NCBI GenBank assembly: GCA_024679065.1 | Contig: JAGIQG010000002.1 | Coordinates: 116,250,001 to 116,314,000, forward strand | DNA from: Sphyrna mokarran | Lineage: Eukaryota | Direction of reading: 5' to 3' | Length of the DNA stretch: 64,000 nucleotides | Part shown: one piece after another, positions 1 to 64,000 of the stretch | Numbering within the stretch: position 1 is the first letter of the stretch | Layout: each line of letters begins with the position of its first letter | The notes under the pieces: model-generated | Seen by the model: only the letters and a program-made list of their open reading frames with translations | Told to the model about the DNA's origin: nothing | Database searches by the model: none | Translations under genes and position numbers: made by a program

Positions 1-76
1 ACTTGTTAAAACATACACCTTTGACCAAGCTTTTAGTCCTCTGACTTAATATTTCTTTACATGGCTCAGTGTTAGC
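1..76 (+). mobile_element. 3' fragment of an L2-type LINE
   Basis: TTAAAACATACACCTTTGACCAAGCTTTT...ATGGCTCAGTG resembles the L2 tails at about 44100-44160, 49570-49600 and 51720-51750. Confidence 0.4.
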
Positions 77-367
77 CTTCTCCTGTAGCAGCAGGTAGTG
101 TAACGTAGGGCTGACTGTACTGATCCTTGAGTCCAATATATTAAAAAATTGCTAAGCAGCGAAGAGCTACATTTTAATAGTGTTGGCTTCATGATAAAGT
201 AATTTGGAAATATTTTTGTGGGCAGTGAGAAGTCAGAAGATCATTCCATTATTTTCAACATTATTAAACGATAAGTATTAAATTTCAATATATGTATAAA
301 AATAGTAAAGCAGTCAATGAATGTGTTTTCTTGAAGATAGTGTACATTTTAGATGTAAATGCCAAAG

Positions 368-640
368 GAGAAGAACTGGCATTTATGTAGCATCGTATCA
401 CATGCTTAGGATATTTCAAAGCATGCTACAGACTCTGGATGATTTTTCAAGCAATCTTTGTTAGATGGATAACCACAACAGCTAATTTGTACACTGCTAG
501 ATCCCACAAACAGCAGAAGAAATTATTTGCTTTGAGCGCTGATGGTCAAGGAAGGAATTCTACTTAGTGCAGCTGATAAGGCCATTGGTTTTCAAATAAT
601 GCACTGGAATCCTTACATCTACCCGAAGCTGATGACATTT
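368..640 (-). mobile_element. Deu-domain SINE (SacSINE1/AmnSINE1-like), decayed
   Basis: GCTAATTTGTACACTGCTAGATCCCACAAACAGCAG is an approximate reverse complement of the Deu-domain core at about 45620-45660. Confidence 0.55.
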
Positions 641-2026
641 AACAGATTTACAATAATAAGAGCCTTTTATTTTTACAGTGTTTCTATCCCATAGTCACAT
701 TCAATCTCAATCAATTACACACGCTGCCTTGATAATTGCCTAAAATTAAGCTTTTGGGGCAGCAGTGACATTATAAGTCATCATGATAGAGGTGTTGTGT
801 ACAGAAACTATGTGGAATGCTTAAGGTAGTCTAGGTAAACTCATATGTCATGAATGTGACAATGTTACTGCTAATGCCATTGTTTTTGTTTGCTGACTGT
901 TGCTATCAGTTCACAATCAGGAGTTTAAATGGAATGTTGTCATGTGGTTTGCTGTAGTACAAGACATTTTAACAGTTTTAAGAGCAGTGAGGTGTCCAAC
1001 AACATGATTGAATGGTTTCATAATATCATTGCGTGCAGGTGCTGCTACAAATTTTAAAGTTTAAAAGGTGAAGGACAGTGTAGAGTATTTTTTCCAACAA
1101 TATAAATCATTCCAACAAAAAGTCAAAGATATTAATCTTCCTCCTAGAGAGATTTCATTTCATACTAGATACTGAGCTGTTCTGGTGAAGAGACACTTCC
1201 CAACATTTGTTTTTTCTTGAATTGATTTGGTTATTTTTGTAATGTCTTTGTCTTTCTCAGGAGATTGTGTGATTTGTCTTGGGTGTGAAGCACTCAGGGT
1301 CAGGTTGCCTAGCTACAATAAGATGGAATAGAAATGATGGACCAGTTGGTATTTGCCCATATTTTTAGCCTGTTCATAAGGAGGTGCTTATTGAGGGGCA
1401 TGGTGCAGGATTAAGAGGGTTCAAAATCTGCCAATTTGTAAGACAAAGTTCCCTGGCTATACATTCACAAAATAATGGATTATTGGTTGTCAACCCATCA
1501 AAGTCCTGTTTAGAAGCAAGTCAGTGAATAAAAGTAAGAACCTGGTCAACGGGGGTTTTTTCAAGCGTCAGCCCTAATATTTTCCTAGGGTAGTTTTATG
1601 ATTCAAGCTGATCTTACAACAAAAACCAAATTAAAACAGTGAGTGCAGGGAGATGACAACAGAAATTCCACATGAGGCCCAGTCAATGTCATTTCCATAT
1701 GGATACCTTCACTGTTTTGGATGACTGTTTAATTCAAGAATGGGCACAGGCAACATTTTTTTCTCATGGATATAGAAACATAGACTGAAGATTCATGAAA
1801 ACCATTTTCTCATAAACTTTATAGCTTTAGAGTTAGTTCTGGTTGAATAGAGTCACATCACCTTACATTCCCAATCATGTCAATATCCAGCTCTCTACCA
1901 GTCACCTGACACATCCATTTGCTGCTAATCAGAATTTGAATAGATTCTTCATTATTTGATTGGATAATTCTTGAATATCAGTCAAACAATCTTTTCTCTT
2001 ACCTTTTTTCATAATGAACAACCAAA

Positions 2027-2450
2027 GAATCATAGAGTGATTATAGGACATAGGGCAGCCATTTAGCCCATCATGGCTACGTCAGCCCTCTCTGCAAGAA
2101 CAAGTCATCTAGTTTAACTCCGGGCCTTTATGTCGTAGCCCCGCAAACACTTTCTTCTAAAAGAATGATCCAATTCTCCTTTGAAAGCAATGATTGAATC
2201 TGCCTCCGCCACATTCTCAGGCAGTGCATGCCAGATCCTGACTACTCGCAGTGCAACAAAGTTTTTCCTCATGTTGCCATCATTTCTTTTGCCAATCACC
2301 TCAAACTGGTATCCTTTGGTTCTCAAATCTTCTATCAATGGGAAAGGCTATCTATTCTGTCCAGGTCACTCATGATTTTGAATAACTCTCAAATCTTCCC
2401 TCAACCTTCTCTTCCCCAAGAAGAATTGCCCCAGCTTCTCCAAATTTATC
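2027..2450 (-). mobile_element. CR1/HER1 LINE 3' end fragment
   Basis: ORF 2114..2338(-) RTKGYQFEV...MRKNFVALRVVRIWHALPENVAEADSIIAFKGELD is a CR1 ORF2 C-terminus; CR1-type tail at left. Confidence 0.85.
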
Positions 2451-2487
2451 TACTTAACAGAAGTAAAATGTTTGCATAAAATATTTT

Positions 2488-4480
2488 TAGAAAACAAGGG
2501 AACAGGAGTAGGCCATTTGGATCATGGAGACAGTTCTGCCATTCATTTAGATCATGGATGATCATCTTCCTCAATAAATTTTCCTTGCACAATCACCATA
2601 CCCCTTGAGATCATTGGTCTCCAGAAAAATATCGATTTCTGTCTCGAACATCATTAAGCTCCATGATTACGTTTCCACATCCCTCTGGTGTAAAGAAATC
2701 CAAAAATTCACCACACTCGCAGTGAAGATTTTCCTCCTCATCTCTATCTTAAATGGCCTGTTCCTTGTCTTGAAACTATTCACAGCCAGGGAAGCCATCT
2801 TATCTACATCCATCCTGTCATGCCAAGTAAGAATTTTGCAAGCTTCAATGACGTCACCCCTTATTCTTCAAAATTTAAGGGAATACAGACCCAGTCACCT
2901 CTGTCTCACCCCAAAGGACAATCCCAACATCCCAGGGATTAACCTGGTGAACCTCCATTGCACTCCTTCTATGACAAGTATATCCTTCCTTAGGTAAGGG
3001 GACCAAAACTGGGCATAATACTCCAAGTGAGATCTCACTAAAGCTTTATATAACTGTGGCAAGACATTCTTACTCTTGTACTCAAAATCTCCTTGCAATG
3101 AAGGCCAACCAACTATTTGGTTTGCTAATTGCTTGCTGCATGCTATGTTTTACTGATTCATGAACAAAGACACCAGGTCCCTTTAGATACCCATATCTCC
3201 AAACTTTTCACCATTAAATAAATATTTGATTTTTCTATTTTTTTCTACCAAAATAAATAACTTATACTTTATATTATGTGCCATCTGCCATGTTCTAGTC
3301 CATTCACTTAGTCAATGTAAATCCTCTTGAAACCTCCTTGCATCCTTCTCACAACTTACATTCCCACTCAGTTTGGTATCAGAAAACTTGTAAATATTAC
3401 AATTAGTCCACACATCCAAATCATTTACATGACCGTGAACAGCTGTGGACCTAATACTGATCCTTGCAGTAGCAGCCTGCAATTCTGAGAATGATCCACT
3501 TATTCCTAATCTCTGCTTTCTGTCTGTTAACCAATTTTCAATCCATAATAATATCTTCCCCAATACTATATGCTTGAATTTAATTTACTAACTTCCTGTT
3601 TGGGACTTTATCAAAAGCCTTCAAAATCCAAATACCACATTCACTGGCTTTCCTTTATCAATGCTACAATTTATATCCTTAAGTAAACTCCAACAAATTT
3701 GTTAAACATCATTTTCCTTTCAGAAATCCACATTGACTCAGCCCAATTTTTCTTTCTTTTTTCTAAATGTTCAATCATTACATCCTTTATAAGACTCCAA
3801 CATTTTCCCTACTGCTGAAGTCAAACTAACAGGTCTGCAGTTTTCCATTCTTCCACAGGAACCTTTCAAGAACCTGTAGACTTTTGAAAGATAGTCATCT
3901 GTTATCTCTCTAGCCACCTCCGTCAAAACTTTAGGATGAATCTCATTTGCTCCAGGATATTTAATCAACCTTTAACCTCTTTACTAATACTAATTTCTTT
4001 TGGTTTATTGTCTTGCAAATTTGGTTCCAGTGCAGATTTCTATAAACACAGAGGGATCGTGAGTGCAAGTGGGAACATTGAGGTGGCGGCGCAGGCTCTT
4101 GGGCCGAAGGGCCTGTTTCCCGTGCTGTTTTGTTCTTTGTCTCTCGATTGCCTTGTATTTCTTTGAGATTTTCAACATCTTCTAGCATGAAGACAGAAGC
4201 AAACTAACTGTTTAATTTCTCTGCTTTTCCCCTGTTATTTCTTAGTTATAAATTCTCCTGCCTGCATCTGTAATGAGCCCATATTTATCCCACCTAACCT
4301 TTTCCTTTGCACCTCCTGAAGAAGTTTGTAGAGTCTGCCTTTATGTTTCTCTCTTTTTTTGTTGTTGCTGGTATGACATTTTTCTTGGGTTCATTATAGC
4401 ATTGTCCTGGAGATTAGTTTTTAATTCCTGGAAATGTCAAGGCAATCCTGGACATTTGGTAACCCTGCTTGGATTCTACC
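2488..4480 (-). mobile_element. Old degraded CR1 LINE (ORF2 RT region)
   Basis: Fragments LYKALVRSHLEYYAQFWSPY, WIENWLTDRKQR, RPVSLTSAVGKMLES and HPKVLTEVAREI, broken by many frameshifts. Confidence 0.85.
4011..4140 (+). mobile_element. 3' tail fragment of the SINE/LINE seen at 18340-18477, inserted in the older CR1
   Basis: CAAATTTGG...CTATAAACA...GGGAACAT...GGGCCGAAGGGCCTGTTTCCCGTGCTGTTTTGTTCTTTGT is shared with 18345-18477. Confidence 0.65.
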
Positions 4481-4491
4481 TCACTTATTGT

Positions 4492-4753
4492 AATAGAATA
4501 GAATTCCTACAGAGAAGGAGGAGGCCATTCAGCCCCTCAGGCCTTATCTCCATAACCCCATGGATTTACCCTATTAATCCCCCGACACTAGGGCAATTTA
4601 GCCATGGTCAATCAACCTAATCTGTCCATCTTTGAAGTGTGATAGGAAACCAGAGCACCTGGAGGAAACCCACAAAGACATGGGGAGAATATGCAAACTC
4701 CACACAGCCATGAATTGAATCTGTGTCCCCAGCGCTGTGAGGCAACAGTGCCA
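4492..4753 (-). mobile_element. HE1-type tRNA-derived SINE
   Basis: GGAAACCAGAGCACCTGGAGGAAACCCACAAAGACATGGGGAGAATATGCAAACTCCACACAG core, tRNA-like head at right, CR1-like tail at left. Confidence 0.85.
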
Positions 4754-5142
4754 TCTTTATAAATCAGATAAGCTCTGCAAAACTTCTCCAACTCCCAAGG
4801 ACACTTTCACAAGAGCTCATCCAGTTGTTTATTAATGATGGATCCAAGTACACAAGTTGCCTGCGTAGTTGATTGTCACTGTTTATGCTAATCCCTCAAT
4901 CCCTTGTCTACACTTCCGTCTACAGACTATACTTTTCAATCCAGTAGCAATAAGACAGCATTTAATTCACCTTGGACGCTTATAGCACAACAAGCTCAAT
5001 GAAATGTACCTGACTGATGCACATTTCAGATCTACACTTCTTGGAAATGCAGTTTAAAATGTGTTGACTGAGGTTTTACCACTAAACACTATTAAAAACG
5101 ATCAATGCCTTTTTTGAAGAAAAACCTATTGTTGCAGAGGTG

Positions 5143-5163
5143 CTGTATCAGCAGGTGGCGACG
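5143..5163 (+). promoter_or_regulatory. Candidate CTCF site at the upstream edge of the CpG island
   Basis: TCAGCAGGTGGCGAC resembles the CTCF core CCAGCAGGTGGCGC, with a TGCAG just upstream. Confidence 0.45.
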
Positions 5164-5244
5164 TCCTCCTTTGGAGAGAGGTCCCTCAGAGTGAGTGCTC
5201 TGATTTGCGGCTCTGTCTGCTCTCACCGAGGAGACGCCTTGTTT

Positions 5245-5270
5245 TGTGTGTGTGTGTGTGTGTGTGTGTG
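5245..5270. repeat. (TG)13 microsatellite in promoter/5' UTR
   Basis: Direct reading. Confidence 0.95.
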
Positions 5271-5504
5271 CTGAGGCTTTGAGGGATTCGGGGGTTTCCG
5301 GCCACGAGCGGATCTGGCGAGCCGAGGGGGGTGGAGTGTTGCGGTTTTGTCCTTCCGCTCAGGACCTGTCCGCGATCAATGTGAGCGGGTTGGAACTGGG
5401 AAGATGCTGCTGGAGGGCTGAAGGGAGTCTGGACAGCGGGAAAACCGGGCAGGCGGGCGAACGAAGAGGAGCGTTTATCAGGAGGAACAATCCAGGGATA
5501 CACA

Positions 5505-5520
5505 GAGAGAGAGAGAGAGA
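5505..5520. repeat. (GA)8 microsatellite in 5' region
   Basis: Direct reading. Confidence 0.9.
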
Positions 5521-5678
5521 CAGAACGAGAGTAGGTTACATTGTGGAACATTGGGATATGGCAACATTATAACCGGGCGATAATGTAACCGCTCAGCGCC
5601 CCTCTTACAACGCCAGCCAGCAGCCAGTCCAAAGGCAACTTTCACACAGCAGCCACCCCGCGTCCTTCACTGGAAAAC

Positions 5679-5718
5679 ATGACCGAAGACCTTTCGCAGG
5701 TTCCTAAAGAGCTGCTAG
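5679..5718 (+). CDS. carmil1: CARMIL1 (LRRC16A) coding exon 1, MTEDLSQVPKELL + G (phase 1)
   Basis: Resembles the human CARMIL1 N-terminus MTEESSDVPRELI; 40 coding nt followed by donor G|GTAAGG; AACATGA start context. Confidence 0.93.
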
Positions 5719-6137
5719 GTAAGGAACCAGTGCAGATAAACGGGGGCGATGTTTTATCTCGACGGGAAAGCAGGCAAACTGGCAGGAATTGCCGGGATTT
5801 TTCATCTGTGTGGTGGGGTTTAAATAATATATTGAAACGGGTTCTTTTCTGTCGTAGTGTGCAGGCGATAGATCGCGCGTTTGTTTATCCACTTTCATTC
5901 ACATGGGTGTCGTATTAACCTGGCTATTCCCCCCCCCATTCTGAATATTTTAATCGGAGGTGTGGGGGTTGTCAGATTTTTGAGCTATTTGAGAATTAGA
6001 TCTCGCTTTTGTATTGAATCAAGCAAGTGAGGGAGGTGACTTTAAAAAGGCAAATAACAGATCAGACCACATTCTAAGGTTGCGACATGGAAAAAATAGC
6101 GACTTTTATTCAGCGATTACTTTTACTGTTCCCACAG

Positions 6138-6235
6138 AGAGCGTCAGGGATGTTATTGGCAGAAAGATTAAAATCATTTTGAAGAAGAAGGTGAAACTGG
6201 AAGTCAAAGGCGACAAGGTGGAGAATAAAGTTTTG
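6138..6235 (+). CDS. carmil1: CARMIL1 coding exon 2, (E)[32 protein letters not shown]
   Basis: Nearly identical to human [33 protein letters not shown]; acceptor ttttactgttcccacag, donor G|GTAAGT; 98 nt, in phase with exon 1. Confidence 0.96.
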
Positions 6236-6688
6236 GTAAGTGATCAAGGATAATAAAAGTCTAAAAGGCGCTGAGGACACTTTCCATTCTTCAGCTTGAT
6301 GCAGTGTTCGGTATTGCAATCATGTCTTGACTGAATTACAGTTCAGGTGGAGAGATTTCACCCCGTGTGAACGCGCGCTCCTTCCAAATCTGTTGTGTCA
6401 AAATTATAATAAATATTACCGCCTCATTGAAGTGAGCCATCAAACTGAGTGATTAACAGAAAACTTTTTTTTTAGTTTGCTCGTCAGGTGGTTCTGCATC
6501 TGTATGGGGACTGGTGCATTATGTTTGGGGTTGAATTGTGGAGGCGGGGTTGGGGCGAGAGATGTTTAGATAACATGAGAAATTGGGATTTTCACAGTAA
6601 CTTCATTGCAGTGTTAATGTACTTGTGATACTAATATGTAAACTTAAACTAGTGGTGAATTAGGCTATTTGGCCCATCAATTCATTCA

Positions 6689-7014
6689 GGGGCAGCACAG
6701 TGTTTAGCATTGCAGCCTCACAGTACCAGAGACCTGGGTTCAATTTCGGCTTTGTGGACTATCTGTGTGGAGTTTGTACATTATCTCTGTGTCTGTGCGG
6801 GTTTTCTCTAGATGCTCCCATAGTCCAAATATGTGCAGGTTTGGCTGATTGGCCACGTTAAATTGTCCCTTAGTGTCCCAAGATATGTAGGTTAGGGGGA
6901 TTAGCAGTGAAAATATGTGAGGGTATGGGGATAGAGGCTGGGTAGGATTGTTGCCAGTGCAGACTTGATGGACTAAATGGCCTCCTTCTGCACTGAAATG
7001 TTTCTATGATTCTA
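6689..7014 (+). mobile_element. HE1-type SINE, near full length
   Basis: GGGCAGCACAG...GCCTCACAG...GGGTTCAATT (A/B boxes), GTCTGTGTGGAGTTTG-type core, tail CCTTCTGCACTG...TCTATGATTCTA. Confidence 0.9.
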
Positions 7015-8030
7015 ACAGGACCATGTCTTTCTGTTTCAACTCCATCTTCCCGCAGTATCCGCATATCCCTTAATTCCCTTAGTATGTAAAAAAAAAACTA
7101 TCAACCATCATCAGGAATGTATTTAATGACTGCATATCCAAGCCCCTCTGGAGTACTGAATTCCAAAGATTCATGACACTTTGGGTGAAGAAATTGCTCT
7201 TCATTGCAATATTGACAGCTTCTGTTTACATTGCCTTTACCATAAGAAGTCCCAATGCCTTCACAGAAACCTTAGAAATCAAAGTATAATACCATGCCAA
7301 ATCAGGTAACCAAATGCATGGTCAAACAGAGGTAGGTTTTAATGAGTATCTTAAAAGAGGAAAGAAAAGAGGCACAGGGAAAGTATCCCACAGTTTAGAG
7401 CCTAAGCAATGGAAGGCGTGGCCGCCAAGATAGAGCAATCAAAATCAATGAAGAAGAGACCAGAATTAAGGGAGAGCAGCTATCATGAAAGATTATGGAA
7501 GCAGAGGAACTTACAAAGAGGAACAAAGTCATGAGGAATTTGAAAGCAAGGATGTAAATTTTAAAATCAAAGGGGTGCTTGATTGGAGGCCAGCATAAAT
7601 CAGCAAACACAGGGTGATTGGGACTTGCTGTGAATTAAGAAATGGCAGCAAAATGTTATATAGTTTTAAGTTTATAGAGGGTAGAATGTGGGTGACCAGC
7701 CAAAAGTGTGTTAGAATAGTTGAATGTAGCAGCATGAATGAGGATGAGGCATGAAATTAGTGATAAGGGTGAAGTCAGACAATGTTACATAAGCCGTTTT
7801 ACTGATATCAGTCTTAAATGGCCAATCCCTTATTCTGAGACTTTGACCCTGCCTTCAGCCGGAAGAACCGATTTCTTAACACCTACCTTGTCAGACTAGA
7901 ATTTCATGCTTCATTAGATCACCTCACACTCTTCTAAACCCAAAGGAATGCAAATCCAGTCTACTCAATTTCTTATTGGGAATCTGCTTAACTCAGGAAA
8001 CAATCTAGAGAATCTTTGTTCCGTTTCCTC
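7015..8030 (-). mobile_element. Old CR1 3' fragment split by an L2 insertion (CR1 at about 7015-7205 and 7808-8030)
   Basis: ...GTGAAGAAATTGCTCTTCAT (7185-7204) resumes as TCAGTCTTAAATGGCC (7808), which is contiguous CR1 sequence in the copy at about 2720-2760. Confidence 0.65.
7210..7807 (-). mobile_element. L2-type LINE 3' fragment
   Basis: Minus-strand translation VPITLCL / FADLCWPPIKHPFDFKIYILAFK resembles the L2 ORF2 C-terminus; similar to 51318-51800. Confidence 0.7.
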
Positions 8031-8188
8031 CAGGTGGAGGGGTTAGTGGGGGGGTGGGGAGAGGAGAGGTAAAGTAACCGCTGCTGAGTTGTCAAGAATT
8101 AAATGCCAGTGACAATTATTGTCATAGTATAGATAAATGTTTAAAAGTTCAGATTTACTGTAAGTAAAAAATGGATTCTTTTTGACGT

Positions 8189-8374
8189 GGGCTGGGATTT
8201 TCTAGCCCTTCTTGCTGGCGAGATCCTCTGTCCCACCAAACATACACATGCTGGTGGGCAGGCGTTGCAAAAATGTTGTAGACTTTGGTGGGACTGGAAG
8301 ATTTTACCGATGACCAATGGTGAGTCGCCTCCACCCTGGGAAAATATGCTGCCGGATGGCCAGAAAATCCTGGC
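8189..8374. mobile_element. MITE-like non-autonomous DNA element
   Basis: Imperfect TIRs GCTGGGATTTTCTAGCC / GGCCAGAAAATCCTGGC; internal inverted repeat GTCCCACCAAA / TTTGGTGGGAC. Confidence 0.65.
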
Positions 8375-9744
8375 TATTGTTTTGATCTTTGGCATCTTTT
8401 TGCAATATAATGTATTGAATAAATGAGTAAAAGCAAGGAAAAGTTAAACGGTGAAGTACGAAATTAAAAAAACAGAGTACTGAAGACCATAATGAATTAT
8501 CAGCATCTGTCAAAAGAAAAAGCAGGTTAATTTGTTAGATGTAGTTGTAACTAATGATAAAGTAGAGGGTGAGGGAATAGGGACAGCAAACAATAAATGC
8601 GCTCACTCCAATTTAGTGAGGCAGTTAGTGAACTTAATAACTTGCATGCATGTTATTTAAAAGCCGGGACATAGGTGAAAACTGGTGCATGAACCCTATG
8701 TGTGGAATGAAATATGCGGTCCTGATTTATACTGTTCAGGTGGGTTTGCATCTAATACAGATCAAGTGTTGAAATTGCAGTTTGGATATTAGATCGCCCA
8801 AGGGATTGCTTAACTTCTATTTGATTCCAGTTTCATCAAATCTTTTTGTGCCTTGTTGCTTACTATTGGCATATGGATTTCACAAGCAGTTTGCAGTCCA
8901 TGAGCTGAATTTATAATTTGAAAAGTGAACACATAAAAATTAACAAAATAGATCTGTCAAGAAAAAAATTCTCCTGGAAGGTGTTTTGTGGAACAGTACA
9001 TTTAGTGAATCAGAAAAAGATTTCAGCTGCATTTATGCTGTGACTTTTGCATTTGATGTAAATCATTCATGTGGGCATTGAGTTAAATCTGGACCTGGGA
9101 CAAGACAATACATGAAAGCAAAGAGGCTGGTTCACAAAACTGAGTTTAGTTGTACTTTAATCTCATGTCAAATCAAGTTTTAATACCTTGGAATTGTTAA
9201 AATATCATGAGTGAACTGATGCTCCTAGCATTAAGGATCAGTGATGCAAAAACAGGAACTTTTTGCACATGTACTTTTCTCGATATGCGTAGAAGTGCTT
9301 TTTTTTTCTGACCTTATTGTGACCTGCATGGATAAACCAATAACATATTTTGTATTCTTTGTTCTTTCACAACCTCAGGAGATCTAAAGTGATTTGCGTC
9401 CAATGAAATTCTTTTGAAATGTAGTCAATGTTGTAGTGTCGGAAAAGCAGCAGCCAGTTGTGTTTGCAGAAATATTGATATGCTTTAATGAAACCATGAA
9501 TGTGTGCCTCCAAACAATATTGCTGAAATCTACAATCGTGAAATAGAAGTGGCACAGACAGTCCTGATTAATTCACTGGGGGATATTATTGGATGGAATT
9601 ATTACTTTGTTCTCATTTCCCCATCCTGCGTAATTGCCTAACTGCCCAACCAAACTTCAGTAACATTTTTGATAATCTAATCTTTGAAGTACTTTTGAAA
9701 CACTATTGCATGTTGCTTCAGTATTTAAATTTGCATTGCTGCTC

Positions 9745-9885
9745 ATAGAATCATAGATTCCCTACAGTGCAAAAGGAGGCTATTTGGCCCATCAAGTCTG
9801 CACGGACTCTCTGACAGAGTATCTTATCAGGCCCTCTTCTCACCCTATACTCATAACCCCACACATTAACCATGGCTAATCCATG
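9745..9885 (-). mobile_element. HE1 SINE 3' fragment
   Basis: CATAGAATCATAGATTCCCTACAGTGCAAAAGGAGGCTATTTGGCCCATC tail. Confidence 0.75.
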
Positions 9886-9944
9886 ATCTGTAAAAGCTCC
9901 AGTTTTATTTTTGAATTTATTTGAATTAATTGGTATAAATGCTC

Positions 9945-10150
9945 TGGTTATTAATCCTCCTGCATGACACTACCAAAAAATCATTAATTTCGTACCTATT
10001 TTTGGGAGACCTTGCTGTGCATAATTTACTGTGACATTTGGTTACACAACAACTTTCAGTAGCCTACAAAAATAATTCATTGGTTGTGAAATGTTTTGTG
10101 ATGTTCTGAGAGTGTGATAATTTGTACTTGCATAACAACCTCAGTTTTAT
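9945..10150 (+). mobile_element. Deu-domain SINE fragment, decayed
   Basis: TTTGGGAGACCTTGCTGTGCATAATTTACTG...TTCATTGGTTGTGAAATGTTTTG resembles 45620-45750. Confidence 0.5.
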
Positions 10151-10779
10151 TCTCAAATGTAATTGAATAAATATAGAAGGTAAAACGACAAACTTATTGA
10201 GGCTACTCCGTCAAAATTCTGAAAAAGCTTTATGATAAATTACTCCATTACACTTAATTCATAATCTGTATTTGGTTTGTAAGCATTTAAAGCGCTACAT
10301 TCTGTTTGTTGACTGATCAGAGCCTCATTTGAGAATATTGAGAAATAGCTTTAATACAGGGTAAACGCAACCAGTTTTTTTGTAGTAACCTAATCCCTTT
10401 TAAAATTCTTCCTAACATCATGACTACTTTTGATAGAACTGAAAATGCTCACTTTTCATTTGATACAGTAGAGCTCAAAACGCTGTCTCCAAATATGCTT
10501 TTTTAGGGTGACATGTCAAATATTGGGAATTTGACATGGAAAGAAGTCCTAATTAACTTTTTCAGTAGACTGAAATTCTGATTATTATAAGACTTAAGAT
10601 TATTAGACTGTCAAAGTAATTTTAGAACACAACTGACAAACTATAGTAGTATAGTTACCTGAACTGATTACAGGCCTATAAAATTCCCATTTTCAAATTT
10701 ATTGTCGCAGCTTGTTTCATTTATAATGTTCCTCTCCACTCCCTGATTTGTGACTTTTGGATAACGATTTTGCTAATAG

Positions 10780-12211
10780 TGTCAAGAAAACAAAGTTAGT
10801 TTTGAGGGATTTATAAATGTATTGGCAAACATTAGAAATAAAGTGTAGTTCTAAGTGGATTTACTTTAATGTTTCTATCCCCGTAAGAATAAAATGTATA
10901 GCTAAATTCCTGATGGACAAGGATGTTCCTATGTGTGGGGGTTGGTTTCAATTGCAGCTGTGTTTTTACTGTGCTTGAAGGTTCTGGTATGAGGAATAAA
11001 TAGAGGTTGGTAGAAGTAGCAGTTGTTGCTTAACAACTAGAGCCTTGTAAGGTAGAAAGGCTTTTGAATTTAATTTTTAGGTGACTTTGTTTGCAATTGA
11101 AAAAGTACACCAGGGAATGAACATCTCACAATTCTAAGGAGAAGCTGGACAGAATAAGGGAGTTGCAAAGAGACATTCAAAGAATCAAATAACTGGGGAA
11201 TTAGGACATGATGAATGTCTTAAGACTGAAGTTGAGAGAACAGAGAACCAGGTATTGTTCATGAAAACGCAAGAGAAAAAGGCTATGCTGTGAGTGAAAG
11301 AGGCAGCTACAGTAACCAAGTGATTAAAGCAGACTTCAGGGGTAAATAAATGCTTGATTTCATTATAATAGAATCTGGGAATGAAGAGTTAAAACAGTTG
11401 TGAACAGTTTGTATGACAGTCAAGGCAAATAAATTCTGAAGGGGGAGTTTGTTGTTAAAGAAGCATAGAAGCTTTGTTTAAAAGAGAATCTGTACAATAC
11501 AGAAGGAGGCCCTTCAGCCCATCAAGTCTGCAACTGACCACAATCCCACCCAAGTCTTATCCCCGTAACCCTAGATGTTTACTCTACAAGTCCTCCTGAC
11601 ACTAGGGTCAATTTAGTACAGCCAATCAACTTAACCTGCACATTTTTGGACTGTGGGAGGAAACTAGAGCACCCATATGAAACCCTTGCAGACATGTAGA
11701 GAATGTGCAAACTCTGCACAGACAATGACCCAGGGCCGGAATTGAACCTGGGACCCTGGAGCTATGAGGCAGCAGCATTAACCACTGTGCAGCCCAATGC
11801 CTTTCTGCCACCCTGTTGTGAAAGACGATTATAAAGTACTTTTTGGAAGTGGAGTTTGGAAAATCACATGACATCCATCTGTTGGGATGCTGAGGAGAAA
11901 TCCACAGGCACTAATTTGGGTTCAGAGTAGAATGTGTGTTTTCACACAGCCAGTCTGTGTGTTTAAAGGGACTTTGTATTACTGAGACCATTTGTACATT
12001 GTATTCAATGTTCATCTTAAAATGTGTGTAAAGGAGCATTGTATCATCATCCAATTTCATGTTTCAACAATGTTCTTTTCTTGATAAAACTAATGAGTAC
12101 CCCTGCGACTGTTTCTTTGTATTTAAAAATATTGTGAAGTTACGGTTTTGTGAGCCAAGATTCCATTCTGGGATCTTCCATTCACTTATAACGTCAGCTG
12201 AGATCGTAACA
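10780..12211. mobile_element. Solo LTR (Gypsy-like), about 1.1 kb plus an inserted HE1 SINE
   Basis: TGTCAAGA...TCGTAACA termini with a perfect 4-bp TSD ATAG (10776-10779 / 12212-12215). Confidence 0.6.
11482..11795 (-). mobile_element. HE1-type SINE, full length
   Basis: Core and tRNA head GGAATTGAACCTGGGACCCTGGAGCTATGAGGCAGCAGCATTAACCACTGTGCAGCCC. Confidence 0.9.
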
Positions 12212-12499
12212 ATAGCAAGTGCTAGTAGTCTTACTGTAGCAGATCTTAACTTGTAATGACAGCTAACTTCATTACCTTTGTGCAGAATGTAATTGCCTTG
12301 TCTCTATATAGATGATCTCACTGGAATATTCCTTGTCTGTATATCAGATGTTTACAATACTGTGATGAGCATTTGATATTAATCTTGGTGTTCTAATGCT
12401 TGTATCAAAATAGCAATGGATACGTGAGAGAAATACTCAGCTTTTTATTTTTTAAAGCATGGAAAGAGACTTCAGCTTTCAATGTTATGTGTTAACCAG

Positions 12500-14373
12500 A
12501 GGTCAGGGTAAGCACATTCCTTTTAGAGTGAAAGACAAGGCTGGTATATGTAGGGAACCCTGGATGACTTGGTATATTGAGGCCTTGGTCGAGAAGAAGA
12601 AAGAGGCACATGACATGCATAGGCAGCTAGGAACAAGTGGATCCCTTGGAGAGTTTAGAGGATGTAGGAATAGAGTTAAGAGAAAATTCAGTAGGGCAAA
12701 AAGGGGACACGAGATTGCCTCATCTGCCAAAGCAAAGAAAAATCCAAAGAGTGTCTACAAATACATAAAAGGCAAAAAAGTAGGACCTTTTAAGGATCAA
12801 CAAGGCCATCTATGTGCAGATTCACAAGAAATGTGTGAGATCCTAAATGAATATTTCTCATCAGTGTTTACTATTGAGATGTTAGAGAACTTGGGGAAAT
12901 AAATAGTAATATGTTGAGCACTGTTCATATTTGAATTATCTTTGAATTCTTTGAATTATCAACAGTCGCAGGTGAGGTGCCTGAAGATTGGAGGATGGCA
13001 AATGTGCATTTATTTAAGAAGGGTTGCAGGGAAAAGCCTGGGAACTATAGGCCAGTAAGTCTCACATCTGTAGAAGGTAATTGGTAGGTACTCTGAGAGG
13101 CAAGACTACAGGCATTTAGAGATCCAAGGACTGATTAGGGACAGTCAGCATGGCTTTGAGAGTGGAAAATCAAATGTCACAAATTTGAGTTTTTTGAAGG
13201 GGTAACCAGGAAGGTAGACGAGGATATGGCAGTTGGTATTGTCAACATGGACTTTAGCAAAACCTTTGACAAGGTATCAGATGGTAGGTTGTTGCATAAA
13301 ATTAAATCCCATGGGATCCAGGGTGAGGTAGCAAAACGGATGCAAAATTGGCTTGATGACAGAAACTGGTTGTAGACAGTTGTTTTTCAAACTGGAGGCC
13401 TGTGACCAGGGATGGGTGCTGGGTTATTTGATGATTTGAATGAGAATTTAGAAGGCATCTTTAGTAACTTTGCAGATGACACCAAGATTATTGGCATATT
13501 GGAAAATGAAGATGGTTATCTAGGATTGCAATGGTATTTTGATCAGTTGGATCAGTGGACTGATGAATGGCAGATAGAGTTTAATTTAGTTAAATGTGAG
13601 GTGGTGCGTTTTGGTGGATTGAACCAGGGCAGGTCTTATTCAGTTAATGGTGTTGGGGAGAGTTATACAGCAAAGAGATCTAGAGGTTCATAGCTCCTTG
13701 AAAGTGGAGTTACAGGTAGACAGAGCAGTGAAAAGGGCATTGGGCATGCTTAGTTTCATCAGTCAGTACATTGAATACAGGAGTTGGGACATTTTGTTGA
13801 AGTTGTACAAGACTTGGTAAAGCCACAATTGGAATACTGCCTGCAGTTATGGTCATACTATTATAAAAAGGATAGAATTAAACTACAAAGAGTGCAGGAA
13901 AGATTTACTAGGATGCTACTGGGACTTGATAGTTTGAGTTATGAGGAGAGGCTAGATGGACTGGGACTTTTTTCCTTGGAGTGTAGGAGACTTAGGGTGA
14001 TATTATAGAGTACTTTAAAATAAGAAGGGGCACAGATCAGGTAGATAGTCAACATCTTTTACCAAATGTAGGGGAGTCTAAAACTAGAGGGCATAGGTTT
14101 TAAGTTGAGAGAGGAGAAATACAAAAGGGTTCAGAGGGACAGTCTTTTGACACAGAGGGTGGTGAGTGTCTGGAACAAGCTGCCAGATATGATAATAGAG
14201 ACAGGTAAATCGTTTGTCTTTTTAAAAAGCATTTAGACAGTTAAATGAGTGATATGGATATAGAGGGATATGAGCCAAGTGCGGACAATTGGGACTAGCT
14301 TAGTGACTTAAAAAAAGAGCAGCATGTACAAGTTGGGCCAAAGGGCCTGTTTCCATGTTGTAAACCTCTATGA
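12500..14373 (+). mobile_element. CR1/HER1 LINE, 5'-truncated and degraded
   Basis: ORF2 pieces KKNPKSVYKYIKGKK, SNFADDTKI and LVKPQLEYCLQLWS; tail GGGCCAAAGGGCCTGTTTCCATGTTGTAAACCTCTATGA. Confidence 0.92.
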
Positions 14374-15880
14374 TCCTGTCTCCAAAAATGAATTTGATTG
14401 CTTTTTGTAATTTTCTAATGTTCATTCAGAAATTTAGAGTATAAAACAATTTTTTTCATTTACAATGACACTGAAAATAATCTGCTGTGCACAGAAGGCG
14501 AGAAACTGATTGGCAAAATGTGAAGCTCAACTTCCTTGCAAAATATAGCAAGGTCATGTAATAGAGATCTCTTCCTATTGTGTTTAATGTTGACCTAAGG
14601 ATTTTGTTAAAAAGCTTCCATGGTTGGTTGAATATCCAACAACTTTTAATTTGGACATTGAATTAGTTTATGTGGATTGCTCATGTTCTATTTCAGCAGA
14701 TATTGTCCTTTTTTTTTGTTTATTCAAGGTGAAATGCAAGCTGCTTGCTTAAAAAAAGTGCTGTGTTGTCAAATGATAATTTGTGCTATGTTCTGAATCC
14801 ATCCTAGTGGGTAATGATGGGTCTGTCAATTTCGATCTTTTTGTTTTTCCTCGCAACTTATATTGGAACTCTAGCTGTAATTTGATTTCTTTTTTAAAAA
14901 TATTACCTAGAATGTAATTTTCTTAAGTAGTGGAGAACTGATGATCATGGCATAATGTAACAAATATGAAACAGGCTTGATTATCGTTGGCAGTAAATAT
15001 GCTGAGCACATTCTCACCTGTGCTGTACAATTACAGCTACACTTGTCTTTCAGAATGAAATATGCTTTCAGTATTAGGAGAGCTGGATCAACCTCAGTTT
15101 GAATGCCAAATAAATGTCTTGTTTAAGAGTTATATTTATGGTAAAAGGTTAAACCAACTTGTGCTTCATCTAGTACCATTTGTAATGAAAACATGCTGAG
15201 ATGTTTTACAACAGCACAATCAGAAACACTGCTTAATGAGCATGCAGAGCTATGAGAGGATACATAGAAGCTAGAATTGGAAGATTGGAGAGTTTAAGCA
15301 GGGTTATTGGCATAGCGAAGGTAACAGAAATAAAGAGGAGTGAGTCTGAAACAATATAAACATGAGATGACGATTATAAATTTTGAATGGGAGGAATAAG
15401 TACAGAGATGATTGGTGAGTGGGCCATGTGTGGGTTCAGATAAAGGCAGAATATTGGATGAAATTTAGTTTGCGGAGAGGAAATTATAGGAGTTTTGCCA
15501 GCAGCGCATTAGTGTAATTATGGCATGGGTAAGAATTTCAGTGACATGTAGGTTGTAGTGGAGGGAGGCAGAGTTGTGAAGGAAGAAGTAAGCAAGCATT
15601 TTATCTGCTTGTTGATCCTGTTTTCTAAACAAAATTAAACCACTCGAATCCTGCTGCAACTTGCTGGTCCATAAACCGTAGAATGGTTGTTTTGATTTCA
15701 TGAAAAAAGTCATTTGTCCTACAAATTCTTCATTTGTCATGGTAAAATTTTACTCAACAGAATGGTGTTAGGGAAAATTCACAAGTGTTTGCTTAACTTT
15801 CTATACGTTGACCATTCAATTTTGACAGAAAATGCTGGAAAATCTCAACAGATCTGACAGCATTGAGGACAGAAAATAGA

Positions 15881-16102
15881 CATGATGTAGAGATGCCGGC
15901 GTTGGAGTGGGGTAAACTCAGTAAAGTTTGACAACACCAATTTTAAATCCAACCGATTTATTTGTTAGTAAATCCACGAGCTTTCGGCCTTCATGGCCTC
16001 AGCATCTCATTCGCCTGATGAAGGCCACAAAGGCTGAAAGCTCGTGGATTTACTATCAAATAAATCGGTTGGATTTAAAATTGGTGTTGTCAAACTTTAC
16101 TG
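15881..16102 (-). mobile_element. Fold-back PLE-derived mini-element (family A), copy 1
   Basis: About 80-bp near-perfect inverted arms (15919-15998 / 16022-16102), unpaired 38-nt tail at left, TSD ACAGAAAATAGA (15869-15880 / 16103-16114). Confidence 0.9.
16009..16049 (+). ncRNA. Minimal type I hammerhead ribozyme motif
   Basis: attcgc-CTGATGA-A-ggcc acaaa ggct-GAAA-GCT-C-gtggat: stems I and II pair, stem III reduced to palindromic AGCT, NUH site CUC. Confidence 0.75.
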
Positions 16103-16705
16103 ACAGAAAATAGAGCCAACGTTTCAAGTCTGGATGATCCTTTGTCAGAGCTGAATACAATAGAAAATAAAAGAGATCTACATGGTAAAGAGGGGATTTG
16201 AAAATATGTCATAGACAAAACTGCAAAGGGAATGTAAATTCTGGTGATTATAGCTAAGAATGAAACCGTTAAAAGATTGGCATGTGTTAATTGCGTAACA
16301 AAGGTAAGCTGAGTGTTAAAGGACAACCTGAGACATGCAGCAGATGGCCCTGGGGAGGGGAGGGGGAGAGAGAGAGAGAGGCTCTCATTGTAGTCAAGGG
16401 GACCCTAACAGACACAGTTGAGAGCCATGTTAGCCGCAGTGAAAGGAAAACATATCAGCAGTATTTTGGAAAGTGTCATCAACAGATGCGATACATGTGA
16501 AGGAACTGAGGGAATGAGCTGCGAGTCCTTATAAGATGTGGGATGGGGAAAGGTGTAGTCAAGATAGCTGCGAGAGTCGATAGATGTAATGTGGTATATT
16601 GCCAGAAATGGAGACAGACAGGTCAAGGAAGGACAGAAATGGACCATATGAAGGTGATGGTGGGATAGAAACTGGAAGTAAAATTAATCAATTTTTCCAG
16701 GTCAA

Positions 16706-18155
16706 GCTAATGTTGTACCGTTGTTTAAAAAGGGTAGTAGGGATAACCCTGGCAATTATAGGCTGGTGAGTTTGACGTCAGTGGTAGGGAAGCTGTTGGA
16801 GGGGATTCTTAGAGATAGGATGTATAGGCACTTAGAGCGTTGCGATATGATTAGGGATACGCAGCATGGATTTATTAAGGGGAGGTCGTGCCTCACAAAT
16901 CTGGTAGAATTTTTTGAGGAGGTGACGAAAACGGTGGACGAAGGGCGAGCCGTTGATGTTGTCTATACGGATTTTAGTAAGGCGTTTGGCAAAGTCCCTC
17001 ATGAGAGGTTAGTTGAGAAGGTCAGGGCTCATGGGATACAAGGACAGGTAGTTAGATGGATAAGTAACTGGCTTAGTAATAGGAGACAGAGTAATAGTGG
17101 AAGGGTGTTTTTCTGGCTGGAGGTCGGTCACTAGTGGTGTGCCGCAGGGCTCGGTACTGGGACCTCTTCTATTTGTAATATATATAAATGACTTGGAAGA
17201 GGAAGTAAGTGGAGTGATCAGCAAGTTTGCAGACAATACAAAGATGGCTGGACTTGCGGATAGTGAGGAGCATTGTCAGGCGATGCAGCAGGACATAGGC
17301 TGGTAGCTTGGGCAGACGGATGGCAGATGGAATTTAATCCTGATAAATGCGGGATGATGCATTTCAGGAGAAAGAATGTAAGGGGGAGGTATATGATAAA
17401 GGGTAGACCTATTAAGCGTATAGAAACGCAGATGGACCTGGGTGTGCAGGTGAACAAGTCTCTGAATGTGGCAGAGCAGGTGGAGAAGATTGTGAAGAAA
17501 GCATATAGTATGCTAGCCTTTATAGGAAGAGGTATAGAGTACAAGAGCTGGCCTTTAATGTTGAAGTTGTATAAAACGTTGGTTAGACCTCATGTGGAAT
17601 ACTGCGTCCAGTTCTGGTCGCCTTACTACCGGAAGGACGTGGAGACTCTGGAGAGAGTGCAGAGGAGGTTTACCAGGATGCTGCCTGGTCTGGAAGGTCT
17701 GAGTTACGAGGAGAGGTTAGGCAAATTGGGACTGTTTTCCTTAGCAAGACGTAGACTTAGAGGAAATCTAAAAGAGGTGTACAAGATTATGAGGGGTATA
17801 GATAGAGTAAACAAGGTTAAGCTTTTTCCTAGGATGGACTCGAATAGCATGAGGGGTCACGGGCTTAGGGAGGCAGGTACTCTGGATTATTTAAGAAATA
17901 CTTAAATGGGCACATGAACAGAATGGGAATGGAGGGGTATAGAAAACTGATTTAAAATAGGGATCATGAGCCTTGGGAGTTCCTGGGAACTGTGTAAATA
18001 GATGATGATATTGATGTACTTGTTTTTATCCTAGAGGTGCTTTGGTCCACCTTGTTGTCTAACAAGGGGTGTACTCGCGATGGGTCGTGAGGATTTTTTT
18101 TTCGAGAGTACCCTAGTGCTTCACGTCGTTGGTGTACGCTTGATCTGGACCATTT
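16706..18155 (+). mobile_element. Young CR1/HER1 LINE (RT domain to long 3' UTR)
   Basis: [72 protein letters not shown]; few frameshifts; same subfamily as 46578-48210. Confidence 0.95.
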
Positions 18156-18157
18156 GA

Positions 18158-18477
18158 TGGGCAACACGACAGCTCAGTGACTATCGCTGTGCTGTGCAGA
18201 TACATGGGTTTGACCCTGTGTCTGTGGGAGTTTGTGCATTCTCCCCGTGTTTGCGTGGGTTTTCTCTGGGTGCTCCGGTTTCCTCCCACATCCCAAGGAT
18301 GTGCTCTTAGGCTAATTGGCAAAACAAATTCTCCCTAAATTGTCTCAAATTTGGTTTTTAATCCGTAGATCTATAAACATAGACAGGGATCACGGTTAGA
18401 GGTGGGAACATCGGGGTGGCAGCGCGGGCTCGTTGGGCCGAAGGGTCTGTTTCCCGTGCTGTTTTATTCTTTGTTCT
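18158..18477 (+). mobile_element. HE1-related SINE fused directly to the CR1 3' UTR
   Basis: GGGCAACACGACAGCTCAGTG head, TGTCTGTGGGAGTTTGTGCATTCTCCCCGTG...GGGTGCTCCGGTTTCCTCCCACA core, CR1-type tail. Confidence 0.8.
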
Positions 18478-19017
18478 TCTCGTCCATTTGCACCAACTCA
18501 ACATGATGCCACCAACAAACACATCTCCCACTCACTCCACTTGTTAGCATTTTCACAGGGATTATTCCCTCCGGGACACTTTTGCCCACTTGTCCATCAT
18601 ACCCAGCACCTTCCCATGCAATTACGGAAAGTGCAACACCTGCCCCTTTACCTCCTCCCTTCTCACCTTCCAAGGGCCTAAGCACTCTTCTCAGGTGAAA
18701 TGCTTTATGTGCACCTCTTTTAATCTGGTCTATTTTATTCATGACTCCTAATGTGGTCAATTATACGTCAGAGACCAAATGCAACTGGATGACTGCTTTG
18801 CAGAACATCTTTGGTCCATTCACAAACAGGATCCAGATCTTCCTGTCACTCATCATTTGAGCATGCCATTTTCTTCTCCTATCCACATGTCTTTGTGAAT
18901 TCCAAGGCAATCTGGAGGAACAGCACCTCATCTTCTGACTGGGCACTTTACAGCCTTCTGGACTGAACATTGAGTTCAACAACTTCAGAGCATGAACTCT
19001 CTTGTCCACTTTCACCA

Positions 19018-19045
19018 ACACACACACACACACACACACACACAC
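19018..19045. repeat. (AC)14 microsatellite
   Basis: Direct reading. Confidence 0.95.
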
Positions 19046-19159
19046 CTCTTGATGGCTGCTATCAGCACCCTTTTTAATCACATCCACCAGAATTTACACT
19101 CCCTTTTGTCTCTGACATATTTCTCAATTCCACCACCCACAACTTAGCAGCTCGTCCTA

Positions 19160-20589
19160 AAACCAAAAGAGAAAATACTGGAAAATCTCAGTTAGTCTGG
19201 CAGCATCTGTAAGGAGAGAAAAGAACTAACATTTTGAGTCCAGGTGACACTTTATCAAAATTAAAAGGCATAGAAAGTGGGAGATATTTACATTGCAGGG
19301 TGAGGGAATGGAAGATGTGTCATAGCCAGAAACCAGAGGAAATCACTGCGAATGGTTGTGCATAGAGAAAATAAAGGGTGTGAATGATCAAATGGTAGAA
19401 TAGCTGAAATCAGAGGGTAAGCTGTGTTAAATGAAGACGTGGGGTTGGCGGGGGAGGGGTGTGCGCTGGTTGGGAGAGAGGTAAAATTTGGAAAGTGAGA
19501 AAAGATAAGGAAAGGGGGATAAAGTGGAGGAAAGAATTGGGGGGAGAAGAAAAATGAAGAAAGGCAATAAAGAAATAAAAAGTAGAGAATAGTAAAAGAT
19601 TAAATAAATGAAAACAAAGGGGTCGAGATGGGGTAGAGCTGAACATCTGAAGTTGTTGAACTCGATGTTGAGACCAAGAGGCTGTAAAGTGCCTAGCCAG
19701 AAGATGAGATGCTGTCCCTCCAGTTTGCGATCAGATTCACTGGAACATTGCAGCAGGCCAAGGACAAACATATGGGCGTAGGAACAGGATTGTGTGTTAA
19801 AATGGCAAGCAACAGGAAAGTCAGGGTACTGATTGTGCACAGACTGAAGGTGCTCAGCAAAGCGATTGTCCAATCTACACATGGTTTCTGTGATCTGGAG
19901 GAGATCACATTGGGAGCAGCAAATGCAATAGACCAAATTGAAAGAGTTGCAAGTGAAATGCTGCTTAACCTGGAATGAGTGTTTTGGACCTTGGATAATA
20001 AGCATGAAAGAGGTAAAGAGGCAGATGTAACACCTTCTGTGATTGCATAGGAAAGTGCATTAATTGAAGGTGTAGGAGTGGACTAGGTTATCCCAGAGGG
20101 AACTGTTTCCACAGTCCACTGACAGCGGAGGTGGTGAGGGTCGTGGCGTGAGAGATGGACTGCATGCTGCTGAGAACCTGTCGACAATTAAAGATGGGAG
20201 TCCATGGTTGAGGAAAAAGAACCACATGTTAGAATCATCACTTTGGAAAGTGGCATCATTGGAACAAATGTGATGGAGGCAAAGGAGCTGAGAGAAAGGG
20301 ATGGAATGCTTCCAGGATGTAAAGTGCACGAAGCTGTAATCCAGATAGCTGTGGGTGTCAGTGAGGTTGTAATGGATATTGATAAATAGTCTATTGCTGG
20401 AAATGGAGACAAGCCAAGGAAGGGAAGTGTCTGAGATGGACCGGGTGAAGGCGATTGGAGGGGTGACAACTGGAAGAGAAGCTGATGTATTTTTTGAGGT
20501 CTGAACAAGAGCATGAAGTGCCACCGAAATAGTCATCGATGTTGTAGTAAGGGACCTGGTACCTGGAACAAGGAATGCTCCATATACAT
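19160..20589 (-). mobile_element. Penelope-like element (RT C-terminus + GIY-YIG endonuclease remnant) nested in the outer PLE
   Basis: ORF 19427..20005(-) FTCNSFNLVYCICCSQC...RFAEHL...LGTLQPLGLNIEF; ORF 20060..20536(-) HYNLTDTHSYLDYS...SIPFSQLLCLHHICS; TSD CTCGTCCTA (19151-19159 / 20590-20598). Confidence 0.88.
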
Positions 20590-22377
20590 CTCGTCCTATT
20601 TTTGTATTGTCTTCAGCTCTAATGAAGAGTCATCTGGGCTTGAAGCATTGGCTCTATTCTCTCTTCACAGATGCTGTTAGACCTGCTGAGCCTTCCCAGC
20701 ATTTTCTGTTTTTGTTTCAGATTCCAGCATCTGTAGTAATTTGCTTTATTCAATTTTAACTTGAACAACCTTCCTCCTAAATTGGAGATTTTGGTCCAAT
20801 AGGGTTTGGAAGATCATAGTAACAAAATGGGGAAGACAAAAATGAGAACTGCATTTGGAGTACTTTTTGATATTTTAGGGTTAGTTTTTGTAACTATGCT
20901 TATGTGAGTCTGAATGTTTGAATGTTAAGGCAGAGTATGATGTTGTTTTATGAGTAATGCCATCTGATGCCAAGTGCATCATTCTGCTCAGAGTGAACTT
21001 TATCTTTTAAGGCCACAAGTCTAATTGTTAAACAAGCACAGGCTTGAGTCATTCAGTGATCAGTAGTAAGGTAAGGGATTGTAATGTAATTGCCAGTTTT
21101 CGGCTTCAGCTCAGAAGTGCGTAGTTTTGTACCTATCATATCTGGATATCTCATACATATCATTTTATATACAGTAATGATATTCCATTTATTAACAAAC
21201 TCAATATTGCCTAATTTCCCAAAGGCTGTAAAAGGAAATGTGTTGCTCTGTACAGTCAAGATAGCCTACTTGCACCTGAGAAGTCATCACTCTGTTTGTG
21301 TGTGGCTGGCAGTGCAGAGGAATCCTACCTCACTGAAATAGTCAGTTTCCTGCCAAAGAAGCCAATAATATCAGACAACAGACTTCACACCTTTGGGTGT
21401 GTGAACGTTATATACAGCGCTCCACAGAGGTAGCAGAGCAGAAGGATGGAAGAAAATGAATGGAAAACCACACAATATCATGTTTAAAAGATTTGTGAGT
21501 ACATTGTCTCATCAGTGTGAAATAGTGCATTCCTTTTATCCTCTGCAAATAAAGTGTTTGATCACCAATTTACAGAGGCTGAATTTGTCATTTACATTTC
21601 AACTAGAATCCCATTTTAAAAGTAGGATGGTAAGTTGTTTTCCCAATTCTACAGATTCAATAAATAATATATGGGTCTCCAGTTAGTTGAGTTGGATCCT
21701 TCAATGGCCTTAAAATCTGCTTGCTGCGGTAGACCAGGATGTTCCCAGATTTAATTCTAGTTTATGTTGAGTCACTAGTTTTAATATTGATGGAATGATT
21801 TCCTTCTATATCCCAAGCCATTAGATGAAGCTACAACATCCGAGCTCCACGGTGTTGTATCTGGGGGGTGCATTACGTTGCAAATTTCAGATGGTTCTGA
21901 CTGTGATATCTCAATAGTTACCCGGACGTGTTAGAATTAAAACCAATTCTAGCTTTTGATAACTATTGTACAGACCCATATTGACCACCCCATGGGATTC
22001 CCCTCGTGCCCCCATATCCAGAGGACCACATCCATCCTATCTAACCCTTTTGGACTTTTCTCAATTTGGACTAACCCCCACAGGCTGCGAACCCTACTAA
22101 ACCTGGCTGGGTGTTTAAACTAACAGCTTGTGCTTTAAAAAGAGAGACAAGACTTACCCTCAACAGTAAGCCCTGGACATGTGCTGCACTGCCCACATCT
22201 TGCTCGGGTGAGGTAGGACCAGCTGGATTTCTAGGCAAGGACCTGTGAGTGAAGTGGCAATCCAACTCAATTGTTACATCTAATACGTCCAAAACTGATG
22301 CTCCGAAGAGCTACTGCAGTTACTGCTGGGACGTAAACAAATGTATCTGTGTGCTTGGATATCAGGTGTGGACAGAA

Positions 22378-22512
22378 CTGAAAACAAAATACTGCAGATG
22401 CCGCAATTCTGAAATAAAAACAGAAAATGTTGGAACAGTTCAGCAGGTCTGACAGCATCTGTTGGGGGAGGAACAGAGTTAATGTTTAGAGTCCGATATG
22501 ATTCTTCTCAGG
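22378..22512 (-). mobile_element. PLE family B terminal-repeat fragment
   Basis: AAAACAAAATACTGCAGATGC...CAGAAAATGTTGGAAC...CAGCAGGTCTGACAGCATCTG; flanks GACAGAACT / GACAGAATT look like a TSD. Confidence 0.75.
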
Positions 22513-24530
22513 CAGACAGAATTAAGTTTAATTATGGTAAATAGCTTATGGACAGTAGAGATGTAGGGAAGAAAAGCTGAGTGCTAAACCTCTGAAATGA
22601 AAATAAGTAATTCTGGAAATGTGTAATACATTTGTCAGCGTTTGAAAAGATTTACCAATTATTTTGATGCAGAGATGAAGCAGATGCTAAGCAGGTGTAC
22701 TGTGCCTTAATGAGATGCACCTGTTGAAAGTCTAGTTTTGGTTTGAGAGTTCATAATTAATTGATGATATGATTTAAAAAATGCCTGGAGGGACTCAAAC
22801 AAACACCTGGAAGTTAGTATCGGGCATTGCTTAAAAGCAGTTTTTGTGGTGAGTTAAATGTAACTCCATGCATGCATTTCCACTGAAGTGCGCTGGCTGA
22901 GACAGTGGAATGTTTCAGGAGACTCTGAAACCAAAGGAGTCTGACTTGACCCCAGAGGCCCTTTCGAGGGGCTAGAAGAATGCCTAACACCTGTAGAAGC
23001 AGGGGGAGGCCAGTTTGTTTGTGTCATTCACCCACCCACCTTTTAAAAACTATTCAGTGCCTTCTGAGACAGAGAGTTCCAAAGTCTTTCAATTACTCAA
23101 ACTTCACTGGGAATTGGAGTCTATGATTTTCTCCTCTGAGTAGTAACAGTATGCTGCCTTGTTGGGAATACTGTCCTTTAGGTGAGGTATTAATCCACAG
23201 TCTTCTCTATCATTTCCACTAGTTGAGGGTTATTAAAATTCCTGTGCTTGAAACAGCTGAGTATTCTATGATCATGAACTTACAGCAAATTCCAGTGTTT
23301 ACATGATTAATTTAGTTTTCTTTGCCCATCCCTTCTTTTCTATTAAAGAAAGGTAGAGTTCCATTGATCATGGCAGTCCTTTGTTTTTTTTTCCAGATCT
23401 TATGTGCATTGATAACAGAGTCATTGCAACTGAGCCTATATGTGGCTGCTTTCCACAGAGGTTCTGAACAGTAATGTATTTTGTTCTTAGCTCAAGGAAC
23501 AAAAAATTGAATTGGAATCAAAATTCTTTGTAATCGTCTTCAGTTTCCTTGCAGATTTCTTGCAGATGTTTGTGTTAGGTGTGTAAGAAGAGAATAAATG
23601 CAAGTGTTTTTTTAAAATGATAATTCCGTAGTACTTGGGTCAATACTTGCATAAACTAGCAGCTCTTGTCATTTTATCCGATGTTGTATGAAAGTTAAAT
23701 TGGGTGTCAACCTTTTGGTTTGAAGCCGATGTGTGTTAGTTGGAAATGGAAGATAGATTGTTAGAAAATTTGAATTAATTTTGATACAGCCTACCTGCCA
23801 GACTGAATACTGAGGCTTGTTATTGTAGTATTGTATTAAATAAAATGTAAACAAAAATTAATAAAATAATGGCAGTGATCTTAGTGATTTGCTTTCACAT
23901 TGTTTGTCATTACTTGCACTGTAATAACGTGGATTTAAGCTGCACTTTTTTTAGAATCTTAAAAAAAAACCACCATTCAAAAATTGAAATAAAATTTTAA
24001 TTTTGGCCTCCTTGATTTATCAAATTTGAACACCTGAGCGGGATTACTGAAGTGACTTAGAAGACAAAATATTTATATATGACTGAGGGATGTAAGCATA
24101 GCATCCAAGAAGAAAAGTCAATAGTGCGTGATAAATTCTAAGCTGTTGCTGTAGAACAGAAGCACAAAGGATGTGCTGTGACCTGTGATGAGAGGTTGAT
24201 CTGATTGACAATGCTTCTGTGGTGAAATATCTAAAGTGGCTAAATGCGTGATCTACCCAGAAATATGAGTGCAAAGTAATGCAATGCCTAAGAAACTTGA
24301 GCAAATAGCAGGGCAATTACAATTGTGTCAGACAAAAATATCTCTGCTCAGATACAAGGTAAATCAGGGATTGATACTTTTCGTCTTCCAATGTGCTATG
24401 ACCATCAGCTAACTGTTGCTTTGATGACCAAGATAAAACTGGAAGCATACAATGATGAACATGATGATTGTAACAAACCAAATAAGTAAAGTAACTATCA
24501 AAAAATGAATGGAAATAGGGTTCTTTTCCT

Positions 24531-24704
24531 CCCGCCCCCTTGCCTCTTTCCTATTTGAATGTAAACTTTTAAGAGCTGCCTTATACAATAGTATTGGGAA
24601 CCAGGCAGACAACAGGAAGTGACCATCATTTGTGATGCTGAAATGAAAACAGACCATGCTTTGAAATTCCCAGCTGGCATACGCTTCCAGGAAAATGGGT
24701 GAGT
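24531..24704 (+). promoter_or_regulatory. Candidate intronic enhancer / alternative promoter (GC box, ETS, ISRE-like, NF-kB-like, GAS motifs, then a splice donor)
   Basis: CCCGCCCC 24531, ACAGGAAGTG 24612, GAAATGAAAAC 24640, TGAAATTCCC 24662, TTCCAGGAA 24685, G|GTGAGT 24699. Confidence 0.35.
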
Positions 24705-25550
24705 GACTGAGAATCTAATATGGAATTGTTAAGAACTGAGATTGTGAATGGTCGGGCCTTGCTATGTAAAAAGTAATTTATTTAAATTGTATACATTCCT
24801 GTGGTCATTTAAGGCTGGCTGTTTAGAGGCTCATCAGATGTTGCAAAATTAGTTTAACCACAACAACAGGAGGGATAACAAGCTATGTGTATTATTCATC
24901 ATAGTGGTTGCGTGTGATACCTTGCTGGCACCGAGACTATGCTGGGCTTTTGGTTTTCCTGTATTTAAGACTCCAATCACCATATCTGCTTATGACATCC
25001 AGGACTGCCAGGGGAACAAAATGAGCCATTTTATTATTATATTAACTTGCCAGTCGTGAAAGTTTTCATATAGTTATCATTAATGAACTAGGATTTGGGA
25101 TAGTTTCAAAAGTGTCCGGAATATGGACATTCAACCTATGCAACATTTGGAACATTTGCTAAATATATAGTCCCTACTGAGATATTGCAATTAATTCAGT
25201 GTTTAAAACTGTTTGTTGTGTCTAGAAACTGAGACACCCTGAGTCAACATTAGTTCAATTAAAGTTGATGATTCAGTGGCATAAAAGTGGATAAGATTAA
25301 TATCAGAATTCTGCCCTAATTTGAAATGTTGATTAAAGTAAAACTGCCAAATTTTTACAGATGTTGCGATATTATAAAACATTAGAGTAAAATTGATCAT
25401 CTTGAAAAAAAATTAAAAATGTTTATTTTGAATTACGGTGATAAAATTTTGAAATTTTTAACCAAGTATAGATTGTGGACATTTTGTTTGCATTGGTACT
25501 ATTAATTGGCCTGTTTTCCAACATTATTTGATTTCAAAATTTTTATCATT

Positions 25551-26155
25551 TGTAATGGGAAAAATCACAAAGATGGCTACCTGGCACATAAAAAAAGTTA
25601 CTTGGGAGAGAGACATTAAGCAGGCACTGACTTTTAGTGCAGACAGCTACTTGAAACTAAAAACAAGCAGAACAGACAGTTATTTAAAGTTAAACATGCA
25701 GGAATCAGATACTGCAGGAAACCAGTCGAGAGCTTGAGGCACTTTTAAGATAGGACAATAAGGAGATTAGCCATAAATGGGATTGGGAATACATAAATGC
25801 AGAAAAACTGATTACTGTATGTATAGACTGAAACTAAGTCATTGGTGGTTACTGATAGAGGAAATGTATCCATTCTACGAAACAATGCAATGTTAAATGC
25901 CAATATCTGTATATGTCTGGCTGTAATGATGTTTTAAACTATCTCCTATTCAACTATAACAATGTGTTAACCGGCTAATGTCTGGACTATCCATTGTCTG
26001 AACGGTATAAAAATAAACCCCTCCTATTGTATTATTGAGAGAAGGTAGCTGCCCAAAACTGCAGAGTGCCAGTGCCTTTTCTCCATGAAGCTTCATTAAA
26101 TAAAACTGTGTTGTTGCATCCCCAGTCTGTCTTTGAAGTGGTAATTTCCCACAAC
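25551..26155 (+). mobile_element. Probable solo LTR (about 600 bp)
   Basis: TGTAATGGGA...TCCCACAAC inverted termini, TATAAAAA at 26006, AATAAA at 26099, internal duplication at 25639-25700; TSD not clean. Confidence 0.6.
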
Positions 26156-26508
26156 TTTTTTATCTCACCCTAAAGATAACTCCTTACTCTGTTACGGTTC
26201 CTTGAGTACCAGCCCCCACTTTGGTACCTTACTTGTTCTTTAAGTATAAGCCTATACAAATTAGGGCATCAGATTTCAGCTGGATCTTGGCCTCAACTGA
26301 TATTTATCATTACGTGATCCCAACAGAAGCCAGCTAATTCTCCCCTGGCCTTCCTCTTCTTTCTCTCTCTGCCCCTATTCCATGCTAATCAAGGAGCACT
26401 GAGGACATTTGTACCAATGATGTACAGATGCCGGTGTTGGACATGGGTAAACACAGTAAGAAGTCTGACAACACCAGCTTTAAATCTAATCAATTTATTT
26501 GATAGTAA

Positions 26509-26548
26509 ACTCACAAGCTTTCGACCCTGTGGTCTTCGTCAGGTGAAT
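26509..26548 (-). ncRNA. Minimal type I hammerhead ribozyme motif (best-preserved copy)
   Basis: Minus strand reads attcac-CTGACGA-A-GACC acag GGTC-GAAA-GCT-T-gtgagt. Confidence 0.8.
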
Positions 26549-26598
26549 GAGGTGTTCTGGTCTCCAACTGCACACGTAACAGCACAGACTGTGCTGTT

Positions 26599-26638
26599 AT
26601 TCACCTGACGAAGACCATAGGGTTGAAAGCTTGTGAGT
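26599..26638 (+). ncRNA. Minimal type I hammerhead ribozyme motif
   Basis: attcac-CTGACGA-A-gacc atag ggtt-GAAA-GCT-T-gtgagt. Confidence 0.75.
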
Positions 26639-26841
26639 TTAATATCAAATAAATCGGTTGGATTTAAAGCTGGTGTTGTCAGACTTCTTGCATTTGTATC
26701 AACCCAGGCTTGCTGCGTTCATTGGCTGAGATCAGCAAACTTATATTCACAATAATTTGTGAATGGTGAGTCATGAATTAAAGTAAGCTCCATTATTTCT
26801 TTGATGTACAGCACATTGTATTGCTGTGTTTCCTTGCCTAA

Positions 26842-26922
26842 ATGATGTAGAGATGCTGGCATTGGACTGTAAACTCACAAATAAATCGGTTGGATTTAAA
26901 CCTGATGTTGTCAGACTTCTTA
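26842..26922 (-). mobile_element. Family A mini-element, copy 3 (81 bp, internally deleted)
   Basis: Same tail and right arm; perfect 18-bp direct repeat CTGTGTTTCCTTGCCTAA (26824-26841 / 26923-26940). Confidence 0.85.
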
Positions 26923-27912
26923 CTGTGTTTCCTTGCCTAACACACAATCTACCTCCAAATATCTACTGTAATTATTTTTCATATCAATTATTGCAGCTAC
27001 AGGGCACAAGAGCTTTGACCTAGTTGGCACTTAATAATTCAACCTCATTTACACATCACATATCCTAATTGGTCCGATATGATCTTGTATTAATCTCAGC
27101 ACTTTTGATGGTTTTCTTATTCGTGTCATTTTTGTTACAACAGATACTTTGATGTTGATTTATTTCTGATGTGATCAAAAATCTGTCACCAAAATATGGT
27201 TACCCGGAACTTCACCAAGTTAACATTTAGGGGCAAGTGTTTCCACTTGCTCCTATTGGCATTTGGATCTGGTATTATTGGCAGAAGAAACAAATTTTTT
27301 TTTCACTTGATCTGTGACCATGAGTTTTTCTTGCAAGTTTCTCTCATGGTTGGAGTTCAGTTGTCCACTGTTTAAAATAAAATCATAGGAACTTTCTTAA
27401 AATATTTATCATTTTGTAGAAACCTTCCATAAGGTGTCAAAAGTTGAACAAGAGCAAGCATTGGATATGTGCGTGAGACTGATGTATACGTAGAGAGAAG
27501 AAAGCAAAGGACAAGAACGGAGAATTGGTGAACGTAAAAGTCATTACATAAGAGACTGTTTTTAAAAATTTGTCCATTGGCAAATGGGAAAAACAACCAA
27601 TTAATGTTGTGTTCTTGAAAGTGGATAGAAATATATAAAATAAAGTTTTCTGTTTGACATTATTGTGTTCTTTTTCTGTTAATGTTTTGATATTTCTGAA
27701 AACTAGCTTTCACTTCTCACCTCCTTTAGTATTAATTTCCATTGGTGCACACTATGCTGACAAGAAGTAGAAGTTGCAATGGAGGAAACTACTTTCAAGG
27801 TAATTATGGTGGGTAACTACAGTGCAGACTGCAGTCAGAGGTCATCATGGAGGTAGAAATTGAGGCCAATTTCAAGTATATCAATAGGGCAAACTGCTTT
27901 CTTTGGGATAAT

Positions 27913-29101
27913 AGAACATAGAACATTACAGCACAGAACAGGCCCTTCGGCCTTCGATGTTGCGCTGACCAATATAAAAAGCAATGCCCCTCCAAAATAA
28001 ACCATTCCCTTCTCTTCCATATACTTATCAACTAACCTCTTAAACGCCACCAAACTTGGCGCATCTACAACCGCTGCAGGCAGGGCATTCCACTCCCGAA
28101 CCACCCTTTTGGTAAAGAACCTGCCTCTGATATCCGTCCTATAACTATCACCCCTTAATTTAAAGCTGTGTCCCCTCGTGCTAGCTTTTTCCATCCTAGG
28201 AAAAAGGCTATCACGGTCCACCCTATCTAAACCTCTAATCATCTTATATGTTTCGATTAGGTCCCCTCTTAGCCGCCTCCTTTCTAACGAAAACAACCTC
28301 AAATCCCTCAGCCTCTCTTCATAAGACCTGCCCTCCATTCCAGGCAACATCCTGGTAAACCTCCTCTGTAACCTCTCCAATGCCTCCACATCTTTCTTAT
28401 AATGCGGGGACCAGAACTGCACACAATACTCCAAGTGCGGCCGCACTAGAGTTTTGTACATTGCAACATGACGTTGCGGCTCCGAAATTCAATCCCCCTA
28501 CCAATAAAAGCTAAGACTCCATATGCCTTCCTAACAACCTTATCGACTGGACTGCCTACTTTCAGGGATCTATGCACATACACACCAAGATCCCTCTGTT
28601 CATCAACACTATTAAGAGCCCTACCATTAGCCCTATACTCTACACATTTATTGTTCCTGCCAAAGTGCATTACCTCACACTTTTCCACATTAAAATCCAT
28701 TTGCCACCTCTCGGCCCAGCTCTGCAACTTGTCCAAGTCCCTCTGCAAACTTTAACACCCCTCTTCACTATCTACCACTCCACCGACTTTAGTGTCATCT
28801 GCAAATTTACTAATCCATACTTCAATACCCTCATCCAGATCATTTATAAAAATTACAAACAGCAGGGGCCCCAAAACAGACCCCGAGGTACACCACTTGT
28901 CACCGAACTCCACGATGAATATCTCCCATCAACCACCACCCTCTGTCTTCTATCTGCTAGCCAATTCCTATCCAATTAGCTAAATCACCCTCTATCCCAT
29001 ACATCTGCATTTTCTGCAGAAGTCTTCCATGGGCCACCTTATCAAATGCCTTACTAAAGTCCATATATACCACATCAACCGCCTTACCCCCATCCACCTC
29101 T
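27913..29101 (-). mobile_element. Young CR1/HER1 LINE, 5'-truncated
   Basis: ORFs 27835..28461(-) and 28446..28748(-) are CR1 ORF2; (TAGAACA)n tail. Confidence 0.95.
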
Positions 29102-29791
29102 TTACCTGAATAATGTGACTAATCTGAATAACGTGAATCTTCCCTAGGGTTTTTGCAGTTGCAACCATCTAAGTGAGTAGTGAGCATTCCATCGCACATG
29201 ACTTGAGGCGTCATGAGCAGGGAGGCATAGTCCAATTACAGGTAGTGGAGAATGATTGGATGACAGCCTGTGCTCTCCTCTTATCAATGGTGGCATTATG
29301 ACATCTCCAGTTAACCTTTGAATGAGTCTTGATATTAATGGTACAATTGAAAGTTGGGGAGACAGCTGAGTTTTCAACACAGAGTTCAAGCTTTTTAATG
29401 TAACAGTAAGTTACCTTCAAGTTGTTGGTTGAACACTATACATCAGTTCTGTTTTAATTCCTTGACGAAAATAGCATGCTGCACTTGTACCTTTCAGCAT
29501 ATATTAGATTTTATTTATTTAAAAAAGAAACTTGAGCTCTTTAGACCTGTAGAGATGAAAAGTTAGTTAAAAAGTTAAATTTAAAAAGATAAGATTTTTT
29601 CTGATGCCCTCACCATGGCCACACTGATATCTTTTTCCATGTTTGCCGTAATCTACTTGGGAACTTAACCCCTTAACTTTATTGCTGTTTTCCAATCCAG
29701 ATCACTGCAGCAACAGAAACTGTATTTGTAACTGCTGTATCAAGTTATCTTCATCCCATGGAACACATTTGCAAACCTAGTGACTTCATTT

Positions 29792-31247
29792 TAGAACATA
29801 GAACATAGAACAATACAGCACAGAACAGGCCCTTCGGCCTTCGATGTTGTGCCGACCAAAATAAAAAGCAATGCCCTCCAAACTAAACCATTCCCTTCTC
29901 TTCCATATACTTATCAACTAACCTCTTAAACGCCACCAAACTTGGCGCATCTACAACAGCTGCAGGCAGGGCCATCCACTCCCTAATCACTCTTTGAGTA
30001 AAGAACCTACCTCTGATATCCGTCCTATAACTCATACCCCTTAATTTAAAGCTGTGTCCCCTCGTGCTAGCTTTCTCCATCCTAGGAAAAAGGCTATCAC
30101 TGTCCACCCTATCTAAACCTATAATCATCTTATATGCTTCAATAAGATCCCCTCTTAGCCGCCTCCTTTCTAACGAAAACAACCTCAAATCCTTCAACCT
30201 CTCTTCATAGGACCTGCCCTCCATACCAGGCAACATCCTAGTAAAACTCCTCTGTACCCTCTCCAATGCCTCCACATCTTTCTTATAATGTGGCGACCAG
30301 AACTGCACACAATACTACAAGTGCGGCCGCACTAGAGTTTTGTACAGCTGCAACATGATGCTGCGGCTCCTAAATTCAATCCCCCTACCAATAAAAGCTA
30401 AGACTCCATAAGCCTTCTTAACAACTTTATCCACTTGACTGCCTACTTTCAGGGATCTATTGACACATACACCAAGATCCTTCTGTTACTCAACACTATT
30501 AAGAGCCCTACCATTAGCCCTATACTCTACACATTTATTGTTCCTGCCAAAGTGCATTACCTCACACTTTTCCACATTAAACTCCATTTGCCACCTCTCG
30601 GCCCAGCTCTGCAACTTGTCCAAGTATCTCTGCAAACTATAACACCCCTCTTCACTATCTACCACTCCACCGACTTTAGTGTCATCTGCAAATTTACTAA
30701 TCCATCCTTCAATACCTCATCCAGATCATTTATAAAAATTACAAACAGCAGGGGCCCCAAAACAGACCCCTGAGGCACACCACTCATCACCGAACTCCAG
30801 GATGAATATCTCCCATCAACCACCACCCTCTGTCTTCTATCTGCCAGCCAATTCCTAATCCAATTAGCTAAATCACCCTCTATTCCACACATCGGCATTT
30901 TCTGTAGAAGTCTTCCATGGGCCACCTTATCAAAAGCCTTACTAAAGTCCATATATACTACATCAACCGCCTTACCCCCATCCACCTCTCTGGTCACTTT
31001 CTCAAAAAACTCAAGGAGGTTAGTTAGGCATGACCTACCCTTCACGAAACCATGCTGACTATCCCCAATCAATTCATTTCTCTCTAAATAACTATAAATC
31101 CTATCCCTAATAATTCTCTCCAATACATTGCCCACAACAGAAGTAAGACTCACTGGCCTATAATTCCCTGGAAGGTCTCTCTTCCCCTTCTTAAACAATG
31201 GGACCACATTCGCTATCCTCCAGTCCTCCGGAACCACACCCGTAACC
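29792..31247 (-). mobile_element. Young CR1/HER1 LINE, sister copy of 27913-29101
   Basis: [17 protein letters not shown]...[13 protein letters not shown]; nucleotide sequence very similar to the upstream copy. Confidence 0.95.
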
Positions 31248-31376
31248 AACGAGTGTTTTGTTTTTGAAGTCACAAATGCACTGTGCCATAGAGCTGAGGC
31301 CATTAGCCAGAGACCTGAAGTGCAGCTGGGAGGTATGGAGTTATACCACATGTATATACCACCTTGCTGTGACTTA

Positions 31377-31566
31377 AATCTGAAAAGCAAATAGAGAATC
31401 CTGGAAAAATCAATAGGTTCGGCAGCATCTGTAGGGAGAGAAAACAGAGTTAACGTTTTGAGTCTGTATGACTTCTTCATCTGAAGAAATGTTAGCTTTG
31501 TTTCCTCTCCTTATTAGGTGCTGCTGGCTTGCTGGGTTTTTCCAGGATTTTCTGTTTTTGTTTTGA
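31377..31566. mobile_element. Fold-back PLE family B mini-element
   Basis: AATCCTGGAAAAATC...GGCAGCATCTGTAGGGAGAGAAAACAGAGTTAAC is inverted against GTTAGCTTTGTTTCCTCTCC...TTTTTCCAGGATTTT. Confidence 0.75.
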
Positions 31567-32784
31567 GGTATGATATTGAGAGCAAAGGCTTTGGCATTTG
31601 AGTAATCTTGAACAAGAATTGTGTGGGGAAGGTAAGCCTCTTTGTAATAATTAAACAATGCTTTATGTTGCAGACAGTAAATTGGTTTAAACGTAGTTTA
31701 ATTCTTGAGTGCCTTGATACTTTAGTATGACATTTGAGATTGATTATGGATGGTATAATTAAATTTTAAACTACCACTTTTGGATACATGATTAGTAGAT
31801 TGTAATAGCAGGTTGTATATAGTCAGTAAGCCCATTTGAGATTTTTGGTGAACCACTTCACATACTCACACAAAGCCCCTATTGGTAATGACCTCTGTTT
31901 CTTGCACTGACTGACCTGGTATTGGGATCAGATGGATGTGTTGAATGGTGGTTTGAGAGGGAAAAGAAGGCTGACTACAGAGAATGGTTCATTAAGACGG
32001 TTCGATAGAATAAATTATATTGCTGGGTTTGATCAGGCTGCTATTATAGAAATACAGCAAAATTGAAACATCAAGGGAAGAAGAACAAGACAAAACCAGA
32101 ATCTAGACAAGATAAATTAGCAAGAAAGACAATTTTGAAGAAGTCTGAACAGATTGAAAAAGCCTTTCCAGATGTGAACTTTGATGGGACAGTAGTTAGA
32201 GGATGGAAATGCTATGGAATGAATATGGCTTTTATATTATACCAGTAAATATTTCCATATTTTTATATAATATGAATACTTCATGGATTTCTCGGTTACC
32301 ACCCATTTAACTTTCTTTGTTTCATCACGTCCCTTTATTTATATCAAATCAAATTTCCTTCTCTTTCCCTCCTATTCTTGCCTTGAACTCCAATCATCAT
32401 CTTTTCTTCCTGTTTTTCTGCTCCCCTCATTGTCTCTTCCCATCACTGTGTCTTTTGATGCCCATTCCAGATTATTCATGTTCATGACATCTGCAGGTCA
32501 CTGAACTCCTTGCTATTTCTGCCTTCTATCTAGTGAATCTCCCCCATTGCGAAGCAACAGTAATCACTTACTCTCCGCATATTAGTTCTAACAGCTGTCC
32601 AAACTTTCTGAGATCCTGAATGAACTTACTAGGTCACTAGTCATTTCTCCCAGAGCTCTTGTTTGATTCCATTCACCTTCTGTAAACTTCAGCTTATCAC
32701 ACAGTCTGTTTCCTACACTTTTCATGAAAGTCTCGTTCACAAATTTTCCCCTAAATTCACTAAACCTCTGTTGCCTTTGCTACC

Positions 32785-32992
32785 CATGATGTGGAGATTC
32801 CAGTGTTGGATTGGGCTAAATACAGTAAGAAGTGTCTCAGCACCAGGTTAAAGTCCAACAGGTCTATTTGGTAGCAAATGCCACTAGCTTTCGGAGATGA
32901 CCTGATGAAGGAGTAGCACTCTGAAATCTAGTGGCGTTTGCTACCAAATAAACCTTTGGATTTTAACTTGGTGTTGTGAGACTTCTCACTGT
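32785..32992 (-). mobile_element. Family A fold-back mini-element, copy 4
   Basis: Inverted arms; + strand CTGATGA-A-GGAGT agc ACTCT-GAAA at 32902-32926 with AGCT mutated to ATCT; TSD CTTTGCTACC (32775-32784 / 32993-33002). Confidence 0.88.
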
Positions 32993-34107
32993 CTTTGCTA
33001 CCTTCCAAAGTCTCAGATTTGTGTTTGAATGCTCCAAGTCTTCTTCCTCATCATATCCGGCTTTACAAGTCTTTCTCTCTCTTGAACTTTGGCTTGTATC
33101 TCTTGTTATCTCCTCTCTCCTTTCAGTAGTAGGATTGCTTTCCCTCACCAAAACCATAAATCTTGATCGCTCCCCTTTGTATGGAAGAGGAATAGCCATT
33201 TTATTTTTAAACAGAGGGAAAAAGAGAGGAGGATCTATTAGATATTAAAAATATTGTATTTGTCCATACTTCCAGTCAGCTAGGCGTGGCTGTAATTATT
33301 TTAACACAAGTTTATCTCGGCAGTTCTAATTATAAACATTGGCACAGGAATTTATAATACATAAACATGAGGAGAATTTTCTCCTGCTTCGTATGTACCC
33401 TATTCTCTAACTCTATTTTACTTGCCAAATGTAGCACTAGATTAGAGAATTACAGTGAAACATTTCCATCAGGTATCGTATATTTCAATGCAGAATGCAT
33501 CTTTTTATTTAATTCTATCTTGGAAGATTAGTGGAGAAATCCTCTAAACCGTTGTTCAAATGTATAAAGTGACCTCTAATATTGGCACAGAAAATTGAAT
33601 CAAATTTTGCTTCCTGTATCTGAACAATTTAATTCATTTAAGACAATATTTGAAAGTTACCTTGCTCCTTCCTCATCTATGACATATCCCCATCATTATA
33701 GACCCATCTCAACCAAAAAAAATTGGAATGCCATCGGTAAGAAATTTAGTAGCTGTATTGCCTATTGAGAGCTGAAGTGGTACCTTTAACAACTCAAGTT
33801 GTTTTCATTGACTGCTCTGCTCTGAAGGTGATGTTTAGGCTGAAAGCAGTCATGTAGCTTATCAATGTATTACTGTATGCTATTTCTCCAAAGTCCTGAC
33901 TGAAGCAGTGGTGAACATTCAAGTTCTGTTTCAAACCAAAGAAGTTGCAGAGAAACATTGATTGCCCTTTAATTAATTGGTTGTGAAACCGTATTGAATC
34001 CCAGGTGGCATAATAAAATGCTATAAAATACAAAGGCTGGAATTCTTCCAAAAAATTCTAATTGTTGAATTCTGTGAAGACTGTAGTAATTTGTGCTGTT
34101 TCTTTTT

Positions 34108-34898
34108 CAGCGGGAGATCAGAGAAGAATCTCCCATGCTCTGTACGCTGCAGAAGTCACCAGTGTAAATATCATTAAAAGCTAGAGGGTGGGACCTATAG
34201 CAGTTGGAGGAGCTGAAATCAGTGCCCTGAGTGGGACGCTGCGCATGCGGTGATCTGTCAGTGCCAAAATCGGCACATGTGCAGTGGTCCCGCACTAATA
34301 ACCTCCCGACTGCTGGCCAGTTCAATCACTGGCCAGCCCCACAATGCTGCCCCTTCTCCCCCCAACCCCGCCAAATACACACACATATGGCCTGAATGCT
34401 GTCCTTCCTCCAACCCCTTGGCACTGTCTCATACTTGATGAGCAGTGCCAATGTACCCCCTGGATATTGGCACTTGGCCCCCCCTGCACTGCCCAAGGGG
34501 TAGAGGCTGGCACTGCCAAGATGCCAATGCCCAGAGAACACCCACCCCTGCTGTCTGACTCTCTGGAACGGTGGCCTTGATTGCCCCTTCACTCCCGCAG
34601 GGTCAGGCTGCTAGTTCCCGAAAAGTGGGGAGCGATTGTAATTCCTGCTGGAATGAAATTCTCTGGCAGTGTGGGGGTGCAGAGACCTCAAACCTGGGCC
34701 TGCTAATTGCATTTAAATTAGATTAAAAATAATATCAAAATTAGTTCTGCACCTCCTCGCCAATTTCTGGTGCGGAGTGAACGCCACAGGAAATCCGGCG
34801 TTGGGTGACACTATCGTGGTGGGAACACATGCATATATCCCGCACAGCCTCCTGTATTTAAAAACAAACGAGTGCAGCAGGATGGGAGAATCACCCCC
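34108..34898. mobile_element. GC-rich non-autonomous DNA transposon fragment
   Basis: GC/CpG-rich patch ending in GGGAGAATCACCCCC, a terminus type related to the MITE ends at 8189 and 38288; no credible ORF. Confidence 0.55.
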
Positions 34899-35152
34899 AA
34901 TGTCTTTTATAACTGTATTTAACAAAAACACTGCTTTCATCCATAAAATCAGCGACCATACGTTGGAAGTGCTTTAAGGAACCTCCACCAATACAGTTTG
35001 AGCTTTCAAACTGTGAAAATGAACTTTGTGCTTTGTTTTAACTGGGTAGATGAATTACCTTTGTGTACATAATGTATCATGGGTAGTTTTCATCTTTCCC
35101 TTGTGAAATTACAACATATAATGTGCACTTCACTGGCATATATTCCAGCATG

Positions 35153-35378
35153 TGGAGATGCTGGCGTTGGACTGGGACAACACAGTAAGAAGTCTCACAA
35201 TATTCGGTTAAAGTCCAACAGGTTTATTTGGTAGCAAACGCCGCTAGCTTTCGGAGCACTGCTCCTTTGTTAAGTAAGTGGGAGTTCTGTTCGCAAACAA
35301 TACATTTAAAGATACAAACTCAATTTACAGAATACTGATTGGAATGCAAATCTTTACAGCTAATCAAGTCTTAAACAA
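35153..35378 (-). mobile_element. Family A PLE 3' fragment, copy 5 (single arm, not folded back)
   Basis: Tail, one arm, and internal sequence matching 60730-60930; perfect TSD ATATTCCAGCATG (35140-35152 / 35379-35391). Confidence 0.88.
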
Positions 35379-36534
35379 ATATTCCAGCATGCAGCAAACT
35401 TACATGTGATTGAGGTACAAACGACAGTAATTTTAAAAACCTTTTCTTTTCAACTTGGTTGATTTTTGAAATTTTCTTGCGTCATCTGAGAGGGACTGAT
35501 GTGCAGGGTTTCTTTGAATTACTTCAAGCCGTTAGGTTGGTTAAAGATCATTAGAAACTATGGAAAGGCTATCAACAATGACTACTTTAGAAAGAGGTAG
35601 GCAAAATACAGCAAAGTGGAAAATGAGAGTTTGATTTGGGAAAGAAAGGGAACAAAGTATTTTGATTGATATGAAGGGCTATAAACATAAATAATTGTCA
35701 ATACAGGTTTCAGCGAGGGAAGAAGCAATTTAATCCAATATTAAACGTATTTTATAAAATTATATTTACTTGATATTACAGATATATCTGTGTCTCCTCT
35801 ACCCTTTCAGGATTAGTAAGATATTTCCCCTATGCTAAGTATTATTTCAGTAAATTAGTTATATTGCAGCAATAGCACTGAAGCATTCAAGATGTTTCAT
35901 ACAATGTGTAAGTAGTAGCAACATGGAAGCTCTAAAGTTTGCATTTGTCAAGCACAGTACAGGATAGGATGTTATATGGAAAATACATTAAGTTTGTAAA
36001 GGTTTGAGCTTTGTTTTTTTTTGTACATTGTCAAGCTATTTCAAAATACTGTGTTAAATCACATTGGTTTTTAAAGTAATGTGGCTTAGACGTAGTGTAG
36101 CTCAAGTTATCAATGCATTGAAATGCAGCATTTTTTTTACATATAGTGCTGGATTTGCACTTTCACATCTAACAGTAGATGTTTTGTTCTGATTGGGTTT
36201 TACCTGTGTGGGCTGGTTGAGCACGATCTGTACTCTGCTTGTTACGCATAACTGAAAGAACATGCTGTTTGATTTGATTACCCAATTGCTGGGACTTATG
36301 GCCATGTACCTGGCATCACAGCAGTACTAAAATTAATTAATCCACGCATGATGTCACTCAGTTGTGTGGGAAGCAGAATGACTTTTAGGACTGACCATCA
36401 GAAGTAAATGACAATTGCCTAGCCATGCATGATAGCAACTTGAAATGGTTTGTTTAAACTGTTTTTAACGTTTTTGCGCTATTTTGCCTTTCCAGGATAA
36501 TTTGAGGCATTTTTCAGGTCTGAAAGTGGAGGGC

Positions 36535-37470
36535 TTGATTTGATTTATTGTTGTCACATGTTTTAACATACAGTGAAATGTATTGTTTCTTGTGCGCTAT
36601 TCAGGCAAAGCATACCATTCATAGAGAAAGAAACAAGAGAGTGCAGAATGTTGTATTACAGTCATAAGCTAGAGTATAGAAAAAGAGCAACTTAATGTAA
36701 GTCCATTCAAAAGTCTGACAGCAGCAGAGAAGAAGCTATTTTTAGTTGGTTGGTAGGTGACCTCAGACCCAAAGGAAGAAGATGGAAGAGAGAATGTCCA
36801 GGGTCGCGTGAAGTTCTTAATTATGCTGGCTGCCTTGCCTAGAAAGAATCAACGGATGGAATGCTGGTTTACACGATGGATTCGACTACATTCACAACCT
36901 TTTGTAGTTCCTTGCCGTCTTTGGCGGAGCAGAAACCATACCAAGCTGTGATACAATCAGAAAGAATAGAAAGAACACTCTCTATGGTGCGTCTGTAAAA
37001 GTCAGTGAGAGTCGCAACTGACATTCCAAATTTCCTTAGTGTTCTGAGAAAGTAGAGGTGTTGTTGGGCTTTCTTAACTATAGTGTTGGCACGGGGGGGA
37101 ATCAGGACATATTGTTGGTGATCTGGACACCTAAAAACATGAAGCTCTCAACCCTTTCTACTTCATCCTTGTTGATGTAGACAAATACATTTTCTTTTCT
37201 ACATTTGCTGAAGTCGATGATAATCTTCATTTTGTTGACATTGAGGGAGAGATTATTGTTGCCACACCAGTTCCCTAGATACTCTATCTCATTATCGTAC
37301 TCTGTCTCATCATTGTTTGAGATCCAATCCATTATGTTGCTGTCGTCAGCAAACTTCAAAATTGAATTGGAGGGGAGTTTGGCCACATGGTCATTGGTGT
37401 ATAAGGAGTGTATTAGGAGGCTGAGAACACAGCACCAGAGTTGAGGATGATCGTGGAGGAGATGTAATTG
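36535..37470 (-). mobile_element. Rex1/Babar-type LINE, 5'-truncated
   Basis: ORF 37102..37506(-) CVLSLLIHSLYTND...ILKFADD...ISNNDETEY...WCGNNNLSLNVNK...ERVESFMFLGVQIT; (TTGAT)n tail. Confidence 0.85.
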
Positions 37471-37821
37471 CCTATCCTTAGTGGGCTTTGGCCATTTGTC
37501 AGACACTCATATGGTAACTTGGTCACAAAAAGATTGTCAAAAATGTTGTGATAATCAATTTTCTTATGAAAGTATTGAAACCAGTACACCATGGACTCAG
37601 GACTGGAAGCAGCTAGTTGCACACTTCCCTCGTGGTCAGACCAAACCCACGACAGCCCATTGCTACTTATGACATCATTCGTGCATGCTCGTACTCGCTA
37701 CAGACATCAGCACGTGCATTTAAATAGGAAGATGCTTATTATAACACTCTATAACAACAGTGAACAACAATCTGATCAGGATTGCTATTGTCCCATAAGA
37801 TAACTTTGATGCAATGTAATA

Positions 37822-38062
37822 GAAGCAAAATATTGTGGATGCTAGAAATCTGGGGGGAAAAGAACAGGAAATGCTAGAAAGATTCGGTAAGTCTGGCAGC
37901 ATCTGTGGAGAGAGAAACCGAATTAAGATTTCATGCCGAATGTGGCTCTTCATCGAAGCACCTCTTCTTCGAAAGAAGAGTCACGTTGATTCAAAATGTT
38001 AACTTGGTTTTTCTCTCCACAGATACTGCCAGACCTGCTAAGTTTTTGCAACACTTACTATA
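37822..38062. mobile_element. Fold-back PLE family B mini-element
   Basis: GTCTGGCAGCATCTGTGGAGAGAGAAACC is inverted against GGTTTTTCTCTCCACAGATACTGCCAGAC; decayed hammerhead-like cores in the centre. Confidence 0.8.
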
Positions 38063-38287
38063 TTCATTCAATTCAAACTGAAATGGTTCGTGCCCAACTT
38101 ATAAGATTGCTGATGTGGCCAGTCTTATGGTATGTGGAATTGTACAAATCCCAATGTGTATGTTGATTGGTGAAGGTCAGCTTGCGGTAAATGGCAGTGG
38201 GAAACCTATATTTGCGATTTCTCAACTAGTGGATCATGGGTGGAGTGTATTAAGGTGTGCGTGCAGCTTCAGAATGATCACAAACGG

Positions 38288-38494
38288 TGGAAGGATTCTC
38301 CGGCCTTACTGTAGCATCTTTCTCATGGCAGGAAGCAACTTGACATTTTCCGGCTGTAGGAACTTCTGGTCCTGCTGTTATCAATGAGATTTCCTATTGG
38401 CTGCTCCTCATGCCACTGAGAAACCCACGGTATTAGTATGCCATCAAAGGGACCAGAAGATTCTGCCAACGTGAACAGGCAGTGAATTCTGGTC
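38288..38494. mobile_element. MITE-like element related to 8189-8374
   Basis: GGATTCTCCGGCC start and GGGACCAGAAGATTCTGCC segment resemble 8290-8310. Confidence 0.5.
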
Positions 38495-38809
38495 GTCATC
38501 TACATATTGGAAATACGAACAGAGTAGCATTCTACAGCTTATAACATCAAAAATGCGTTTCTTACGGAAAACGATGAAAAGCCTACCTTCACAAATATGC
38601 AATGGTAATTTCCACTAACAGGATGCTGTGTCTGTCCGAAAAGATGTTCTGTCTTCCACACAATGTAGCAATACTATATAAATTTCAGTGTTGTTGTGAT
38701 ACCAAGTAGAGAGATTGTAGGTCCTGGTGATTGACTGACTGAACCAAACAGCACATTCATTAACTTGTAATAAGTAGATGACAGACTACATTAAATCAGT
38801 CCTTGCTTA

Positions 38810-39210
38810 TTAAATCTGAAACAAGATGTGGAAGTATAGTTGTGAGAAGGATGCAAAGATGCTTTAAGGGGATTTGGAGTAGCTAAGTGGTCAAAATTTG
38901 GCACATGGAATTCAATGTAGAGAAATGTGAGGTTATCCACTTCAGTAGGAAGAACAGAAAGATTAGGACAGGTGATCAAGTGTTTCTTATATAAGAGGCT
39001 GGGGAGTGTTGAACTTCAATGGGTCTTGGGTATCTTTCTTCTTTAGTTACTGAAAGCTAACATGCAGATGCAACAAGCAATTCAGAAAGCAAATGGTTTG
39101 ATGCCTTTATTGCAAGATGATTTGAGTAAAGAGGGTTAGATCTTGACGTGACCATACGTGGAGTATTGTGTGCAGCTTTGGCCTCCTTACTTCAAGAAAG
39201 ATTTATATGT
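38810..39210 (+). mobile_element. Old CR1 fragment
   Basis: WHMEFNVEKCEVIHF-like and YVEYCVQLWPPYFKKD-like translations. Confidence 0.75.
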
Positions 39211-40149
39211 TGAACAATTCTAAATGCGCTAATAGCTACACTCAATGAACAATAAGTCAAGCTGGTAACATGGTTCATTCACACTTCTTAGAAGCAATAT
39301 ATATTCATCGATAGCAATCAGTTATCTCCAAATAAAGGAAATATGTTCAAGCCTTGTGCCTTTTCGGAAGCAGCTGAGAGCCAGGGGAGCTTTTAGTTTT
39401 CCATGATAGTGACGTGCCTATCAGAGTTGACTCTGAAATAATAGTGGTCATTTGAAATTTGTACGTTTTTTTTCCAATGAATGCAAGACAAAAAGCTTTG
39501 GCTTCATGTCTTTCTTTTTAGCAACTTTATTTATATTTTAGGACTGTGCCATTGAAAAGTGAGTTGGAGCACTATTCAGTTGTCATGGAGTGTGAACTAT
39601 GTGCCCTAAGCTTCATGTCAAATTTGAGCTTTGCTATTATTTTGAGAGGATGGATGCACAGAATGGATCCCAAGTGCTTGTTTTGGAGGATGATTGTTTG
39701 GGGCCAATGTTGGATTGTATAGTTATTTTGTAGATACTTAAGATCAGGTTACTGGCTTGCTTTTCACAGACATCTCCAGTATGTGGAAAACAAAAAAAAG
39801 AAGAAATAACTTGTGGGAGAAGTAAACTTTGAGCATAATTTCTGTTGTCTGTGGTATTGAGGGCGATGGTATTGTGTTACTTGAAAGAATAATTCCTTTT
39901 AATTACTTTCCACATGTGGAATGCGTGTTTTTTTTCAATGAAATTATAGAAATGTTGTGACTTTAAAACACTCTTTATTGAAATGCACTTTCGTTCAAGA
40001 TCATTCAAACATTATTCTATGTTTGAGGAATTTCTATCTTCTTGCTTTATTTGAAATTTGACTTGAAATTCCTGCAAAGTTTCAAACTTTCTCACTTTGT
40101 GATCTGTGCAGCTGATTTGGTAACCAGTAACAACCTGAACATCCATAGG

Positions 40150-40477
40150 ATAGAGTATCATAGTATTATACATTGCAGAAGGAGGCCATTTGGCCCATTG
40201 AGTCTGCACTGACCACAATCCCACCTAGGCCCAATCACCATAACACTCTACATTTACCCTAGCTAGCTCCACTAATGCTAAAGGGCAATTTAGAATGGCC
40301 AATTTTTCTAACCTGCACATCTTTGTACTGTGGGAGAAAACTGGAGCACCCGGAGAAAACCCACACTAGACACGGGGAGAACGTGCAAACTGCACACAGA
40401 CAGTGACCCAAGTCAGAAATCTAACCTGGGTCTCTGGCACTGTGAAGTAGCAGTGCTAACTACTGTGCCACTGTGCC
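40150..40477 (-). mobile_element. HE1-type SINE, full length
   Basis: Tail, GGAGCACCCGGAGAAAACCCAC core, head ...GCAGTGCTAACTACTGTGCCACTGTGCC. Confidence 0.9.
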
Positions 40478-41866
40478 AGTTTTTTCACTTTGTCCGTGAA
40501 GTGCACTTTGGTCTTTAGGCACTATATTTTTGGATATAAAAAAAAACTTAAATTTGTCCAAGATCCAAGTGAAAATGTAGGGTGATGGGTTGATGCATGA
40601 AGGGACTAGCCTGGGATAAAGGGAAACCATGATACAGTAATTGTATGTGGCCTTGCATAAAATAGGCTTGACGGGTTGAATAGCCTTCCGCAGTGTTCTA
40701 CTTTCTGCAATGAGCTTCATTATATATACCTTTTTAAGCTGGTGTCAGAATTTTTCCTACATTATTCTTTTATGGCACTGCTCACTTGATATTTTATGGT
40801 TTTTTTATGGTATTGTAGGGGCACATAATAATTTTTAGTAACACTGTTTCTAATGACATAAAATAGCAATGACCCATGATCTGAACAATACACTGTGAAT
40901 GTTTTGGTCTTCTGTGTTTCTCTAAATTTTAGGAATAAGTACCTATTAACAAACAGCAAACTGACCAAAGCGAAGTATTGGCCACAAGACCTGGCAGTCA
41001 ATGAAATGTTTTTAGTGGAAAATGTAATCCAACAGTACCATCTTTGTTTTATCTTACAAAGAAAATAATTAAAGTCCGGGTACAGGTCCTTGAGAACTGA
41101 GATGCCTAAAATGAGCTATGCAATGCCTGAGCCTTTTCATTCCTGTTTAGAATGATACCAGAGCAGAGGAAATTTGGTTTCACACTAGATTCTTGTAGTT
41201 TTGGGAATGCTCACTGAGGCAGGCTCTCCAAGAGCTAATCAATAGATAGTTTTGTTCACTTGTTTCCAGTCTCCATTTTCATTCTAAGCTTGGACGTTAC
41301 AGTTTCCACTGATGGTTCTTCGACCGTTCACATTGCTGAATCATAGCTAATTGCAATTACATTTTGGTTCTCTAATATTTTAAGTAAACTGCTTGTCATC
41401 TTTGCATTATACATTGAAGAGCTTGCCAGAGCCTTTTGTATGTAAGGCAATTTTGGATCAGTTTCGAGATCATTTTACTTCACATGTGGATAAAGATTTT
41501 TTAATAGGTGAAATTTCTCATAACATTGCTCACATAGTTGGATATTCTGCTGTGTCAGTGACTGGGTGAATGGAAATGCTTCATTAGGCAGGATGTGGGA
41601 GAACTCTAGGCTTATGAGTAGAGTTGGCAACCACTGTTCTAATCTAGGACTTTGGAACTGATAGAAATGAAGCATTTTTTTCAAAGTTTACCTGGTTGTG
41701 GCTTCTTCAAATCTGTTGCAATATGTAACTTTTAAAAATTAGTTTTACCTGCAAAGAAGAATGTCATACTTTGTTACAGATTATAGTTTCTACTCAAGCA
41801 GTTGTCAGAAAGAAAACAACTTTTTTTGTTGTTTAAATTTATTTGGTCTTTGAACTCTTCTGGAAA

Positions 41867-41988
41867 CCATGATGTTGAGATAGCGGTGTTGGATTAAGGT
41901 GGGCAGAGTAAGAAGTCTGAGAGCACTCCAAAAGCTTGTGATACCAAATAAACCTGTTGGACTTTAACCTGGTGCTGTGAGACTTCTT
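41867..41988 (-). mobile_element. Family A mini-element, copy 6 (internally deleted)
   Basis: Tail CATGATGTTGAGATAGCGGTGTTGG plus right arm; TSD ACTCTTCTGGAAA / ACTTTTCTGGAAA. Confidence 0.8.
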
Positions 41989-42699
41989 ACTTTTCTGGAA
42001 AGTATTTCTTAGCCAGGCTAGTTCAAATTAGTAGCCGTTGAAGCCTTTGTCAGAGGCAGATGCGCCAGTGGACGGAAAGGAATAAATGTGCTACAAAGGG
42101 ATGCATTGTTCAGTGTAACAATTATGAGTACTGTTTTCAACCTACAGTAGTAAGTTCCAGGGTACGTCATCTGAACTTCTTCAGCAGCATTATCCATACT
42201 ATCCTCACTGAGTGGATTCCATCTGCTGTCCAGTTCCACAGGACTTTCTTGTGTTAATCCATTATTAAATATCATCTAGTCCTTGCCAAGCATGTAAAGC
42301 AAGTACATTTTTGATCACACTTGCACTGCTTCCTCAGCAGTCTCCCAAGGGTTCATTATTCCTTTACTACATCTGCACCATGCTGACATCTTCCATTGAG
42401 TGTGGATTTGTTTCAGCTGTTTTCATGATTTCCTCAACTGCTGTAGTGCCTTCCCTAAAATGTTTTAGAGGAACCATAACTTTCTTAAGCAAATTCTGGG
42501 GTGTCAAAACTATTACTTTTGACCCTCACTGCCCACGAGGAACTACATTTTTTCTATTTCTACACCCTATTTCCCCTAGTCTCTTGCCCTTAGACATACA
42601 TAGCTGTCAAATTGAGACTCAGTCTTTGCAACTTTACAGTCTTGTATAATGCAAGTTGTGCTTTCTCTCCCATATCCTATACGCTACAAAGATTGCCTA

Positions 42700-42905
42700 C
42701 ATTTCCTCTAAGTACATTGTCTGTTTTTATTGCAGTCCATCTGCTGCTGAAACTCTCGTCAACACTTTTATGACTTTCCAGACTCGATTGTTGGCCTCCC
42801 ATTCTCCCACTCTGTAAACTTTACATTTGCCTTAAATCAAAATCACCTTAAATTCTGCTGCCTGTCTCTTCATCCCTGCTGACTTGCATTGGTTTGGCTG
42901 CCAGT
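42700..42905 (+). mobile_element. Old L2 fragment
   Basis: TCTGCTGCTGAAACTCTCGTCAACACTTTTATGACTTTCCAGACTCGATTG (SAAETL...SRLD-like), similar to 51318-51370. Confidence 0.55.
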
Positions 42906-43265
42906 CGTGGTTCTGTGTATGTTCAATCACATGCTGTCCTGTTCTCATAGACTTAGTACATCCAATCTCACAGCGTACAGTCTTCATATGCCAACTGGAA
43001 AACAAACAGTCGCTTGTGATTCTTGATAAAACCACACTTTTCCCTAGCTCCAATATTTCTCCAAGTAACACATTTAAATACTCAAACAAAACAGAAAATG
43101 TGGCATGGGATATTTTTCTTTATTAATGGTGCATTCTATGTGCTGATGGTGATTCTTTAATCATTGTAGTAATTGTAAAATCTGCATGACCATTGCTGCT
43201 GTGCCTTTTACATTTCAATTGAAATAAGCTTGGCAGTTAAAGCCTGAGTCATACCATAATGTAGA

Positions 43266-43538
43266 ATGGCACAGTGGTTAGCACTGCTGCCTTGAGGGTC
43301 TCAGTGTCTGTGTGGGTTTCCTCCATGCACAGTCCAAAGATATACAGGTTAAGTGGGTTGGCCATGATAAATTGCCCCAGGATGTGTCCCAATGTCCCAA
43401 GAAGTGTAGGTTAGGGGGATTATCAGGTTAAATATATGGGGCTGTGGAGATAGGACCTGGATAAGATGCTCTGTTGAAGAGCTAGTGCAACCTCGATGGG
43501 CAGAATGGCCTCCTTCTGCACTGTTGTGATTCTATGAT
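43266..43538 (+). mobile_element. HE1-type SINE with internal deletions
   Basis: TGGCACAGTGGTTAGCACTGCTGCC head; CCTTCTGCACTG...TTCTATGATT tail. Confidence 0.85.
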
Positions 43539-45399
43539 TAGGGGCCGTTGTTCTGCTCTCCAAAATAAATGATCATATGAAAACCAGTGGAAGCTAAAAC
43601 ATAGAGGATTTTCTGTTCAACCCTAGGCACAGGATACATTTATTTAATAATCTGGATAAGGGAAAGCACTGTTAAGAAGTTGAAGGTTGCTATCAGTACG
43701 ATAGATGTTGCTGAAACACTGGAATATCATGAGTGATAGAAAATGCAGAGAACATGACTGCAACATGAGTTGGTGTATACCATCATAGATTAGAGTTAAA
43801 GAATAAAAGAACTTAACATTTATATAGCACTTTTGTAATCTCAGGACATCCCAAAATATTTTAAAGTGAATGAAATATCTTCCAAGTATAATGTAGGGAA
43901 ACAGGAATTTGTTTCCAAATCCTTTTTGTAGCCTTGCACTTCCTTAAGCTCTCGCCCTCCAACTCACCAGTGTCTGAATTCTTCAAATCTTGTGTAGTTT
44001 CAATTTTCATTGTTTAACTGTTTGATAGTATTGCCTTTAAGCTGCTAGACTCCAAACTCAGGTTCAACCTCACTCAATCTCTCTGCCTTTTATCTTTAAA
44101 GCACTCCTTAGAATGTATACCTTGAAGACGTGTCCTAATATCGTTATGTGCTTTGGTGTGTTAACTTATATATGCTATTGCTCCTGAGAAGCTCCTTGAG
44201 GAGTTTTAGCATAGTATAAAAATAACTTGCAGTAATTGTCACCCATCTTTCTGGAGCAGGAATTTAACCCCCAACCTTATGACTCTGAGGCAAAAATGTG
44301 TTATCAACTGAGCCATGGCTAACAACGCAAATCATTCATGGTAGCAACAATATGAATAAATTAATGGGACCACATTTTTAACTGGGTGTGGGTATGCATG
44401 CCATCAGCAAATGGCCACACTTCGATTTTTCTTCTTTCAAGGAAATCAGATTTTCTTCCCCATTTCCGACCCTATACCATTTTCCTCCGGCTTTCCTGAG
44501 AGTCAGGAATGCCATGTGTGCAAAAAGCACGCCAAACTTCACTAGAGGTCAGATTCCAAATTTTAAGTGGCCAATGAAAATTGGGTTTCCTTCTGTACAC
44601 TATTTTCGTCTGGTGCTGCAGTGCTTTGGAAGCTCATAAAAAGCATGACAGGTTTGAGAGTTTGTGAAAGACATGTAAAGTCTGCTCAGGAGTGTGGAGC
44701 ATTCTAAAAATTAAGTGGAAAATAACTTGCTAATGTTGCTATTACATATATTGTAATGTAGATGTGTTGGCAATGCAGTGATGCATCACAAGGATTGTGC
44801 TGGAAGATATGATGCCCCTTCTATTGATCAACAATGTGTAGTTGATCATAGTATTTAAAAAAGTATTAAAATGATTAAGAGGGTAGATACTCTCTTTCCT
44901 GTTGTATAGAAGCAATCCAGAACAGCAATTCCCTTTAGTTCCTCCTCTTCACCTGCTTTCCACAATTGTTCAGAGAAACAGAAGCAGCACTGTTTGTGCT
45001 GGCATTAATTTTGTGAAAGTGAGAAGACAGCAAGAGTAAACTCATTTCAGAGTGTTTAGGTCCTGAATCTTGATATTTTGAGACTCTGTTAAAAGATTCT
45101 AGAATTGCCAAATCCCAGTTTTAACTGTGCATAAAAACTTTGGCAGAAACTCAGTGGTCAGATTTTACTGATGGTGTCAAAATCAATTTGTGACACATGC
45201 TGTGTTAACCCATACATGAATGCTGACACTTGCTTTGATGCAAGAGAATTGCTGCCAATACGACAATACTGAGTGTCGATTAAAATGTAATGCTTGTGTT
45301 AAATTTTCAAACTACGTTCACTGGGTTTGAGAAACACAATGGTACCATTAAAGGCTCTCTCTCCACGCTTCTGGTAGTGTACATGGAGATCATTATGAA

Positions 45400-45760
45400 T
45401 CATTGACCAGAGACACAATATTTAGCCTGAGACTCCAGAAGAAACTCTACATTGTTACATCTGGGACCTTTCGAATGAGGTGCTAACACAGAGCCCTATC
45501 TGGTGTTCTGAGGACCTTAGCATGATTTTGAAGAAGAACAGGGAATTTCTCCTCAGTATCCTGGTCAATATTTATCTTTGAATAAACGCTATTAAAGCAG
45601 ATTATCTGGTCATTCCCACATTGCTGTTTGTGGGAGCTTGCTGTGTACAAAATTTGATTACTGTATTTCCTACATTAGTAACTACATTTCAAAAGTAATT
45701 AGCTGCAAGGCACCTGGGGACATCCTAAAATAGAAAGAGTACTGTATAAGTTTTTCTTTC
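45400..45760 (+). mobile_element. Deu-domain SINE (SacSINE1/AmnSINE1-like)
   Basis: GAAGAAGAACAGGGAATTTCTCCTCAGTATCCTGGTCAATATTTATC...CAGATTATCTGGTCATT...TTGCTGTTTGTGGGAGCTTGCTGTG matches the Deu domain as I recall it. Confidence 0.8.
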
Positions 45761-46577
45761 TCTTATTAGTGCATGCCACTTTGGATGATAATGGAGACAA
45801 TTTGAGGTGCTGAATTTGTATCCATATATTCAACAAACTTAGTGGAAACATTGGAATTGTGTTTTGGGCTGAGTCAGCAACTCAAGGTGAGAAAGACTAA
45901 AGCGAAGGAACAGCCATCAGCAGAAATTTAATGTAAAAGTAGGCTTCTTTCTCACGCTTCCCCTGCTCCTTTCTCCAGTTTCTCCTCTGTTTTGAAACTG
46001 CCTACCTGTTCTGTTTAAATCATGATGTATTAAGAACCACAGGAGTCTGGGTGCTACATTTCAGTATTTCACTAAAGCATATTGAGAAAAATGTTAAAGC
46101 TTGTAATGAGTACCAAATCATTTATGGATAAGGTAGTCTATTTGGCCCATCTTAATTCATTAATTCAGGGCAAAATGCACTCTGTCCACTGCTGCATCTG
46201 ATTGCTGCTTAAATAATCCCAGGGTTTCTGTCTTGACCATTTTTCCCAAAACATCATGCCAAATGCTTAATCAGTGAAAAAGATCTTCCTGTCACCCATG
46301 TTAAAACTGTGTTGTTAATTTGAATCATGTTTTATTCCCGCAAAGGAATTGGATAGCTCCGTTAGACAAGACACTGCTCATCTGAAGATTTTTACTGGTT
46401 GATTGTTGGAGTAAGTGTTTGTTCTTAGTATAGTTGTGGTGATTGATCCCATGAAAGGTGTGCATGTGTGTCACTCTGCTAAATCACCTCTTTGAAAATA
46501 GGTGCCACATTGGCTTGTAACTTCTTGGCCTGTCAATATCGTTCCAATCTCTTTGCTGGTTTCTCTTAATTAACACG

Positions 46578-48210
46578 GTTAAATGTAGGTCAAGCCTACA
46601 CTAATGACGTTATGCACTAGGATACTCGCAAAAAAAAAATCCAAGAGCAGCCCTCCCACAACCCATCGTGTGTATGCCCCTTGTTAGACAACAAAGAGGA
46701 CCAAAGTACCTGTAGGATAAAAACAAATACATCAATATCATGACTATTTACACACTTCCCAGGAACTCCCAAGGTTCATGATCCCTATTTTAAATCAGTT
46801 TTCTATACCCCTCCGTTCCCATTCTGTTCATGTGTCCATCTAAGTATCTCTTAAATAACTCTAGAGTGCCTGCTTCCACCACTTTTTACTTGGCAGCATG
46901 TTCCATAGTTACACCATCCTCTGTGTGAAAAAACTCCCTCTAGCATCCAAATTATATCTTACCACCCTCACCCTAAGCCGGTGACTCCTGTTGCTATTTG
47001 AGTCCATCCTAGGAAAAAGCTTAACCTGGTTTACTCTATCTATACCCCTCATAATCTTGTACACCTCTATTAGATCTCCTCTAAGTCTACGTCTTTCTAA
47101 GGAAAACAGCCCCAATTTGCCTAACCTCTCATCATAACTCAGACCTTCCATACCAGGCAGCATCCTGGTAAACCTCCTCTGCACTCTCTCCAGAGTTCCA
47201 CGTCCTTCCGGCAGTAAGGCGACCAGAACTGGACACAGTATTCCAAATGAGGTCCAACGAATGTTTTGTACAACTACAACATTAAAGGCCAGCTCTTGTA
47301 CTCTATACCCCTTCCTATAAAGGCTAGCATACCATATGCTTTCTTCACAACCTTCTCCACCTGCTCTGCCACCTTCAGAGACTTGTGCACCTGCACCTCC
47401 AGGTCTCTTTGCGTTTCTATACTCTTAATAGGTCTACCCTCTTTCATATACTTTCCCTTACATTCTTTCTCCCAAAATGCATCATCTCACATTTATCGGG
47501 ATTGAATTCCATCTGCCATCTATCTGCTCAAGCTACCAGCCTATCTATGTCTTGCTGCATCGCCTGACAATGCTCCTCACTATCTGCAAGTCCAGCTAGC
47601 TTTGTATTGTCTGCAAACTTGCTGATCTCTCCGCTTACTTCCTCTTCCAAGTCATATATATATTATTTCAAATAGAAGAGGTCCTAGTACCAAGCCCTGT
47701 GGCACACCACTAGTGACCAACCTCCAGCTAGAAAAACACCCTTCCACTATTACTCTCTGTCTCCTATTATCAAGCCAGTTCCTTATTCATCTAGCTACCT
47801 GTCCTTGTATCCCATAAGCCTTGACCTTTTCAACTAACCTCCCATGAGAGACTTTGTCAAACGCCTTACTGAAATCCATATAGACGACATCAACGGCTCG
47901 CCCTTCGTCCACTGTTTTCGTCACGTGCTCAAAAAATTCTACCAGATTCGTAAGGCATGACCTCTCCTTGACAAAGCCATGCTGCATATCCCGAATCAGA
48001 TTGCAATGCTCTAAGTGCCTATACATCCTATCTCTAAGAATCCCTTCCAGCAGCTTTCCTACCACTGACTTCAAACTCACCGGCCTGTAATTTTCAGGCT
48101 TATCCCTACTACCCTTTTTAAACAGCAGTATAACATTAGCTATTCTCCAGTCCTCTGGGACCTCACCTGTGTCCAAAGAAGAGACAAAGATTTGCGTCGC
48201 CCTCTCATCC
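46578..48210 (-). mobile_element. CR1/HER1 LINE, same subfamily as 16706-18155
   Basis: ORFs 47787..48230(-) and 46909..47184(-); 3' UTR matches 17940-18150 but lacks the usual CR1 tail. Confidence 0.95.
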
Positions 48211-48279
48211 TGGAGAATTATTTGTTTCAAATCTTTTTGTTTGTCTTACGATTACCATCTCATATACCTGAGCCTTGAA

Positions 48280-49100
48280 TTTCATTTTAATCCTTGAGAT
48301 ATGAACATCGCTGGCAAAGTCAGCATCCGTTGTTCACCCATAATTGCCCTCGGAAAGGTGGTGGTGAGCCACCTTCTTAAATCATCACAGTCCATCTGAT
48401 GTCGATATGCTTGAAGTGTCATTGCATAGAAATATAGAAAATAGGTGTGGGAGCAGGCCATTCAGCCCTTCAAGCCTGCAGCTCTGTTCAATATGACGAT
48501 GGATGATTTCAATACCCTGCTCCCTTTCTCTCTATACCTCTTGATTCTTTTAGTCGCAAGGGCCACATTCAGCTCTCTTTTGAACGTATCTATTGAACTG
48601 GCCCCAATAGCTTCTGTGGTATTGAATTCCACAGGCTCATAACTGTCTTCCTATCTCAGCCCTAAATGGCTTACCCCTAGTTCTGAACTTCCCAAACATG
48701 GTAATATTCTTCCTGCATCTAATCCAGCCCGTCACATTTTGTTTCCTTGAGATTCGCTCTCATTCATCTAAATTCCAGTGAGTGTAAGCCCAGTTGATCC
48801 AGTCTCTCCATATGTCAGTCCTGCCATTCCAGAAATCAGTCAGGTGAACTTTCACTGAATTCCCTCAATAGCAAGAATGTCTGTCCTTAGACCAGGAGAC
48901 CAAAACTGCATACAGTACTCAAGGTGTGGTCTCACTAAGACCTTGTATAACTGCAGCAAGACATCCCTACTCTTGTACTCAAATTTTCATGCCATGAAGG
49001 CCAGCATGCTTGTTGGGAAGGAGTTTTAGGATTTTGGCCGAGTGATGATGAAGGAACAGAGATATGTTTCCAAGTCAGGAACTTGCAGATGATAATGTTC
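48280..49100 (-). mobile_element. 3' end of an L2/Crack-like LINE split by a CR1 insertion
   Basis: TAATTGCCCTCGGAAAGGTGGTGGTGAGCCACCTTC is an approximate reverse complement of 62810-62860; the element resumes at about 49008. Confidence 0.6.
48427..49007 (-). mobile_element. CR1 3' fragment
   Basis: CATAGAAATATAGAAAATAGG tail; reverse translation LYKVLVRPHLEYCMQFWSP. Confidence 0.85.
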
Positions 49101-51009
49101 TGAATGTTTCACTAATCATTATACATTTGCTTGAGAGTGAGTATATTATTCCAGTGTTGCCTTATGTGTACTTTTGAGGAAGTAATATTTATTGCTTGTG
49201 CAGGTCCTCATTTCCAGGTCTATTTGAATTGTTTAATGTGATCATCTTTTGACTATTCCTCTTATTGTTGTAGTTCTGAGACTTCTTTCATTTGTTGAGT
49301 TCTGCCCTCCAGCTATGTCTTTTTTCTGGGTGTCTCTGTCCTGATTATCATCTGTGCTTCTGTATATGCTTTGAAGATATTGTCATTGGATCTATACTGG
49401 ATTACTTTTAGTGGACTGTTAAGTGGCCTGAAAATTGTTTTTTTTAAGGATTTTTTTTTTTTTGTCAGGTTTATCGCTTGATCTCTATAAGACTGCGGTG
49501 TAAGATATCCCTGGAATTCCCTCCTAAACCTCGCCAAATTCCCATCTCTGCTCTTACTTCAAGAACTTCCTTAAAACCCATTCTATCCTTAAGCTTTTAG
49601 CAACCAACCAATAACTTATCCTTTGATTGGACATTCATTATTTTCTTCATGTTTGGATCCATCCACTATTACAGATATTTGCAAAATACCATTGCTTCCA
49701 TGTTATCCTGAGATCCCTGCTCATGAGCTGCCCATGGACAAGATTTTGAACACCTTTGTCCTTAGCCTCTGACACTTCCAAAGATGCTCAGTGTAAGCAT
49801 AATAAATAGCAGCTCATCAAATGATGAGACATTTTACACCTTTCTGAACGCAAGGTTGAGATTGGCAGTAGCAGATCATAACCATTGCCCCCATTAGCTG
49901 CTGATAACTCTGTTATTCCCATTTACAGCTCCCTGGACACACATTCACATCTCCCTGTCCTTGCAACATTATCTCTTCTGTCATTTAATCTCTCCTGTCA
50001 CCCACAACTGCACTTTACTAAACCTCTGTACTCACTTCAAATCTATCTGTAACCGTATTTATGTATTTTTGCATCAACCTAGAATGTTAACTCTGTTTCT
50101 CTCTGTACAAATGTTGCCCAACCTGCTCAATATTTGCAGCACTTTCTGTTGTTATTATTTGTTTTTGTACATGTTGATGAAATGCTTTGGTACATTTGTC
50201 TGCAAGAAAATAGTAATGCTCGTATTACTATTGTATATGCTATTATAATAAACATGATGATTAAGATCAGTTGGCTGATGGAAATTGAATTCAGATCCAT
50301 AAGAGCTTTTTGGATAACATCGCAGATTTGAAAAATAAATGACCACTATTGTTATTTGTAATTAAATATAATCTTCTTTTACCACTTTTCGTGTGTTAAT
50401 TGTCTACAGTTGCTATTTCCACTTGCAAATATTGAAATACCCACAGGACTTGCCCTAATTCTGAGAGAGAGCTTCAGTTGTATGAATAAAGATGGTGGCA
50501 TCATTTGTAGAAAACCACTTTATTAATACATAGCATAAAATGGCATAAACAAGTACAGAAATATGATGAAAGCTGAGCACTCACCCTTCCCATCCCCATC
50601 TCAAGGATGGCATCGCTGGAGCTGATATCCAACACTGGTTAACATTATTTGTGAAATGAAGCATTGTATTACAGACAGCAGATAGGAATCTAAGCTAAAC
50701 CTGTGCATGTTTGGTCCTGACAAAATAATAAAAGGACTGCAAGTCTTCCTGTTAAGAACCTAGCAGACCCACAACGTTTAATGGACCTATAATTTGAGAC
50801 TTTACACCATTGATATCAACAGAAAGATGCTGGTTTCTCAGCATTAGTAGGCAGCACTTGTGAAAGAAGCTTTATTTGCACTTTATCTTGACATGGTCAG
50901 CCATTTATGGACAGGTTTATGGAAGCTAGCTAGAACAGGTCAGTTTTAGACTGATCCTGTGCATGCTGAAGCCATTGCTTTTGGACACCCTCCCCTCCCC
51001 CCTCAGACT

Positions 51010-51800
51010 CTATTTTGTAGCCTCTTCCACCTCTGTAATATCACTCAATTTCCTGCCTGTGTCAGCTAGTCTTGGGTGACTGATGTGGAGTTTGCATGTT
51101 CTCTATGTCTCCGTGGGTTCCTCCGTGTTACCCAGTATCCTCCCACACTCCAGAAATGTGCAGATTTGGTGAATTGGCTATGCTAAATATTCCCATAAGT
51201 GTCATGGGAATTAGCAAGATAAATACATGGTGTTACGGGGATTGAACTTGGGTGGGATTGTTGCCAGTGGAGGCTCGATGGGCTGAATGGCTTCCTGCAT
51301 TGTAGGGATACTATGATCTGCTGCTGAAATCCTCATCCATGCCTTCATTACCTCCAGACTTGACTATTCCAGTGTACTCCTAAATGGTCTCTCATATTCC
51401 ATCCTGTATAAACTTCACATAATTTAAAACTCTGCTACCTGTTCCTTAACTCACAGCAAGTCTGTTCCCTGTATTCCCATGCCAGTCAAGCAATTCTCCT
51501 CATGGTTTTAAAATCCCTTCATGGCCTTGCCCCTCCCTAACTCTGTAATCTCTTTTTAACCCCATAACCCTTCAAGGTATCTGCTTCCTCTAATTCTGGC
51601 CTCTTGTGCATTCTCGATCATAATTCCTACGATATTGATGGCTGTGCCTTCTGGATGCCAAGGCTTCAAGCTCTGGAGTTCTCTCCCTAAGCGCCTGTCT
51701 CTACTTGTCTTTCCTCCTTTATCTTATAATATCTCCTTGTGTGGCTCAGTGAAGGATCTTGGAATGTTTCAGCACATTAAAGGAATGATATAGTTATAAA
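51010..51800 (+). mobile_element. L2-type LINE 3' fragment interrupted by an HE1 SINE
   Basis: SAAEILIHAFITSRLDYSSVLLNGL translation at 51318-51390. Confidence 0.8.
51084..51317 (+). mobile_element. HE1-type SINE, 5'-truncated
   Basis: TGTGGAGTTTGCATGTTCTC core; GGCTCGATGGGCTGAATGG...CTATGAT tail. Confidence 0.85.
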
Positions 51801-52239
51801 TTGGCATTTGTCTTTGTTGATATGGCATGTGGAATCCTGTACAGTATGTTTTATTCTCATGTGGGATCAGGAAGCCAAATCTTAAGATATTTATGAACCA
51901 TAAGGCTTAACGTCTCTTTTGCATGCTGGTTTGCAAGACTACACTTGTTTATAAATGAAATTTGACTGCAGTTTTTGTGAATCAGCCTGGTGAATAACTA
52001 TGGTTTGATCAAGTGCTAAGATGTGAATTTGAAATGAAATGGAGCCTGAATCCAGTGTTGGAGCTGCCTTACCCAGGCAAAACAAATGAATTATGAAGCT
52101 GCTTGCAAACTAAAAGCAATGACATTAATTAACTCATCAAATAACAGATAAAAACTGGAAGATGTAGAAGGAGTCTGCCCGGCAGTGCGATATTATGAGG
52201 TTAAATACCACATGCTGCTGTGAGTTGATTTCTGGCTCC

Positions 52240-53750
52240 TCAGTTGTAAACGATATTACCACCCTGGAGGCAGTTGCATTCGAACCTTCCATCTCCGCCC
52301 AGAAGGCCAAATTATTTGCCATCACTCGCGTCTGCATCCTCACTTCGAACAAATCCGCAAACATTTATACCAACTCCCGTTATGCTTTTGGGGTGACACA
52401 TAATTTCGGCCAATTATGGACCCAAAGAGATTTCCTTACCTCTTCAGGGACTCGCATCTAAAACTCTCCTTACGTTCGCAATCTTCAAGTCATCCTCCTC
52501 CCTAAACAACTGGCCATTATTAAATGTATTGCCCACGCTGCCAGTGACTCAGCAGTGACCAGGGGTAATGCCAGGGCTGACTATGCCACCAACAAGGCTG
52601 CATCAGCCCAAACTAACATAGTGCCCTCCATGAATAAGCAGGCAATAAATTGCTCACCTTCTTTGAACACACTGGGCATGTCAGATATAGTCACTTTCAG
52701 CACTAACAAGGAGACGGTCCTCCTTCTGAATATGATCTTTGGAAGACGCATGGATGTTTGCATTCTGCATCAAAATGTCGCTGGATCACTCCAGCTGGCC
52801 AAGTTTGTCTACCAAATGCATTACTACTTTTGCTGATTGTCTACACTCTTGACACCCACCTTGCGAAGGAGGGAATGAGTGGAATATTGCTTCGTACCTG
52901 GTGGTATCCTCGACTAGCCGAGGCTGCTCAGTCTTGCATAGCATCATGTTTAACATGCCAACAAAATAACATTGGCCAAGGAATAAAATGCTCACCAGCA
53001 AAACACTGTTGCTGGGTGGCCCATTTGATTTTACTCAGTTGGATTTTATCGAATTACCATGTGTGCAGTGTTATAAATATTGTCTTGTAATTGTTGATGT
53101 GTTTAGCAGATGAATAGAGGCTTTCCCAACTACAAATAACAAGGCCTCGACAATAGTAAAGTTGTTATTGACAGAAATAATACTGAGATTTGGGATACCC
53201 CAACAGATTAGCTCAGATAATGGCCCCCATTTTGTACAGAATATTAATAAGGAATATGTGACATATTACAGCAGCAGCAGTTCCACTGTTCCTACCACCC
53301 CTAGGCAGCAGGGATAGTGGAAAGAGCTAATGGGGCCCTTATAGTTAAGCTAGCCAAGCTAACATCTTAAATTGGTCTAAATTGGTTAAAAGTCTTACCC
53401 TTAGCTCTCTACCACATGAGAATAACACGCCACTCTACCACTGGACTGTCGGCTGCAGAGGTAATCAATGGTAAACCAAGCAGGACACCCTGGGTGCAAA
53501 TACAAGCCTGCCCACCCAGATAGATTTACATGTTATGGGAGACGAAATGCAGAAGTACTTCCAACAGCTAATATCACCTTTAAAGTTTCTTCATGCTAAT
53601 ATGGCGAGACCTCATGCTAATAAAGAACAGGGATTGACTCAGACTTGGGCCATGGTGGAAAGGATCATTCCAAGTTCTCCTCCAGATTTCAACTGCAATC
53701 AAGGTTCAAGGACAATTTCACTAGATAAATCTGAGTGACTGTAAACGATG
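52240..53750 (+). pseudogene. pol: ERV pol remnant (RNase H + integrase)
   Basis: SAQKAKLFAITRVC...NIYTNSRYAFGVTHNFGQLW; THLAKEG...CLTCQQNN (HHCC); QLDFIELP...LVIVDVFSR; ISSDNGPHF; GIVERANG; stops and frameshifts. Confidence 0.92.
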
Positions 53751-53774
53751 AACACTAATATACACTAATAAATC

Positions 53775-55391
53775 ATGAAGTTTATCTTCATCTTCTTCAG
53801 CCTTTTGGCTATTTTCCTGGCACTAGGACAACCGGATCAAAAGAAAGGAAGCCTGAAAAATGGACTGACTAATGGACAATTTCACTGTAACACATTTTTG
53901 TACATGTCTTTTTAAACTTTACAGCATACTCATGTAAGCAGATGTTGGGTCTGCTCTCACATAACACCACAGGCCAAAGAACATAGAACATTACAGCGCA
54001 GTACAGGCCCTTCGGCCCTCGATGTTGTGCCGGCAAGTGCACCCTCTCACCTAAACTATTCCAATATCATCCATATGCCTATCCACCGAACATTTGAATG
54101 CCCCCAAAGTAGGCGAGTCCACAACTGCTTCAGGCAGGGCATTCCACGCCCTCACCACCCTCTGTGTAAAGAACCTGCCTCTGACATCCGTCCTATAACT
54201 ACCACCTCTTAATTTAAAGTTATGTCCCCTCATGTCCCTAAAGTTATGTCCTCTCAGCTGTTGAGAAAAGAGGGGATCCTCCTGTTCCCTATCCCTCCTA
54301 AAACCAAAGAAATGATAAGAGTGGATTTTGTATCAAAACAGGACTAAGGATGGAATAAGAAAAGGGGACTGGATCATGGGAGGAAATTGGCTAATTGATT
54401 TCAACAGTAATCTCTCTACAATGAAGAAAGGGACGGTGCACTCTATCAAATTTTAAGAAACATTACCAACCCAACAATATTAGATCAGACTCTCCACTGC
54501 ACTTCATTGTAAACAATCAACAAAGGGGATCCATCTGCCTGATAAGAGCCAGAATCAAATCCGTCGGCTGTAGCTACTGCATTTAGCGGTCTAATGTCAC
54601 CAGTCCCAGTAGTAATATGGTAAAGCTGAGGCCTAAAGTCCATTGCCCTACAGCCAAATCATTTTGGAATACTGTGGGGGCTCCATTCCAACTTGACCCA
54701 GTTCTATTAAATGACATAGTAGTGTACAATGGCACTTAGGCATTGTTTCCACAGACAAACTATCCTTAGCTTCCCTGGAACTTCTGTGGATCTTCCTGTC
54801 TAATGTATGTGGTCTGCTATGTCCAGCATTATGACTCCCTGCATCTCCAACCCAAGATACACTCGTTGAATTCTAAACGGGTCATCACCGAAGCTCAATG
54901 GTTTTGGATGATAGCCTTTCCTGCCTATGGGATAGCAAAGGTGGCTCGAGAGTTGATCAATATGGCATCAGCTGTTGAGAAAATAGCTAATGATGTTGCA
55001 GATGAATTAGAGAATGTTAGTACTGCTATCTCTGAAGTTTCAGCTGAAGTCGTAGCTATATGGACAGTGGCACCCAAAATTGAATGGCTTTAGATAATTT
55101 GCAGGCAGCTACCGTGTAGGGATCCGCGCCCTAATAGGCTCTGAGTGCTGTACGTATATTCCAGACTTGTCCGACAAAATCACTGATTTAGCTGAGCATA
55201 TTAAAAAGACGGCTGACAAATTTAGAACCAAGGGGCAGAACTTTAAGGACTACAATCTGGTGGCCTTTGGGGTCTGGGGAGGAATAATAACGCATTTGAG
55301 AATCATTATTCTGATGGTTTGCTTATTACTGTTCTTGCTACAATGTGTTTGTCAATGTTTGGCCTATAACAAAGCCCAAACTCCTCTCTAA
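53775..55391 (+). pseudogene. env: ERV env remnant, gamma-type
   Basis: Signal peptide MKFIFIFFSLLAIFLALG; CWVC motif; SKR|VITE cleavage-like site; heptad region; frameshifted NR.ALD immunosuppressive domain; (C>R)ALIGSECC; hydrophobic TM. Confidence 0.88.
53978..54235 (-). mobile_element. Young CR1 3' fragment inserted in env
   Basis: ORF 54051..54233(-) RGHNFKLRGGSYRTDVRGRFFTQRVVRAWNALP; AGAACATAGAACA tail as in 27913. Confidence 0.92.
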
Positions 55392-55428
55392 AGATTAAAG
55401 TTAACCACGAAATGATAAAAGGAGGGAA

Positions 55429-55836
55429 TGAGATGTTATGGGATTAAATATTGCATGCTGCTGTGAGTTGATTTTGAAATGACAAGCTTAAGACATCTGT
55501 GATTAACGAATTTACCCTTTAACAATTCTCTTTCTTTCAACATAACGATATTATGATCTTAGATATGGTTAACCTGTCTGGAATGAAAGGTGTCTTGTGA
55601 TTAGCTATATTGTCTGAGACCACATGTGATCATAGGATTGTAAAAGCTACATAAAGGAGGACTGTCCTATTGTTCAGCACACCTTTGCTACCTGATTCCC
55701 AGCACTGGGTGAAGTTACGTAACAAAGGCTTGCCAGCTTGTATAAGTAAGAAGAGTAAAGAATTTTTAAATCGGACAGCGGTTGGTGTTTGTCTTTGTAT
55801 CAAGGACAAAAGAGTCTCGCAAAAACTAACTTAACA
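55429..55836 (+). repeat. ERV 3' LTR (408 bp)
   Basis: Starts TG immediately after the PPT and ends TTAACA; TACATAAAA TATA-like box; AGTAAA variant polyA-like signal. Confidence 0.85.
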
Positions 55837-57787
55837 TTAGAAGATTCCCAAGACTGAATGCATTGGGAGAGTAGGTCTGATCTTGACAAGTATGCTTCAG
55901 AACAGATTCTTGAAGATTATCAAAATGGTTACAGAAATGCAATGTGCATTTTTAGATGGGCATATCAAACCTCAAGTCCAGCAAAGATTTAGTTGGCGTG
56001 GCTGATTTATGGAATGAAACAGTCTAGTGTTGTGCAGAAACTATCAAAACATCCCAATGCCAAAATTACGAGCCTCCAGCTATTCATCATTATAACACCC
56101 ACATTGGAGTTATACCAGGGGATATAACATTCATAGTTCAAGCTTTGAATGTATGCTTCAATAAAGATCATGTTTGTGTCAAATAGAATAGATAGTTGGA
56201 GAAAAAGCTTCACACCAAGTGGAAATATGTGTGCTGTACTATTTTGAAGTATTGTGTGGTTTAATTATTAAGTTATGGGATGCTTTTAATATGCCACATG
56301 TCAGCAGACAATTCAAAAATTATGGAATATCCAAGTCAGTGAATGGATGAAGAGGAAGACAGTTTGCTGTGGAGGGATGATTCTGAAAGTGAAGGTACTA
56401 AATCTGATCCAGATTGGAATCCTTACCATGATGCCACAGCCAAAGCGAGTCAGAATGAATTCAATGAACTCTGTTGGACACCAAAGACATTGAATTTTAT
56501 GTTTTAAAACTTTTTGATTGTATTTAAAGAAATATTTATACATTTAATTTAGTTCTTAAACCATGCCATGTTAATTTCAAATGAGTTAGTTATACTTTGT
56601 TCAAATTTCAAAATGGCAACCATCCACCACTGGCATTTCACGTTTTATCCTTCGTATACAAGTCCGAGGGATTTTTGGCAGCGTCAAAGACTGTCTTGTA
56701 CACCAAAATCTATCGCATGCAGTTCTTTGCCCTTTGTTTCTGGGTAGACAAATGTCAATGGTTGATCAACTCTTACAACTGATAGTCTGAAATCAGATCA
56801 GTGGTCCATTGGATAATGAAAAATGGCCTTTTATCAATTTGCTATAGCTGAACTACTGGTTATCACTGGATCAGACTTCGAACAGGCACTGTAAAGGGAG
56901 GCAGTTTTCTTTTTTAGTTAACCAAGTTATCAGACAATCTTGTTGCTGGTCATTAGCAAGACCTTGGCTCTGTGAGGCATGGGACATCTTGAGTGAGGAA
57001 TAGCTTCATCTATTGAAAACTCCAATAGACAACAAACACCATTTTAGTCTTTTTTAAAGGAAACATTTAAAAATCTCATTATTGTCTCAATCCAATTGGA
57101 GATGCTTGTTCTTGTTCTTCCCCTACTTATTCTTCAACCTTTGCATCTATCCACAGTTAGCCCTGAATACCAAAAGCTAGTGTGCTGGTACGTATTATCT
57201 ATTAATTAGACACAACTTACTGAACTTCAGTTGTCTATTGTGTCATTGGGTAATGGATAGATGTTAGCCAGATATCCAAATATTTATCTCCTAATAAGCA
57301 AAGCCATATTGACCATCGGGTTATTTATTTGATCATAGAACCTTGCTGTATAAATTTGGATGCTATTTTCTGTCTTGTCTGGAATGCCTTCTCTGTCTCT
57401 TATCATATTGCATCATAACACTTGATGTCACGGTCTAGGAGATCTTCTGAGTGCTACACAAAGGATGCATCTGAATTAAGCTTCCATCATCATGTGGAAA
57501 ATGAGTACCTCCTAAGTTCCTTGTTGACATTAGCAGGGAGAGCTGTGATCAGTATACATCTGGCAGAATTTCCCCGAACAAGGATCTGAAGCTGAGAACA
57601 TATTTGTGGTCTTGAACTGTGATTGTTCTAAGGAAAAGTTCATCTAGATCCAAGAAAAAATTAGTGCAGCATTTTAAGTTTTCCAGTTGGCCCCAAGATC
57701 GATATCAAGGTCCATATTGTAAAATTCAGTAATTTCTTTGAGGATTTTTAGAATCACAAGGCAATAAAAGCAATTTATAGGCTTATT

Positions 57788-57845
57788 TAGATATTGAGTT
57801 TGGATATTGAGTTGGATATTGATTTAGATATTGAGTAGATATTGG
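57788..57845. repeat. Short tandem repeat, about 5 units of an 10-12 bp GATATTGAGTT(T/A/G) motif
   Basis: TAGATATTGAGTTTGGATATTGAGTTGGATATTGATTTAGATATTGAGTAGATATTG. Confidence 0.85.
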
Positions 57846-58681
57846 GGAATTGAGTAAGTTATTCAAATAATTTACTTATTTCCTGTTCTATTTCCCTTTC
57901 ATTGTTGCTAGTCAGTACCGATCTTTCCCCTATTACTCTTTTAATGCAGGTCTTTCCCTGATGTTGAAGAAGATCCTGGCCAGACTGTCTGATCAGCGCA
58001 TCAGACTTGTGTACACACAGCAACTTTAAAGTCACATTTGATATTATTGCCCTGTTGCCAAATCTACCTGCCAGTACTAGTGAAGCTAATTCCATTGGAT
58101 GTATTTCTGTTGTATAAGAACAGAATAGAGGATAAGAATATCATATTCCGTATTTCAGTAGTGCAAATTCAGCTCTGGGCAATTGAAAGCAGAGCAGGCT
58201 TTTCCATGAGTTGAGTGGCAGTACCTATTTTTCTAACGAGGATTGCATTGATTCAATGGATTAAGGCATTGTATAGAGCTCAATAGTTTTTCTTTCTGTT
58301 GAATAGTATCGTATTCCTTCCCTTTGGCTGGAGTGTTTTTAAGAATAATACAAAAGTAGTCTTTGTCTCTAACAGTATTATTGGACCTGATTCACAATTT
58401 TGGTGCCTTTGCTCTCTTGATCAGTTGAATCTATTTAAATGCACTGAACATTCTCCTGTTTTTATTTCAAATTCCCAAATTTTTGTCTTACCATTTTCCA
58501 AATGAATTTTTCATTTTTATTAACTTATTGTCCTCAAATTTAAAAAGAGCAAATTGGTAACCACCTTGAACGATGAAAAAAATCCCAGAGTTGGTGCCTT
58601 CATTAAAACAAAATCAAAAAATTATAATTAGTATGTAAATTAAAATTCTATATATAATTAAAGTATTGCCGGGGCAGGGAG

Positions 58682-59296
58682 GAAAAGAATGGAAACATGC
58701 TGCCAAAGCTTTATATCTTGCACTCAGCAGAACAGATGCAGGAATGCTAAATTTCAAAGAGAGCAACAAATTATACTGCATGAGAAAAGGAAATTAATTT
58801 GGTTGATGCCTTGTCATGGAGAATGCACCAGGTAACTATTGCCCCTCCAGGCTTTTGCTTACTTCAAAAAAAGGCCTAATGCTTGGATATGTTGTTTTAT
58901 AAGCAAAGAACTGGTCTTTTTGTATAAATACATTTGCTCGAAGCTGCATATAAGTGAGCAACATTTCAAGTCCAACGGATAACCTTCAATTGGTTGTTAG
59001 TGTAATTCTTAGCATACTTAGAATTGTTTTGAATTATGCAGAGATGTGTCCTCTGCAGACAAAGGTAGTGTGTCCAGGCATTGAACCTGTTTTGAATTAA
59101 ACAAAAGGAGGAGGGACAGTAATTTCCTAGTAGTTTATCCATGGCAATGCCATGACCAATCAGAGTTGACTTGCTAACCAATCAGCACGCTTTTATCATG
59201 CATATAAATTGTTGCTACTTTTAAAATTTGTTATTCTTGCATTTGTTCTGGAAGACAAAAAACCTTTGACCAGCTTGTCTCTTTTCAGCAATATTC
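58682..59296. mobile_element. Old long fold-back element (about 200-bp degenerate inverted arms), possibly PLE-derived
   Basis: AAATTTCAAAGAGAGCAACAAATTATACTGCATGAGAAAAG vs the reverse complement of CTTTTATCATGCATATAAATTGTTGCTACTTTTAAAATTT; the match extends on both sides. Confidence 0.65.
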
Positions 59297-60728
59297 AAGT
59301 TCAGCATGACCAAATGATTACAATGAAACATCTTGTTAAATAAATTAATTTGTGAACTATCTTTGATTTAAGGGAGGATACATGTATAGCACCATGACCT
59401 GATCATGTAGTCTTGAATTGAAATTTGGACCATTTGTATATAATTATTCAAATACTCGCAATGAAACTTGGATACCAGTTAGGATTACAGTCTGGCCATT
59501 AGCCCATTGGGAGATCAGAGAGTGCAGTACTATTTTTGACACTTCCATTATGTACAGTTAGTGAGAGTCAACTGCAGTGCAGATCAGCACTGCTGCAGTT
59601 TGATTAGCATATTAGTTATTGATCTGCTACACTACTTAGATTATCCATTCTCTCTATCTACCTTTTAATTCAATGAAGTCAAGTCCATTAAGTTGATATC
59701 TACTATTATTTGACAGATTAATTAAACATTTATCTGGGTTCTGTGGTTGGTTAATTCATAAATTAGTAATCAAATTGTTGTCTAACCGAGCATCCAGCAA
59801 TCATTTTTTTTATGTGAATGAATTTCAGTGCACTGTAATCACAGCTAATTGTTAAGTTTGATTTATCTAATATCATTAGTGGATAAAATTTGAGCTGGTA
59901 ATTGTGTTAGATGAATAAAATCTTCAATATTTAGTTCTCTGGCTCATCTATAGTTCAGCTATTTTCCAATTTTGCATTTGCATCAACATGAAACATTGCA
60001 GTGGCTCTGCTATATTGTGCCTGTCACAGCTTCACATTGTATTGGCCACTTGTAACCCCAGCTTAGTGTGTTGTTTCAAAGGTGTCCAGTGTCTTGGACT
60101 TCCTAGGAACTTTGGAATGTTTTTTTTTTAAAATGTTGGGAAGTAAGGGGCATTTCTATCTACTTTCAAACATTAAACATTAGTCACTGCACATCACAGA
60201 AAATAGATTTTGACAAAGCCAAACTGAAAATTGGCAGAAACGAAACTGATAGAATGTTTCCCACTTGAACTCTACTGTGATAAAAATAAATATTTGGAGG
60301 TCGAACATCTGGCTTTCTCCTCCAAGATCCCAAACGTTCCTTCCACGTGAAGAGTATCCAGCATGACTTCAGCAAGGGTGCTCAATGTGGATTGAATTAA
60401 TGTTAGAAAAATTCTGCAGAGACTCATTCATAATCTTTTTTGTGTTTGAAAAACCTGTTGCTGAGGATATTTCATTCTTCTTGCAGAAAGTAGCATGATT
60501 TCCATGCATCTCTGGAGAAGGAAAGGATGAAGGAAAGCAAGGTCTACTTTTGCCAGTGGGCTGAGAGAAGAGTTTATGCAAAAAAGGAGGTTCAGATAGC
60601 ACCAAAGTAGTATTTATTTGATACATTGTTGTTTGTGTTCTGTATTAAGTGCCCCATTATCAAGATCCTGGGGGATTACCGTTGGCCAGAAACTGAACAA
60701 GCCAGCCATATAACCACTGTGTGAAGAG

Positions 60729-61497
60729 AACAGTAATATGTCTCACAACACCAGATTAAAGTCCAACCAGTTTATTTGATAATAAACCCGCAAGTTTTCG
60801 GAAACACTGTTCCTTTGTCTGGTGTGTGGAAAGTTCTGATCAGAGAAGAGCAGATAGAGGCATATACAGTTTACAGAGCACTGATTAGAATGTGGGTCTT
60901 TACAGCTAACCTGCTATTCAAGCCTTAAAGATGCAGACAGTGTGAGTGGAGAGAGCATTTGGCATAGGTTAAACAGATGTGTATTGTCTCCAGACAAGAC
61001 AATAAGTGAGATGTTGTAATTTCAGGCAAGTCATGGGGGTTACAGATAGTGTGACATGAACCCAAGATCCTGGTTGAGGCCGTCCTCATGTGTGCGGAAC
61101 TTGGCTATCAGTCTGTGCTCAGCAATTCTGCTCTGCCGTATGTCATGAAGGCCGCCTTGGAGAACGCTTACACGAACATCAGAGGTCCGTGACTGCTGAA
61201 GTGTTCACCAACAGGAAGGGAACAGTTTTGCCTGGTGATTGTCGAGTGATGTTCATTCATGCGTTATCGTAGCATCTGCATGCTCTCCCCAGTGTACCAT
61301 GCTTCGGAACATCCTTTCCTGCAGCGTATTAGGTAGACAATGTTGGCCGAGTTGCAAGAGTATGTGCCGTGTATCTGGTGGATGGTATTCTCACGTGAGA
61401 TTATGTCATCTGTGTCGATGATCTGGCATGCCTTGCAGAGGTTGCTGTGGTAGAATTGTGTGGTGATGTGGTCACTGTTCTCCTAAAGACTTGGTAG
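60729..61497 (-). mobile_element. Penelope-like element (family A parent type): GIY-YIG endonuclease remnant plus terminal repeat
   Basis: Minus translation SNLCKACQIIDTD...TYSCNSANIVYLIRCRKGCSEAWYTGESMQMLR*RMNEH...LPVGEHFS and AEHRLIAKFRTHEDGLNQDLGFMSHY; the left end matches the family A arm. Confidence 0.9.
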
Positions 61498-61965
61498 AGA
61501 TCAGATCAGAGAATGGAAATTCTGTGGCGAATAACTCAGCTGACAACTCAGAGCCCTCCACCATTTACTAGGTACAAGTCGGGAATGTAATGGAATTCCT
61601 TCTACTTGACTGAATGAGTGCAGCCTCAACAACACTCAAGAATCTTGACACCATCCAAAACAAAACAGCTTGTTTGCATTCCATTCATATGGCACAACAT
61701 TCATTCCCTCACCATTGACTCTCAGTGGCAGCAGTGTTTATCATCGAGAAGATGCATTGCGGCAACTCACCAAAGCTCTGACAACAGCACGTTCTAAACC
61801 AGTGAACACTGTCACCTAGAAGAAGGGCATCTGCAAGTTCCCCTCCAAGTTGTGCACCACCCTTGCTTAAAAATGCATTTTCTGCTGTTCCTTCTTCTTT
61901 GCTGGGTCAAAATTCTGGAACTCTCTTCCAAACAGCACTGTGCATGTAGCTATACCACAGGAACT

Positions 61966-62796
61966 TGTGGCGATACTGTGCCTTTAAGAAATGTATTTTA
62001 ATCATGTTTTTGTACTGGACCTGTTTTAGTTATTATTGGTGCTTTTGTGTGTGTGACTGGCATCCCGTGTTTTATCACAGCAGCTTAATTGATCACAATT
62101 GCTTTCAATGCTGGTTCTAATCTAATAGCGTTGTTATTTTTGAGATTTTCTCTGGATTTTGCAGAGTTGGAGTTGATTAGATTGATTGATAGGTAGAGTC
62201 ATAAATGTCATATAGTGCTGGCTTACACAGAGAATTCGAGTTTTGTTGCTGTTTACTTACTGCTTGGAGCTGAGAGAGAGCAGTACCTCTTTTTTCGCCC
62301 TCCCTGAAATTGGAGACTGTAATCTGCCAGGAGATGAGTCTCTTTCTCTGAATCTGTTGTATCAACGTGTTTCTTTCTCTTGAGTTGCTGTGTGAGCATA
62401 TATTCTCCTATGGAAACTGCTGTCTGGATCTCTGTCCAGAAGCATTAAAAGGCTGGAAATTTAGCACCATGTAAACATACTTGTTTTTTGCCTAAAGAAG
62501 GATGTGATGTATGTCTGTGGGGATGTTGCTTTAAATTGGAACAATAGAGATACTTTGTTAAGAATTATACTTTGTCATGTTTAGCGTTTTAATTGTTAAA
62601 AGTAAAGCTAATTCTTTTATTAGTATTTTAGCTGTATTCTTAACTAAAGTTTGCTTTGATAGAAGCTTCCTAATGGGTCAATCGCATCATTGCTAGAGCA
62701 AAACACCTTATGCTTACCCTAATCTCAAAATCAGAAGTAAAATTTGGGGTCTAGCTTAACTTCATAGTATACTTTGATCTGGTCTTGTCGCTAACA
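61966..62796. mobile_element. Solo LTR (Gypsy-like), 831 bp
   Basis: TGTGGCGA...TCGCTAACA inverted termini; flanks AACT / AATT; the host LINE resumes directly after. Confidence 0.75.
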
Positions 62797-64000
62797 AATT
62801 GCACTGATTCAAAAAAGCAACTCACCCACCACCTTCTCCAGAGGAATTAGGGATGGGCAATAGTACCTGTATCCCATGAACAAATTTTTAAAAAAGGAAA
62901 ATTATTTTAATAAAATTCCAGTTTTGTTTTATTCCACCAATAACTGTTGTTTACTTTACTTAAGATATTTTAGTTTGAACATCAAAAGAAACTATGAAGT
63001 TGATTTCTTTCTAATTTTACTTGTGCATATTGAAAAAATGCTTACAGCAACTTCAAGGAAATGAATTGATACTATTGCCTTGCATAAAATTACCAAACAG
63101 GATTGATTGCCTATAGAAAGTATTTATTCTATGAAAGCCTGAGGCTATCTAGAGCAATCAACCAAAGAATTGGAAAAGGGGACAGATTTTTTGAATCCAA
63201 ATCACACTGTGTCACAGTTTTCATTCGCAGCTTTTTCAGTATCATATAAACAATGATTCAGCTTAGCATCTCATCCAACTCCTCGAGAAATGGGCGATGA
63301 TCCAACTTCTATTTCCTTGCTGATAAATGTTAATTCTTTTTTTGTGATGGAGCTCCATATAAAGCCCTTTAGCAGCTTCTAGTTTGCTTCACTACCGCAA
63401 CAGCTTGAATTTATGCAGAATCTTCAACAGCAACTTGCATGGTCATGCACGACGTCCTAAGGTACATCATGAGCATTATCAATCAAAATGTGACACTGAA
63501 CCACAGAAGGAATAGGTTGCAAGCAGTAACTTGGAGAGGTTTAGGGAGGAAATAGCTGAACTTGAGGCTGAAGCAGCTGAGGGATTTGCAGTGTTATATA
63601 TTTGAAAAGGATTTCAGGCTGCTGTAAAAGCTGTTCACATGATTTTATGGTGATGCCATGAGCATGTGTGCTCAGGCTACTGTTTTACTTCTAATTGGTA
63701 TTCTGGGAAGAGGAAAGATCAGTTCTTCAATAAAATTTGTTGTGTGTTCTTCCTGTTCTGTTCTTTCTGTTACGACTCGCAATCCCTAATAGTGAGGACA
63801 TTACAGAAAGAATTAATGGCGAGTCAGGATTTTGTTTCATTGGGAGCATTGGGAAAAGATTCTAAGGTAGAGAAAAATTGTGAGTCCTCACACCTTGAAT
63901 ATTAGAAGATTGGGGAAAAGTAGCAACAAGATTAAAGATTAAACTGCCAGTGCAAAAAGACTCAAGTGAGAAAACCTCTGTTATAAAAGGGTGAGATTCC

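Follow-up and report, generated by a model that had tools for sequence, protein, structure and literature searches.

Insertions of EN+ Penelope-like elements (PLEs) are among the closest described counterparts of the sequences analyzed here. In two papers (Arkhipova et al. 2013, PMC3846280; Craig et al. 2021, PMC8557442), such insertions have a partial tandem pLTR-ORF-pLTR structure and heavy 5′ truncation, and show a head-to-head inverted 5′-truncated copy, a 30–40 bp tail at one end and a TSD. The pairing of an inverted end with a one-sided tail is thus already published, both there and in a study of the Anolis carolinensis Poseidon element PAc (Frangieh et al. 2024, PMC11167929). In vitro, the Anolis PLE protein nicks both strands and extends them, starting at two sites that bracket the tail, with no strand difference reported in start-site use. 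PLEs also carry minimal type I hammerheads with an extra nucleotide that separates position 9 from 10.1, a G10.1-C11.1 pair, a palindromic 15.2-16.2 without stem III and a highly variable stem II; these occur as opposite-strand pairs 100–700 bp apart and do not cleave as monomers (Cervera and de la Pena 2014, PMC4209133). Non-LTR retrozymes, which are non-coding, derive from PLE pLTRs and bear a type I hammerhead, are head-to-tail tandem arrays with one ribozyme per unit (Li et al. 2026, bioRxiv 10.64898/2026.07.22.740005).

The window, a 64,000-nt stretch of Sphyrna mokarran DNA, contains small inserts of this kind. They are, with high confidence, the 5′-truncated 3′ ends of a Neptune-type PLE, each hairpin likely having been built once, at insertion, by two RT primings. 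A preliminary description had listed copies 1 to 6 below; its positions are correct and the copies are mutually related, whereas copy 7 had been overlooked.

15881..16101: copy 1, tailed arm (element on minus strand) head-to-head with tail-less arm (element on plus), junction at hammerhead stem II; TSD 15868-15880 / 16102-16114, 13 bp
16009..16049, plus: putative minimal type I hammerhead within copy 1; its core is 16015-16043, with cleavage predicted to follow 16043 and a G10.1.U11.1 wobble
26418..26690: copy 2, tailed arm (minus) of ~176 nt and tail-less arm (plus) of ~100 nt; TSD 26406-26417 / 26691-26702, 12 bp with 1 mismatch
26509..26548, minus: putative hammerhead of copy 2, core 26542-26515, the sole motif in the window with G10.1-C11.1 intact
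26599..26638, plus: putative hammerhead of copy 2, core 26605-26632, G.U at 10.1-11.1
26842..26922: copy 3, the tail alone (36 nt, minus) adjoining a 56-nt tail-less arm (plus), without hammerhead; TSD 26824-26841 / 26923-26940, 18 bp, 8 of them matched by the element as well
32785..32992: copy 4, older subfamily, two arms meeting at stem II; TSD 32775-32784 / 32993-33002, 10 bp
32902-32930, plus: decayed hammerhead of copy 4
35150..35378, minus: copy 5, single tailed arm, hammerhead core decayed; TSD 35140-35152 / 35379-35391, 13 bp
41867..41992: copy 6, tailed arm of ~58 nt (minus) and tail-less arm of ~71 nt (plus); TSD 41858-41866 / 41993-42001, 9 bp if exact, 13 bp if one mismatch is allowed
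60730..61497, minus: copy 7, ~770-nt tail-less 3′ end

Each of the six copies has its own TSD, measured at 9–18 bp with a mismatch in copy 2 and optionally in copy 6, whereas the same test applied to random position pairs scored 1 in 300. Separate TSDs, together with junctions that are single in the genome at all four copies tested, bear out the earlier claim that each copy inserted independently. The long inverted arms reported for three copies are likewise present (copy 1, 82 nt, 95%; copy 2, 91 nt, 93%; copy 4, ~75–90 nt), and the apparent loop of copy 2 is parental 3′ UTR belonging to its ~176-nt tailed arm. An inverted arm was sought in copy 5 and none was found, making it one-armed. Copy 7, for which no TSD was found, contains frameshifted remnants of a CX4CxxC linker and a GIY-YIG endonuclease. 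The shared unpaired tail is real, at ~37 nt, but it is the 3′ end of the element read on the minus strand rather than a leader.

Walking outward from such copies in genome DNA led to the parent, a 3.02-kb Neptune-type PLE with an RT, a CX4CxxC linker and a GIY-YIG domain. Its repeat (pLTR) runs from the hammerhead motif through AATAAA and the ~37-nt tail to the ATG of the ORF encoding RT and GIY-YIG, and the window copies correspond to its 3′ end, with the same motif, AATAAA and a tail terminating on that ATG. At locus L007 the GIY-YIG C terminus is encoded upstream of the motif. As in EN+ PLEs, there is a single ORF with the RT followed by a C-terminal GIY-YIG: natural ORF pieces match RVT_1 (E 2.6e-7 and 9.1e-10) and GIY-YIG (E 1.5e-4 and 2.5e-4, both slightly below the Pfam cut-off), with one 713-aa ORF in L188 holding both the RVT_1 match at 9.1e-10 and the GIY-YIG match at 2.5e-4 (21.7 bits; cut-off 22.6). 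None of 20 long loci has the whole ORF unbroken. In 18 of these 20 an upstream pLTR/tail runs into the same ORF start, giving the partial tandem pLTR arrangement, and the repeat unit measures 3025–3027 nt in L182 and L188. A CX2-5CxxC linker before GIY-YIG and a CCHH motif place the parent among Neptune-type elements, an assignment made by motifs; Craig et al. (2021) describe Neptune clade PLEs as having a C-terminal GIY-YIG with this linker. An NCBIfam search added nothing specific. Microsatellite targeting, in contrast to the Neptune clade, is not evident in the listed TSDs, as judged by inspection. PAc belongs to a different clade by its linker motif. Although its two end positions also bracket the tail and its hammerhead also lies upstream of the tail, both lie inside the ORF start in PAc, whereas here both are upstream and the ATG is where the tail ends.

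By motif and covariation across 127 distinct genomic copies, the parental pLTR appears to carry a Penelope-type minimal type I hammerhead, as proposed earlier. The extra nucleotide, the G10.1-C11.1 pair, the palindromic 15.2-16.2, the missing stem III, the variable stem II and the opposite-strand pairs all recur, but stem I is 6 bp and stem II 4–5 bp, as against 4–5 and 7–8 bp in the Schistosoma motifs (PMC4209133). In the same 127 copies the reported retention of stem pairing despite variation proves to be real covariation, and position 17 is C in 51, T in 47, A in 29 and G in none, in keeping with the NUH rule. The core nonetheless decays, with G8>A in 14 and G12>A in 19 of 127, and 9 of 43 motifs in an unselected sample are fully canonical. 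A loose scan of both strands of the window (CTGANGA-N10-30-GAAA-N2-4-TH) gave four matches, all within these copies. The motif had been called intact on the plus strand of copy 1 and on both strands of copy 2; this holds fully for the minus strand of copy 2, whereas the plus-strand motifs of both copies have G.U at 10.1-11.1, a CpG-type change. It is decayed in copies 4 and 5 and absent from copy 3, as had been broadly noted. An Rfam scan (E<=1) returned two unrelated weak matches and no hammerhead family; the minimal motif lacks stem III. When co-folded in ViennaRNA, the motif had a minimum other than the AGCT-swapped dimer, which is neutral with regard to the dimer. There was no clear peak of 5′ ends at the cleavage site (columns 65–68; 0 of 37 in a first sample and 2 of 39 in a second).

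The preliminary description had left two options, a coding-free retrozyme- or MITE-like element and a recurrent product of extreme truncation plus inversion, and had proposed that shared or unique loop junctions would separate them. All four junctions tested (copies 1, 2, 3 and 4; 24–26-mers, 1 mismatch allowed) have a single match in 2.77 Gb, where an arm 25-mer has 292. We also sampled 1.46 Mb in seven arbitrarily chosen stretches of large contigs (864 kb, then 600 kb of new DNA), in which inserts occur at ~65 per Mb. Most consist of only the pLTR end, and in this and in their density they differ from the EN+ insertions described in the cited papers. The 40 unselected two-armed inserts form a continuum from 91 to 3547 bp that grades into coding, near-full-length copies. 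One-armed inserts are also common, since the pairing rule left 36 of 82 end-hits in the first sample unpaired. Extrapolating from the 40 two-armed inserts gives roughly 75,000 hairpins per genome.

A non-autonomous, coding-free family copied as hairpin RNA by a Penelope protein would fit the small, non-coding, TSD-bounded nature of most inserts (25 of the 40 are 91–290 bp) and the derivation of animal retrozymes from PLE pLTRs (bioRxiv 10.64898/2026.07.22.740005). Against it stand the four unique junctions and the size continuum; neither the uniform length nor the common internal junction of a MITE was found, and folding predicts a ribozyme buried within the hairpin. The inserts are dispersed head-to-head singletons, with same-strand neighbors confined to two pairs under 1 kb among 82 end-hits (864 kb) and one under 1.5 kb among 54 (600 kb), and neither sample contained the head-to-tail short arrays expected of retrozymes. 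We therefore regard this explanation as very improbable; for the window copies it is already largely refuted, though rare propagating subfamilies elsewhere would lie outside the sample's reach. Truncation plus inversion is the option that stands. An even more remote suggestion is that copy 2 and similar two-hammerhead inserts are functional self-locking RNA switches used by the host. Copy 2 does have the core motif on both strands, and if the antisense arm is left out, folding predicts its stems (0.9 for the earliest length, 0.5–0.65 at full length). However, the head-to-head geometry means that transcription from either side meets the antisense arm first, and therefore the ribozyme is predicted never to fold: the modeled pairing probability of stems I and II is 0.000 at every transcript length tested, forcing the hammerhead costs 21–55 kcal/mol while it emerges and 38–63 at full length, and no second state is predicted. 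Moreover, stem III is absent and such motifs are uncleaved as monomers (PMC4209133), the plus-strand motif of copy 2 has lost G10.1-C11.1, and the arrangement is common (eight in 864 kb). Two-hammerhead inserts are a routine by-product.

The two-armed inserts are head-to-head, have TSDs of ~12–13 bp and a locus-specific junction, and carry the tail on exactly one end. Among 47 TSD-bounded two-armed inserts, 44 have one tail and three are ambiguous; none has zero or two. The first set contributed 35 of 38 pairs with one tailed and one short end and three with a tail and an ambiguous end, and the 600 kb of new DNA reproduced the pattern in 15 of 17 pairs (two ambiguous) and in all nine with a TSD. 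The 3′ ends are bimodal (model columns 125–136 and 158–164), and the tail is 32–45 nt in 30 of 31 measured. An inverted 5′-truncated copy with a 30–40 bp one-end tail is the form known from EN+ PLEs, but where PMC3846280 and PMC8557442 call the tail 'optional' or 'often at one end', here it is at exactly one end in every resolvable two-armed insert. Of the 27 clean pairs in the unselected set, 15 have the tail-less arm extending further 5′ and 11 the tailed arm, and thus neither is simply copied from the other. In three cases the tail-less arm exceeds its partner by about 480–730 nt, and in copy 3 (36 nt) and at C1215:153466 (33 nt) the tailed arm is the tail alone. Junctions look enriched inside the hammerhead, where 18 of 40 arms at risk end within its 37 nt compared with 11 of 51 and 3 of 22 for the intervals that flank it. 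They are also near-symmetric (within 15 nt) in 12 of 27 pairs against four expected, and at 17 of 26 loci the partner arm ranks within the closest 5% of all hammerhead variants. An arm-length correlation (rho 0.72, n=14) was not reproduced (rho 0.24, p 0.2, n=14).

Self-priming from junction palindromes was proposed by Arkhipova et al. (PMC3846280). A single priming of the same parent could suffice if the tail-primed cDNA snapped back and copied itself to ~37 nt short of the primer, with arms made unequal by later deletions at the center; a variant would self-prime on antisense RNA, as proposed in the same paper. Such a route accounts for the single tail, for the same variant in both arms and for the near-symmetric junctions, the last of which count against two primings. 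However, it predicts that the tailed arm always reaches further 5′, contrary to the majority of pairs and to the three large excesses, although a later deletion across the palindrome center could shorten either arm. Tailed arms of precisely tail length exist, and in vitro the RT starts at either boundary of the tail (PMC11167929). Snap-back priming is consequently unlikely, though it is the most serious competitor. Together, the one-tail rule, the fact that either arm can be the longer and the apparent junction enrichment point to two offset primings per insertion.

In the two-priming mechanism, which we infer solely from genomic end products, the endonuclease would nick both target strands ~13 bp apart. 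One 3′ end would prime at the outer start site, at the tail end, and the other at an inner site ~37 nt upstream, with one source copy probably supplying the RNA for both. The two cDNAs would stop early, and microhomology of a few bases, frequently within the self-complementary stems of the hammerhead, would join them and so give the common 120–290 bp size. LINE-1 twin priming likewise uses two target-primed starts to give an inversion joined by microhomology inside a TSD. Its arms copy non-overlapping parts of the RNA, whereas here they usually copy the same part, and therefore strand displacement or two RNAs would be needed. Because start sites were used without strand difference in PMC11167929, that paper does not itself explain a tail at exactly one end. 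A stricter version, in which PLEs insert by obligately asymmetric double priming, one RNP using both nicked strands with one start ATG-proximal and one ~37 nt inside, and the hammerhead stems are the preferred place for cDNA to stall and anneal, is a tentative proposal that we rate below even chances. The hammerhead was probably selected in active source elements and is probably a passenger in the stumps, where it decays and where the antisense arm would keep it unfolded in any read-through transcript. Microhomology between target and template at the short end averages 1.26 nt (31 loci) against 0.38 for swapped targets, a null that ignores chance TSD extension (estimated at ~0.8), and is only a weak lead.

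Splice-like signals are also present: the copy-2 subfamily has a donor-like GTGAGT after the cleavage site, and in the tail a branch-like CTTAC marks the start and CCCCAG immediately precedes the ATG. We rejected the idea of an intron as unsupported, since most members of the copy-1 subfamily have GC in place of the GT, several long copies have lost the AG, and GT..AG occurs at none of the 15 joints listed for four runs (contigs; 11 more are not listed).

The inserts therefore represent a known pattern and not a new self-copying RNA element, as both the architecture and the ribozyme motif are published. Within the open-access literature, searches turned up no account of these elements in sharks and none of twin priming in PLEs. 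The exactly-one-tail rule, the greater reach of either arm and the apparent hammerhead junction enrichment go beyond the cited papers. The inserts are of value as a very extensive natural archive of a transposition mechanism for which competing models exist, and the one-tail rule and the either-arm-longer pattern discriminate self-priming (PMC3846280) from a model with two primings based on the start sites used in vitro (PMC11167929). If asymmetric double priming is true, the ribozyme would act at the DNA level by shaping the insert, and the ~75,000 ready-made hairpins would be a source of dsRNA; if transcribed, they could matter for RNA editing or small-RNA silencing.

The six small inserts of the preliminary description lie where claimed and are mutually related. 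Each is flanked by its own direct repeat of 9-18 bp (target-site duplication, TSD), a test passed by 1 of 300 random position pairs. Inverted arms are present in copies 1, 2 and 4, and copy 5 is a single arm. A loose scan of both strands returned four hammerhead motifs, all within these copies; Rfam gave no hammerhead match in the window. A seventh copy had been overlooked. The inserts and other elements are:

15881: copy 1
26417: copy 2
26842: copy 3
32785: copy 4
35153: copy 5
41867: copy 6
60730-61497: copy 7, with frameshifted linker and endonuclease remnants
27897-31250: LINE-type reverse transcriptase (RT) fragment, tandem duplication of ~1886 bp, 89-96% alike
16705-18089 (opposite strand): further copy of the LINE-type fragment
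46657-48179: further copy of the LINE-type fragment
52707-53090: open reading frame (ORF) piece matching an integrase zinc-binding domain (PF17921, E 3e-5, below cut-off), likely an LTR-element remnant

The LINE-type fragment matches RVT_1 at 30659-31510 (E 8e-26). Copy 1 is inserted in a member of D10, a further dispersed short repeat family found in the window at 15824-15878, 19167, 22419, 31389 and 37863.

A genome search with the copy-2 arm returned 2798 candidates, 40 of which were scored, and among 30 retrieved loci the shared sequence continued past the arm for about 100 to 670 nt. Read from hammerhead through AATAAA to tail, the longest extension codes for the end of a GIY-YIG endonuclease, and two further outward steps of DNA walking reached the RT and the ORF start. 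Natural ORF pieces match RVT_1, and GIY-YIG is matched just below the Pfam cut-off; none of 20 long loci holds a whole unbroken ORF. By its motifs, the parent is a Neptune-type Penelope-like element (PLE) with a unit of about 3.02 kb and a terminal repeat (pLTR) made up of the hammerhead motif, AATAAA and a ~37-nt tail. In 18 of the 20 long loci, an upstream pLTR copy ends with the tail and is followed directly by the ATG of the ORF. The window copies are very probably independent stumps of this element. Judging by its repeats, the host is probably a cartilaginous fish.

Several features of the parent loci deserve mention. The tail end coincides exactly with the ORF ATG (for example, L078:860-1018), and AATAAA lies inside the pLTR, ~15 nt past the point of predicted cleavage; tandem copies therefore carry this signal within their 5' UTR as well. 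In 5 of the 20 long loci (listed as L068, L074, L088, L091 and L079, and also as L177, L182, L183, L190 and L191), the upstream partial copy starts inside the hammerhead (model columns 42-56); thus the 5' end of the tandem, too, is often inside the ribozyme. Loci L069 and L070, on different contigs, are 99.97% alike over 3.1 kb, and L064 and L065 also group among such near-identical loci. An inversion junction common to L065, L066 and L067, whose flanks differ, may mean that a long inverted copy was re-mobilised or that one microhomology junction arose repeatedly.

The hairpins had been proposed as a possible self-propagating family, for which shared junctions would be expected. Instead, the junction-spanning patterns of copies 1-4 each matched once in 2.77 Gb with one mismatch allowed, and an arm pattern of equal size matched 292 times. 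An unselected 1.464 Mb, comprising the window and seven 200-kb stretches, gave 82 + 54 end-profile matches; these made up 23 + 17 inserts with two arms, 91-3547 bp in size, and there were no head-to-tail short arrays. In copy 2, the 50-nt 'loop' consists of minus-strand 3' UTR from the parent. Given the unique junctions, the size range, the lack of short arrays and the origin of this loop, the hairpins are truncation-inversion events, separate for each. Rough extrapolation puts the genome totals at ~180,000 inserts and ~75,000 hairpins.

The inserts obey a strict one-tail rule. Their 3' ends fall into two groups ~37 nt apart, tailed and short. In a first set of 60 head-to-head pairs, drawn from unselected DNA and 88 search-selected loci, tail+short accounted for 46, tail+ambiguous for 9, short+ambiguous for 1 and tail+tail for 4; these last are internal pLTRs continuing into the ORF, with far ends short in two, ambiguous in one and not found in one. 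The 38 TSD-bearing pairs comprised 35 tail+short and 3 tail+ambiguous. New DNA replicated the rule in 15 of 17 pairs, the other 2 being ambiguous, and in 9/9 with a TSD. TSDs are mostly 12-13 bp. Either arm can be the longer: the tail-less one in 30 of 49 mapped pairs (one of the 30 being a failed mapping), the tailed one in 18, with one tie; and the tail-less in 15, the tailed in 11, of 27 clean pairs (40 unselected minus 13 with ambiguous ends or unmapped gaps). An arm-length correlation in the first sample failed to replicate in the second. The hammerhead variants of the two arms match closely (partner within the nearest 5% in 17/26 loci), and the arms stop ≤15 nt apart in 12/27 pairs versus 4 expected.

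A plausible route starts with nicks in the two target strands, ~13 bp apart, from which each strand is primed at a different tail boundary on RNA from one source; the two cDNAs would terminate early and join via microhomology. We consider the two-priming step on its own fairly likely. Its component steps are supported by PMC11167929, which describes nicking and extension of both strands and two start sites flanking the tail. Start-site use there showed no strand difference; a dimer is predicted, and the hammerhead is protein-assisted and dispensable for insertion. The main rival is snap-back self-priming, in which a single cDNA folds back and copies itself, followed by central deletion; self-priming on an antisense template is proposed in PMC3846280.

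As claimed initially, stem pairing is maintained across variants. Motifs were parsed with a pattern tolerating two changes per motif, so heavily decayed ones are under-counted; 152 of 169 matches parsed, 145 were retained and 127 were distinct. Stem II pairs 3 and 4 are paired in 94% versus 57% shuffled and 76% versus 36%, and stem I pair 2, with an A-U to G-C swap, in 91% versus 72% (each 0/1000 shuffles, figures that are not probabilities because shuffling ignores relatedness). The NUH rule also holds, G being absent at position 17 in all 127. The core decays in the copies, mainly at CpG: its letters are kept in 22 of 43 unselected motifs, and 9 are fully canonical. The proposed self-locking switch is not predicted: the antisense arm is always transcribed first in hairpin copies, and for copies 1 and 2, folding at four transcript lengths gave stems I and II a predicted probability of 0.000 each time. 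Neither splicing nor cleavage was visible in the RNA data, which were contigs only. The motif fits the minimal PLE hammerhead of PMC4209133, of which the monomer did not cleave and the dimer cleaved weakly, and opposite-strand pairs were already reported. Across all hammerhead copies, stem-loop II varies far more than its flanks, with dozens of loop lengths and sequences in subfamilies whose ORFs are ~95% alike; the same text, by Cervera and de la Pena, remarks on such variability in other animals.

Of 40 arms at risk, 18 end inside the 37 nt of the hammerhead, versus 11/51 downstream and 3/22 upstream. This excess is a lead towards a junction hot spot and only that, because paired arms are non-independent and very short arms are under-detected.

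An inverted end with a one-sided tail and TSD has already been described (PMC3846280 and PMC8557442), and retrozymes appear as PLE derivatives in bioRxiv 10.64898/2026.07.22.740005. The open-access literature yielded no paper that deals with this PLE family, and none on twin priming in such elements. The features worth pursuing are how strictly inserts keep to one tail and whether the ribozyme is a hot spot for junctions.
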